From NCBI GenBank assembly GCA_047495785.1, contig JBLDXI010000009.1:4216001-4280000 (forward strand): DNA of 64,000 nt, given 5' to 3'. Source of the stretch: Lepidodermella squamata (Eukaryota > Animalia > Gastrotricha). Below are positions 1 through 64,000 of this stretch, one piece after another. Under the pieces are notes generated by a model. That model was not told the DNA's origin, searched no databases, and saw only the letters and a list, made by a program, of their open reading frames with translations. The position numbers were made by a program, and so were the translations under genes. The first letter of the stretch is position 1. Each line of letters starts with the position of its first letter.

Positions 1-475
1 AATGGCTCACTAAGTTCACACCAAGGCGTATCGCCCCATTTGGTTGAGGATTCGTTATTATCGATGGCCAGATAGCCAAATCATAATTGCCTGAAAGCAA
101 GGAGAATCAGTCCTTCTAATGTCAGGCTATAGCAAACTATTTACTTGTATTGCCATTCTCCAACGAAAACTGGTTCAAAGGAGTATCGACAGGATAGTTC
201 CAAATGAGAGCTATAGACATATGCATTACATTTCCAACTGACTTTATACTTCACGGGAATTTACATGTTGTGCAGTCTGAACCAATCCAACCCGGGAGAC
301 ATGTGCAGACATTTGTAGCTGTGCAATAAGCATTTGTTGGGCAATCGGGTGAACAGCCTTGAAATCGTCAAACAAGTTCGGAGTTTCACTTTTTTGATAA
401 TGGTCAAAACATACTCTGCGCATCAGCAAGCCCAAACAGTAATACAGCAAAAAGAGATTGTTCTAAAATCTTCAT
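1..475 (-). CDS. 5' part of a fourth EGF/L-type-lectin/FReD family gene (runs off the window start)
   Basis: ATG at 475 gives signal peptide MKILEQSLFAVLLFGLADAQ, then a GT-AG intron, an EGF-like exon (GCSPDCPTNAYCTATNVCTCLPGWIGSDCTT), and a mini-exon LIWNYPVDTPLNQFSLENGN matching TTWNFQAIPQLSFDSSN of the next paralog. Only one N-terminal EGF. The FReD is inferred from the paralogs, not visible. Confidence 0.8.
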
Positions 476-785
476 GATTTCCGAACGAAATGTAGTTTTA
501 TTCTCGAAGACTGAACACCGACGGATAATCGCTTGCTTAATAATTGATGAAACACTCGTCAACCGTTCAAGAATCTCACCTTCGCTGGATTCATCATAGC
601 AACGCCGAGAAGGGTGTTGGCGCGAATCAAAAAACAAATCAGCGATAACAGTTTAGGTGTGGAAAAACAATCAGCTCTAGATATTATTGATTACCTAAAT
701 CGATCAAGCAGCAAAGAACACTACTTTAACTACTTTAACTACTTTTTCGGCGAGTTTCCAAAAACGGAAAGAATTCCATGTTAAT

Positions 786-890
786 CCGTCGTTTGGACGT
801 ATATTCGATGACCATGGATCGAATATAGGATATCGATGACCTTGAATCGGTACAAAAGCGGTTCACAAAAGGACTGCTCTATCGATGTTG
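786..890 (+). mobile_element. Short CR1-type LINE ORF2 remnant
   Basis: Encodes DIDDLESVQKRFTKGLLYR, the typical post-RT motif of CR1-clade LINEs; same motif as the remnant near 21700. Confidence 0.55.
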
Positions 891-1850
891 ATAAACAATT
901 TGCAATAAAATGAGTTTGAGTATGAGGATAATAAATGGCAACAAATCAAATTTCGAGTAATCAAATTTCAAGTAAAAAATGCTTTTAATTACAGCGAACA
1001 AATTAATGTAAAATCAATCTTAGTCTTCTTCTGTTGAATAAAAGACAAACCCCGACTCGTAATCTCGTAATATCTGAGATCTGAGTATATTGTTATTCCG
1101 GGTTTAGGAACATCTTCTGATGTCCGTCCGAAGTTGCGTAATACGCGCCGGAGTTGGGCGCGTGCACGTCCGCAGAACGAGAGCCGAAGCGTCCGAATAC
1201 GAAGAGCCGAAGTTACACGCATCCAAACAATAAAACCGGGCGCAACAACGCAGTAAATTAGACAACACCGAAAGCGACAGCTTTTAAGATTTGTATCCAA
1301 GCTCTTGTAGTCCACAGAGTTTGAAGGTAGCGGGTGACTAAGAAAACATCTTGTTTTCGCCTCTTCATTCACGTCTAAAACGCCGCTTTTTACTTGTCAT
1401 CAACGACCTTGAGTAGGATGTAAACAAGCCTAAATCCGAGTTATTCAACGATCGATATCTGCCATAAGATTTTTTATTGGGAAATGATTATCCATGACAA
1501 GGTATTGTTTCTCTAATCGATTTCACAAAAAACTATTTATGAGGAGGGAGACGACGATATGAAGATCTCTGTCCGTCACGTCCTCACAAAGTATATCGAG
1601 AATGGTAGCTGCTTCAGTCAGAATTTTTTTTGGTTATTTAATAAGGAAATTAAGATGGCTTTACGGTCGTGGTCAGCTCGAAATATTTGATAACCAGTCA
1701 AGGGGAACAACAAGATTTTGTCTCGATTCTTGATGGACTGAAAATAGATGCAGTGATGAGTCAGGTTTTCAAAAAAAATTATATAATGGCTATCAATTTC
1801 TCAGGTTCATGGTGTCCATTTTAAGTCGCAGACATCAGATTCGAATGCTC

Positions 1851-4602
1851 CTACTTCAATCGAAATTCTATCGCCTGCATGGAGTAAATATTGTCGAGAA
1901 AGTAAAAGCTTGAAATTCCGCGTGCCCAATAAGGAGCTACGCCTGGTATGTAGCCATAATAGTACTTCCCGAACATATTCCTGCGAAGTGAACAGAAATA
2001 ATCTGACATGATTCAGGCTATACGTAGTGACAGTAACTCACAGGTAATGACAAGTAACACCGTTGTACCAGACAGGACCGTTATAAGTGTTAATACATCC
2101 ACCGACGTCATTGTCGAGCGCCCTGAAAGAACCTCCGTTGAACGAACTCAGGGGATCACCTGGAAGTAATGATGAGAAATAAATGCTCAAATCATCATTC
2201 ATCCAATCGCATTACTTACCGGTAACCCCAGATGAAGCTGAGAAACCACTTGCTGTCAAGGTGAAACTGGTTGCTGCTCCGATTGTGAACGAAGTATAAC
2301 GGACGAAAGCCTTATTCGCATCTTTTTCCCACGGCGAAAAAAGTATGACTAGCTCTTTAGGGGTCATCGCCAACCGGTATAAATTGTCAAGGCCAATAAA
2401 GAATTCTCCATCGGCACTGCCAATGTATTTCCTCATGTTGGCTAGAGATTGTCGGGTGAACAGAGCTTCGTTGCTTCCATCTTTCCTCCGAAGGAATACC
2501 GTATAACCGCCACCCCCACCAGCTAGACTGTCGCCGACCATATCGCACCAGACCTCAAAGAAAGCCCCACCATCGGGTGAGATCGCGTACACCCCAGATC
2601 GTCGCACACCACGAGCGAATGCGTCCGAGCAGCTAGTATAGTTTTGCGGCACACAATACGGTGCCCAGCGATTTTTGAAACATGCTGTCACACAGTTGTG
2701 GTAGGGCTTTGGACAACCGGCAAGCTGCTGGCAAGTCAACTGCCTACTGAATGCCCTGTAGGGGAAATTTGTAGCTTTCAGTGAAAAGTGGCTGTTTCCA
2801 GCCGAGCAGATTATTGCAGGAGAGGGAGCAGCAAGTGTTACAGTTTTCAAAAGTTGACACGTGTTGGAATCAGATAGGTAGTTACCTCCCACACAAAGAG
2901 CTGTAGCGGTACATAGTGTTATACATCGGCTCACTGAGTTGACATTAGGAATCTCAGAAATGATGTCAGAAGCCGTTGTATTCATTAGGTAATCGTTGAC
3001 AACGGTAACCGTGTTAGCAACAGGCATGCTACAATCGGATCCGGTGAGATTGGCTGGGCACCAGCAGTAATTAGGCCCGCGGCATACTCCCCCATTGAGG
3101 CAGGGTAAGTCACAGATAGCTGTGGGAAATTTTACCCATAGATAGATAGTTCCACATTGGCTAAGGAAGATTAACTTACGAATGCTACATTTAGGCCCCG
3201 AGTAACCCGGGGAACATCGACAGGAAGGTGACCCAAAGCCATCGTCATTGCATTCACCAAATAGACAAGGTGGATCGCAAGTATCCCGGGTATAAAATTT
3301 GATGTCAATAATATCAAGAGTTTCGTAATGGCCACCGGCTGTCCCGGAAATTCCGAAGAAAACTGGCTGGGGTATTCGCGATAGATCAACGTTGGTAATA
3401 TTGCTGAATCGCGTTATGCATCGCGTGACGTTACACATATAAATCTGTGAAAGCTTACTTCAGGAGCCATAGATAGCAATATGAAAACGGCTCACTGATT
3501 TCAACTTATTGTCTTGAAATTCGAGCCCATAGTGCCACTTTTGTCGCCAGAATACGCCTTTAGGCGTAGCGATAGACAGCCTCCCGAAGTTTGGCAAACT
3601 TACATCGCAAAAGGGATGGAAGGTATAGTTTGTTGAGAAGTAGTACAAGAAGTGCCCATTATCTGGCATTGTGCTAAGCGTCAGACCCTGTCGAGTAGGT
3701 AGCGCACAGCTGTCGTAGCGACTAGCTGTAGGGAAATAGGCATGTTTCGCCTCATTAGAAAATAAGAAGTCTGTTACCAGTATTATTTCCAACGCGAGGA
3801 ACACTAATTCCGCTGATAAATTCGAAGGCGAACTGTTCCACGCCTCCCGTTTGCGAATTGCGTCCAACTTCGAAAGTGATGTTAACATTAAAGTCTCGCA
3901 AGCCGCTGATAGGCTAGTGCACAGATTTTTTATACTAGGCAGAGCTCATTTCAAACTTTTCTTACCGATTTTGAATACATGTTGCCAATAGGAGCCCACG
4001 TAGCGGGTAGAAGTCGAAGGGCTTTGACTGCTTGGTTGTAGGCAGCTTGGACGAACCAGTCGTAGTTATCTTCAAACGAAAATGTCGATGCTGATAAAGC
4101 TATCATAACGATTCGAACTCACTGATGTTGCTGCTGTCGAAGCTGAGTTGAGGAATCGCTTGGAAGTTCCAAGTTGTTACTAAAGATAAGTTCATTCCAA
4201 AATTTGAAAAGATGCACCTGCAAGACAAGCTAACCGTTGCTGCAGTCCGATCCGGACCAGTCAGGTAAACAGGTGCAAGTGTTTGTGTCTGTGCAAGCAG
4301 CATTTGCTGGGCAAATCGGGGTGCAATTCGCGGCTAGGAAACAGCCAGCAGCAGTTTTCATTTTTGATGTAGCAAAAAATCTCAATACCTATTTCGCATG
4401 CCGTACCTATCCATCCGCCAATGCAAGCGCATGTATCGGTAGCTACGCAGGTTCCACTGTTTTGACACGGTTGAGTGCAATCTAAAAAGCAAGAGAATAA
4501 GACAAAGACTGTTCATAAGCCATCATAATTAAACATGCTTTGACCCGAAATTTCCGCTACATTCACAAGAAATACGCAGAAAATGAAGACGCCAATTTCC
4601 AT
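1851..4602 (-). CDS. Secreted EGF-EGF-L-type lectin-like-EGF-EGF-PAN-fibrinogen-related domain protein, copy A (multi-exon)
   Basis: Signal MEIGVFIFCVFLVNVAEISGQ (ATG 4602); EGF repeats; lectin-like end motif DLSRIPQPVFFGISGTAGGHYETLDIIDIKF; PAN motif RCITLCTATALCVGGNYLSDSNTCQL; FReD motifs SGVYAISPDG..FEVWCDM..GGYTVFLRRKDGS..FFIGLDNLYRL; ends EFRLK* at 1851. Confidence 0.88.
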
Positions 4603-5720
4603 TGCTATAAAATTACTTCTTCAAGCTGACTTTTTTTAAGCAATAGATTTTTAAGGATTTTAAGCAATAGATTGGGAATGTATTGTTATTTGAAGCTGAA
4701 TAAGTCATTGCCTCGTGTTGTCTTCTGTCTTATTTAGCTTGCGCTCAGACAGTCGATTGATTAGCGATACAATAACACCTACTCAATTTATCGCAGCCAT
4801 ATTTACTTTTCCCCAAATATCTCAAGACCCGACAAATGGCTCATTCTTTTTACAAGTCGCGTGATTTTACATTTCTTGGTTAGCATATTCTTGACAATTG
4901 CGTAAACACGTTCTACTGCCCAAACATTGCGCAAAATTAGGGCGATATCAGATTTCAGCTGCATTTTTTATGAATTGTCTTGTCCTCATCCCCAAATCAC
5001 GGTACCATAGGCAGTGGCATTTTGGCATAACTCCAGATTATCCGGCCAGACTCTGAAAGTTAGTTCAGGAAATATTTGACACCCTGATCTATGTAGAGGG
5101 AGAAACCTCGATTTGAAGAATCTTTTGTAGTCACAGCTTTATCGAGCCATCGAATTGCGTAGCTTTTTATCACGCCTCCGTCGTATTTTCCGCAGGTAAA
5201 ATACGAAAGACGAACGAAGGAAAAGTCAATTGTGAAAAATTCCATCCGATAAACCGATGGCAATGTGACAAGTAAATTTCCGGTCGGAATAATTCATGAT
5301 CTAGCCGTTAGGTGCGTGCAGTTGACTTATTGAATATTAATGACACGCTTTAGTTATTCGACACGCACCTTCGAGATGTTTCGTTTTATTGCAAAATAAC
5401 TATCGATGATTGGGCATATTTCTAATATTCTTCATGCGAGATCTTTCTCTTTCTGTCAAATATACGATAATGAAGAGGATGAACCGAAGACTGGTTTCGG
5501 GATGCGAACAGTAGAAATCATTCTGGAAATTACAGGTGGCTATCAGGTTTATCAGATTCTTCAAGATCCAGAGACAAGAACATCGAAGAATTTTCCTTGA
5601 TAGATTGATAGTACATATCGCGACTTGCGAGCCACAACAGTGTGCCGGGAATAGAAACAAATGGCGTAAAGCGTGAAACAATTTTGTTGTCATTTTTTTC
5701 TATTCCAAGGAGACATTTTT

Positions 5721-5760
5721 GGCTCACGAGGCTCACGAGGCTCACGATACACTCACGAGG
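5721..5760. repeat. Short tandem repeat of GGCTCACGA (about 4 units, last degenerate)
   Basis: Seen directly. Confidence 0.7.
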
Positions 5761-5865
5761 CGTCAGATCTTCAAATAACATAAAATTGCTACACTTCTCA
5801 CGTTCTCAAGTTCATGGCATGCACAAAGCCTCAGAAATAGGCTTCCAATGCTCCCAGATTGCGAG

Positions 5866-8700
5866 CTACTTCAACCGAAATTCTATTGCCTGCATGGAGT
5901 AAATATTGTCGAGAAAGTAAAAGCTTGAAATTCCGCGTGCCCAATAAGGAGCTACGCCTGGTATGTAGCCATAATAGTACTTCCCGAACATATTCCTGCG
6001 AAGTGAACAGAAATAATCTGACATGATTCAGGCTATACGTAGTGACAGTAACTCACAGGTAATGACAAGTAACACCGTTGTACCAGACAGGACCGTTATA
6101 AGTGTTAATACATCCACCGACGTCATTGTCGAGCGCCCTGAAAGAACCTCCGTTGAACGAACTCAGGGGATCACCTGGAAGTAATGATGAGAAATAAATG
6201 CTCAAATCATCATTCATCCAATCGCATTACTTACCGGTAACCCCAGATGAAGCTGAGAAACCACTTGCTGTCAAGGTGAAACTGGTTGCTGCTCCGATTG
6301 TGAACGAAGTATAACGGACGAAAGCCTTATTCGCATCTTTTTCCCACGGCGAAAAAAGTATGACTAGCTCTTTAGGGGTCAGCGCCAACCGGTATAAATT
6401 GTCAAGACCAATAAAGAATTCCCCATCGGCACTGCCAATGTATTTCCTCATGTTGGCTAGGGATTGCCGGGTAAACAGAGCTTCGTTGCTGCCGTCCTTT
6501 CTACGAAGGAAGACCGTATAACCGCCACCCCCACCAGCTAGACTGTCGCCGACCATATCGCACCAGACCTCAAAGAAAGCCCCACCATCGGGTGAGATCG
6601 CGTACACTCCTGATCGCCGTTCGCCTTTTGCGAAAGCATCTGCGCAGCTGGTGTAGTTCACAGCCGGGACACAAGATGGTACCCAACGCGCACTGACACA
6701 CGTTGTAGAACAGGCCTGGTACGGCTTAGAGCAACCACCGAACTGCTCGCAAGTCAACTGCCTGCTGAAAGCTCGGTATGGGAAATTTCCTGCACTCAAT
6801 GATAAATGATAGTTTCCTGTCGAGCATGTCAGTGACGAGCTCAATGAAGCAATTTTAAATAGCCGGCATGATTGGATATCTGAGAAGTAGTTGCCGCTCA
6901 AACAAGACGCGGTGCTGTTGCAACGGCTGATGCATCGTGTTAAGGAATTGATGTTCGGGATGTCAGAAATAACGTCGCTCGCAGAAGGAGCCATCAGGTG
7001 ATAGTCGGTTACAATCACGGTCTGACTCCAAACAGGCATGCTGCAGTCAGATCCCGTGAAATCTGCTGGGCAACTGCAATAGTTTGGTCCACGACATACT
7101 CCCCCGTTCAGGCATGGTTGACCGCAAACAGCTACATATCAAAGACATTGAAGACAGTTACCTTCGATAAGAATGGGTTAAACGGAATAGAATTTAACTC
7201 AAGCTACGTTTTCAACTTAATTTCGAAATTAATTAAGGTCTACGTGACCATAGTTATGGTGCGAATGAATAAACTCACGAATATTGCACGCTTGACCTGT
7301 GTAACCAGGTGAGCATTGGCAAGCTGCTGTGAAGCCTGTGGGGTCGCACTCTCCGAAAACGCATTTCGGATCGCACGTATCTCGCGTGTAAACTTTGATA
7401 TCATAGATGTCCACATTTTGAGACCCGGCGGCTCCATATCCGGAAAACCCGAAGAATACAGGCTGCGGTAACTGAGATAGGTCGACCGAAAGATTGCTAA
7501 ATCGAGTGGCACATCCTGTAACGTTGCAGAGGTAAATCTGCAATAAAATCACAACAGTATTTGTTAGAAAACATGTGGCACTTTCTTTCGATACCGATTT
7601 CAGCTTGAAATCCTGAAATTCAAGGCCATAATGCCACTTCTGGCGCCAGAAAAAGCTCCCGTTAACTCCGGGACTGAAGGTGCCTACATTGCCGGCATTT
7701 GGCTCGCACATTGGAACGTGATTTGAGTTGTTTTTCGTAAAGTGGATGTTCATTCGCGCGCTACCAGGCTGGGTCGATATTGTTAGACCGATGCGAGCGG
7801 TTGATTGCGTGCATGTTATAAATCTCGCTATTTGAACAAGAGGAATGTCAAGTTGGAAATCATTTGAATGCTTGCATGATACCTTTCGGTCGGGGCACGC
7901 TTATTCCACTCAAAAAATCAAAAGAAAACATTTTTGGGCCAGTTGTCGAGGCTGATTTTCCGATTTCGAATGTTACATTGAGGTTGAAATCTCGTAAGCC
8001 AGTAATTGGCTGAATAATATTGAGATTAAACTTTTTGTGGCTCAAATGGCTTCCTTACCGTTTTCGCGTACATGTAGCCAGTGGAAGCCCAATCGGTGTC
8101 AAGAAGCCGGACTGCTTTGATCGAACTTTCCACCGAACCGCTGAAATACAATTCATAATTGCCTATGAAAGTAGATTTTAGTTATTGACACCTGGAAGAA
8201 CTATTTAGCTTACTAATGTTGCCATTATCCAGGCTGAATTGGGGGATCATACTGTCTGATGGTAATGACCAAGTCGTTGCTAAAAACCATTCAAATTTGA
8301 AAGAAAAATTGTAAACCTAGGAACTGAATTACCGATGTCGCAATTAGTACCCGACCAACCGGGCAGGCATGTGCAGTTGTTGGTATCCACACACATCGCA
8401 TTGACAGGACAGGCCGGAGTACAAGTTACGACTGGAACATGATAAAAATGTGAACAAACTCAGATATAATTGCAACCCTGTTACTTGTGTCGCAAGTTGC
8501 CCCTCCCCATCCACCGATGCATGCACAAGTGTCTGTGCTGACGCATGTTCCGAAGTTTTGGCATGGATTAGTACAGGTGGCTTTATTAATAAACAAACCA
8601 TTAGACGTATTTCTAAATAAATATTTATCTTACCTTGGCTAGTAACAATCGGTAAGTTTACAGCTAAAATTGCCAACAAAGTAATCGCAAGAAAATCCAT
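5866..8700 (-). CDS. EGF/L-type lectin/PAN/FReD protein, copy B (multi-exon)
   Basis: Signal MDFLAITLLAILAVNLPIVTSQ (ATG 8700); same exon layout as copy A; DLSQLPQPVFFGFSG; FReD nearly identical to copy A; stop at 5866. Confidence 0.88.
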
Positions 8701-9508
8701 GGAGAACCGAATTATTGGACGTGTTTGAAGACTGGACAAAACTGAAGCAACGAAGGAAGGTGAACGGCAAGCATTTGCTAGCCCTTTTAATATTTAAGCA
8801 TTTGATCCAACTTAAAGCCAAGACACGATAAATATTCCATTATTCTGCAAGTTCATGCAAAGCTTTCTCACGCTATTGCGGCGTCTTTATTGCCAACGTC
8901 AAATTCTGCCGCTATCTAATTAACCATATTTGTATGCATTTCGATCAAATATTTTCGATTCCTATTGAAGCAGCAAAGCTAAGTATTCCAGCCACATTGT
9001 CAATGCCTTGTTTGCTTAGTAGCCGCTGGAAATTATTGTTAATACGTAGTAACAGTCATTCAAGAATGCAGGGCTGGAAAAAGTGTAAAACCTTCCGCTA
9101 CCGCAAGTCGGAAGTTCTCCAAACTTCCAAATTTCCCATCAGAATTTTTCATTCAAATTTTCATACGTTGGTATATTCGTTTATTTGCTGATACTTTCTT
9201 TTGGCTTATGTGAATACGCGATTGGTGCCTACAATAATCCATAACAATGAGTAATAAATTTAATTTGCAAGGCTTTCGATTTTCACTGGATTGGAAATTT
9301 ATCACGTATTATTTCGCGCGTGTCAGCCGTGGGAAATCGATACGATTCATTCATTCATTCATTCATTCATAACTATACAGATTTTTTTCTGAATTCTTGC
9401 TCCGTATCTTTTCTTCAATAATCGACTTCTTATTCAATATTTAGGTAATTGCTTGATTTAATTTTGCATTGCTTTTGCATCGCGTTGCTTGGCATTTGCA
9501 TTTTTGCA

Positions 9509-12507
9509 ATGGCTGAGAGCACACCTAAGCAGAAGGTTCCGCCCTCCCACGAAATGGTGGACTGTTATTATTGCGTTCAAAATAATGTAAGTTTATGAAA
9601 ATGAATAGCTTATTGGAAGTTATAGTCGGACGCCGCTTGGTTTCTCTCTAGTTTTTAAACAGAATTTTCAGACTAAATTGTTGTATTCTTTTAGGTTAGT
9701 AAACCAACGCATCGCTTCGACCATCTCGACGCACACACGTTGAAGAAACATCCAGGCAAAAAAAACGAATTCAGCCAAAAGGAGCACAGCGACTGTTGCC
9801 TTTTCAACGGCAATCAAGTCCAGAAGTCAGCGAAGAGCTTGCGGCGCTGGCAATTCATCAAGTTTCCGACGAAACCTGCGAGGATGATGTGTTTTCCAAC
9901 ATCTTGCCGTCTAGTCGACCGTCGAGCAGACTGCAGAGTCGGCAAAGCACCCGAACTTTAAATAGTGCATCGTCAGTCTCATCTTTTTCTGACGTCACTC
10001 AGGTGGAGACCGACGTCAAAGAAATGAAAAAGATGCTGGAAAATTTAATGCAGAGAATGACAGCTAATGATAGCAACTCGAAGGTTAGCCAGCCAACCCA
10101 GAATTCGAAAGATCGTCGAACGTTGATCATTAGATCGACAACTGTTCAAGAGGCTATCAAACAAACTGGCTGTTTTACGATAGTCGAAGAGATCGGAGTC
10201 AAACATCGTGAGCATTTCAAAGTCCAATAACTAGTTATATTCTTTTCAATGGAATCTTTTTTCCAGCCATTTGCAAACTTTGTACGAAGAACGGGTCGCT
10301 GGCCACTAATGTTGGTCGCATTTCCTATAAATTCGAAGCAGGGGAGGAGTTCGATGACAGGGATCAACCGGACGAATTCCGCAATTGGAAGAAGAAGCTC
10401 GCCGATCATTGTGAGACTCAAACGCATATTAAAGCCGAGGCTGAAAATCGAGAAGACGAAGCAGCGATACTGAAACTGGATTCAAGAGACGTTGAGATTG
10501 GTATGAGATTGGGGCGAACAATTTTGCTCATCGCGAACAGGTTAGATGAGTAGTTTTTTCCACATTTGGTTTATTTCTCAAATTATTTTAAGAGCTTTAC
10601 CCCACGCTGATTATGAATATCAAGTATCGAAAGATGCGCGAAACGGGGTTGATGTTGGAGAGCTCAATCATTCTAGGAAGTTTTGTGCCGATTTGATCGG
10701 AGACCTTCATGCCGAGCTTGTCTTGCACTTTATCAGTGAGTCATCGAAACCTTTGCCAGCTACCAAACGCCCGTCGCCGATCTCGATTCTGCAGGACAAA
10801 ATGACCGCAAAACGAAGCACAGGTCAGCTTCTCGGTATCGCGATTTATTTTCGAGGTCGAATTCGAGCAATGTTCTTGGAAAACAAAGTCGTCGAAGACC
10901 ACACAGGTTTGTCTGTGCTTTCAAATTTGAAATCGGTAATGAAATATGATACATTAAGGTTACGGTATTGCTAAAATGAGCCTCGAAGGATTGAAACGGC
11001 TGATGAAGCTGACGAAAAGCGAGTTAAAGAAGCGTCTTACCGGCGTTGCTCACGACGGCCAGTACGTGAAGCTCAAAGTTCAGCATCATATGACTGCGGA
11101 GCTTGATTTCGAAGTTTGGCTCACGTGCACTTGGGATCTCCGGCTCATCGCTTGGAACTTGCTTTTGCTGATGTTTTCCCTGAATGGGCTGATACGCTGA
11201 AAGCCCTTATTACGGAAGTTCTCAAAAGCGTCGGTCGAGGAAAAGCTTACCATGAGCTTCAGCAGTTCGCCAAGGCGAATAACGAAAAAATTTTCAGCGT
11301 CTCGCTATTTTCAGGTGAATATTTTATCTGACGATTAAAGATTAATTCTGTCTGGGGATTTATTTTGATAATTAATTGAACTTTAGGCACCCGATTCGCT
11401 GCCTACGCCACTGTTGTTCTCGTGAATTTTCGCAAAAACTATCCCTATCTGATTCAGCAACTGACCACGCACGATGATCCAATAATATTGAAGAAGATCT
11501 CTTGTCCCAGATTTCCTCTTCAGCTGGAGGGCTTGATCGACATTTATGAAGTCGCGACAAAACTGTCTCTTACTTTCCAGACTTTTGAAACCCTGCCTTG
11601 GGAAATCGCTGGCTCGGTCAAACGCGCCAAGATGCGTCTTCTTACAATGAGCGAGGCCGATGATATTGATGAAGAATATTTTCCCAATCTGTCCAACGCT
11701 CTTCGTGAAGTTAGCAGCGGTAGGTACCGTGGAATTGAACTCTCGTCCCAGGAAAATGACGGCGCCCCTTCACAATCAACCCGTCAGTGCAAGTCGTCTG
11801 CTGCTCGCGACGGTGATTTGGCTGAAAGCGTGGTACAGCAAGTGAAAAAGCTCTGCGGAGATCTTCAGGTCGCGATTCGCAAAAGGTTCGAAGATGACAC
11901 CAACAGCAAGGTGATCAATCTTGCAGGTAATGTTTTTGATGTAAAACTCATCAAAACAGGAACTGAAATGCCGGTAAATGACCTGAAAAGTTTGGTTGCT
12001 TTGGCGAATGAAAATGGCCAGGATTTTGACGGTGATTTGTTGGCTGAACAATACGAGATCTGGTGCGATCGCGTGCGACAACTTCCAGCTACTTTTTTTG
12101 AGCGACCTATCGACGTTCTGTACAAGTCGTTGAAAGATCAGAACATGTACGACGGGATCAGTGACCTCATGCATCTTTATTTAACATGCGCGCTGAAAAC
12201 GCACAATGAGTCTGTTGTTGAGTCCATGGGCTCGGTGGCCGATCGACACAATCGAAAGGGCCGTGATATCGACGGCGACATGCTAAATGCTGAGGTATTT
12301 CTTCACTGGAACGGCCCAAATCCAGTCGGCAGGAGTGCTGATATTCTGATACGGAAGGCCTTGGATCGCCATTTTGCCAATCAACCTGGCTGGCATTTTG
12401 TGCGAAAGTCGAACGCCGATCGACTAAAGACCCGCACGTTCAGCGAGGTGGTTGACCGAATTTTAAAAGAAGAGGGACATATCGAATTCCCGATCCCTGA
12501 GAACTAA
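9509..12507 (+). pseudogene. Intron-containing hAT-type DDE transposase with three apparent frameshifts
   Basis: N-terminal zinc-finger-like CYYC..HLDAHTLKKH; second CKLC..H..TH finger; DKMT, DGQY, WD(P)AHRLEL (DxxH) and ESVVESMGS..NGP motifs. Frame breaks at the A-run 9758-9765, near 10218 and near 11138. Confidence 0.8.
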
Positions 12508-12536
12508 ACATTCTTCTGCACAGAGAAAGTGATTGG

Positions 12537-13274
12537 CAAAGTGCTCGAATTTCCAAAAAATTGGGAAGCTGACAGCGCTTGGGGGAATTAGCGGAAGATC
12601 GGAATCGCAGAACTGACCTCGGATTCGGAATCAGCGCGAAATTTTGACCAATAAAATGTGTTGCACGAACAATTTCCGGCATTTTTTCAGGGGGCAATAA
12701 ATTTTATTACCACAGGTAATTACCGGTAATTAGTATGGCTCCTGATGACTGTCGAATTTCCGGAAAATAATGATGCCATCGTGATCAGCGACCTCCCTTC
12801 CCCTTGGAACCCTCAAGGACACCGGTAATTGCTGATAGGAAATCAGCGTAATTTCTCAAGAAACTTGTCCAGATTGCGGCAGGGATGAAAATAAGTAGAA
12901 ATCCAGCTCATTTGAGGAAAACTGGGAACCGCGGGTTAGGGAACAGGAATATTGGGAAATTGGACCGATTTCTTATCAGCAATTACCGGTGTCCTTGAGG
13001 GTTCCAAGGGGAAGGGAGGTCGCTGATCACGATGGCATCATTATTTTCCGGAAATTCGACAGTCATCAGGAGCCATACTAATTACCGGTAATTACCTGTG
13101 GTAATAAAATTTATTGCCCCCTGAAAAAATGCCGGAAATTGTTCGTGCAACACATTTTATTGGTCAAAATTTCGCGCTGATTCCGAATCCGAGGTCAGTT
13201 CTGCGATTCCGATCTTCCGCTAATTCCCCCAAGCGCTGTCAGCTTCCCAATTTTTTGGAAATTCGAGCACTTTG
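12537..13274. repeat. Long near-perfect inverted repeat: arms 12537-12844 and 12967-13274 (308 bp), 122-bp spacer
   Basis: Arms read as reverse complements (CAAAGTGCTCGAATT... / ...AATTCGAGCACTTTG); I see one mismatch, near the inner end. Confidence 0.95.
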
Positions 13275-13517
13275 AGGGAAAAGTTAATTTTCGGAATTTT
13301 GATGATGCGAGATGAAAGAACTAATAAATAACCCATTATTACTCAGTTGACACATTTCTCAACGTAATTTTGACAAAGATTAAGTGAAAATCATGATTTG
13401 AAAATTTTTCCAAATTTCCTAAATCTTCCGCTACCGCTGATACCGTGATAGGACAATATTTCCAGCCCTGCAAGAATGTCATTCATGCAAATCAATATTG
13501 CGGCGTTATAAAACGAT

Positions 13518-16254
13518 TTACTTCACGCGGAATTCAATTGCTTGAAATGAATAGGCGTTTCCAAAGTAGTAGTTAGAAGCAATTCCTGCAGCGCCATACC
13601 CGGTTACATCGCTCACGTAGCCGTAAAAGTATTTTCCAAAGGGGTTGCTGCAAGTTAGCGAATTCACATATCTCAATATCGCGTCAATGATTCGTTAAAC
13701 TTACAAGAAATGGCATGGTGAACCATTTGTCCAAATCGGACCGTTGTAATTGTTAATGCAGCTGGTGACATCGCTGCCTATTGCTCGAAATCCTCGGCTG
13801 TTGAACGAAGATACAGGATCACCTGAAAGAGAAATACCATTACTTCACGTCCTGCTATACATTTAAAATACCCGTGAACCCAGAAGAAGACGTGAAACCG
13901 CTTGAAGTGAACACAAAGCTAGTCGGAGCTCCAACCGAAAAAGAAGTGTAACGAGCAAAGCCCTTGCTACCATCGCGTTCCCAGGGCCAGAACAAAATGA
14001 CCAGTTCCTTCGGCCGCGCAGCTGGCGCTAGCCGGTAAAGATTGTTCAGACCAATGAAAAATTCACCGCTTGGATCGCCAATGTAGAGTCTCATACTATC
14101 GAGTGTTTGGCGTATGAAAAGCTTCTCATTACTTCCATCTTTACGACGCATGATCACAGTGTAGCCTCCTCCACCGCCCGCGAGACTGTCTCCGACCATG
14201 TCGCACCAAACGTCGAAGAAGGGCGTGACTCCATCGGGGGAAATCTGATAGACTCCCGATCTTCTCTCGCCTTTTGCGAAAGCATCTGCGCACGATGAGT
14301 AGTTCAGCGTTCGGCATTGTGGTGTCCATCGCTGTATGGCGCTGCAAGTTGTAAAGCACTGCTGGGATAGTGGTCTAGTACAAGGATTGTTTAGATCGCA
14401 AGACTGCTGCTTGCTTAAATACGTCACGGGGCTGTTGCCAGGGTCCATGGAGACGAAGTAATTACCCTCCGAGCATATCGGCGATTTATCCAATGCGGTG
14501 ACGCTTAGCAAGACGCATCGTTGATCAATTTTGAAGTAGTTAAGGCTTTCGCAGCCAGCAGTTGCACTACACCGAGCCACACAGCGGTTCAGAGAGATGT
14601 TTCCTGTTATTTCCTGTAAAACATCGGCAGCAACTGTCGGCAGAACATAGTCCAACACGATTTTGCCAGAATTAGCATTCGTCATGCCGCAATCAACTCC
14701 GGTGTAGTTACCACTGCAGGAGCAGATATTAGGGCCCAAGCAACTTCCTCCATTCAAACAAATCTGGGAACATACAGCTGAAAAAATATTGAATTCACGT
14801 GGATTAATAACTTCGGATATCAAGGATTACGCGTATTGCACGTTGGCCCACTATAGCCGGGGGAACATTCACATGCTGGAGAAGAATCATCACTGTTACA
14901 TCGACCAAAAGCGCATGGAGGATTGCAAGAGTCTCTTGAATAGAACTTGATATCGAAGACATCAGTTGTCTCACTTCGATAGCTGTTGTAAGCTGTCATT
15001 CCGAAATAAACCGGCTGCGGGATAGCTGAAAGGTCGATCGCCTGACCAGTTGGGAAATATGTGGCGCAGCTTGTTACATTGCACATTTGAATCTAAGCAG
15101 GAAAAATTGAATATCTAATCATGACGTCCCTAGAAGAAATCGGATCAAACTGATGTGAGTTTACTGTCCCGGAACTCCAGTCCGTATTGCCACTTTTGAC
15201 GCCAAAACTGTCCACCAACAGTCGTGGTATTGAATAATATTGCGTTGACGCCACCACTCGAGCAGGTAGAATGAGCTTGTATGGTTGTAGTGTATTGAAC
15301 CTTGAATAAACCGACCCATGGGACCGTGTTTACAGTCACTCCTATTCTGTGACTATTGGATTTGCAGTTCAGCTCCCCTAAACAAAATTGAATTAACCTT
15401 CGCACTTGGACTACATCTTCAGGCAACCATTTGGGCGAGAAACAGTAAGACCGCTGACGAATTCAAGTGTGAAATGCGTGGAACCGTTGCTAGGTGTAGA
15501 GCGTCCAATGTCGAACGTTATGTTCACGTTGAAGTCTCGCAATCCAGAGATAGGCTATGATTTCCGAAATGTCAAACTGTAACTGATTATCTCGCAATAA
15601 AGTTACCGTTTTCGCGTAGGCCAAGCTATCAGATAACTTTGTCGATTTCCAAGTTAAGCGTAAGGAGTTAATCGTTGGCTCTAAGCCTGCTGCATCGTAC
15701 AGGTCGTAATTACCTATGAAAAGATTGAATTTAAACAAAATAACGATCTCACTACATTTCTTCTTTCTCACTGAAATTCCCGTTTTCTAAACTGAACGCT
15801 GGAATTGTGCTTGTTGAAGGATCTCTCCAGGTGGTCGCTGAAATAATCAAAGCAAATCGAAAGACTTTTAACAAATGTCGATTTTCTTACAAGACTCGCA
15901 ATTCGCTCCAGTCCATCCTGGCAGGCAGGTGCAAGTATTGACATCTGTACACATTGCGTTGAGGGGACAATCGGGACTGCAAGTTGCCGCTGATTGAGAA
16001 AGTTAAAACCAGCAGTTTGAAAAGCTGATTAAACTAACCCGTGCCACAAGTCGGTCCTGCCCAGCCGCCAATGCAAGCGCAAGTGTCTGTGTCAATGCAT
16101 GTTCCATAATTTTCGCACGGGAGAGTGCACGCTATAGATTAACATTGGAATAAAAGAAGCTTCGCAATCATTGAATGTCTATACTCTGAGCTGCAGCTTC
16201 TTTCGGGAGGATTAGATTAACGACCACCAATTGTAGAACGAACGATAACTTCAT
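13518..16254 (-). CDS. EGF/L-type lectin/PAN/FReD protein, copy C (multi-exon)
   Basis: Signal MKLSFVLQLVVVNLILPKEAAAQ (ATG 16254); lectin-like SLRLTW and DLSAIPQPVYFGMTA; PAN RCVARCSATAGCESLNYFKIDQRCVL; FReD; ends EFRVK* at 13518. Confidence 0.88.
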
Positions 16255-16508
16255 TGTTAAACCTAAATTATAAAGTATCAACGATAGATCGGTTTCTGAC
16301 CTTTTTGATGCCTGAATTACTGATAAGCTACGAGCTTCATCCTTTCCAGCTGAAAACATCGACTTCGTAGCTTGAAATATTAACCACATATTATGTATCA
16401 TCCCTATCAATAATATATCACCAAACGTCCAGGCGCAATACGCGAAAAGTTAAACAAGCGATACATTTTACTTCATCAAAGTTGACTATATGACTAATTA
16501 AATAGCGT

Positions 16509-19235
16509 TCAAACCCGCGTCTCTTCGAACTGGTCCAATCGAAGCTTCATTTTACGTTCGACCGCGAGAATAGGATTCATTGAAATGGTTCTTAAAAGCT
16601 GCCATTTGAACCTCAAACACTTCGATCGACGGTCTCTCTGCTCAATATCGTGATAGATACGATCCAATTCTGACTTGAAAACCATACTATGTATGTCTTT
16701 GCTTGATACCGATTGGCACGTTGAGCAACCTATTTCGAGCGTTCTTAGCCTTGCACTTAGCATCTGCCGTTCAAGGTTAAGTTGTCGTATTCTGTCGACG
16801 ACAATGTTGACAAAAGTTACAACAGTTGGGTTGAGGTGGTTGTTTTCCAAATGAATCAACGCTTGATAGGCGCTGAAACCCGTGTCAAACATTTTAAGGC
16901 GCGGGCTGATGGTTGGTATGTCGAGTCTTGAAAAAATAACCGCTCCTACAACCACGGCTAAAACTATTCGAAGCAGGGCGCTTGCAACCCCGATGAAGAG
17001 GTTTTGGAAGAATGCCACATAGGCGTAGTTTGAGTAGCAGCGGGCATTATTAACAGCAACGATCCTACTGAATGGATTTGACGTGAAAACGAAAGTCGCA
17101 AATAGCATTTCAATGATTGCAATTCCAATAGTCACGCCTAGAACTGGACTATACAAAAATAAAGCTGGTAAAGGTTCTGCTTCAAGAGCTGGAAATTCGC
17201 TCACAGTAGAGATAACACTTGAACAATAATCCATTGCCCATAGCCATAGATCAAAGGGATTACTAATACAACCCCAATAACTGAGCCAATCAAGGTGAAG
17301 ACGAAAAGCTGGATGATGATAGCCCATGCGAACATCACGGATTGCAAGCCAATGAATTGAATAGCTCCGCCGATTATTCCTTGACAAGACAGAGCAGCTG
17401 GATGATCAATATTCTGATATTGCCCTCGATGAGCGCGTAGACGGTCGTTTCTAGAAGGTAATCGAATGTTAGGCAATTAAAAAAATGGATCGAAAAACCT
17501 GTAAGAGATCATAAGATGAGTCAACAGGTAAACTTGAAGTGAAGCCACGAGGCAGAGTGATGCCAAATTGCTATCTATAAATGCGATCGATTATAAAAAG
17601 CACGCTACGATGTCTCGAAACACTCACAGTACAAGCACCAGCAATGACCTGCGGCAATATCGCGAATCCATTTCACTACAAAGAGTTGAAGCTGTATGGT
17701 ATTTTGTTTTTATGTAATTGGAGCTATACCTTTCATTTCCACTTCTTCCACTGAATAATTTGATGTATTTGTGATGAGCACTTGCATCAGTGGGATCGAT
17801 AGTACAATCTTTATGGACATGTCAACTAATTCCGCAAGTAGTGGCAGCAGGTAAGTTCCGATAAACGCCAGGATATTTGCATCGATTAATATAATCTAGC
17901 AACATCGAATCTAAATAGGCAATTTCTTCGTCTTAGAGGGACTTACGTGATAGACAAAAATGCCACTGACAACTGCAGTGGAGATCATCACATGGGAGTA
18001 TCTGAAGTCTGCGATGATTTCAGATTTATTTCAGCTAAAGCTCAGCCAAACTTACAAGGCACAGCTTTGTAGAAAGCCAGCTTATCAAACAATTTGGCAA
18101 CCCCTTTGAGTGGCTGATCTGGAATCGCTTTCTTGAAAAGCTCTTGCACATACTTAGCTTCAGCAGTCTTCTTGAAGTCCAGTTCAGAATACAACGTTGA
18201 ATAGCTTGAGGCGAGCTTTAGATGGAAGAATCGAAACAATCCTGTGGCTAGTCTGTAAGGCAGAGCTATCGATAGGAAGCCCATTGATAGAAACGGGAAT
18301 GCAAGGCTGAATGTTTTGAGAATTATTTCAGTTGTCTGAAAATGCGAAAATATTTATGTCGATCTTTGGATCAAAGTCAATATTCGATTAGAGGGAGGTT
18401 GGGGCATAAGAAACTCGTATGGGGATATAGAATGGGATATGTAGAGTTTGGTTAAACAGCTCTAACTAACGTCGCTCATTCCTCCCGTTACATCGGCGTG
18501 GACTATTTCCTTGAGGATATCGGATCCTCTCACAACGGTAATACTCCAAACCCATGCAGTAGCGATAAAATAACCCACTGTTGTATCCGTGGACATTCCA
18601 GCAATGACAGGAAAGTAAATAATTGCGAAAATGGCGACGTTTATCATCACTATAATGGGATCTAGCCAGTCATCAACGCAGTCTGTGCTAATGAAGAGAT
18701 TTGAAGGCCGCGTAACAATGCGAATTCCTTCGTACGTAACCATTGCCCAAAAAGCGGCGTAGAAAAATCTCATACGACAAGGCTCCAAGATAGGGTATGG
18801 CTTTAAAATTCCAGGCCGACCGTCGCATATCATAATACACTTAGTCGCTCTTCTTTGAAGTAGAGTGAGGGCTATTACGCAGCTCGAAGCTGCTATTAGG
18901 AGAATAGTCGACGGCATCGAGTCTGGTGTTAACGTGAACTGTTTTTTCGCGCATTCTTTCGCCTTTTTTATAGCCTCGGCTGTTTCGTTTTTAGAAGCTG
19001 ATGTTTCATTTGTAACATTTGAAATTGCTGCCATGAGCTGCATAAGTATTTTCGCAGTGATTTTGCCAGACACGCCCACCATCTCTTCAATGTCCTGCAT
19101 GTTAACCGTGTAGTTGAATCCATTCTTCTTGGATAAATATGATAACGGCTCAATCTTCGTTGTTGCGGCATCGAAGTGCTCATGAGGAGTTGAATTCGGA
19201 TATGTAGAGTTTAGATATCCCTCGTCCTCTGGCAT
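16509..19235 (-). CDS. STRA6-like: STRA6/RBPR2-like multi-pass membrane receptor, copy 1
   Basis: QRR..CDGRPGILKP after TM1 (cf. STRA6 RRR..RGRPGLPSP); RLD..FDTGFSAYQALIHLENNHLNPTVVTF (cf. LDPGY.TY..FL..E..HP...F); C-terminal RFKWQLLRTISMNPILAVERK (cf. W.L.YTL..NP.L...RK). Multiple hydrophobic segments. Start MPEDEG is provisional. Confidence 0.85.
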
Positions 19236-20258
19236 CGAGAATCGCAGCAAGGTATTTTCTGAAATTAAAACAAAGATTGAAAAATCTATTGTACTAAAGC
19301 CTATCTGTCCTCATTGAATGAAACCAGCGAGATCTAGGTACAGTGCCCTCGATAAAAGCACTGGGTCGGAAGCCAGATCCTGTCTTTTAACAAGGGAAAG
19401 CTACAACGTGGGCTTTAATTGAATGCAGGAGCTGAAAATAGACCGCTGCTGCGTTAAGACAGTTGCCATGGCAATGTACAGGGAAATTAAGACACGCAAT
19501 TAGATGGTCGAATGACGCTGCATCGAGAGTGTTTTTCACGAGAAAAATCGATGAAGCTACATTTTTTTGTTATTGAGGCTGCAGGTAGAATACACGGCGC
19601 TGAATCGGTGATTTAGGCCATAAATATGTATTTATATGAACGAATATTTCATATGACATGTCTTCAATGTCTCAGAAAACAGGACCTCTGGTAGCTTTAT
19701 TTGGGAAGATCAGCGGATATAGCGAATGCTAGAATAAGTGGAAAGCAAAGTTTTCAGTACTTTCATTTGGGCAAGGTTGCCTAAATCTGCATGAAAAAAA
19801 TTTCACTTTTTTGAACGCTTGTCATTCCTTAACCACATTGTGACGGCAAAATGGTTTCTCAAGAAAAATCTGAAAATGTAAACTTGTCGTTCTTGCAGCA
19901 AAACCTGCTCATTTTTCGCCTTCTATTCTCATTTATCAAGCCATCCTCGAATATAAAAATTCAGCCTATAATACCTATTGTAAGATTTTATCTTGCGACA
20001 CAATTTCGGCGTCACTATGCGTGAGGTTTCCGGGCTCATATTTTGAACATAAACAGTCAGAACCCATTCCAGTAAGCTCACAAAATCTCATGAGCCAATT
20101 CCTCACCGTTAAAAGGCCATCGTTGCTGAAAGTAAAAAAAGGCAACAAATTAAAATCACTCCCAAGCGTTATCAAGCCGCCTGATGTCTCTCTGATCGTT
20201 ACTTTCGCGTTAGGATTCGCTCAAATTTTTCTATTTTTCTACGTGGTGTCCCCTACCA

Positions 20259-21203
20259 TCTGGTGTCCCACAGGGACCAGTGCTGGGGCCTTTGTTATTT
20301 CTTAATTTTTTAATCGTAACTTCGCCGACGACACGAAATTATTCAAAATTATTGAATCTCAAGATGACTGTGAGAAACTGCAGGAAGATCTAAATAACAC
20401 TTGTAGGTGGTTTGAACAGCATGGTCTCTCTATTAACTCGTCAAAGTCTTGCGTTTTACGTTTACACTGTAAATTCAATTTTAATTATCGTATCGGTTCG
20501 CAAGAAATTGACGTTGTTGATTTTACTCGTGATTTAGGCATAATTGCTGACAAAAAATTATACTTCAGAGTTCACTGCGATAGCCTTAAAACAAAATTAG
20601 ACAATGTGGATTGATTTGTAGAGCCTTTACTAATACTTCCGTCAGACTAGAAGCCTACCGTGTGTATGTCCTTCCTATAATCGATTACTGTTCATCCGTA
20701 TATTTACCATACTTGCTTACTGTCATAGAATCACTAGAAAAATTACAATTTAATTTTCTTAAAAGAGCCTATAATATACCTCGCCACTCCCATATTACTT
20801 ATGCGAGTGTTTATCGAAACGTAGTAGATTGGACTCCTTGGAAAAGCGTCGCTTTAAAAATGATTTGAAATTGACTTATAAGCTGTATCATCACTTCTAT
20901 GATGTCAATTTTGACGACTTCTATGAATTTTCGAAATCGAATTACGCTAGCGAACACCGACTTAGACCTTCCAAGTGTAAACGCGACTGCAAGAAATATT
21001 TTTTTAACAGAAGAACTATTAATTATTGGAAAAAACTACCTGCTGACGTCGTTTCTGCCTCTTTACTTGTTTTCAAAGAATATCCTAATGTCGACTGTAA
21101 TTTAGACAAATATCTTTTATCCTCAGTGAGTCGCCTGGCTGGCTAATTGCATACGCATGAAAATTGCACTTGCGATAACGAATAAATAAAATAAAATAAA
21201 AAA
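20259..21203 (+). mobile_element. 5'-truncated, degenerate CR1-clade LINE (RT C-terminal half plus 3' tail)
   Basis: SGVPQGPVLGPLLFL, FADDTKLF, RDLGII, IDYCSSVY, LDSLEKRR, FFNRRTINYWKKLP; frameshifted; ends in an (AATAA)n tail at 21181-21203. Confidence 0.9.
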
Positions 21204-21247
21204 TGTCCGATTGATTGTCGAGTCGCTGGACATGGCTCGGAAGTTGT

Positions 21248-22010
21248 CTGATTCTGATTCTGATTCTGATTTTATTATGCATTTTGTTTCACAACAGTTA
21301 GCAATAGGTTAGTTCTCGGCGCCTCACCTCAGAGGTCGTAAAATCTGCTAGTTCATCCGGTTTAGATTTACGATATCGCAGAAACGCAGTATGAGAATTA
21401 TTGACTATACTTGTGAACAGTCGGTTCGAAGCTGCGCGCCCACGCCTTGTAAAGCTGAACTGAGAGCTCAGATGTTCAAATCGCTTCATCACAACAGCAT
21501 GAGATGGTAAACGGGGATTTGAAGATATTTCGAAGAATGTCGAAAAGCTAGCATCCACGTAGCCTAGGTACATATTATGGCATAGCGCAAGGAAGCGTCC
21601 TCTAGAAAGAGGACACAGTCCTAGTTTTTTTTACATCTTCCATAGTACGAGGCACCTTCAACCGATGAATAGTAGTCACTTCTATACAACAGGCGTTTTG
21701 TGAACCGGGCTTAAACAGCCTCCAGCTTATCAATGTCTGTTAAGTGATACGGTGAGTAGACCGAAGATCTAAAATCCAGCTGTAAGAGAGTGTTTTGTAC
21801 GCTTTTAAGCGGAGAGACTTTTCGATGCGAATGATATTTGCATGTTACGCCATTAATCCTTCGGCAACGTGTAGACAACGCATTGCAGTGCTCAGAGAAC
21901 GTAAGGTGTTTATCAACGATAATTCCGAGATCTTTAACTGAATCGACAACGTTTAGCTCAACATCTTTCACTTTGCACTGATGATCCAAAGCTCTGATCA
22001 GTAATACACG
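21248..22010 (-). mobile_element. Second CR1-clade LINE remnant, opposite strand
   Basis: VDSVKDLGIIVDKHLTFSEH, SSVYSPYHLTDIDKLEAV*ARFTKRL; ends in an (AATCAG)n-type tail at about 21248-21272. The 5' limit is approximate. Confidence 0.85.
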
Positions 22011-22864
22011 GTTACATTAGATCTCGTCTGTGATTCATTTTTACTCTACCCAGTCGGAAAGCAGTTGACCGATAATCGATGTGGAGATTCGATCACAGCT
22101 ATAGGCCGTGGCGACCATTAAAACAGCCCGAGTCATGTTAACTGCGACTATACATATAGATCTAAGCTCTTCGATCGCCCCCTGGGTTCAGGCTCAGACA
22201 AGTCTTCGTCATTATTCAACACATTTAATTACTCATCGCAGGTTTAGCCACTTAAACTTATATCGATTGGTTAAATGATTTGTCTGACATTTTAAGCTTC
22301 TCCAATTTTCATCGACTAAACTGCAATTTAGCAACTTTTTTCTTGACTCTGAAATTTTTTTTATAATTTTTGGTCGAAAACTTTTGCCTCGCAGTTATCG
22401 AAGATTTCTTTTCGAGATTATTGATTATTTCGAGAAACAGGAGCCTTACTTCAATTCTGGACCCATTGCTCGCAGCTTCTATCCAGTTAGAATTCGGTCG
22501 TGAAGGCACAGGATTGAAAATATTTTATTATAGTTAAAAGACGCCAGTTGGCGTACTATTTCAAGGTTTTGAGGCTTTCAGGTCGCCTAGCGGTGGGAAA
22601 CCCACGGCTACACATGGATTTTTATCAATTTCATGATACGCTCGACTGTTCTCTACGAGGTAAACCGAAAATTACATGGTAACATCCACAAAAGCGCAGT
22701 AAATTTGTAGGCCATTTGTCAAGTGCATTCATTTCTTTCATACAGAATGCGGGCTGAGTATACCTTATAATATTATGTGTGCGTAATACCAGCATGCTAT
22801 ATATACTTTTATGTTTCGCCGAGATTTTCTTCATCAAAATCGACTATGATTAATTAAATAGCGT

Positions 22865-25606
22865 TCAGACCCGCGTCTCTTCGAACTGATCCAATCGAAG
22901 CTTCATTTTTCGTTCGACCGCTAGAATAGGATTCATTGAAAGGGTTCTTAAAAGCTGCCATTTGAACCTCAAACACTTTGATCGACGGTCTCTATCAGCA
23001 ATATCATGATGAATGCGATCTAATTCCGTCTTGAAAACGTTAATACATATGCTCTCGCCTGAAACTGGTTTGCACGGTAAGCAGCCCATTTCGAGTTTTT
23101 TCACCCTTGCACTTAGCATCTGCCGTTCAAGGTTAAGTTGTCGTATTCTGTCGACGACAATGTTGACAAAAGTTACAACAGTTGGGTTGAGGTGGTTGTT
23201 TTCCAAATGAATCAACGCTTGATAGGCGCTGAAACCCGTGTCAAACATTTTAAGGCGCGGGCTGATGGTTGGTATGTCGAGTCTTGAAAAAATAACCGCT
23301 CCTACAACCACGGCTAAAACTATTCGAAGCAGGGCGCTTGCAACCCCGATGAAGAGGTTTTGGAAGAATGCCACATAGGCGTAGTTTGAGTAGCAGCGGG
23401 CATTATTAACAGCAACGATCCTACTGAATGGATTTGACGTGAAAACGAAAGTCGCAAATAGCATTTCAATGATTGCAATTCCAATAGTCACGCCTAGAAC
23501 TGGACTATACAAAAATAAAGCTGGTAAAGGTTCTGCTTCAAGAGCTGGAAATTCGCTCACAGTAGAGATAACACTTGAACAATAATCCATTGCCCATAGC
23601 CATAGATCAAAGGGATTACTAATACAACCCCAATAACTGAGCCAATTAAGGTGAAGACGAAAAGCTGGATGATGATAGCCCATGCGAACATGACAGATTG
23701 AAAGCCCATAAACCGAATAGCTCCGCCGATTATTCCACGACCAGACAGAGCCGATGGATAGTCAATGATCTCAAATTGACCTCGATGAGCTCGCATACGG
23801 TCGTTTCTATAAAATGGCTATCCAATTGTGTGATATTTCGAAAAAGGGTTCGAGAAACCTGTAAGAGATCATGAGGTGAGTCAATAGGTAAACTTGAAGT
23901 GAAGCCACGAGGCAGAGTGATGCCAAATTGCTATCTAAATGAGCTCGATTATTTTTAAGTAGGCTAAGATGTCGCGAAACACTCACAGTACAAGCACCAG
24001 CAATGACCTGCCGCAATATCGTGAATCCATTTCACTATACATAGAGTTACAGCTATACGGCATTTTGCCATTGCATTTAGTTGAAGCATTACCTGTCGTC
24101 TCCACCTCTTCTACTGTGTAGTTTGACGTCTTTGTGATGAGCGCTTGCATCATTGGGATCGATAGTACAAGCTTTATCGACATGTCAACGAATTCCGCAA
24201 GTTTTGGCAGCACGTAGGTTCCGATAAAGACCAGAAAATATGCATCGATAAAGATTATCTGATCGAATTTAATCTGAAATCAAAGCTATTTTGACTGAGT
24301 GGAACTTACGTAATAGACGAAAATACCACCGACAACTGCAGTAGAGATCATCACATGGGAGTATCTGAAGTCTGAGATAAATTTAGATGTATTGCAGCAA
24401 AATTTAACCCAAACTTACAAGGCACAACTCTGTAGAAAGTCAGCATATCAAACAATCTGGCAAATCCCGAAGGCGGCTGCTCTGGATGTGGTTTCTTGAA
24501 AAGCTGTTGGACATATTTAGCTTCAGCAGTATTTTTGAAGTCCAGTCCTGAATGCAACGTTGAATAGCTTGAGGCGACCTTTTGATGGAAGAATCGATAC
24601 AATCCTGTGGCTAGTCTGAAAGCCAGAGCTATCGAAAGGAAGACCATTGATAGAAACGGGAGAGCAAGGCTGAATGTTTTGAGAACGATCTGAGTTGTCT
24701 AAAAATGCGGAAATATTTATGTAAACCGGATGTTCAGTTAACATTAGAGAGGGTATTGGGGCTTGGGGCCCCCGAGAGACTTGTAGAATGGGAGATATGG
24801 AGTTTGGTAAAACAGGTTTAACTAACTTCATTCAATCGTCCCTTTCCATCGGCGTAGACTATTTCCTTGATGATATCGGATCCTCTCACAATGGTAATAC
24901 TCCAAACCCATGCTGTAGCGATGAAGTAACCCATTGTTGAATCCGTGGACATTCCAGCGATGATAGGAAAGTAGATTATCGCGAAAATTGCAACGTTTAT
25001 CAACACTATTATTGGTTTTAGCCAGTTATCAAAGCAGTCTGTGCTGATGAAAAGATTTGAAGGTTGCGTAACAATGCGAACTCCTTCGTACGTAACCATT
25101 GCCCAAAAAGCGGCGTAGAAAAATATCATTCGACAAGGCTCCAAGACAGGATATGGCTTCAGAATTCCGGGCCGGCCGTCGCAAATCAAAATACACTTAG
25201 TCGCTCTTCTTTGAAGTAGAGTGAGGGCTATTACGCAGCTCGAAGCTGCTACTAGAAGGATGGTCGATGGCATCGAGTCTGATGTGAGCTTGAACTGATT
25301 TTTCGCGCATTCTTTCGCCTTTCGTATTGCATCTGCTGTTTCGTTTTTAGCAGCCGAAGTTTCATCGGAAGTGTTGAAGTTTGTAGCATTCGAAAACGAT
25401 GCCATGATCTGGAGAAATATCTCCGCGGTGATTTTGCAAGCTACGTCCACCATCCCATCATTTCCCTGCATGTTGAATAGGCCGTTGAATCCGTCTTCAT
25501 CTGATAAATAAGACAAGGGAACAACTGTCGTAGTTGCGGCACTGGCGTACTCATCAGGGGTCGAATCTTGGTATGTTAAGTTGAGATTTTCCTCGCCCTC
25601 TAGCAT
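22865..25606 (-). CDS. STRA6-like: STRA6-like receptor, copy 2
   Basis: Closest paralog of copy 1, with the same motifs and intron positions; start MLEGEE. Confidence 0.85.
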
Positions 25607-25942
25607 CGAGTATAGAAACAAGATTTTTTCTCAAATCAAAAAACCTCGCAGATTCAAAAAATCTAGTATTGTACTATAGCCTATCTGTCCTCATTCTAGC
25701 ATGATGTAGGTAGAGGGAAAATAAGGCACGCAATTAGATGGTCAAATTACACTGCATTGCGAGAAAAATCGATGAAGCCTTATTTTTTCCGTTATAGAGG
25801 CAGCAGGTAACATGCACATCTGTGAACCGGTTATTTGGGGCTTACTTAAGTTTTATAAACGAATATTCCAAGCTATATGCTTTGCTCTGTTATTTATTCC
25901 AGTAACTTTTCAAGTTTATGTAAGATATGCTCATTTTCCTCT

Positions 25943-28734
25943 TCATACTGTCGGCAATTCACTTTCAGGTGCAGGCTTTTGTTTACTGAACTGATCCAAG
26001 CCCAGTTTCATCTTCCTTTCGACAGCCAGAATAGGGTTCGAAGCCAATGTGCGTAGAAGGTGCCATTTGAACCGAATGCATCTGGACTTTCGATCCGCTT
26101 CCATCGCCTCATTATACCTCCTTTGGTATGCCAGATAGGCTGACGTAGCATTACTGGATTCTGTGCCTTGGCTTGAACTTTCATCCTCCGGTTTTAGGAT
26201 AAATACAACTTCCTCGCTCGCCAATGCCCCATTTTTGCCTCCATAACGATCAGTGAAGCAATCCCGCATCAGCCTTTGTTTCAGCTCCTGTTTCTCAGCA
26301 GTTTGTTTACGGATTCTGTCAATCACCATGTTGACAAAGGAGACCAATATTGGATTCAGGTGATTGTTCTCCAAGTGAATTAGCGCTTCATAAGCTTTAA
26401 AACCGGCGTCAAACTTTTTAAATCTTGGAGTTATAGTTGGCATGTCTAATCGAGCGAAAATGATAGCGCCAATGACTACGGCTAGAATGATCCGAAGTAG
26501 AGCACTGACAATGCCAACGAAGAGGCTTTTGAAGAACGACAAATAGGCGTAGCTTGAGTACCATCTAGGATTGTTCACTGAAACTGAGCGCCCACATGGC
26601 TCTGTCGTGAAAACGAAAGCAGCGATGATTTGCTGAAGGATGGCTATTCCTATGGTAACTCCAAGGGCTGGTCTATTATAGAGATGATATGAATAATGTG
26701 AAACAAATGGCAATGTAATTCTTACAAAATCGATAGAATCAATTGGATAATCCACAGACCGTATCCATACTTGAGCGGAATGATGAAAACGAAGCTGACA
26801 ACAAGTCCAATTAGGGTGAACAGGGCCAGCTGAATGACAACAGCCCAAGCAAAAATGATTGATTGGAAACCCATGTATCGAATGGCACCACCTATGACGC
26901 CTCGACCTGAAACTTCGGAAGGAGGAGCAATGACTTCGTAGATGCCCTTCTGAGCTCTCAAACGGTCCTCCCTGGTTGAATTAGATTCCGAAATTAGCAT
27001 AAGTAATTACAATAATTATTTGCTTTAACCTGTAGGATATCAGCATATGTAGAAGTAGAACAACTTGGAGCACAGATACAAGGCATAAAGCAGCTAAATA
27101 GCTGTCTGTAAAGAAAGAAGTTGATCAGGGATCAGAGTTAAGCTTGAACTTACAATAAAAGCTCCAACAATGACTCTCCGCAATAGCTGTGACCCATTTT
27201 ACTGCGATTGGGGGGATGAAACGCGAGATAGTCAAGTTATGCAATATTTCTACCTTTGTTTTCGACAGCTGTTAGGTTTGTAGTATTATATGCCTTGAAA
27301 ATCGACTCCTGAATGGCTGGTATCGAAAACACCACATCGATTTGTGAATTGACAAAAAAGGAGAGCAGTGGAATGACGTAAGTACCGAGAAATGTCAGAA
27401 AATATGCGTTTATAAAAATTAACTGAAAAAGAAAGGTTGATAATATGCTAGTTTTTAGACCATCTTACGTAGTAAACGAATAAGCCAGCAATGACAGCCG
27501 TTGATATGATGATGTGAGAATATCTGAAAACTAAAATTCGGCAATAATTCAGTCGTATTTCAGTTTCATGAAGATCTTACCCGGAACGCTACGATAGCGC
27601 GGAATCTTGTCAAGTATTTTCCATATTCCTGTGAGTTCAACTGGTGGAACAGGCTTCCGAAATAGATTCCTCACGTATTTTGCCTCAGCAGTTGTCAGGA
27701 AAGCAGGGACGGGTTCAATTGGTTCATACTTTGACCCCAAATAGCCTAGCCAGACTTTACGGATTCCGATGATCATTCGTATTGGAAGTGCAAATGATAG
27801 AAAGATCATCGAAATGAAAGGAATTGCGTATCTGAAAGTTGTTAATGCGAGCTGGGTGTCCTAGATTGCTTTTAAGGGTGAATCACTGGGATATATGAGC
27901 AAAATCACTTACATGCTGAAGTTTGCTATCGCCCCCATCTGCAACTTCAGCTATTTCTCTGATGATATCCCTTACCCTGATACCAACTATCGGCCAAGTC
28001 CAAGCTGTGGCAATCATGTAACCCAGAACCGAATCAGCCGCCATTCCGGCGATGATAGGGAAGTACAACACTGCGAAAATCAGCACATTAAGCAGGACGA
28101 ATATCGGTTTCACCCAACGATCAACGCAAGCTGTGCCAATGAATAATTCAGTTGGATTAGTTACAACTTGAATGCCTTCGTAGGTAACCATGGCCCAGAA
28201 AGCGGCGTAGAAGAACCGCATTCGACAAGGCTCGAGGATAGGGTACGGCTTCAGCACACCAGGCCTTCCGTCTGAAACGGATCGACACAGGTTCATACGT
28301 TGCTGGAGCCAAGTAAGCATCAGTACAAACGCAGTCGCCCCGATGAGTAAAACTATCGATGGGAGAGAGTGTTCCGTGAATTGCAGCTGGTTTTTCGCAC
28401 AACTCGCTGCCAGCAGAATCGCTTCTGCAGTTTCATTTTTGGGCGGATTATCACTACTGCTGGAGCTGTTGCTGAATGAAGCGATGATTTGCGTAATAAT
28501 GTCAACTCCAACTTCACAAATGACTTGCAACCCGCTCGTTTCGTTCTGGGGAGTCATTTCTGCGAGATCTTCGAACGACATCGTGGAGTAATCCGAAGAA
28601 TCACCGGTTGTAGTCTCGGTTAAATCGCCCGAGCCAGAAAAGTGAGTGGCCTCTTCGGTTGATAAAGGCAATAGTGTGTCGCTATCTAAGCCCAATGTAT
28701 AATTGCCCATCGTGAGAACTGACTTAATCATCAT
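25943..28734 (-). CDS. STRA6-like: STRA6-like receptor, copy 3
   Basis: DGRPGVLKPYPILEPCR; FDAGFKAYEALIHLENNHLNP; RFKWHLLRTLASNPILAVERK. The start may be 28734 or 28710. Confidence 0.85.
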
Positions 28735-29011
28735 TCATCTTTCAGCATAGCTTCGTTATTGTATAGCGATGTAAGGAAATAGGGCGCTAACCATGCAAGT
28801 ATTGTCAGCCATATGTTTATTCATGCAAAAAAGATAAATGCACTCTCTATCATAAAGAACGCTGCGCGTTTGTGTTTGCATAAGGAAATTACGAACTTCG
28901 GCGCGGGGTAAATGCCGATTCTATAGAGACGTTTTTCCCGTAGTCACTTCACAAAGCATAAAACTGGTTTCCTGGGTGTTCAATTTGATTTATTCTTGCA
29001 AAGTAAGTTTC

Positions 29012-30314
29012 TCATAACCGAGCAGTTTTAGTCGGAGCCATTTCAACATCAATGGACCTTTCATTGCGCATATAGTCATCCCTCTCAAGGGCTGGGTTAT
29101 CATGCTGGTATTTCGCGCCAGCATCGATCAATCTCGGATTTTCCTTCTTCCGTCTAACAAGCAGCAATGGCTCATCTTCCTCCTCAGATGAATCCTTAGC
29201 CATGAGAGATGCACAGGCAAACATTGACATCAACTAAATCGAGGTGAATGGTTGATTAAATGAAATCCTTTCAGTAAGTCTTACCTCTCCAGCTGCGACA
29301 GCCATTAAAATCAGGCCACATCTTGTTATCGGATCAATATCAATATAGCGATAGACATCGGCCCAGCATCTGCCAATGAGAGTTGGCTGTTTGGTCTCAA
29401 TCGATCCTTCAATAAGAGGCGGAATGACTCCATCCAGAGTTTCGTTCAGACTATATGCCATGTCATCGCCGATCTCAGCCTTAAGAGACACGAAAACATT
29501 TAAAAATCCAACGAGGGTCTGATTATTACTTGAAAATCAGCCTGGAGAATCGCAGCCATCACGAGAGGGATCAGACAACAGAAGAAAATCATTTGTGCAG
29601 AAGTTCCAGCGAAAGATATCGTTCTTGCTATTTTCATCGAATTCGGGGTTTTTACGGCAGTCTCGGCCAGTTTTCTCGGAATGCCAGCCGCGCCCTCTGG
29701 TGAAGTAGACTTCCGAACCAGAATATAAAGAGGCAATGTTATGACAGTCAGGAATGAAGAAATCAGCATCATAGCAAAAATTGCGTTGAGTATTTTCCAG
29801 AAATGTTGCCGGTCCTCGCGAAAGTCTTCAAAGGGCACAACGCCCATGTAAAGCGTAGTGTGGCTGAATTTCTTCCCCCACCAGTTGTAGTCGGTGTACT
29901 CGAATGATCTGTTATTAATAGGGCCCTCAGACATGATAGGGACCACCATCGTGCAATCCATCTTGCTGTTCAACCGAGCGAGAAGGGCACATGCGAACTA
30001 TTTCCAACAGAATCTCAAAAAATGGCGAATTTAAAGGAACCTCCTACCGCGATCAGTGTCAAATTGCATAGCAGGTGAATGACGAATAGTATCAGAGTAG
30101 AATGCTTGTTGGTCTGTTTGGAGATGGAATATTTTGAGCAATGAAACGAATAACCGGCAAACCGGTAGCACAGAATTGAACTCACGAAGTTTTGAAGAGG
30201 GAGAACTGCTTTCGCGTGAATTTTATCTAGAATTTTTTCTAGAGCTGAAGGCTTCTTCTCCTCCTTACTTGCATCGCCCGGCTTCTTCTCCTTTTCTTGC
30301 TTGCCATCAGCCAT
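29012..30314 (-). CDS. Uncharacterised four-transmembrane protein (4 exons)
   Basis: Charged N-terminus MADGKQEKEKK; four hydrophobic segments (LILFVIHLLCNLTLIAV..FACALL; ILNAIFAMMLISSFLTVITLPLYILV; AQMIFFCCLIPLVMAAIL; CGLILMAVAAGELMSMFACASLM); tail with an acidic dileucine EEDEPLL. Confidence 0.7.
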
Positions 30315-30764
30315 TTTATCGTATCGTAAAATCAGTGCCACTTAACTTATAAAGATATAGCGACCCTTATTGAAAAACAGATATCGCCGGGCTGGACAAG
30401 TTTAACCAAGGGCGTACTAGCAAGGCAGTAAAAAGCGGGCTGCACCTAAGAAAGAATTTAATACTGCTGCATGAGATCTTGGTAATAATGTGTGCTGACT
30501 CTCGGCTGCACGTATTTTAGTTCCAAGCACATTTCGCATACCAATGCATACTATGACACATTTATGTTTGTGATCATGCGCTTCAGTGCATTTTCTGCTC
30601 ACGTAATGTGTGAAGGTAATTTATAAAAAATGCTTAACTAAGGAATTTGAAAATTGTGGGTTGAAGATTTTATTGTGCCATTTGATATAGTTTTAACAGG
30701 AATTCTTGGATATTAGTCCGCAATCTCATCGCATTTTTCAGTAGTGTTCTCTTATCCAGCAGGA

Positions 30765-33648
30765 TTACGCATTTGAAAGCTTGTCTCCTTGATTAGCCGG
30801 TTTCGCAAATTGGTCAATGCCAAGTTTCATCTTCCTCTCAACAGCCAGCATCGGATTTAGCGCCAGAGTTCTCAGCAGTTGCCACTTGAAGCGTTTGCAT
30901 CGCCTCAATCTTTCCATTTCGATTATAGAATTAAACTCCTCTTCAACAGTAAGTTTTTCCTCCAGTCGAACGCTTACGCTTGAAATCGGCCTGATTGGAA
31001 GGGAAGAAGAAGAGGCGGCTTGCTCCTGAGCTCGTCTTCTCTTGATTCTTTCCAGTAACTCCTCGCGTTCCTTCTTAATCTCACCCACGCGGTCGAGAAT
31101 CATGTAGGCGAATGTTACCATGAAAGGGTTCAAATGAGCGTTTTCGAAATGGATGAAGGTCTCATACGTTTTGAAGCCTGCATCAAACCGGATGAAGAAT
31201 GGAGTCAGGGTAGGCATGTCAAGTCGAGAGAAAACAATAGCTCCGAAGACGACTGATAAGACCAGGCGTAAAACAGCACTCATGATTCCAACGAAAAGGT
31301 TTTTGAAGAAGCAAATGTATGCGTAGATTGAGTAGCCACGCGGGTTGTTGACCATTATTACACGGCCGCAAGGTATTGCTGTAAACAGGAAGGCAGACAT
31401 CAGTTGCATTATGATCCCGAGCCCCGTAGTAACGGCTATAGCTGGCCTGTCAGAAATTAGTTAGAAAACGAGTAAAATAAAGCTCAGTGACTTACAGAAG
31501 AGCTAGAAGATAGCGTATGATAAAGTCGCCGTAGCCGTAAACAAGAGGAATGACGAAAACGCATCCGATAATAAGACCAATCAAAGTGAAAACCACGATT
31601 TGGATTACAAATCCTGAATAGATTTTAATATCAACCCAATGCGGAAAATCGGGTCTAACTCACCCCAAGCGAACATGACACTCTGGAAGCCCATGTACCG
31701 TACGACACCGCCGATAACGCCTCGGCCGGAAAACATGTTCGGAGGTCGTAAAACTTCATATTTCCCACGCATAGCCCTGAGCCGGTCATTTCTAACATAA
31801 TTTAGCGTTTTAGTTACCCAATAATTCTTCAATTTTTAAAATTACTTGTATGCTGCAAAAAGTGTGACAAGCAGAATGGTTTGGATAATCCCGACAATTA
31901 CAAGAGCAGCAAGGTTGCTATCTGAAAAATTATTCAAAAGTTACTCAACATACAGTTGAGAAGCAGCCTTACATTGTAAGCAATCGACATGGGCGTAAGC
32001 GATGTCGATGATCCACTTGGTTTTGTCTCGAACGAGACGCTCCGTAACATTCAATTTCGAAGAATTGGTTGCTTGAACTAGAGTTCTCCGAATGATTTTA
32101 GTGAAAAGCGGGGTCTCAAGTATTGGCTTGATCAATTTGTCAACAACCATGTTAAGAAGAGGAAACAGGTCTTCTTTCAGCATTAATAGAATATTTATAT
32201 TCGTGAATAAGATCTGGGTTGAATTGGAAGCTGAATCAAAAGGAACGGCAAACTTATCAGTCTCAACTTACGTAGTAGGCAAATACAAAGCTGACGGCCA
32301 CGGTAGACAGGAATATTGTCGAATATCGAAAAACTGAATAGGAATCACTCTGAAGGTGTATATATACACGCTAAAATGCTTACATAATGTGTTTTCGTAA
32401 AATTTGAATTTTAGCAGAAACTTTTTGATGCCTTTCACTTCTTTAGGAGGAGGCGGTTTCTTCAAAATGTTCGCAACATATCTTGCCTCAGCTGAGTCGA
32501 GATACTTGCGTGGTTTGTTCAGCTGAGAGTACTGAGAAACACAGTTTTCCTTATTCAATCAAACAGCAATTACAAAACATACCCCAGATCTAACATGATT
32601 GTTGTAGTACTTGAACAATCCTATAATCAGCTTGATTGGTAGTGCGAAGCATAAGTAAAGCATACATATGCATGGGATAGCAACAGTGAAGACTTGCAGG
32701 GTAATTTCAGTTTCCTTTAGCAGCGAAAATATTGCTACAAAATGTATGTAATGACTGTAACATTACTATACCGGCGTTAGGCTCCCGCCATTGTGTTCAA
32801 GACTTCCTACAATTTGATCCGCTCGTCTGACAGTGAGACCCCAAATCCAGGCTGTGGCTACGGCATAGCCAAGCAAAGAATCCATAGCCATTCCAGCAAT
32901 CACAGGGAAGTATAATATAGCGAAAATGAGGACATTAACTAGAACCATCATAGGCTTCTCCCAACGGTTGAAGCAAATCAAGCTAGAGATTAAAAATCAT
33001 TTATTAAACTTGTGATATCAACTTTTAAAAGCTTATACCTAATGAACAAATTTTTCCGGTTGAAAATAATTTGAATTCCATCGTATGCGACCATACCCCA
33101 GAAGAAGACATAGGAAAGTCGAGCTCTTCCCGGGTTAATTATGGGAAATGGCCTGAGTAACCCTGGCCGACCTCCAGAGCAGTTTCGGAACATGTTCAGC
33201 CTCTTTTGCAGGAAAAACATGAGAACGATAACAGAAGCAGCAGAAATCAGCAGGATCACAGAAGGCAGCGAATGTTCGGTAAATTGAAGGCGGTTTTCAG
33301 CGCATGATTTCAACATCTCTTTTTCTTCATAGGCAGCTTCCTCCTCATCTTGTTGCTCCTCGGGAGACGTGCTGTTGTTATCCAAACCCTCGAGAAAATC
33401 CGACAAAGTTGACATGACAATGTTAAACATTTCGGACAGGTCTCCGGGATCGAGAACGCTATCGGATGGCTCTTCTGAAGCTGGTTCATTGATTGGGGCA
33501 GCCTTAATTATATACAGGTAATATAGGGTGTTATCTTATCAACGAAGTTTCTCACGGTCGTTGGTAAATCAAGCCCTTCATAATCTGTTGAATTTACGAC
33601 AGTCGAATTGACAAATGAAGTTGAATTTAAATGTTGAAGTCCAGCCAT
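30765..33648 (-). CDS. STRA6-like: STRA6-like receptor, copy 4
   Basis: Start MAGLQHLNST (33648); GGRPGLLRPFP; FDAGFKTYETFIHFENAHLNP; RFKWQLLRTLALNPMLAVERK. Confidence 0.85.
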
Positions 33649-34150
33649 ATCACCTAGTTTTATGTATTTGATAAATAAAAGCTATAAAAATGATAAGCCC
33701 ATGACGCATCGGTTCGTAGGAGGTAGAGGAGAGATCAAAAGCATTAAATAGATTGTAATTCAATGCCTGCTTTTTCACGTATAGTGCAAGATCGATAAAA
33801 GCTGCGCAATTTCTTTTCATCGTGAGCTTGCGTGCCAGTTTTTTGCCCTGTGCTAATGCCGCCATAGCTACACAGCCGTACTCAAAATCGCAGGGTTTAA
33901 CCGCCTCAAAGATACGGAAAATGGATAGCAAAAAATTATATCGCAACTTGCTCGCCATAACAGTGTGCCGGAAATAGAAACAAATAGCGAAATGCATTTG
34001 AAAAACTGGCATTCAACCTTTTTCTAGCGATCAGGCACGCGGCTGGCTTGGAGAAGATGCAAAAGTTACTTTCACGTCATTTGTTTCTATTTCAGGCACG
34101 CTGTTATTCCGGTGCACAGGTCGCGATATGCAGTTTATTTGACCGAAAAA

Positions 34151-36796
34151 TTAAGCATCTGATTGATTAGCAGCATTTTGCATTCTCTCCATTGCTATAC
34201 TTTTCATTTTACGTTCAACTGCTATCATAGGATTCATGACAAGTGTTTTGCACAGGGCCCATTTGAAAGAAATAGCCCGGTTTCTTCGTTTTTTCCGCTC
34301 TCCATCGTCACTAGCGACTGTTAAGAGAATTGACGAATCATTGGGACCAGGATCCGGTCCAATTCGATTTCCTCCCCCTATCGACTGTCTTGTTTGACGA
34401 ATCGCTGCCTGTAGCCGCGTTGTTCGCGCCGCTTCCAGCAGAATATTCACCATTGTTATCACAACAGGGTTGAGATGAGCATTTTCCAAATGAATCAACG
34501 ATTTGTAAACATTGTAACCGCTATCGAGAAAAATGAACTTTGGAGTAACTGTAGGCATATCCAGTCTTGAGAAAACTATTGCTCCAGTTATCAAGGAAAT
34601 GACCAATCTCAGTAAAGCGCCGATAATGCCGACGAAAATGTTTTTGAAGAAGGAGATGTAGATAAAGTTTGAGTAGGCCTTTGGATTTTTGATTGCCAAA
34701 GCCTTGTCTCGAACAAAGAAGAATGCAACGACTAGCATTTGAAAAATTGCCAGAGCAATCGTGACGGCCAATACTGGGCTGTTGTTGAAAATTGTTTGAA
34801 TGAAATTATCAATCAAATGAACAAAACTTACAGTAGAACGAGGACTTTCTCTATAATCCAGCCGCCGAATCCATAATGTAAGGGAATGATGACAACGTAA
34901 GCAACCAATAAGGCGATCAGAGTGAAGACAATGATTTGGATGAAACCTCCCCATACAAACATGACAGACTAAATACAAAATTCAATAAATGAAAATTGGA
35001 GGTCTAAGGACTTACTTGATATCCAACGTAACGAATGGCTCCGCCAATAACGCCCCGTGGAGCTGCATTCTTTCTCCCACCAGGTTCAGGAAAAGCTCCC
35101 CGATAAGCCTTAATCATGTCGCTTCTATAAGTAGGCAACAAATTTCCGACGAGGAAAAACTGAAGAAATGCAACCAGAATTATTGCAACAACATTCGAGT
35201 CTGTGAAATTGAAGAATTAGAAGAAATAAGGTAGCTAGAGCTCAAACTCACAGTAAAGACCCCAGAGGTAGGTCTTCCCTATTTTCAACCAGTACTTGTA
35301 CCGCTTTCGAAAGACGTGGAGGAACGAGAGTTTTTTCGAGCCGAGTAGCTTTGAAATGTCCTCTGCCGTTTCCATGTTACCGAAAACGGTATCTGCTATT
35401 TTCTCCAAGAGGGCCATAATCAAATCACCCATTTGCGCAGTTGTTACCAACGCAAAGACGTCCAGCAATATAACCTGAAGGTTTAGTTAACTTCAAATTG
35501 TTTCAAATTCACTGAATAATCAAACTCACGTAATAGAGGAAAACCATGCTTATCGCCACAGTTGAGGTCAGAGTTTGGGAGTATCGGAAATCTTAAGGAG
35601 AACATGAGATCAGAGCCTGAGAAGCTTTCAGTAACTTACAAGGGACATTCTGATAAAACTTCGCGATTATTGCTTTGAAGCCTTTCGATTTTGCCGTTGG
35701 ATTCGGTTTCGAAAATAGCTGTGTTACGTAGCGTCCTTCAGCTGTTTGCTTATAGTATGGATCTTTATTGAGGATATCGTACTAAATTCATACGCATGAG
35801 TTCATGAAGTATGCATCGCAAATAACTTACCAGAGATTTTTCGCTGAAATAACTTGTTCTCAGACCTTTAAAGAGCCGATAAGGCATGCTTATGGATAGG
35901 AACAGCATGAAGAGAAAGGGAGGGCCCCACGTTAGCACTGCTAGGACATTTTGAGACTGGAGACTAGTCAAATGACTTTCTTCTTTGGCGTAATCATCGA
36001 TATTCGCAATAATCTCTTCAGCATTGTCATAAAGCCTCAGAATAGTAAGAGTCCAAACCCACGTCGTAGCTATCAGATAACCTAAAGGAGTATCAGTTGA
36101 AAGTCCGCCAATCACTGGGTAGTAGGTAACTGCGTATATATGAATATTGACCAGGAGAATGATTGGCTTAGCCCAGTTGTTTTGCGTGCATTTGAGGCTG
36201 ATAATCATTGATGATGGGTCCAGAATGAATTGAATGCAGTCGTAGGCTATCATTGCCCAGAAAGCTGCGTAGACGAGACGAGCCCTGCAAGGTTCGACAA
36301 CTGGAAAGGGCCGAATAATAGCAGGCCTGGAGTCGTAGATACTAGACTTCAAGACGCCATATCGCCTCTTTTGAGTTACAGTAAGGATGAGCATGATAAA
36401 TACTGCGACTATTGTTAGCAGAATGTAGGGTAGGGAATTTTCGCTGAAGACGTTGTGCTCCTTACAGTACTTCTTAACAGCAGCAGTTTTATTGGCATCG
36501 CTGGACGATGAGAAGTCCGTCAACGAGAAACCCTCGTCTGATGGGTCTTCCTCAGCAGCTTCGGCCTCCAGGTCTCCGAGTGATATTCTAGACTGATCTG
36601 ATGATGATGATGATGATGAATCCTCGCTGGTAAATGTTGTGATCAGATTGGTGATCATCTGCGCTCCGGCTGAGCAGAATATTTGTACCGGCACAAAACT
36701 GGGTATTGAGTTAGAGTCTTCGACCATTTCGGACGCCTGGGATGAAGGAGTTTCTTCAGAAGTTTCGTTAGCGTAACTTTCTGCTAAATCAGCCAT
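34151..36796 (-). CDS. STRA6-like: STRA6-like receptor, copy 5
   Basis: SRPAIIRPFPVVEPCR; LDSGYNVYKSLIHLENAHLNP; SFKWALCKTLVMNPMIAVERK. Confidence 0.85.
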
Positions 36797-37255
36797 GTTA
36801 GATGCACTAAAGCATGGAAAATATTGTGAAAAATGAGGTGCTTCTGAGCAAATAAAAATCCTGACATTGAGAGTATATATCTATCGATTTGTTTTGCTCA
36901 CGGCTTGGATTACGCGATCAATTACTGCACACGTGTTGATGGCAGGAGGAAGAACAGTGTCTTTAAAGCTTTAGTAGCTAATATTAGAGATGCAACGGGA
37001 ATTTGAGCCGCTATTTCTGTAGTTGCGTTCAAATCTCCTTGGAAATAACTAGCATTTTTCAGACCTTCTTTAATTATTGATAAAGCTTACTATGCCCTTA
37101 GTTTTTTATCAGACAGTGGCAACGTATTCATTGATTTTTATGACTTTATCATGCAAAAAACACATCCATTAAAACAAAAATCGATAGTTGACAGCACTAA
37201 TACAGTGATGGTTGACATTGAATGCAATAACCAGGTAATCAGGCTACTAACTTTG

Positions 37256-39768
37256 TCACTTTTCATTTTCGACGTTCTCTTCCTCCTCCCTCGATGCCTC
37301 TAGAACAGCTTTACGCTGTAAAGCGAGTATTGGATTCATAGCCAGAGTTTTGCAGAGTTGCCATTTGAAGCTAATACGCTTCTTCGTAGCAGAAGGTTCG
37401 GAAAATTTCTCCATGTCGATCGCTGAGTCGTCTCCAGCAGAATTTATGCTTGTAACAAGCAGATCTTCCTGATCAGGGACTTTCAGCTTCGATTCTGGGT
37501 GTATTTTATTTGACCGAGCTGAGCCTCCCCGCGAAAGGTTGAGCTTAGGTATTTTCGACGGATAAACAGACCTTCTGGATTCAACAAGCAGAATATTGGC
37601 GAAAGTCAGCATTGTCGGGTTCAAATGAGCATTTTCAACGTGAATCAGTGCTTCGTAAGCTTTGAAGCCAGCGTCCAAAAATTTGAATCTCGGAGTCATG
37701 AGTGGCATGTCGAGGCGTGAATAGGCCATAGCTCCAGTAATTACGGAGAATAAAATTCGAATCAAAGCCCCGACCAGCCCAACGAAAAGGTTGCGGTAGA
37801 AGGAGATGTAGGCGCAATTTGAGTAGCCCCGTGGATTCTTTACTGCTAGAACTTTGCCACAGGGTTCGGCTGTGAAGCAAAAGGTGATCACCAGGATTTG
37901 AACAATAGTCAGGCCTATGGTTATTCCGATTGCGGGTCTGATAATTGATAATCAGGATTTAAGCGCTTAAACCTTTTTGAGAGAAAAAGACTTACAAAAT
38001 CACGAAAATTCTATTGATAATCCATTGTCCGAATCCATAGTGCACCGGGAGAATGACCACATATGTGACAACAATGGCTATCATAGTAACCACTGCGAGC
38101 TGAATGATGCATCCCCAGGCGAAGATTACAGACTATGATAAAGCATTATCGTTATCGACTAAAATTGAAGAAATATTGAATGGGAAAATCTTACCTGGTA
38201 TCCCATGTAGCGAACAGCCCCGCCAATCAACCCTCGTGCAGACGATTCGCTCGGCGGCGCTAAGACTCTGTAAGTTCCCTTGTAGGCTCGAAGCATGTCG
38301 TCTCGATATGCCGGCAGAAGTGTGATCAAAAGGTAAAATTGGATTAATGTCACAAGGATCAAGGCAAAGACATTGCAATCTATACAATGCTGATTATTTT
38401 CCAAATAGGTTTCATCCTATCTCCACTTACATAAACCGCCCCAGATGTAGTGCTTTGCAATAGTGATGATCCTATCAGTTTTGTTTTGAAGACCGTCAAG
38501 AAATCTAGCACGGTCATCGTGTAAAGCATCAGCGTATTCCTTAGCTGTCTCCGTCGAATCGAAAAATTGCTGTAAAATAACCTCGACTAATTGGCTGAAT
38601 GTCGGCACGTAATACGTGAAAGCTTCCACCAAATAGTAACAGTTCAAGTATAGGACAAAATAAATCAGTACACTGCTGACTGCTAACGTCGATAAGATTG
38701 TGTGGGAGTATCTAAAATCTACAAAATACGCAAAAATTAGGAATCAATTTGCTGTTTTAAAGCTTACAGGCCCTGTTGTTATAGATATTTTTGCATCCTT
38801 TGACTTCAATGTCTTCCCTTTTGAAAAGTTCCACAACGTATAGTCCTTCCGGAGTTAAAGTGTATGGAGGTCGATCGACGGAAATGTCAAACTAAAATAA
38901 AAAAGTATTATTAAATTAGTATAAGCTGCATCAATTTTACCATGCTTTTTTCTTTTAAGCAGTTCCTGCAGAATCCTCGCAGAAATCGAAAAGGCAACGC
39001 CAAGCACAAGTAGAGAAGAAAAAGGAACGGAGGAGCTCTCGACATGAAAGATAGAACAGCCTCGGCCCTCCCATTTAACGGGTCCCCATCCTCAGCATTC
39101 ATGATCGCAGACTTGATTTCTAACGCATTATCATAACCTCGAATGAATGTAATGGTCCATATCCAAGCAGTGGCGATCAAGTAACCGATTGGAGTCTCAG
39201 TAGACATACCGCCAATTATTGGGAAATACATCACCGAGTAAATCTGCACGTTTGCCAACACAATGAGGGGTTTTGCCCATGGAATATCTTCACATTGCAA
39301 GCTGATGATAAGATCTTTAGGCTCCGTCATAATTTGAATCCCGTCGTAAGCAACCATCGCCCAGAAAGCAGCATAGGAGAACCGAGATCGGCAGGGCTCT
39401 ATTAAGGGAAATGGGCGGAGCATAGCTGGCCTCCAGTTATAGGGATGTTTGGCTCGTCTCCTTTGTGTACACGTCAGGGCGATCATTGCAATAGCTGATG
39501 CCATCATCAGGATTATGTAAGGAAGCGACTCATTGCTGTATAGAGCTTTCGTACTGCTGCATTCCTTGTTTTTCGTCGCGTTCGATGGTGTTTTTGGCTC
39601 GTCATCATCAAAATATGAGTCATATGTAATTGTTGATGGGGAATTGTTATCAGCGAGGGTTTCAGCTAAATCTCCGCCATTGGACAGATATTGCTGGATC
39701 TCAACGTAGAGATTAGCCAACGCTCGCGAGTAGATCTCAATCGGAACACGACTATCAATGGCTACCAT
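37256..39768 (-). CDS. STRA6-like: STRA6-like receptor, copy 6
   Basis: Start MVAIDSR; WRPAMLRPFPLIEPCR; LDAGFKAYEALIHVENAHLNP; SFKWQLCKTLAMNPILALQRK. Confidence 0.85.
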
Positions 39769-39909
39769 AATGTCAAATCCAACAAAATGCGAGAATGCGA
39801 ACCCAATTATGAGGACGGTATGTCTATTTTTCACTAACGGCGTGTTTTGTTGCTACGGTGGAATATTTATCGATTTACATTAATTTATTCATAAACATTC
39901 GAGTCATTC

Positions 39910-42629
39910 TCACGCAGTAATCAATGGCTTATTATTCTCTATCACAAGATCAATACGGTCTACCTTTAGTTTGATTTTTCTTTCTACGGCGAGAATTGGG
40001 TTCAGAGCAAGTGTTTTCAGCAGCAGCCATTTAAATCGAGTGCATTTTCGTTTTCGTTCGAGTTCGATCAGCCCGAGGTATTCAGCTTCGAAGTCGTTGA
40101 CTCCATAATCTACCTCAACGCCCACCGATGAAGTTGAACACGGGTTGCTGTTGAACACTGATGATTTCGAGTTGACGCGGTCCATTTTAGCTCGAATTAT
40201 TTCTCCAAATTTTCTCTTTTCCTTTGCTTGATCTTTCAAGCGGTCTAGGACTAGCTGAATAAAGCTTTTCATCGTCGGATTTAGATGGGCATTTTCGAAG
40301 TGGATAAACGTTTCGTAGGTCTTGAACCCAGCGTCGAATCTTATGAAAAATGGAGTGAGGGTAGGCATGTCGAGCCGAGAGAAGATTATCGCTCCGAAAA
40401 CTACGGACAGAATTAGGCGAATCAGAGCGCTTACAATGCCGACAAAAAGGTTCTTGAAAAAGGAGATGTATGCGTAAAGGGAAAACCCGCGAGCATTATT
40501 GACCAGAATAATCTTGCCGCATGGCTCAATGGTGAAGAGGAAAGCGACAATCAGCTGCATCAGTAAACCCAATCCGATTGTCACGGCAAGAGCGGGCCTT
40601 AAATAATCATTTAGATTCATTTACAGGTGAAATGAGTTATAACATACAGAAGTGCGAATAGGTAGGCTATGATCCATGCTCCATAGCCATAAATCAGAGG
40701 TATTACGAGAACGCAACCAATTATAACACCGGCCAGAGTGAAGACGATCAATTGAATCACGCAGCCTGGAATTACTCTCCAGTAAAAATTAATTAATTGT
40801 GTGAATGTAATAATCATTTACCCCATGCAAACATAACACATTGAAATCCCATGTAGCGGACTGCACCTCCGAGAACTCCTCGGCCGGAGAATGTGCTTGG
40901 GTGGCGAAGAACTTCATACTTCCCTTGAGCTGCTCTCAGCCGGTCGTTCCTGTTTCAAGAGAAAATACTGGGAATCGAGGCCAGCATAGTTCCGATCTTA
41001 CCTGTATGCGATTAAAAGAGTAGCAACTAGCACTACTTGTAAAATTGTGGTGATAACTAAAGCAGCCACATTGCTGTCTAAATACATTAGAGAGAACAAT
41101 TATACTTTTTAGGGGAATGAAACTGAATGGAACTTACAGAACAAGCAATCGATATGTGAAAATGCAATTTTAATGATCCAATGCGTCTTTTCGTCGACCT
41201 TTGCTTGGGTGGCATTGAATGACTCATTCGTGCCTTTGAGCAGCGTTTTGCGAATGATCCTTGAAAAAACTGGCTGGCGCAGCAGAGGTTCAATAACATC
41301 TGACACAATCATGTAAAGAAAGGGAATCAGACTCTCTTTCACCGCTAGAAGCAACCGAATGTTCGTGAAAATGATCTTTAAATGAATCAATCAATGTTCA
41401 TTGTTAAGAATCTCACTTGAAACTTACGTAATAGACGAATACAATGCTTACAGAGACAGTAGAAATAATGACTGCCGAATATCGGAAATCTGTTGCAGTG
41501 ACAAAGGTGACTCAATATGTTAGGCTGAGGTTACACTGCTCACATTTCTTATTTTCGTAAAATCTGAGCTTTTGCATCAGCTTTTTTATTCCTTTCAGGG
41601 GCTCAGCTGGCTCCTCCCGCCGTTTGAATAGCTCGTTGACATAAGATGCATCGGGACTTTCTGCTATCAGCTTGCTAACCTTTGAATACTAAAGAGAGAC
41701 ATGGATCGTGGATGGTTAATGCTGTTATCCCCTACTTTTGATCTGATTTTCAGGCGAAAGAATTTCCACAATCCTTTAGCCACGGAATAAGGCATTGAAA
41801 TGCATAAGAATGCCATGCAAATGCAGGGAATCGCAACTGTGAATACTTGGAGTGTGATTTCAGTATCCTGTAAGAAGATTATTTGGGTAGTATCATCGAG
41901 CATTGACAATTCGCTAACCTCGTCTAAAACGTTTGAAGACTTCTTATAGAGGTCATCGATAATTTGAGCAACTCGCCGTATAGCGATGCCCCAAATCCAG
42001 GCAGTCGAAACCGTATAGCCGAGAGTGGAATCAGACGACATACCGGCAAGTACAGGAAAGTAAAGGATTGCGAAGAGTAAAACATTGACTAGTACAATCA
42101 AGGGCTTCTCCCATTTGTCCAAACAGATTACACTAAAAATCCCAATTCAGATAGGTTTTGTGATTCCTCGGGATTACCTAATGAACAAATCGTTCGGCGA
42201 GAATAGGATCTGTATTCCATCGTAAGCAACCATTGCCCAAAACGCGGCATATGAGAGTCTCATTTGTCCAGAATCTAACATCGGGAATACTGCCAATATC
42301 CCAGGCCGGCCATTGAACAATCGAGGGAACATTCTGCGCCTTCTTTGCAGGAAAAACATGATTGGAATAACAGACGCGGCGCATATAAGTAATATCAAAG
42401 ACGGTAGAGAGTCGTCAGATAATTGAAACTTGTTCTTTCGGCACTTGGCTGCCACTATAGCAGGATCTTCCTGTTCTTCTTCCTCATCCGTTGAGTTGTC
42501 TGCAGTTCCGTAAGAATTGATCACAGTTAACAGAGTGTCGAATATCTGTTGAAACATGATTGATTCATCACTCTGAGATGTTTGAAGAATATCAATGGCA
42601 TCTGCTACAAATTCAGAATTCAAAGCCAT
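39910..42629 (-). CDS. STRA6-like: STRA6-like receptor, copy 7
   Basis: NGRPGILAVFP; FDAGFKTYETFIHFENAHLNP; RFKWLLLKTLALNPILAVERK. Confidence 0.85.
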
Positions 42630-42927
42630 GGCAGCCTAAAACAACAAAATAGGAATAATGAAACAATTCCTCAGCTTTTTGTTGCATAATACGGTCTATG
42701 AAGTGCTTTTCAGGTAGAGCAATCACTAACAGCTACACGAAAATATTGATCAAATGATTTTCGGGATACTGCGTCACGATATTCGCTTTAATTGCAGCCA
42801 TGCGCGGTCGATCGATTTTTGGCCAAGAAAGAGGTACAAAATTATTATTAACGGTGCAAAAAAATCGATACAATTTATTGAGTATGTATTCAATCCACGA
42901 CATTTAAACTACGGAAAAAAAGAATTT

Positions 42928-45857
42928 TCAGACGGCAACTTCGGTATCCTTTTTGCCCGGCCTGGCAAACTGATCAAGTTGCAGCTTCATTTTTCTTTCA
43001 ACAGCTAGGATAGGATTCATCGCCAGAGTTTTTAGCAGAAGCCACTTGAATCGCTTGCATCTCTGAATTCGATCAGCCTCGATCAATCGTTGATACTCTT
43101 CCTCCGGTGATTCGATATGATTGATCACATAAGTCAGATTGCTGCGGGCGCTTTCTTTCGGATTTCTCGGCGTTCGAATTTCGCGGAGCCTCCTTAACCG
43201 ATCCCTCAACTTTCTTCTCTCCTCCTTTTGTTCCGCTATCCTCTCATGGATCATATGGGTGAAAGCAATCATTGTCGGGTTCAGATGAGCATTCTCGAAA
43301 TGGATGAATGTCTCGTATGTCTTGAAGCCAGAGTCGAATTTGATGAAAAACGGCGTTAATGTTGGCATGTCAAGCCGCGAGAAAATGATGGCGCCGAATA
43401 CGACCGACATTACAAGGCGGAGGATTGCACTGACGATGCCGACAAAGAGATTTTTGAAGAATGCAACGTAGGCGTAGAGTGAGAAGCCACGTGGATTGTT
43501 GACCATTATCACCCGGCCGCATGGTATCACAGTGAAGAGGAATGCAACCATGAGCTGCATAATGATTCCAAGGCCTAATGTTACCCCTAAAGGAGGCCTG
43601 GCGAAAACAAATAATTTAGTGAAGATTTGATACATCCGATGAATGACTTACAAAAGGGCTAGTATGTAGTTTATTATGAAGCCCCCATACCCGTGCGCCA
43701 CAGGAAGGATTATTACACAGCCGATAATGACCCCGGCCAGGATGAATACAATCAGTTGAATGACACAACCTGAAAAATCATTATAAGTCATTTTATTGAG
43801 TTGAATCGAGGCTTTCCTACCCCAAGCAAACATGACGCATTGAAACCCCATGTAACGAACAGCTCCTCCAATAACTCCTCGACCTGAAAACATTGAAGGA
43901 GGTCTAATCACAGAATATTTCCCCTGCGCAGCTCTCAATCTATCATTCCTAAAATATCAAAAAAGTAGGAAAACTGGAAACAAACATTATGGAAACTCAC
44001 TTGTAAGCATTGAACAACGTTAATACTAAGATGATTTGTAAAATCGTCGTAATAATTAGGGCCAATAGATTCGAATCTGAAGAATATTTTAGTCTTAGAG
44101 GGTATGCATTTTGATAGCTCTTACAGTAAAGGCAGTCGATGTGGGCGTAAGCAATGTTTATAATCCACATGGTTTTCTCCTCGACTTGAGCCATTGTTTC
44201 GTTTAGTGTCATATTTGACTTCCTCAGAAGAGTTTTCTGAATGACTCTTGAGAAGACGGGCATCCTCAGAAGCGGTGAGATCAATTTGTCGACAAGCCCG
44301 CGAAACAAAGGAACGAAAGCTTCATTGACAATTAACAATATCCGGATGTTCGAGAAAATGATCTAATAATAGGGTAATTTAATAAAATAAGTCTAGAAAT
44401 CGATACTCTTACGTAATAAATGAAAACAGTGCTTATAGCAACTGTTGATAACAGGATAGTTGAGTAGCGAAAATCTGGTGTAATTATGAAAAGTTGTTTG
44501 CCCGGCATCTCGAGATTAATAAAGCTTACATGGTGTTCTAACGTAAACCTTGGCTAGAAACTTTTTGATGCCTTTCAGCTCCTGAGGCTGACCTTTCCGT
44601 TTAAGCATTTCTATGACGTATTTACCCTCCAAAGTCTCCTTGCAACTCAGCTCCTTGCTGATAGCTGAATACTGCAAAAATAAAACATTGTAGGAGAAGG
44701 AGCAAGCTTTCTCAACCATTTTCACCTTTGAATTTAGCATTCCTCTGTAGTATTTGACGAGACCCAATACGAGCTGTATCGGTAAACTTATGCAGAGGAA
44801 GAGCATGCATAGACACGGTAGGGCGACTGTAAAGACCTGAATTGTTCTTTCCGTGGTCTAGATATCATAAAGTTGGCAATGTGAGACATATATGGTATCG
44901 GCAAACCGGATTTAGAAGATTGGAATCATTGGTCTGAATATCATGAAGGACTTGCTCAACCCTCCTGACTGCCAAGCCCCATGTCCAAGCCGTTGAAATG
45001 GCATAACCTAGGATAGAGTCCATGCCCATTCCGCCTATTATCGGAAAGTAGAGTAGTCCGAAAAGCAATACGTTCACCAAAACTATAAGTGGCTTCTCCC
45101 ATCTGTCTAAGCAGAGCAAACTAGAAAATCATAAAATTTTAGATCCTTTATTTTGATTAAATTGGAGCTAATTTCACCTGAGAAATAGATTATTCCGGTC
45201 AAAAATAATCTGAATTCCATCGTAAGCCACCATAGCCCAGAAGGCGGCTGAGGAAAGTCGGAAATTGCCGAGATCGATGATCGGATACGGCCTTAAGAGT
45301 CCTGGCCTTCCTCCAGCCAATTTTAAGAACGAGTGTCGTCGCTTTTGTAAGAAAAACATAAGCAAGATCACAGACGCCGCGGCTATAAGCAGTATGATGG
45401 ATGTTAAAGAATCTCGATTGAATTGGTACTTATTCTCGGCGCATTTCCGCGCGATTTCGGCCGGGCTGTCCTCGCTATCCCCAGAATCCTCGGGTGCGCT
45501 CTCCGTGGTTGAGTCAGTGCTGTTATCAGAATCATTATCTTCACCCGAAGAACCGGACGACGATATGAATTGCATGGCAATATCGAAAATTTGTTGGAAC
45601 ATCAACGACTCATCGCTTCTGCCTTCGTTGCAGTCAACTGGTTCACTTGCAAATTCATTGAAACTGCTGACAATGGAACCCAGGGTGGACGTCTTTAGAT
45701 CCGCATCCTCTTGTTCGGGTAAGCTAGAATTTGCCGTAGTTGTCATCGGAACTACGTTGCCTGGCATAGGAATTAGCTGGCTTGTATAGATATACCAAAT
45801 TTTAGAAGTAACTATGAGTATGCACGATGTAGATAAGTTCGAATCGAACAAGCCCAT
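42928..45857 (-). CDS. STRA6-like: STRA6-like receptor, copy 8
   Basis: GGRPGLLRPYP; FDSGFKTYETFIHFENAHLNP; RFKWLLLKTLAMNPILAVERK. Start is provisional. Confidence 0.85.
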
Positions 45858-46020
45858 CGATCGGTGGAATGCATAGTCAAAGCATTAAATATGCATGATT
45901 TTACGCAGCCAGGTATGTGCTCAATCTTTGATGGCTCAACAAATCGAAAATGGCACTGAATTCTTTATTTCATTTGTAACATAGCATAGTAGTGAACGAT
46001 AGCGGCGTCTTATTGATGAG

Positions 46021-48773
46021 TTACTGCTTATTTTCCTTGTCCTTATTTTCGTCTGTTTTCTTTTCGCCATCCTTCTCCGCAAATACATCCAATTTCAGCT
46101 TCATTTTTCGCTCAACAGCTAACATCGGGTTGAGAGCCAGAGTTTTCAATACATGCCATTTGAAACGTTTGCATCTCTTGAGCCGGTCCGCTTCAATAGC
46201 CGCCTTGTAGTCTTCGTCGTCGAACTCAACCACCGAATCGCCGTTCTTGCTTGAAGAAGCTGCATTAGCCGGTCTACTCCTTCGACGCATTAGTTCTCGC
46301 AGTTGTGCTCGTTCCTCGGCTTGTTCGACAATCCTCGCAGTTACAATTTGCATGAAAGCTGTCATCGTTGGGTTGAGATGCGCGTTTTCAAAGTGGATAA
46401 ACGCCTCGTAAGTTTTGAAACCAGCGTCGAATCTGATGAAAAACGGCGTGAGAGTTGGCATGTCCAAACGTGAGAAAACAATGGCACCGCAAACGAGGGA
46501 CATTATAAGGCGCAATAGAGCTGTTACAAGTCCGACGAACAAGTTTTTGAAGAAGCAAACGTAGGCATAGATTGAGTAGCCCCGCGGGTTGTTGGCCAAT
46601 ATCACTCTGCCACAAGGTATCGCTGTGAAGAGGAATGCTGACATTAGCTGTTGCAGTATACTTAGGCCAAATGATACAGCTATAGCAGGTCTGAAACAGA
46701 CGGCGAATACATCTCAATATAAGAGAAATCTCCGGTTTTTACATACAAAAGAGCTAGGATGAAGTCTATGACAAATTTGCCATAACCATATGCCACAGGT
46801 ATGATGATAACGCAGCCGATAATTACACCAGCCAGAGTGAATAGGATCAATTGGAAGATGTAACCTGGATCAAAATAATTAATCTACATCAAAAGTTAGA
46901 ATTAGGAACATCATCTCATACCCCAAACAAACATGACGGCTTGAAAGCCCATGTAACGAACCGTACCCCCTATCACACCACGGCCGGAAAACAGTTCAGG
47001 TGGTCGAACTACCTCGTACTGACCTCTGAAAGCTCGCATTCGGTCGTTCCTAGAGAAAAATGGTGAATTATCGGATGACATCAGGCTGAATTTACTTATA
47101 AGCTGCGAATAGAGTGAGGACAAGGACAATCTGCAGGAGGACGCAGAGGATCAGCGCTGCGAGGTTGCTGTCTGAAAACCCCAAGGTACAAAAGTAGTTT
47201 AAGCAAATTTGATGATTTCTGAAACTTACAATAAAAACAGTTGACATGAGCCTTCATTACGCTCAGGATCCAGTCGACTTTTTTCGGCAAGAAATCGGGC
47301 GTGTAATCTGATGCATTTTTCAGCAGGGTTTTGTTAAGAATCTTCTGGAACACCCCAGTTTCTAGAAGAGGCCTAGTTACGTCATCGACCAAGGAATAGC
47401 CCAGCGGAATGGCGTAACGACCCGTCCAAACTAGAGCGTAAATCTCGACGAATGTAACCTGAGTATAAAAAAAGTCAATAAAAATGTGTTGCAGCAATAT
47501 ATTAGTTACGTAGTAAAGAAAAACAATGCCAACGCCAACTGTCGATAGAAATACGGTCGAATATCGGAAATCTGAAAATGACGCTTCGTTCGATGAAATT
47601 CAGGTTGATATCCGAAGGCTTACATGGGGTATTCTTTAAAAACATGATGCGAGCCAAAAACTTCTTGATGCCAGTAGGTTCCACCTTGGGCGGCCGCTTC
47701 TTGATAAGCTCTTGCACGTACTTGAACTCTGGTGTTTCCGTGTATATCGGCATTTTGTTAACCGGTGAGTATTTCGATGGTGACTTGCCGACGTAATACA
47801 AGTAAAGCCCGCGAACCACCTCAAAAGGTAGGGCAACGCATAAATAGGCCATACAGACTACTGGTATCGCGAAACTGAGAATTTGTAAAGCCGTTTCTGC
47901 AGCCTGAATGAAAGATGGATTCGAGAAAAATAGAAGAGAATCGGCAACGACTTACAAAATCTAATCCACCTTCGTCATCCGTCATCAACTTATCGGCGAT
48001 CTGCTTCGCGCGTCTAACGGATAGCGCCCACATCCACGCGGTAGAAATCATGTATCCCAGCGTCGAATCGGCCGCTTTACCGGCAATGACCGGGAAATAC
48101 AGTATAGCGAAAATCAAGACGTTGCACAGGACGATGAGAGGTTTAACCCATTTGTCGAAACAAAGCAGGCTGGTGAAAAATTGTTAAACACTATTTTCTG
48201 TGGTAATTCAGTGGCTACTCACCCAATAAAGAGGTTTGATCGATCGAAGATAATCTGAAGACCATCGTAAGCAACCATCATCCAAAAAACCATGTAGGTG
48301 AATCGAAAGTGACCTGGGTCTATTATAGGGTAAGGCCTCAGCAGGCCCGGGCGGCCTCCAAAGAGTCCTCTCGCAATATTTCGCCGTCTTTGCAGCAAAA
48401 ACATCAGAGAAATGACAGTCGCTGCGGTGATCAGCAGCGTAACAGATGGCAACGAATCGTCCGTAAATGCAGCGTCGTTTTTCTTGCATTTCGCGATCTC
48501 CTTCATTTCTTCCATTTCCTCATCTTCCTCATCATCTCCGGAAAATGTGTCGAAAACAGGTTTCACTGCCTCGAACAGCGCCCTAACTGCCGCCATCGTC
48601 TCTTCAGGGTCAAGGCCCAGCATGCTGAATGAGAACGGCGTGTTCTCAGTCGTTTGGAACGGATTGATGTAGGTGACATTTTCAGAATCTGGGTCGTAGT
48701 TATCGTAATAATCTGTGACATTCGGATCAGCCGAGTCGAGCGAAGTAACTACTATAGGAGAATTATCCGACAT
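46021..48773 (-). CDS. STRA6-like: STRA6-like receptor, copy 9
   Basis: GGRPGLLRPYP; FDAGFKTYEAFIHFENAHLNP; RFKWHVLKTLALNPMLAVERK. Confidence 0.85.
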
Positions 48774-50429
48774 CCTCGAAAGATGACCAGTAAATAGAAT
48801 GAGTGCGCAGGTCGCCGCCTTTCAAGTGCAAGTTATCTCGCTGGTTTATACATCAAAACTCAGGCATCTGGCGGTTCTTTCGAGCTTACGGGAGCATTAC
48901 TCTGGCATTCTTGAAGGCACACATATGAATATATATGTATTATATACATATTATTATTTACGTTCATTACGCCGGTGACAGAGCACATGTGTGTTGGTAT
49001 GCATTTACACCTGTATTCATTTCTCTCTCTCTGTTGCACTTCGTGTGGGCTTTTTCACGCTTTTTCGCATTTTTTAGAATCCATTACTCGGTGCTTACGA
49101 CAGCGATGAGATTTCCAAATTCCTATGATCGTGCATAACTTCGCGAATTAAAATAATTCGTATAAAATAGCTTCGAAAAGTAATCTCAATTTTTTGTAAA
49201 ATGTCAAATCTTAATTTAAGGGTGATGAAATGTACTCACTTGTTTATGAAAGGCTGGTGGGTAATAAATGAAATTAGAGTAAGAATGCAATTGTAGCAGA
49301 GCTTGTAGTAAATGCCGGTTCATCCTTAATCCTTAAGAAAACTGGACCAATATACTCGCAATTTAAGAAAAAGGAAAAGGACTCGAGGAAAATCTCAAAG
49401 AGCCTTCTTTTGGGAGAGGCAAGCATATGGTTGATTCTTGGATACCGAGTTTACAACCAAACTCGACACTTTCTCCCGGTCTCGAAGCATGAAGATTGCG
49501 TAAAAGGCCCCGCGAAGCTGTCAATTGAGGAATAAAGCTTGGCCAATGAATAAGGTGGGGAAGAAGAAAGAGGATTTACATATATGTAAGAGGAATAAAT
49601 CACTCTAATCTGGAGATTTCTAAAATTTTCCTAATGTCAAAAGGCAATATTACGGAAAGATAGGCGAGCAACGATGTCCGACTTCATCTCTCATGGGGCA
49701 CCGCTGCAACCAAACAATGTTTAGCCTTTGTTTAAGCGATGTTGTGGCAGGCATAGAGTGTTGATTTCTCGCTTGAATATACTGATGTTAAGACGTTGCT
49801 GGAATAACTTGCGAGGGAGGTTTTTCGATGAGTTGCGGGAGGCGAGAGTATCGGGGCTGATGTGTCTCCGCTGAATCTCGAGCGGATTCAGAGTTGGAAC
49901 TGGTGATGAGTTGCCTATAGTCTTGATGTTTTCAGCAGCGGCGGTTCATGAACCTCAAACCTCGATCGAATTTGTTACATCAATGTATTTGTCTTACCTA
50001 ACTCTATACATTCGATTCAAGGTATTTCTCGCGCTTCAGAAACATTGCTGAAGCGGAAATCAGGCAATTCTTCGAGAGAAACGCATCCAAGTTTTTATTG
50101 CACGTTTGTGTGAGCAAGAGAAGCTTATTCCAAGATTATTGCTTGTTTCACCCACCACCCAACATTGAAACGCGAGCCATTTTGTTTTTTTACTGGCTGG
50201 TCTTTGAAATTCGGGCCGCAACACGTGATACGGTGAAACGTTGGCGATGTCAGCACGAGAAAGCGTTGACTCGGCCCGCGTGTGGCTGTAAAAAAAACCC
50301 TTCGCCCTGTGTGGAACCAACCGTGTGGCGGCGGCGGTTAATTGCCCGACCGGTCGCCAAATAAACAAAGGAAACCTATTAGCCCTCGTCTCGACAAGAG
50401 CATAACTTGGCGCTGCATCAAATTAAGCC

Positions 50430-50436
50430 TATAAAA
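50430..50436 (+). promoter_or_regulatory. TATA box of Sushi gene 1
   Basis: TATAAAA 68 bp upstream of the ATG at 50498; the paralog has TATAAATA in a similar position. Confidence 0.55.
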
Positions 50437-50497
50437 GCCCATGTGACTTTTGGTCGGCCACACCACTCACAGCAAACTAAAACTAGATATTATCATC

Positions 50498-50871
50498 ATG
50501 TCAGCCGCCACTTCATCATTTGTCTTCGTCATCTCTGCCTGCCTGCTGATCGCTCAGGTCTCTGGCCAAACTGTACGATGCGGATCGACCCCAAACGTCG
50601 AAAACGGGTTTATAACCAGCGGAACTGTGCAGGCAGGGTCGACTCGGCTTGTTGGCTGCAACGAAGGTTTCAGGCTTTACGGCGCAGGTCAGATTTCATG
50701 CCAAAACGACGGAACATGGACCTCTCCTGGAACCTGCTACCAAGCTGCTGCAAACATACAAGGTATGAAATGCCCAGAATGCTGTAAGAATCGTTTTAAT
50801 TGTTTCCTGTAATAGCTGAACGCAAACCGCAGCGCGTGTTCATCTACGCGGGAAAGCACGGCCGGCGATAA
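50498..50871 (+). CDS. Small secreted single-Sushi/CCP protein with C-terminal GRR tail, copy 1 (exons 50498-50762, 50816-50871)
   Basis: Signal MSAATSSFVFVISACLLIAQVSG; CCP pattern C..PNVENG..C.EGFRLYGA..I.C..DGTW...GTC; GT-AG intron 50763-50815; exon 2 AERKPQRVFIYAGKHGRR*. Confidence 0.88.
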
Positions 50872-51812
50872 ACCTCCAGCCTATCAATCTCATCGTAACA
50901 AAACTTGCAATCTTGTTGTATGGAAATTGGCGTTTATAAACGCAAATAAAATTTATTTGTTTCCTAATCGAATATATTGATAATTTATCTGTTACCCAGC
51001 TGATTCCTTGTATAGATAGGGTTCCAATGTCATGGAGCATTTGCCTATTATTGACAGTTGACAGAAGAGCATTGCGATGGTAAACCCACCGATCTTCACG
51101 AGAACCTGTGCGGAAGAAGTGAGCTTATCTCCTCCGAATCTTTTCGCAGTCGTGGACGTTATGCGAGGACTTAATTCGGGAATATTCCAGACAACAGCGG
51201 CTGGAATAAACTTCAGACATTCGCTTGCCGTATAAAATAACGATGATGATGGAAATATTGTCAGGCTTCAAAGCGATTTCACACCTTGCCGTCCTGATAA
51301 GTCCCCGAGACCGGAAGCTCGCATCATATCGTTCGAAGCTTCTTCGTTAGAGTATTCGGGTCCGATTTCCCGACGTAAAAGGTCAGCGATAAACGGCCTG
51401 GTGATATTGCGTGCCACTGAACTCGGCGTTTTACAGTCGTTGTTGTTGAAATGCAATGGGCAGTGAACAGAGCAATGTATGGTTTTCAGATGAAGTAAAG
51501 CTGGATACACTAATGCGCGATTTGTCGCGCGCGACAACTTAAGTGCGCGACAGTCGCGCTATTACACGCGACAGAAAAAGATGAAAATGATACTTGGATC
51601 GCTACGACGGCAAATCTGAAATTTGCGTGCGCACTCTTAAGGCTAAAAGACAACAGCATATTCATCAAATTATCAAATTAGTTACGTGTGAAATAGGTTA
51701 ATCGAAGACAGAAATTCGAAAAAAGTTCGCTAGATTCTTAAAACGCAATATTTTTAGCAGGATACTTGTGCACTTTCGAGTCATTTTATTTCATAAAGAT
51801 GTTAAATATTCG

Positions 51813-51849
51813 TGCGACGTTTCGGCCACAAAGTGGCTATCGTCAGGCA
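51813..51849 (-). ncRNA. Minimal hammerhead ribozyme motif (inverted copy)
   Basis: Exact reverse complement of 52190-52226. Confidence 0.7.
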
Positions 51850-52189
51850 GTATCTAAAAACAATCAACAAGACAAAAAAGGCATCAGCAAAATCAACAAG
51901 CTAGTAAGGTGTTCAGGTCAGGATTCAGCTTTTTAATATAGTAAGCTTCGCAAGACTTCACTTCCATGAAGTTGCTCTTAGCTAAGATAGAGGGTTTGAA
52001 GAATAGAGAGTATTTTCTAGATAGAGGATATAAATAGCGTTGTTCTTTGTGTACTTGTTCCACATGTATATTAAAATTATATATTAAACTATATTAAAAA
52101 GCTGAAAAAAGCTGAATCGTGACCTGAACACCTTACTAGCTTGTTGAGTTTGCTGATGCCTTTTTATCTTGTTGATTGTTTTTAGATAC

Positions 52190-52226
52190 TGCCTGACGAT
52201 AGCCACTTTGTGGCCGAAACGTCGCA
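52190..52226 (+). ncRNA. Minimal type-I hammerhead ribozyme motif
   Basis: TGC-CTGACGA-TA-GCCAC-TTT-GTGGC-C-GAAAC-GTC-GCA: CUGANGA and GAAA core, 5-bp stem II, GUC site (cleavage after 52223), TGC/GCA stem I. Confidence 0.7.
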
Positions 52227-52617
52227 CGAATATATAACATCTTTATGAAATAAAATGACTCAAAACTGCACAAGTATGCTGCTAAAAATATTGCGTTTAA
52301 ATACACCGGGTCAATAATGCCCTACGATCCGATACCAACATCTATCTGTTCGGTATTCCGTCAGATTCTTAAAAATCGAAATCCTTTGATGATTTGCAAT
52401 CGGCATCCACCCCTATTGAAACATATTGGCATCCTATTGGCAGAACTCGAATTAACTCTATCCTAGATAGATCCTGGCGAACCGGCCAAAAACAAGTGAG
52501 AGAATGAGAGAAGAAGAGAAAGAAAAACGTTTCAAGACTATATCTGGGAAGATAAAGGTATGCTGAAGCTCAAATAGCTTGCTTTGTTTTAGGGATACTT
52601 GATATAGGTTGACCGGC

Positions 52618-52781
52618 CAGGGTGCGAAGTACAGGGGTGCTGGGGTCGCGACACCCCAGCTCCGGGACTCCAACCAGAGGAAGGCTGAAAAAACCACAGG
52701 GGGTACCCTTTGCTTTCTTCGACTGGGTCCTAGAAAAAAAGTAAAAAACACCTCAGCTCCCGGATCCTACTTCGCACTCTG
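52618..52781. mobile_element. Small MITE-like element (hAT-like CAG termini)
   Basis: CAGGGTGCGAAGTA ... TACTTCGCACTCTG (14-bp inverted repeat, 1 mismatch); internal GC hairpin; no TSD recognisable. Confidence 0.5.
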
Positions 52782-53148
52782 CTTTTACGTTGTTCAAAAT
52801 GTGAATCGCCGCGGCACTCAAAATCGCAATATTAAGCTAGGTTAAAATGTGTTTGAAATAGATGTTGACATCGTGCCAAGGAAGATGTTAGCAAGCGGTA
52901 TAAGTTCTGCGGTAAAGAAAAAACCAGAAATTAACATGGAGGCAATAACAGATGAATCACCGTCCCGTTGATTCATGCTGAGGAGTCTTCTTATTTCAGG
53001 TTGAAGTTATGGCGTGTGACGCAAATTAGCAAAAAACCCGCCGTTTGTGGTAATGATTTTTTACATTAACGAGCGGCAAGCGCGACAAAAACAATGGCGG
53101 GGCAATTAACGCGACGAATCAGTTAGCAGCCGGTCAAAACAAGCGGGC

Positions 53149-53156
53149 TATAAATA
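53149..53156 (+). promoter_or_regulatory. TATA box of Sushi gene 2
   Basis: TATAAATA in a GC-rich context about 105 bp before the ATG at 53254. Confidence 0.55.
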
Positions 53157-53253
53157 CCGGCCCCTTCCAGTCCGCTGGGCAAGACGCCTTCCACAAGCAA
53201 ACAGTAATTCACAACTTTTTCCAACTTCAAGCAAATCTAGAATCATCTTCGTT

Positions 53254-53627
53254 ATGTCGAACGCTACAGTATACGCTGTTGCAGCGGTTCTGTGCATTCT
53301 GGTCGCACAGATTGCCGCTCAAACCAACCAATGCGGCGACGTTCCCGGCGTTGAAAATGGTTCCATCGGAAACGGCGGATCACAACTTGGAGCGACGCGG
53401 TCAGTGACGTGCAGGGATGGCTTTCGCATCTTCGGCGCTTCGCAAATCATCTGCCAATCTGGCGGAAAATGGACCGACCCAGGGCTATGCATCAGGGCTT
53501 CCCCTAACCAACAAGGTACTACATAGATTTTATTTGAAACTCCCGTCGCATATAACTTTCTGTCTGTATAGCCGAACGCCGACCTCAAAGGGTGTTTATT
53601 TTCTCTGGAAAGCACGGGCGTCGTTGA
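53254..53627 (+). CDS. Small secreted single-Sushi/CCP protein with C-terminal GRR tail, copy 2 (exons 53254-53515, 53572-53627)
   Basis: Signal MSNATVYAVAAVLCILVAQIAA; CCP CGDVPGVENG..CRDGFRIFGASQIICQSGGKWTDPGLC; intron at the same position as copy 1; exon 2 AERRPQRVFIFSGKHGRR*. Confidence 0.88.
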
Positions 53628-54596
53628 TTGGTCATGGTCATCAGTGAATCACCAAAAGACTCTTTCTCTAGTTTAAAACAATCTGAATTCGCACGATAGG
53701 TTAATAAATCAGCTTGTTAACAACAGCATGTCTTACTTTTCCCTGTGTTGTTAGTCCAAAATGGACTGTGAAAATCATTTTACCAAAATTGGCGAACGGA
53801 AACTTGGAAAATCTTGATAGCAAAGTTGGATTAGGTTATCATTATTTCCCACTTTCTATCCACATAGCCACTAAATTTATGATGAATCCTGCCGACTAAA
53901 TTTCTGCGAATCAATTCAATGACGACAGTTATTGCGATTCATCAATTTATGGCTCAGAATTTAGAGTTCCTGAGCCATTTTAAAGTATTTTCTCCTTTTT
54001 GCTCTCCATTTGGGACATTAGAATGCATATATCACAAGAAAATTAGTCATTTTTGGCTACGTCTCGTTAAGAGAGTTAAAATTAACAACCACGTCTCACT
54101 TATCACGACTCTTTAGCTGTTCAATGTAAAATTGAGCTATACACGTTAAACTTGCTATATTTTTCACGTATATATTCTGCCACGTTGACATCATGACGTC
54201 ACGCAACTCGTTGATTGTCATCACGATTGGATTCGCTGCATCGAGGAAAGTAGCACCAGGGACGCCTGGGACAACGAGGGTAGTACCAGGGACGCGTACC
54301 TGGTAGGTTTGAGGGTCAAGGTGTACCCGCCAGGGACGCTGAAATCCCGGTAGGCTGGCTGGCGGAGCGTAGTTGTATTGCAAAATGAATGTAGCAAAGG
54401 CTATTTTCAGCCTTATTCATGACAAAATACCTTCAGCTCTACTATTTCTCTCGCTTCGATGTGTTTTGATGTGTCCATGTGTCTCGATGTGTCTCTCTTC
54501 GCTCGCTATAATCACAGGAGAATGTAATTTGAAATTTGAATTACGTTGACAATTTCTCTTCATAATTCCCGTTTTTCATTGCGTTTTCTTAATTTC

Positions 54597-54851
54597 ATGC
54601 CTTTTTCAGTCCTATGTGTGCTGCTCAAGCAATCCGAGCCCAAATGCCGTAATGTCCCCGAAGTTGTGAATGGGACCATTTTGAATGGCGGGTCGGAAAT
54701 TGCAGACAAGCGATACGTTCAATGCGCAGTTGGCTTCAGACTGTGGGTAGCATCTACGATCACCTGCCAGCAAAACGGAACATGGACGACGCCGGGCGAG
54801 TGTTCTCCGGAAACTCTATGCATCGATGATATTCCACTTGAATCTAGATGA
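54597..54851 (+). CDS. Third, divergent single-Sushi gene lacking the GRR tail (5' end uncertain; may be a pseudogene)
   Basis: CRNVPEVVNG..CAVGFRLWVASTITCQQNGTWTTPGEC; a possible splice acceptor TTTTCAG at 54609; AATAAA about 70 bp downstream. Confidence 0.6.
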   Translation: MPFSVLCVLLKQSEPKCRNVPEVVNGTILNGGSEIADKRYVQCAVGFRLWVASTITCQQNGTWTTPGECSPETLCIDDIPLESR

Positions 54852-57270
54852 GCCTTTTTTTAACTTCAACTTGGCTGATACAAGCGGCTCTCTAGACCAT
54901 GGGAAACCGTCCCAATCCCAATAAAGTGCTGCTGAAGATGTTGAATAAACCACCTTCCGAAGTTAGGACCCTGTACCCAATAAGGATAGGTGAGGGTTTG
55001 GTCCGATTATTAGCAATTTTTCGATAAAATTGACAAGCGGCTAGGGGTGCGTCCAATTACCTTAGTATAGAGTGTATAGCCTTCCAAGAAATGAAAAAAC
55101 ACTAATTTTTACATGACAATATTTTTATTTTCATATCTCGCCATTTTTCTTCATTATTCAAGTCGCCTGAAACACAGCATTATTCATTTCGCTAAATAAT
55201 ACGCGCGAAATGTTTTGTTCATAATAAAACAATAATAATCATCGATATATAATTCGTAAATAATATTTCAACAATTCATCATATACTGCGAAAATTTCCT
55301 CAACACTCTCGCATATATATAGCGCATATTCGTTATATAATTTCTTATAATATTTCATCGATTAATCAATGATTTTTCAATACTAATTAATCGCGACGAT
55401 TATATAAGTTTTGCGTTTTTTTCATTTTTTCGCTCTCGATCATCGATAGAACAGTATTTTTTCTTTTTAGAGAAATATATAAAGATAATCGTTGATCATC
55501 ATTCATCCTTCATCCGGCCACATTGCAAGCTTATTGTTCTGAGTCGTGCTTGCTCTACAGAAAAACACAATGAAACCAGAACAAACCAGAAAAAAGTCGC
55601 CAACTTTTTTTACCCGAAAGATTCAATGAGTCTTCTTCGTACATATAGCAACATATCAACACACGCATTAAAGTTTCAAAAAAAATCATGAAATTTTGAA
55701 AAAATTGAATACACAAGAAGAAAGTCTGATTTATAATAATACGATTTTTTTCTCCTTCTCTTTCTATCGATTCGCGCGTAATTTTATATCAGCAGTTCGG
55801 TTGATTAATTAGATAATTAATTGTTGTTCAATCAATAGATCGTAAAGAAAGTGCTCTGTGATGGTACGACGCGATGATTTTTGCGAAGAGAACAGTTTTG
55901 GCACAACAAAAGCTATTGTTTTCCGATTTTTTCAATTGTCTACCATACGAATATTGTTATAAAGAAATAATTTCGCAATCATGATCAATGCTAAAATTGA
56001 TTAAGAAAGATTCGTTGCATCTTTTTTGTAGTTGTGCTTTCAAATTTTTCATCCTCAAACAGCTGCATATAGAATATGTATAAATAGCAATGATAATAAA
56101 ATCCAGGCTGAAACTCGCCCGAGAAAAAATTCAATAAAAATAATCCGAAAAATTATTATTATTATCATGCCGATGAATAAAAACACTCGCCACACGCATA
56201 GCTGATGAAAAGTTGATTAATGACTTGATTTTTGCAGTATATAATTTTAACAACGAATAAATTCGAGAATTTTTCGATTTTTTCATAATTATGAATTTGC
56301 ACCGCTATACATTCATTTTTCGCAACAAGTTCTTTTAGCTTCAACAATCAGATTCCGCAATCGTCCAACGTACCAAATTTCGAAAGCTCGTTAACGCAGC
56401 GTGAATGCGCCTAGCTCCATGCAGATTCTGAAAAATATGTGAAAAAAATTAGACAATTTTTCAAAGGTTAAAACCCGAAATCGATGTGACCGCTGAAAAT
56501 GAGAACGAAGAAAACACCATGATGAAAAGCTTTGAATTTTTGAATAAAGACTGACACAGTTTTTTATTGGAAATTTCGACCCTTTTATCGGCTGAGATTC
56601 TCTAGAATAATAATATTTTTCCATAATATAGCTCAATTCAACAAAACAAAAGAAATCAGTAAAAAGCGCACACCAAATAAATAATTAATACTACCTCTCA
56701 ATAAAATCACGCCGTAATTTTCTAAGGCAAAAATTGAACATAAGGTTAAGTTTCAACTCAAGAAAAAATCACCACATGCTTTCAACTAATTAACATTCTG
56801 TACAGGACCAGAATAAAATTGTTATTCGATTCATTTTTTCAAGGATGAGCGATTTTTTTCGAATCCGGGCGAAAGAAACATATTTCAGGGCGAAAAAATT
56901 CCCGTGTTATAGCTGCTGCTTAAAATTTAGACCGTCTCAAGGTCAGATAAATAATTTTTCGTTGTATATATAGGGTAAGTATATCACGTTTTATCTGCTG
57001 ATGACTAAAGGAAGAGAAAATGTGCAATATAGAGTAGAAGTTATACCATCGAAAAAATCACCACAGAAATATTTTTTAGAGGTTATTATTTTGTTGGTGA
57101 GTGTGAAAAGCGGAAGAGATTAACGCAATAAAAAAGTTGTTAGGAAAGATTTTTCATTCACTGCTTCGAAAGGCTTAGCAATCAACCACTTGCTCACAAT
57201 ATAATAAAATAATAATTTACACGAAAATTGCGCTGTTTTTTTGTGTGTTAAATTTTTTAAGGTGGAATTT

Positions 57271-60200
57271 TTAATAGGGCGAAAATTTAGCAGCCGATGC
57301 AAATTTCCGCGCCGACGTCACTGGGCCGATGCCGTTCGAGGCCGCCGCTGCTGCAAGTAGCGCTGCAGCGTCGAGCGGCGTTGACCCAGCAGCAGACGGC
57401 GATGACCCAGACGGCCCAGCTACCGCATTATTGCTCGCATTATTACTAGGCGCCGCACTCGGAATTGGCGCGCCAAGTGTGCGTTGCTGCTGCTGCTGCT
57501 GCTGGGCCGCGTTTATTGCATTAACTAGGTCAGACTGTTGCTGCTGCTGGAAAAAATGCAATTGCTGCTGTTGAAGCGCTTGCAACTGATGCAGATCCAA
57601 CTGAATATACTGCGGCTGTTGGCCGTGCTGTTGCGCTAAAAAAGCGAGTTGATTCTGCTGTTGCTGCTGCTGCTGCTGTTGTTGTTGTTGTTGTTGATGA
57701 GAATGATGAAAATCAGCGATTTGTTGCTGCTGTTGTTGCTGGGCGATAACGGCATTGTACAAAGCCGCTGTAGCCGCGGCCGACGAGTTGGCGTCGTTCG
57801 CGTGTTTCTGCTGTTGTTGCTGCTGTTGAATCTCGACACTGGCGAGAAAAACAGAGATTAGGAAAAAATCGACATTTTTCCATTAATCTCTGCTGCTTTC
57901 GAGTTCGTGAGACAACTTTTAACCACCATCATCTTCCTCATCATCACTTGCCATTTTAAATCAAATTAAGTCCTTATATGTCGAGATTCAACTTTGGGTC
58001 ATAATGTAAAATCCAGCGCAATTTTCCCGATGAAAAATTAATAAAAATTATTAATTTTCCATAAATAATGTTATAAATAGCAGCGTTGTGTTCTGAAAAA
58101 AAGTTCAGCAGCAGAAATGAACAGGGTTGAAGCATAGAAATGAACAGAAAAAATACAGAGAAATAAAAAGGGGTGGGGTTAATGACGTCGCAATCGCATG
58201 CAGAAAGTTGCAAAAATGAGGAATTATTTTAAATATTCTCTCGTTCGAAACAACGCTGCGGCTATTAGGGTGGTTAAATTGATTGATTTCAAGAAGCGAA
58301 ATCAATCGATTTACTGTTTTCATCTAAGCGGGGTGAAACAAAACTATTCGAAAGACATGCAGGTTTCGCAATGCTCAATTGGGTTGTTATTTTTTCGAAA
58401 GGGTTAAGTGGGTAAAAAATCTTAATGAGTAAAGCAAATTTTTTAAGCGAAAAATTGGGTTAATTAATCCACCTAAATTTTCCCCGAGTGCGGTAAAAAA
58501 ATAATTGACCCCGAAAATTTGTTCATACAGGTGTTTATATCCACTACTATTCAGAAACAAGGTGATGTTTTTAGGGCACAAAAAATCTCGAAAAAATTAC
58601 TTGGTACCAATGATTACAAGGTGATGTTATTAGTAGTTGACCAATGAATACGGAATAAATTTACGATAAATATATTCACGACTGAATAAATGGCAATGTT
58701 TTGTATATCTGAGTTAATAAATAGATGGGAGGAAAAGTTAGGCAAGTGAAAAAGTTGTCCACTCAAAAGCAACAGATTAAAAAATATTATATTACTCTCA
58801 ATAAAAAAATATATTAAAATAATAATTATTAATTTGTGTGCAATATTAAAGGTCGCCTGACATTTGAGTACCGCGACACTTGCGCCACGACACTTGCGCC
58901 CCGACAATTGAGTACCGACATTTGCGCCCAGCTTTAACTTGCGCCCGACGACACTTGCGCCCATTTATAAAAATAATAAATTTATTTCAACTTGCGCCCA
59001 AGCTGACGACACTTGCGTCCTGGAACACTTGCGCCCAGGGCTCAACTGTCGCCGAAGTTAAATAAATAGATAGAAATAACGGGAAAGGAGTACAGGTCGC
59101 AAATGTAATGACCATTTTCATTTTTGAATGCTATTTTGGGGTCCACAACCCGCAGAACCCAATCGCTGGTTATTTTCCCAACTTCCATTAAGTTATGCTA
59201 TCTCTATCATAGCGGTTTTCGTTAGTGTTACCCCTCAATGGAAGTTGGGGAAATAACCAGCGATTGGGCTCTGCGGGTTGTGGACCCCAAAATAGCATTC
59301 AAAAATGGAAATTTTCAACCAAAGTCGTTTTCACCTGTTTTCCCTCACGAATCCAAAGCTCTTAAGTTTACCGCGCTCTCAGATCTATCGCCTGGTAAAA
59401 ACCGCATCACATTTTTCCTCTTGGTTCGGGAGCTATTTTAAATTATGCGAGGCAAACAAATAATATCAAAGATATCAAAAAAATTTCAAAATTTCGAGGT
59501 TGAAATTTTAGAAGCCCGGGCTGCTATAGGCACAAATACGGTATATCTGGGCGCAAATGTCGCAGATAAATAGGGCGCAAATGTCGCGGGCTGAACTCAA
59601 GTGTCGCTGGGCGCATCTGTCGTGTGTGCAAATGTCGCCCCTGAATATTTTAATTTGGGCTCAAAAGTCGCGTACTCAAGTGTCGTTTTTAAAACGGGGC
59701 GCAAGTGTTTTTGGGCTCATTTGTCGGGGCGCAAGTGACGGGGCTTAAGTGTTGCGGTACTCATTTGTCGGCACACCATATTAAAGCGACTAAAGAAATA
59801 AATTTACGATAATAAATTTATGTCATGTTTAACTAAGCAATAGATAACGGCACAATGAGTCACGATAGTTGATTTGTTCCGATCAACCATGCAATAAAAT
59901 TATTGAGTTCACGCCAAGTTCCCAGCCGCGGCAGATTTTAAACAAAGCAGCATTCTCGAAAAAATATTTAAAAATAATTAAAAATAAGCCACACGGTTTG
60001 AAACTAAATTATATTAGAAATTAATTGCTAAAATTAAAGTAGTAGTAGTAGTAACCTTTTTTTGATCTCAGGTAGCCGATGATAGATTGAGCCTCAAGCC
60101 GGTATAGGGTGCGTCAGAAATAAACCCGCGAAGAAATCAACTCAATAAATAATAAATGAATAAATAGCTTTTCATCAACGGTGCGTTTCCTTCGACTCTA

Positions 60201-61727
60201 ATTCATCACGTCATCAATCGACGGGGGTTCAGACACTCTACCTTGTGTTGATCAAATACTGAGCCAACGAAATTGTATCGGCGGTTCCGGTAATCGTTAT
60301 CTTGCGCTCGGGGGAACCCTCTTCGAGAGGCGCTATTTTAATCGTGGCGCCCGACAATTGCCTTAATTAATTAATATCAAGATTAAAATTATGAAAAAAA
60401 TCTCGCTCTATATAATTAAATAAATTAAGCATTCCAGGTATTGAATTTTCTACTAAATTTGCTCGGTAAAAAATAGAGTGCACGATATGTCATAATAAAT
60501 GACATGCCAGGTGAAAAATATGATGACTAATTTTTAATTAATTAAGAGACTATATAATTAAATAGCGTGGTGAGTTTTTTGTCATGACTCGCTGACTTAC
60601 CTAATTTCGTTGATTTTCGATCCGCCCCGGCCGATGATACAACCGATAAGTTCGTTCGGAACGTTTATCTCGGCGCTTGTCGCCATGTTCGGGTTGAAAG
60701 CAGGCAGTTGTTGGGCGGGCGCGTTGGCCGGGCGCAGGAACGCCATGCCAGGGAAGCCAGGGATCATATCTACAGGGCCGAAAAAATTTCAAAATGAATC
60801 CGATTTTTTCGTGGGAATTTCTGGAAATTACCAGGAATCATCTGCTGGGGCAACAAACCGTAGGCCGGTTGCGGTTGCAGTTGAGTTCCGGGCGGTAGCT
60901 TCGATAATTGTTGATACAATAGTTGCTGGAATGAAGAAGCATACTTTAAACGGAAATGACAAAAAATGGAAGAATATTATAATATAAACATTAGTCAGAT
61001 AAAAGGTATCATAGAAGCATGCGATTGCCTCTTCATAAAAAATCTAACTAGGTCACACGAAAAGAACGTCACACAAAATCACTCTATTAGTTCAAGTAGC
61101 CTGGATCCCATAATTTCCTCGAAAATTTTCTCACAAATGGTCTCAAAAATATGATTCAGTAAAAATTGATGAATATATTTTTCAAATATTAGCAATATTT
61201 TTTCAAAATTTTTCAAAATTTGGCGAAATTGCAAACCATGAAAATTTTTTATTCTCGAATAATTGCTTTGAATTGTATTTAATTTGTGCTATTCAAGTTA
61301 TCATCATTACCCTAATACTCTTGTTCAAAAATTCTCAAAATAAATTCCTTATCTGCGAGGCGAAATTGGTATACCAATAGGCGATTTTCAAGTTTTAAAT
61401 CCCATAATTTAAACCAAAATAATTGTAAATAATAGCACGTAAATCAATTTTTCGGTTTTTCTTTCGGTTGTGACAAAAAATCGTAGAATTCCTGATTTTT
61501 CAGTTTTTGATATAAAAATCGAATTTGTTAAGGCTTACCTCGTTAGTTTGGATAGCGAACGGGAACGGCGACGCGCCACCGGCCGGCCCAGCGGCCTGGA
61601 TGAGCAGGGGCGTGGCGGCAGCGGCCGCAGCAGCAGCGGCGGCTTGTTGCGGAGAAATGCACTGGACGGGCGCTACCGGCATGGCTGGTCGTGGTCGGTA
61701 AGGAATCGTCACACCTTTTACAGGAGT
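57271..61727 (-). CDS. PCBP: Poly(rC)-binding protein (PCBP/hnRNP E/mub family), 3' half; exons 61539-61727, 60832-60925, 60601-60769, 60242-60361, 57271-57838
   Basis: TPVKGVTIPYRPRP (post-KH2 signature); KH3 EINVPNELIGCIIGRGGSKINEIR|QLSGATIKIAPLEEGSPERKITITGTADTISLAQYLIN; terminal KFSPY*. Exon phases are consistent. KH1/KH2 exons were not found and presumably lie beyond 64000. Confidence 0.92.
58851..59777. mobile_element. Non-autonomous foldback-type DNA transposon in the last PCBP intron
   Basis: GG termini; long imperfect TIRs built of CGACACTTGCGCC-like tandem units; exact 8-bp TSD ATATTAAA (58843-58850, 59778-59785); central inverted repeat at about 59113-59188 / 59237-59313. Confidence 0.82.
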
Positions 61728-62622
61728 CTGCGAAAAATAAACAGCACCACATTAGAATAAAATCCAACAATGTTAAGGTGGATAAAAATGAAGGAAAAAA
61801 ATTAGGCACCTGCTGCGGTTGAAACGTTTTTGAGGGCAATTGAGGCGAAAATTCGTCAACAAAAAATTGAGACGGTACTTTTCAATAATATACTACCTAT
61901 TTTTTGGCCGAGAAAGTACAGTCGATGATAAAAGGCTAATGAAGATACACTGGGAGATGCGATGCGCGCGCGCAAAAATATTATCTTTATATTACGTTTT
62001 ATAAGGTAGTAGTCATAATAATAATAATCGAAAAATCGGCGCTGATTTATTCTTCTAGAGGTTATCTATGCGCGGTAGTAACGAGCGTGCCGTTGAGTGA
62101 TGGAACCGGGCGCGGAGACCGGCGCCCGAATCGGAAGCGGAAACGCAGCCACCTGGAACGATCTTCATTATTTTTCAGCGCGCAGCTAGCCCGGGTTATA
62201 GATAAAACTTTGATAATGGCGAAAAATGCGGAAATTGTTTGTTTGCGTAGCGCGTGGCGTTGCGCTCGTTTCGCCCGCATGTGCGCCCGGCGAAAGACGG
62301 CCCTCGCTCATAACAAGCCCGATCATTGCGCGCAGGCAGGTCAGTGGTAAAAAACCGGGCGGCTCAGAAAAATCCCGCGCTCATACCCACCCGCTCAGAG
62401 TGTATAGGTTTGCTTAACGCGCGTCTCTCTTCAAAGTAACGCGGCGACAAATGTTATTTCTATGAAAGATGAAAGATGATTGCTAAGCACACCAAGTAGG
62501 TAAGAGAGAGAGACAAAACACGCGCGCAGGTTTGCAAGCAAAATAAAAACAATGATGATATTATTCATGAAGAGAGATGGGCGAGGCTGAGACACCCTAC
62601 TGCGACGACGATGCGCGGTATA

Positions 62623-62648
62623 TAATAATAATAATAATAATAATAATA
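62623..62648. repeat. (TAA)n microsatellite
   Basis: Seen directly. Confidence 0.8.
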
Positions 62649-64000
62649 TATTCCGCTACCGGATTTTACGTAAGTGTAATAGAAGCCGCGAGACGACGCG
62701 CGAGAAAAAAATCGCGCGAAAAATAATATTTTTACAATCGGCGGAATTTTCATCTTGGTTAGGCAGTAGGCAGTAGGATTTTTCCTCCACCACCAATGCC
62801 ATCAGGCCGTAATACTGGCAGACTGCACTTGTCGTTTCGCTTTATCGTCACTAATCACACGCGCGCTTCGTCAAACAAACGTGGCTTGACAGAGGGATGA
62901 AGAGCTGCTGCTACTGTTGGAGATGGCCTGTCAACAGATTTATTAGCCGCCCATCATATTGTTATTGCATAACGACGAAGATGCGCACAGAGGCGGAACG
63001 CGGTGACTTATCGCTGCTGGGACTATAAGTGACTGTGATAATAATAATAATCCCTCGGCCGCGAAAAGACAGCAGCGGCGACAAAGGAAACGGGAAGTAA
63101 TGATGATGGCAGGCGCATCGCTCTCAAGCGGCTATTTCCTTAATCAAACACGCGGCTGTGAGAGATAGGCGACGAGCATCAAGTGGCCCGCGAAATGATG
63201 ATGATGATGACATTTCGCCAATAATTAACATTCGCGCAGGGCCTGGTTGTTTATTATTACACATGACCCGAAACGCGTACTTGATAGCGGCAACAACGCG
63301 CGGTCGCGACGGCGCGGCCCTTTGCCCATCTTATAATAACGCAGCAATAATATGACTCATCATTTTGCTTGCTCGGTGAGGAAGCACGCGACACCAGGCT
63401 GTAATTGGGGTGCGCAATTAAAAATATTAGTCGAATCATCGATTTTTTTCACGTAACTACTGACCACCACCACGCGGCAAATCACGCTAAGACGATGCGA
63501 TTGATACAAGTCTTGAAACACGCGAAAAAAACTATCGAATTTCCCCCAACTTCGGGTTTGGTATAAAACAAAACGTCGGGTGTGTTTTAAGGGGGAACAA
63601 GGGCCGAGAAAATGAGAGGCTAAAATCAGCAGGCGACGATATGTAAAAAACTTCGATGCTAGGTAAAAAGGGCCCCGGATAATTGAAATAAAAAAATAGC
63701 CATGATTTTTTCTGGATTTTTAAGGAGGATCGGTTTTTCTCTCGGTTTGATTTTCAGAAATGAAAAGTAATAAATGAGAGATAGTAATATTTTTGTTGTC
63801 GTCATGAGGGTAGAATTATATACACCGATGGAATTTTCTTCTCAATTATTCGCACCTCTTTTCAACGCAAGCAGCTGAAAAAATTGATTAATTTGTTTGC
63901 AAAAATTTCGAAAAAATATTGCGAGATCAAAATATTAATAACGCACCTCTAGTAAGATGTGGCAAATAGATTCGATGCACTGCGGTATGGCCTGGGCAGT

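What the first reader, a model, noticed from the sequence alone, without database searches (positions are those of the whole stretch)
16509..48773. Nine-gene tandem array of diversified STRA6-like receptors
Seen: nine apparently intact, same-strand, intron-conserved paralogs in 32 kb. Established: vertebrate STRA6/RBPR2 are low-copy receptors for retinol-binding protein RBP4, STRA6 is a dimer, and its C-terminal W-x-L-x-x-T-L-x-x-N-P helix binds calmodulin; RBP4 is a vertebrate protein. Here that helix and the GF/Y..Y..IH.EN.HLNP segment are conserved in all nine copies, while the outward-facing parts diverge. Inference: a lineage-specific repertoire of Ca2+/calmodulin-coupled lipid-uptake or lipid-sensing receptors with different ligands. 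Heterodimers could add combinatorial diversity. This looks more like a chemoreceptor or immune-receptor expansion than a housekeeping transporter.
Basis: partly seen in the sequence, partly recalled or inferred. Interest (0 to 1): 0.85.

Follow-up and report, generated by a model that had tools for sequence, protein, structure and literature searches.

The report
Nine tandem STRA6-type receptor genes
A small invertebrate carries nine old, intact, side-by-side genes for relatives of the vertebrate vitamin A uptake receptor STRA6. This is an unusually large, lineage-specific expansion of a known family whose job outside vertebrates is still unknown.

Summary
Nine minus-strand, multi-exon genes (747-819 aa) lie between 16509 and 48773. 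All have complete reading frames and GT-AG introns of about 50 nt. All match Pfam RBP_receptor at both ends. All keep the helix homologous to the calmodulin-binding BP2 helix of zebrafish STRA6. A fold of one N-terminal exon matches solved STRA6 (Z 14.2). RNA contigs show spliced transcripts of copies 7 and 8.

The nine form one clade, so the expansion is lineage-specific. It is old: synonymous sites are saturated in every pair except c1/c2. There are no pseudogenes.

Corrections:
- Only three intron positions are shared by all nine.
- One unrelated gene and repeat debris interrupt the array.
- c4 has an extra 5' exon.

The "diversified ligand repertoire, chemoreceptor-like" reading is not supported. 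The variable parts are the outer tail, two outer loops and also a cytosolic linker. The same parts vary among mollusc homologues. The one young pair shows purifying selection plus gene conversion.

Smaller clusters exist elsewhere: Lineus has 2, amphioxus 4, and Ptychodera has 3 within 250 kb.

Other notes report large lipocalin arrays, an untested lead for carriers.

Verdict: real, ordinary in kind, unusual in number.

The parts
16509..19235 (-). c1, STRA6-type gene, 8 coding exons, 760 aa (clade A)
   Evidence: Spliced model without internal stop. Pfam PF14752 matches the first and last exon.
22865..25606 (-). c2, STRA6-type gene, 8 coding exons, 765 aa (clade A). 82% aa identity to c1.
   Evidence: dS 0.26 and dN/dS 0.36 against c1.
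25943..28734 (-). c3, STRA6-type gene, 8 coding exons, 810 aa (clade A)
30765..33648 (-). c4, STRA6-type gene, 11 coding exons, 781 aa (clade B). It includes an extra 5' coding exon at 33648-33556 with three NxS/T sites, followed by a 53-nt intron.
   Evidence: The upstream exon was found.
34151..36796 (-). c5, STRA6-type gene, 7 coding exons, 779 aa (clade C)
37256..39768 (-). c6, STRA6-type gene, 6 coding exons, 747 aa (clade C)
   Evidence: The fold of its first exon matches the STRA6 N-terminal domain: 5sy1_A, Z 14.2, rmsd 3.2 A, 167 residues aligned.
39910..42629 (-). c7, STRA6-type gene, 10 coding exons, 750 aa (clade B). Transcribed and spliced.
   Evidence: RNA contigs of run X1 join exons across introns 42133-42177, 41868-41918, 41689-41735, 40950-41001 and 40766-40821. 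Loose ends mark the intron at 40598-40647. A SMART cDNA oligo marks a 5' end at 42603. Model.
42928..45857 (-). c8, STRA6-type gene, 10 coding exons, up to 819 aa (clade B). The start codon is uncertain: 45857, 45767 or 45746.
   Evidence: Low RNA depth over the gene. A loose end at 44000 carries the first bases of the next exon, which confirms intron 43949-44000.
46021..48773 (-). c9, STRA6-type gene, 9 coding exons, 775 aa (clade B)
39952..40071 (-). BP2-type (calmodulin-binding) helix of c7. The homologous segments in the other copies are 16527-16646, 22883-23002, 25988-26107, 30807-30926, 34184-34303, 37286-37405, 42967-43086 and 46081-46200.
   Evidence: Alignment A2 has invariant F, K, W, T, N, P, A, R and K. 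Its profile hits only 5k8q_B (the STRA6 BP2 peptide bound to calmodulin) and 5sy1_A in the PDB.
16749..17290 (-). A 542-nt tract of c1 that is 100% identical to c2 at 23105-23646. It spans the last intron. Gene conversion is the likely cause; assembly smoothing is the alternative.
   Evidence: dS is about 0 in alignment columns 600-720, against 0.2-0.75 elsewhere.

Best explanation
This is an old, lineage-specific tandem expansion of one ancestral STRA6-type gene (Pfam RBP_receptor) into nine genes that are all still functional.

Shown:
- Each gene encodes a canonical STRA6-like multi-pass membrane protein.
- The N-terminal tail and the long TM6-TM7 loop are rich in N-glycosylation sites, as expected for outward-facing parts.
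- The hydrophobic core is conserved.
- The cytoplasmic BP2 helix, which binds calmodulin in zebrafish STRA6, is conserved.

Inferred from the vertebrate proteins:
- Each protein works as a calmodulin-associated dimeric gate.
- The gate passes a small hydrophobic molecule (retinoid-like or another lipid) between an extracellular carrier protein and the cell membrane or cytosol.

The nine copies fall into three ancient clades (c1-c3; c4, c7, c8, c9; c5, c6). They have most likely divided the work among tissues, stages or carriers. Which of these applies is not known.
For: - Family identity: PF14752 matches all nine first exons and all nine last exons. A profile of the last exons hits zebrafish STRA6 5SY1 at E 3e-15. 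The fold of the c6 first exon matches 5sy1_A at Z 14.2, 5 units above the next hit.
- BP2 helix: the profile hits only 5K8Q_B and 5SY1 in the PDB.
- Topology: 43 N-glycosylation sequons fall in 1784 predicted outer residues, against 7 in 5147 elsewhere (odds ratio 18). About ten hydrophobic segments are present.
- Function retained: nine complete reading frames despite saturated synonymous divergence (pS 0.76-0.86, pN 0.27-0.46).
- Separate genes: AATAAA lies 12-182 nt after the stop of c3 to c9.
- Transcription: spliced RNA of c7 and c8.
- Single origin: the nine are monophyletic with SH-aLRT 100 among 89 family members.
- Not an assembly duplicate: DNA run X2 covers the c7-c8 stretch that was laid at even depth.
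Against: - No ligand, carrier, dimer or calmodulin binding was tested; the mechanism is transferred from vertebrate STRA6.
- RBP4, the vertebrate ligand carrier, is vertebrate-specific (PMC3184775, PMC5821490).
- Expression is shown only for c7 and c8.
- The fold of the C-terminal exon alone gave no informative match.
- Full-length folds were not made.
Confidence: 0.72

Rival explanations
1. The array is a fast-diversifying repertoire of lipid-sensing receptors with different ligands, like chemoreceptor or immune-receptor expansions. Heterodimers would add combinatorial diversity.
For: - There are nine paralogues in tandem.
- The outer tail and loops have the lowest conservation: 0.19-0.31, against 0.56-0.65 in the core.
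- Other, unchecked notes report large lipocalin arrays in the same genome that could supply diverse carriers.
Against: - The duplicates are ancient and there are no pseudogenes or fragments.
- For c1/c2, dN/dS is 0.36 overall and at most 0.65 in any window.
- The same regions are variable among 17 mollusc homologues, and the big outer loop is relatively better conserved among the nine (0.31 against 0.15).
- A cytosolic linker is just as variable (0.18).
Confidence: 0.15
2. Several of the nine are decaying or silent copies, and only one or two genes do the work.
For: - RNA evidence exists only for c7 and c8.
- The c8 start codon is uncertain.
- Some donor sites are weak, for example GTTTTT in c1.
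Against: - All nine keep full-length frames, canonical splice sites and every invariant family motif, although synonymous sites are saturated.
- The weak donor sits at the same intron position in c1, c2 and c3.
Confidence: 0.06
3. The proteins act mainly as cytokine-like signalling receptors, as proposed for vertebrate STRA6 with JAK2/STAT5, rather than as transporters.
For: Vertebrate STRA6 is reported to signal through a phosphotyrosine in the C-terminal helix (my recollection of the literature; see also PMC12953553).
Against: The tyrosine of the zebrafish LLYTL stretch aligns with K or R in all nine copies. The transport core is the best conserved part.
Confidence: 0.04
4. The array is an assembly artefact, made of haplotype or collapsed duplicates.
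For: c1 and c2 share a 542-nt tract that is 100% identical.
Against: - Copies are only 33-60% identical in protein, and 82% for c1/c2.
- Intron sets differ between clades.
- An independent DNA run covers the c7-c8 stretch that was laid at even depth.
Confidence: 0.02

Closest known systems
Vertebrate STRA6 (zebrafish; PDB 5SY1 with calmodulin, 5K8Q BP2 peptide with calmodulin)
   Same: - The Pfam family is the same.
- The N-terminal five-helix membrane domain has the same fold (Z 14.2).
- The C-terminal core, including the ...EN.HLNP block, is conserved.
- The homologous BP2 helix keeps W, L, L, T, L, N and P.
- The tree group that holds the nine scores far better against 5SY1 (213-224 bits) than STRA6L or amphioxus proteins do (73-131 bits). 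The nine therefore look like co-orthologues of STRA6 proper. This is tentative.
   Different: - Nine tandem genes instead of one.
- Identity to STRA6 is low: 15% over the aligned N-terminal domain in the fold match.
- The tyrosine in BP2 is replaced by K or R.
- The outer loops cannot be aligned.
- The vertebrate carrier RBP4 is not expected in this animal.
STRA6L / RBPR2 and the four amphioxus Stra6l genes (Albalat et al. 2011, PMC3184775)
   Same: Same superfamily. Amphioxus also has several copies, two of them on one scaffold. Branchiostoma lanceolatum has two adjacent PF14752 genes.
   Different: In my tree they fall in the other main group. Four loosely placed genes are reported, not nine in 32 kb.
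Predicted 'stra6-like' genes of spiralians and hemichordates (Lineus longissimus, Haliotis, Pecten, Saccoglossus, Ptychodera flava)
   Same: These are the closest sequences found, at up to 133 bits on the last exon. Small clusters exist: two genes 7.5 kb apart in Lineus, and three same-strand genes within about 250 kb in Ptychodera.
   Different: All are uncharacterised predictions. Their clusters are smaller and much looser. The nine form their own long-stemmed clade (stem 1.62 changes per site).

Membership tests
STRA6 / RBP_receptor family (PF14752) | Profile match above the curated cut-off over both halves of the protein | tested here: met
   All nine last exons match (best E 7.5e-27) and all nine first exons match (best E 1.4e-11). 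The cut-off is 25 bits.
STRA6 / RBP_receptor family (PF14752) | Sequence similarity to the solved STRA6 structure | tested here: met
   The profile of the nine last exons hits 5sy1_A at E 3.2e-15. It is the only PDB hit.
STRA6 / RBP_receptor family (PF14752) | N-terminal membrane domain (TM1-TM5) with the STRA6 fold | tested here: met
   The c6 first-exon model has pLDDT 79 and pTM 0.68. The Foldseek top hit is 5sy1_A (probability 1.00). VIA-align gives Z 14.2, rmsd 3.2 A and 167 aligned residues; the next hit has Z 9.2.
STRA6 / RBP_receptor family (PF14752) | C-terminal membrane domain with the STRA6 fold | tested here: inconclusive
   The c7 last exon folded alone has pLDDT 81 but pTM 0.35. 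Only generic helical hairpins were matched. This is a fragment without its partner helices.
STRA6 / RBP_receptor family (PF14752) | N terminus outside, C terminus inside, about nine membrane helices plus one intramembrane helix | tested here: met
   The averaged hydropathy shows about ten hydrophobic or amphipathic segments. N-glycosylation sequons are concentrated 18-fold in the predicted outer tail and loops. This is indirect evidence.
STRA6 / RBP_receptor family (PF14752) | Calmodulin-binding BP2 helix in the cytoplasmic tail | tested here: met
   Met at sequence level only. The 40-residue profile A2 hits only 5k8q_B (E 0.012) and 5sy1_A in 177,635 PDB sequences. Binding itself was not tested.
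STRA6 / RBP_receptor family (PF14752) | Homodimer; binds holo-RBP4 and moves retinol | not testable with these tools
   No multimer modelling was available and no assay could be run. RBP4 is reported absent from amphioxus and Platynereis (PMC3184775, PMC5821490).
Vertebrate STRA6 as a JAK2/STAT5 signalling receptor | Phosphorylatable tyrosine in the C-terminal helix (LLYTL in zebrafish) | tested here: not met
   That position is K or R in all nine copies. The role of the tyrosine is from my memory of the literature.
STRA6L / RBPR2 orthogroup | Groups with vertebrate STRA6L in a family tree | tested here: not met
   Oryzias STRA6L (P0070) and amphioxus (P0045) fall in the other main group. That group scores 73-131 bits against 5SY1, while the group holding the nine scores 213-224 bits. 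No vertebrate STRA6 sequence could be put in the tree, so this is tentative.
Birth-and-death receptor arrays (chemoreceptor or immune type) | Many recent duplicates, pseudogenes and positive selection in the ligand-facing parts | tested here: not met
   There is one recent pair only. There are no pseudogenes or fragments. Synonymous sites are saturated elsewhere, and dN/dS for c1/c2 is at most 0.65 in every window. Positive selection in the old pairs cannot be tested because of saturation.

The most novel reading that the evidence does not exclude
The nine receptors are matched to the expanded secreted lipocalins that other notes report in this genome. That would be a carrier-and-receptor system for delivering different small lipids (retinoids, carotenoid products, sterols or pheromones). 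It would show that the lipocalin-STRA6 axis, thought to be a vertebrate invention (RBP4-STRA6), is older and has been multiplied here. The nine would then be co-orthologues of STRA6 itself.
Probability: 0.15. Interest if true: 0.8.

Novelty: new member of a known kind. Interest (0 to 1): 0.48.

Why it matters
STRA6 is known almost only as the vertebrate receptor for retinol-binding protein. Papers on amphioxus and on an annelid state that invertebrates lack a STRA6 orthologue. Here an invertebrate keeps nine STRA6-type genes under long-term purifying selection, all with the calmodulin-binding helix. The family must therefore have an important function that does not depend on RBP4.

The compact array, with genes of about 2.7 kb, gives nine natural variants of one scaffold. 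They could be used to ask what invertebrate STRA6 proteins carry and which outer parts set specificity. If the receptors pair with the animal's many lipocalins, the origin of the RBP4-STRA6 system would move to before the vertebrates.

Tried and rejected
1. Guide proteins from other phyla gave false introns in variable regions in my spliced aligner. I replaced them with the RNA-supported c7 model as guide and corrected c2 exon 5, the c3 last exon, the c8 first exon and the c4 5' exon by hand.
2. The fold of the c7 last exon alone gave no informative PDB match by Foldseek or VIA-align.
3. A single-sequence PDB search with the c7 tail found nothing. The profile of the nine tails did.
4. The papers of Chen 2016 and Young 2021 are not held.
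5. Word-based protein searches reached only 7 and 14 relatives and no vertebrate STRA6. STRA6 versus STRA6L orthology therefore rests on the tree plus bit scores.
6. The bacterial promoter/terminator scan is irrelevant to a eukaryote.
7. Pfam found nothing in the open reading frames of the c1-c2 gap. It found only a sub-threshold SUR7 hit in the gene between c3 and c4.
8. I looked for a tenth copy or fragments and found none.
9. I looked for an in-frame intron in the odd N terminus of c8. None fits, so its start stays uncertain.
Full report
**What is there**

tblastn with the two largest open stretches of the first copy finds nine co-linear pairs of hits on the minus strand between 16.5 and 48.8 kb, and nothing else in the 64 kb. 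A later search with all nine proteins at E 1 finds no tenth copy or fragment.

The two stretches match Pfam PF14752 (RBP_receptor) at E 9e-23 and 3e-11. The genes are split by many very short introns.

**Gene models**

I wrote a protein-to-genome spliced aligner. Guides from other phyla were too distant to give clean models.

Public run X1 is labelled only as a guess at RNA. It proved to be RNA for three reasons:
- Its contigs skip five stretches of 45-56 nt that end in CT..AC on the plus strand, which is GT..AG on the gene strand.
- These joints are absent from the DNA run X2.
- One contig ends in a SMART cDNA oligo at 42603.

The five joints, plus loose ends at 40597/40647, 41428 and 44000, fix most of c7 and one intron of c8.

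With the RNA-supported c7 protein as guide, all nine copies gave in-frame models. I corrected these by hand. All models have complete reading frames. The coordinates, exon counts and lengths are:

| Copy | Coordinates | Coding exons | Length |
|---|---|---|---|
| c1 | 19235-16509 | 8 | 760 aa |
| c2 | 25606-22865 | 8 | 765 aa |
| c3 | 28734-25943 | 8 | 810 aa |
| c4 | 33648-30765 | 11 | 781 aa |
| c5 | 36796-34151 | 7 | 779 aa |
| c6 | 39768-37256 | 6 | 747 aa |
| c7 | 42629-39910 | 10 | 750 aa |
| c8 | 45857-42928 | 10 | up to 819 aa |
| c9 | 48773-46021 | 9 | 775 aa |

Further points on the models:
- Introns are GT-AG and 45-62 nt long. The exceptions are the first intron of c1 (135 nt) and of c2 (128 nt).
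- c4 has an extra 5' coding exon (33648-33556).
- The start of c8 is uncertain.
- AATAAA follows the stop of c3 to c9 within 12-182 nt, and the next start codon lies 141-720 nt further on. These are therefore separate, tightly packed transcription units.
- The joined models were built only inside scripts. They were never typed or sent to a search or fold tool.

**Relations among the nine**

Protein identity is 33-60%, and 82% for c1/c2. There are three clades: A (c1, c2, c3), B (c4, c7, c8, c9) and C (c5, c6).

Only three intron positions are common to all nine. The others are present or absent by clade. "Intron-conserved" is therefore only partly right, and introns have been gained or lost since the duplications.

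Synonymous differences are saturated in every pair (pS 0.76-0.86) except c1/c2, while pN is 0.27-0.46. The duplications are old, and every copy has stayed open and conserved, which means purifying selection on all nine.

For c1/c2, dS is 0.26 and dN/dS is 0.36. No 60-column window exceeds 0.65. A 542-nt tract that includes the last intron is 100% identical (c1 16749-17290 = c2 23105-23646). This points to recent gene conversion.

**Family membership**

- All nine first exons and all nine last exons hit PF14752.
- A profile of the last exons finds one PDB sequence, zebrafish STRA6 5SY1, at E 3e-15.
- A profile of the 40-residue C-terminal helix finds only the BP2 peptide of STRA6 crystallised with calmodulin (5K8Q chain B, E 0.012) and 5SY1 itself. 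BP2 is the region through which calmodulin binds STRA6 (PMC10871162, citing Young 2021).
- The helix's W, N, P and R are nearly invariant in 42 family members from cnidarians to fish. The motif is therefore a family feature and not special to this array.
- The tyrosine of the zebrafish helix is K or R in all nine.
- The first exon of c6, folded with 34 aligned sequences (pLDDT 79, pTM 0.68), has 5sy1_A as its top Foldseek hit. It reaches Z 14.2 (rmsd 3.2 A, 167 residues), against 9.2 for the next entry.
- The last exon folded alone packed poorly (pTM 0.35) and matched nothing informative.
- Hydropathy gives about ten hydrophobic segments.
- N-glycosylation sequons are 18-fold enriched in the predicted outer tail and loops. 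This fits the STRA6 topology.

**Place in the family**

A profile search of 1.84 billion representatives gave 765 hits. The best reached only 133 bits (Lineus, Haliotis, Pecten, Saccoglossus and others). Neither this species nor close kin are in that library.

In a tree of 89 proteins the nine form one clade (SH-aLRT 100, stem 1.62). It sits in a group with spiralian and hemichordate proteins. The other main group holds cnidarian, amphioxus, Lymnaea and fish STRA6L proteins.

Zebrafish STRA6 scores 224 and 213 bits with members of the first group, but 73 and 131 bits with fish STRA6L and amphioxus. I therefore tentatively take the nine as co-orthologues of STRA6 proper.

The family reaches sponges and a choanoflagellate.

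**Is the divergence of the outer parts special?**

It is not. Mean pairwise identity by region among the nine, compared with 17 mollusc homologues:

| Region | Nine copies | 17 mollusc homologues |
|---|---|---|
| N-terminal tail | 0.19 | 0.17 |
| Second outer loop | 0.26 | 0.24 |
| TM6-TM7 loop | 0.31 | 0.15 |
| Cytosolic linker before BP2 | 0.18 | 0.13 |
| Core | 0.56-0.65 | 0.38-0.60 |
| BP2 helix | 0.65 | 0.42 |

The pattern is the family's ordinary constraint pattern. One inner segment is as variable as the outer ones.

**Are such arrays common?**

Partly:
- Lineus has two adjacent genes.
- Branchiostoma lanceolatum has two adjacent genes, and amphioxus has four in all (PMC3184775).
- Ptychodera flava has three same-strand genes within about 250 kb, plus two elsewhere.
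- Rotaria and Owenia show single genes within the flanks seen.

I found no paper on a larger expansion. Nine genes in 32 kb is the largest and tightest set I saw. My survey was small.

**Context**

Other notes of this scan describe the genome as that of a small, short-intron freshwater invertebrate with many tandem families. They report large arrays of secreted lipocalins. RBP4 is a lipocalin, so these are candidate carriers. I could not check them.

**Verdict**

- The family assignment, the calmodulin helix and the lineage-specific origin are supported.
- The chemoreceptor-like, ligand-diversified reading is not supported by what can be tested.
- The mechanism (a calmodulin-bound dimeric gate for a carrier-borne lipid) is inferred from vertebrate STRA6.

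Noticed in passing
window 29015-29997 (minus strand), between c3 and c4: An unrelated small multi-exon gene for a hydrophobic protein interrupts the array. Its only Pfam hit is a sub-threshold SUR7/PalI match (E 0.005).
   Followed up: partly
window 19300-22800, between c1 and c2: A 3.6-kb gap holds open-reading-frame fragments on both strands. By eye they resemble the region just after the reverse-transcriptase domain of LINE elements. Pfam found nothing.
   Followed up: partly
window 16749-17290 and 23105-23646: A 542-nt tract is 100% identical between c1 and c2 and spans an intron, while the rest of the two genes is 70-90% identical. Recent gene conversion is the likely cause; assembly smoothing is the alternative.
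   Followed up: yes
all nine genes; alignment columns: Intron presence differs by clade: two positions occur only in clade B, one only in clade A and one only in clade C. Every intron is about 50 nt long. The array is a clean natural series for studying intron gain and loss among paralogues.
   Followed up: partly
window 42603: An RNA contig ends here in a SMART cDNA oligo. That is 26 nt downstream of the first ATG of c7 (42629). The real start codon of c7 may therefore be the next in-frame ATG at 42557.
   Followed up: no
window 42256/39907 and 44577/45189: Contigs of DNA run X2 (organism B) show two odd joints: one that goes back 2350 nt and one that skips 611 nt. These may be structural variation or cross-joins between paralogues in the contig builder.
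   Followed up: no
L006, L007, L008 (Ptychodera flava CM083803.1, 12.45-12.70 Mb): Three same-strand PF14752 genes lie about 100 kb apart. This is an independent loose cluster in a hemichordate.
   Followed up: partly
P0020 (Owenia fusiformis), P0057 (Monosiga brevicollis), P0046 (Corticium candelabrum): PF14752 proteins exist in an annelid, a choanoflagellate and a sponge (P0057 checked by hmmscan, P0020 by a precomputed Pfam hit, P0046 by my profile hit and its NCBI name). A paper on Platynereis states that annelids lack STRA6 (PMC5821490). The family seems to be older than animals.
   Followed up: partly
model mc722892e3e56 (c6 first exon): After STRA6, the next structural matches are the TMD0 domains of MRP2/ABCC1 transporters, at Z about 9.
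   Followed up: no
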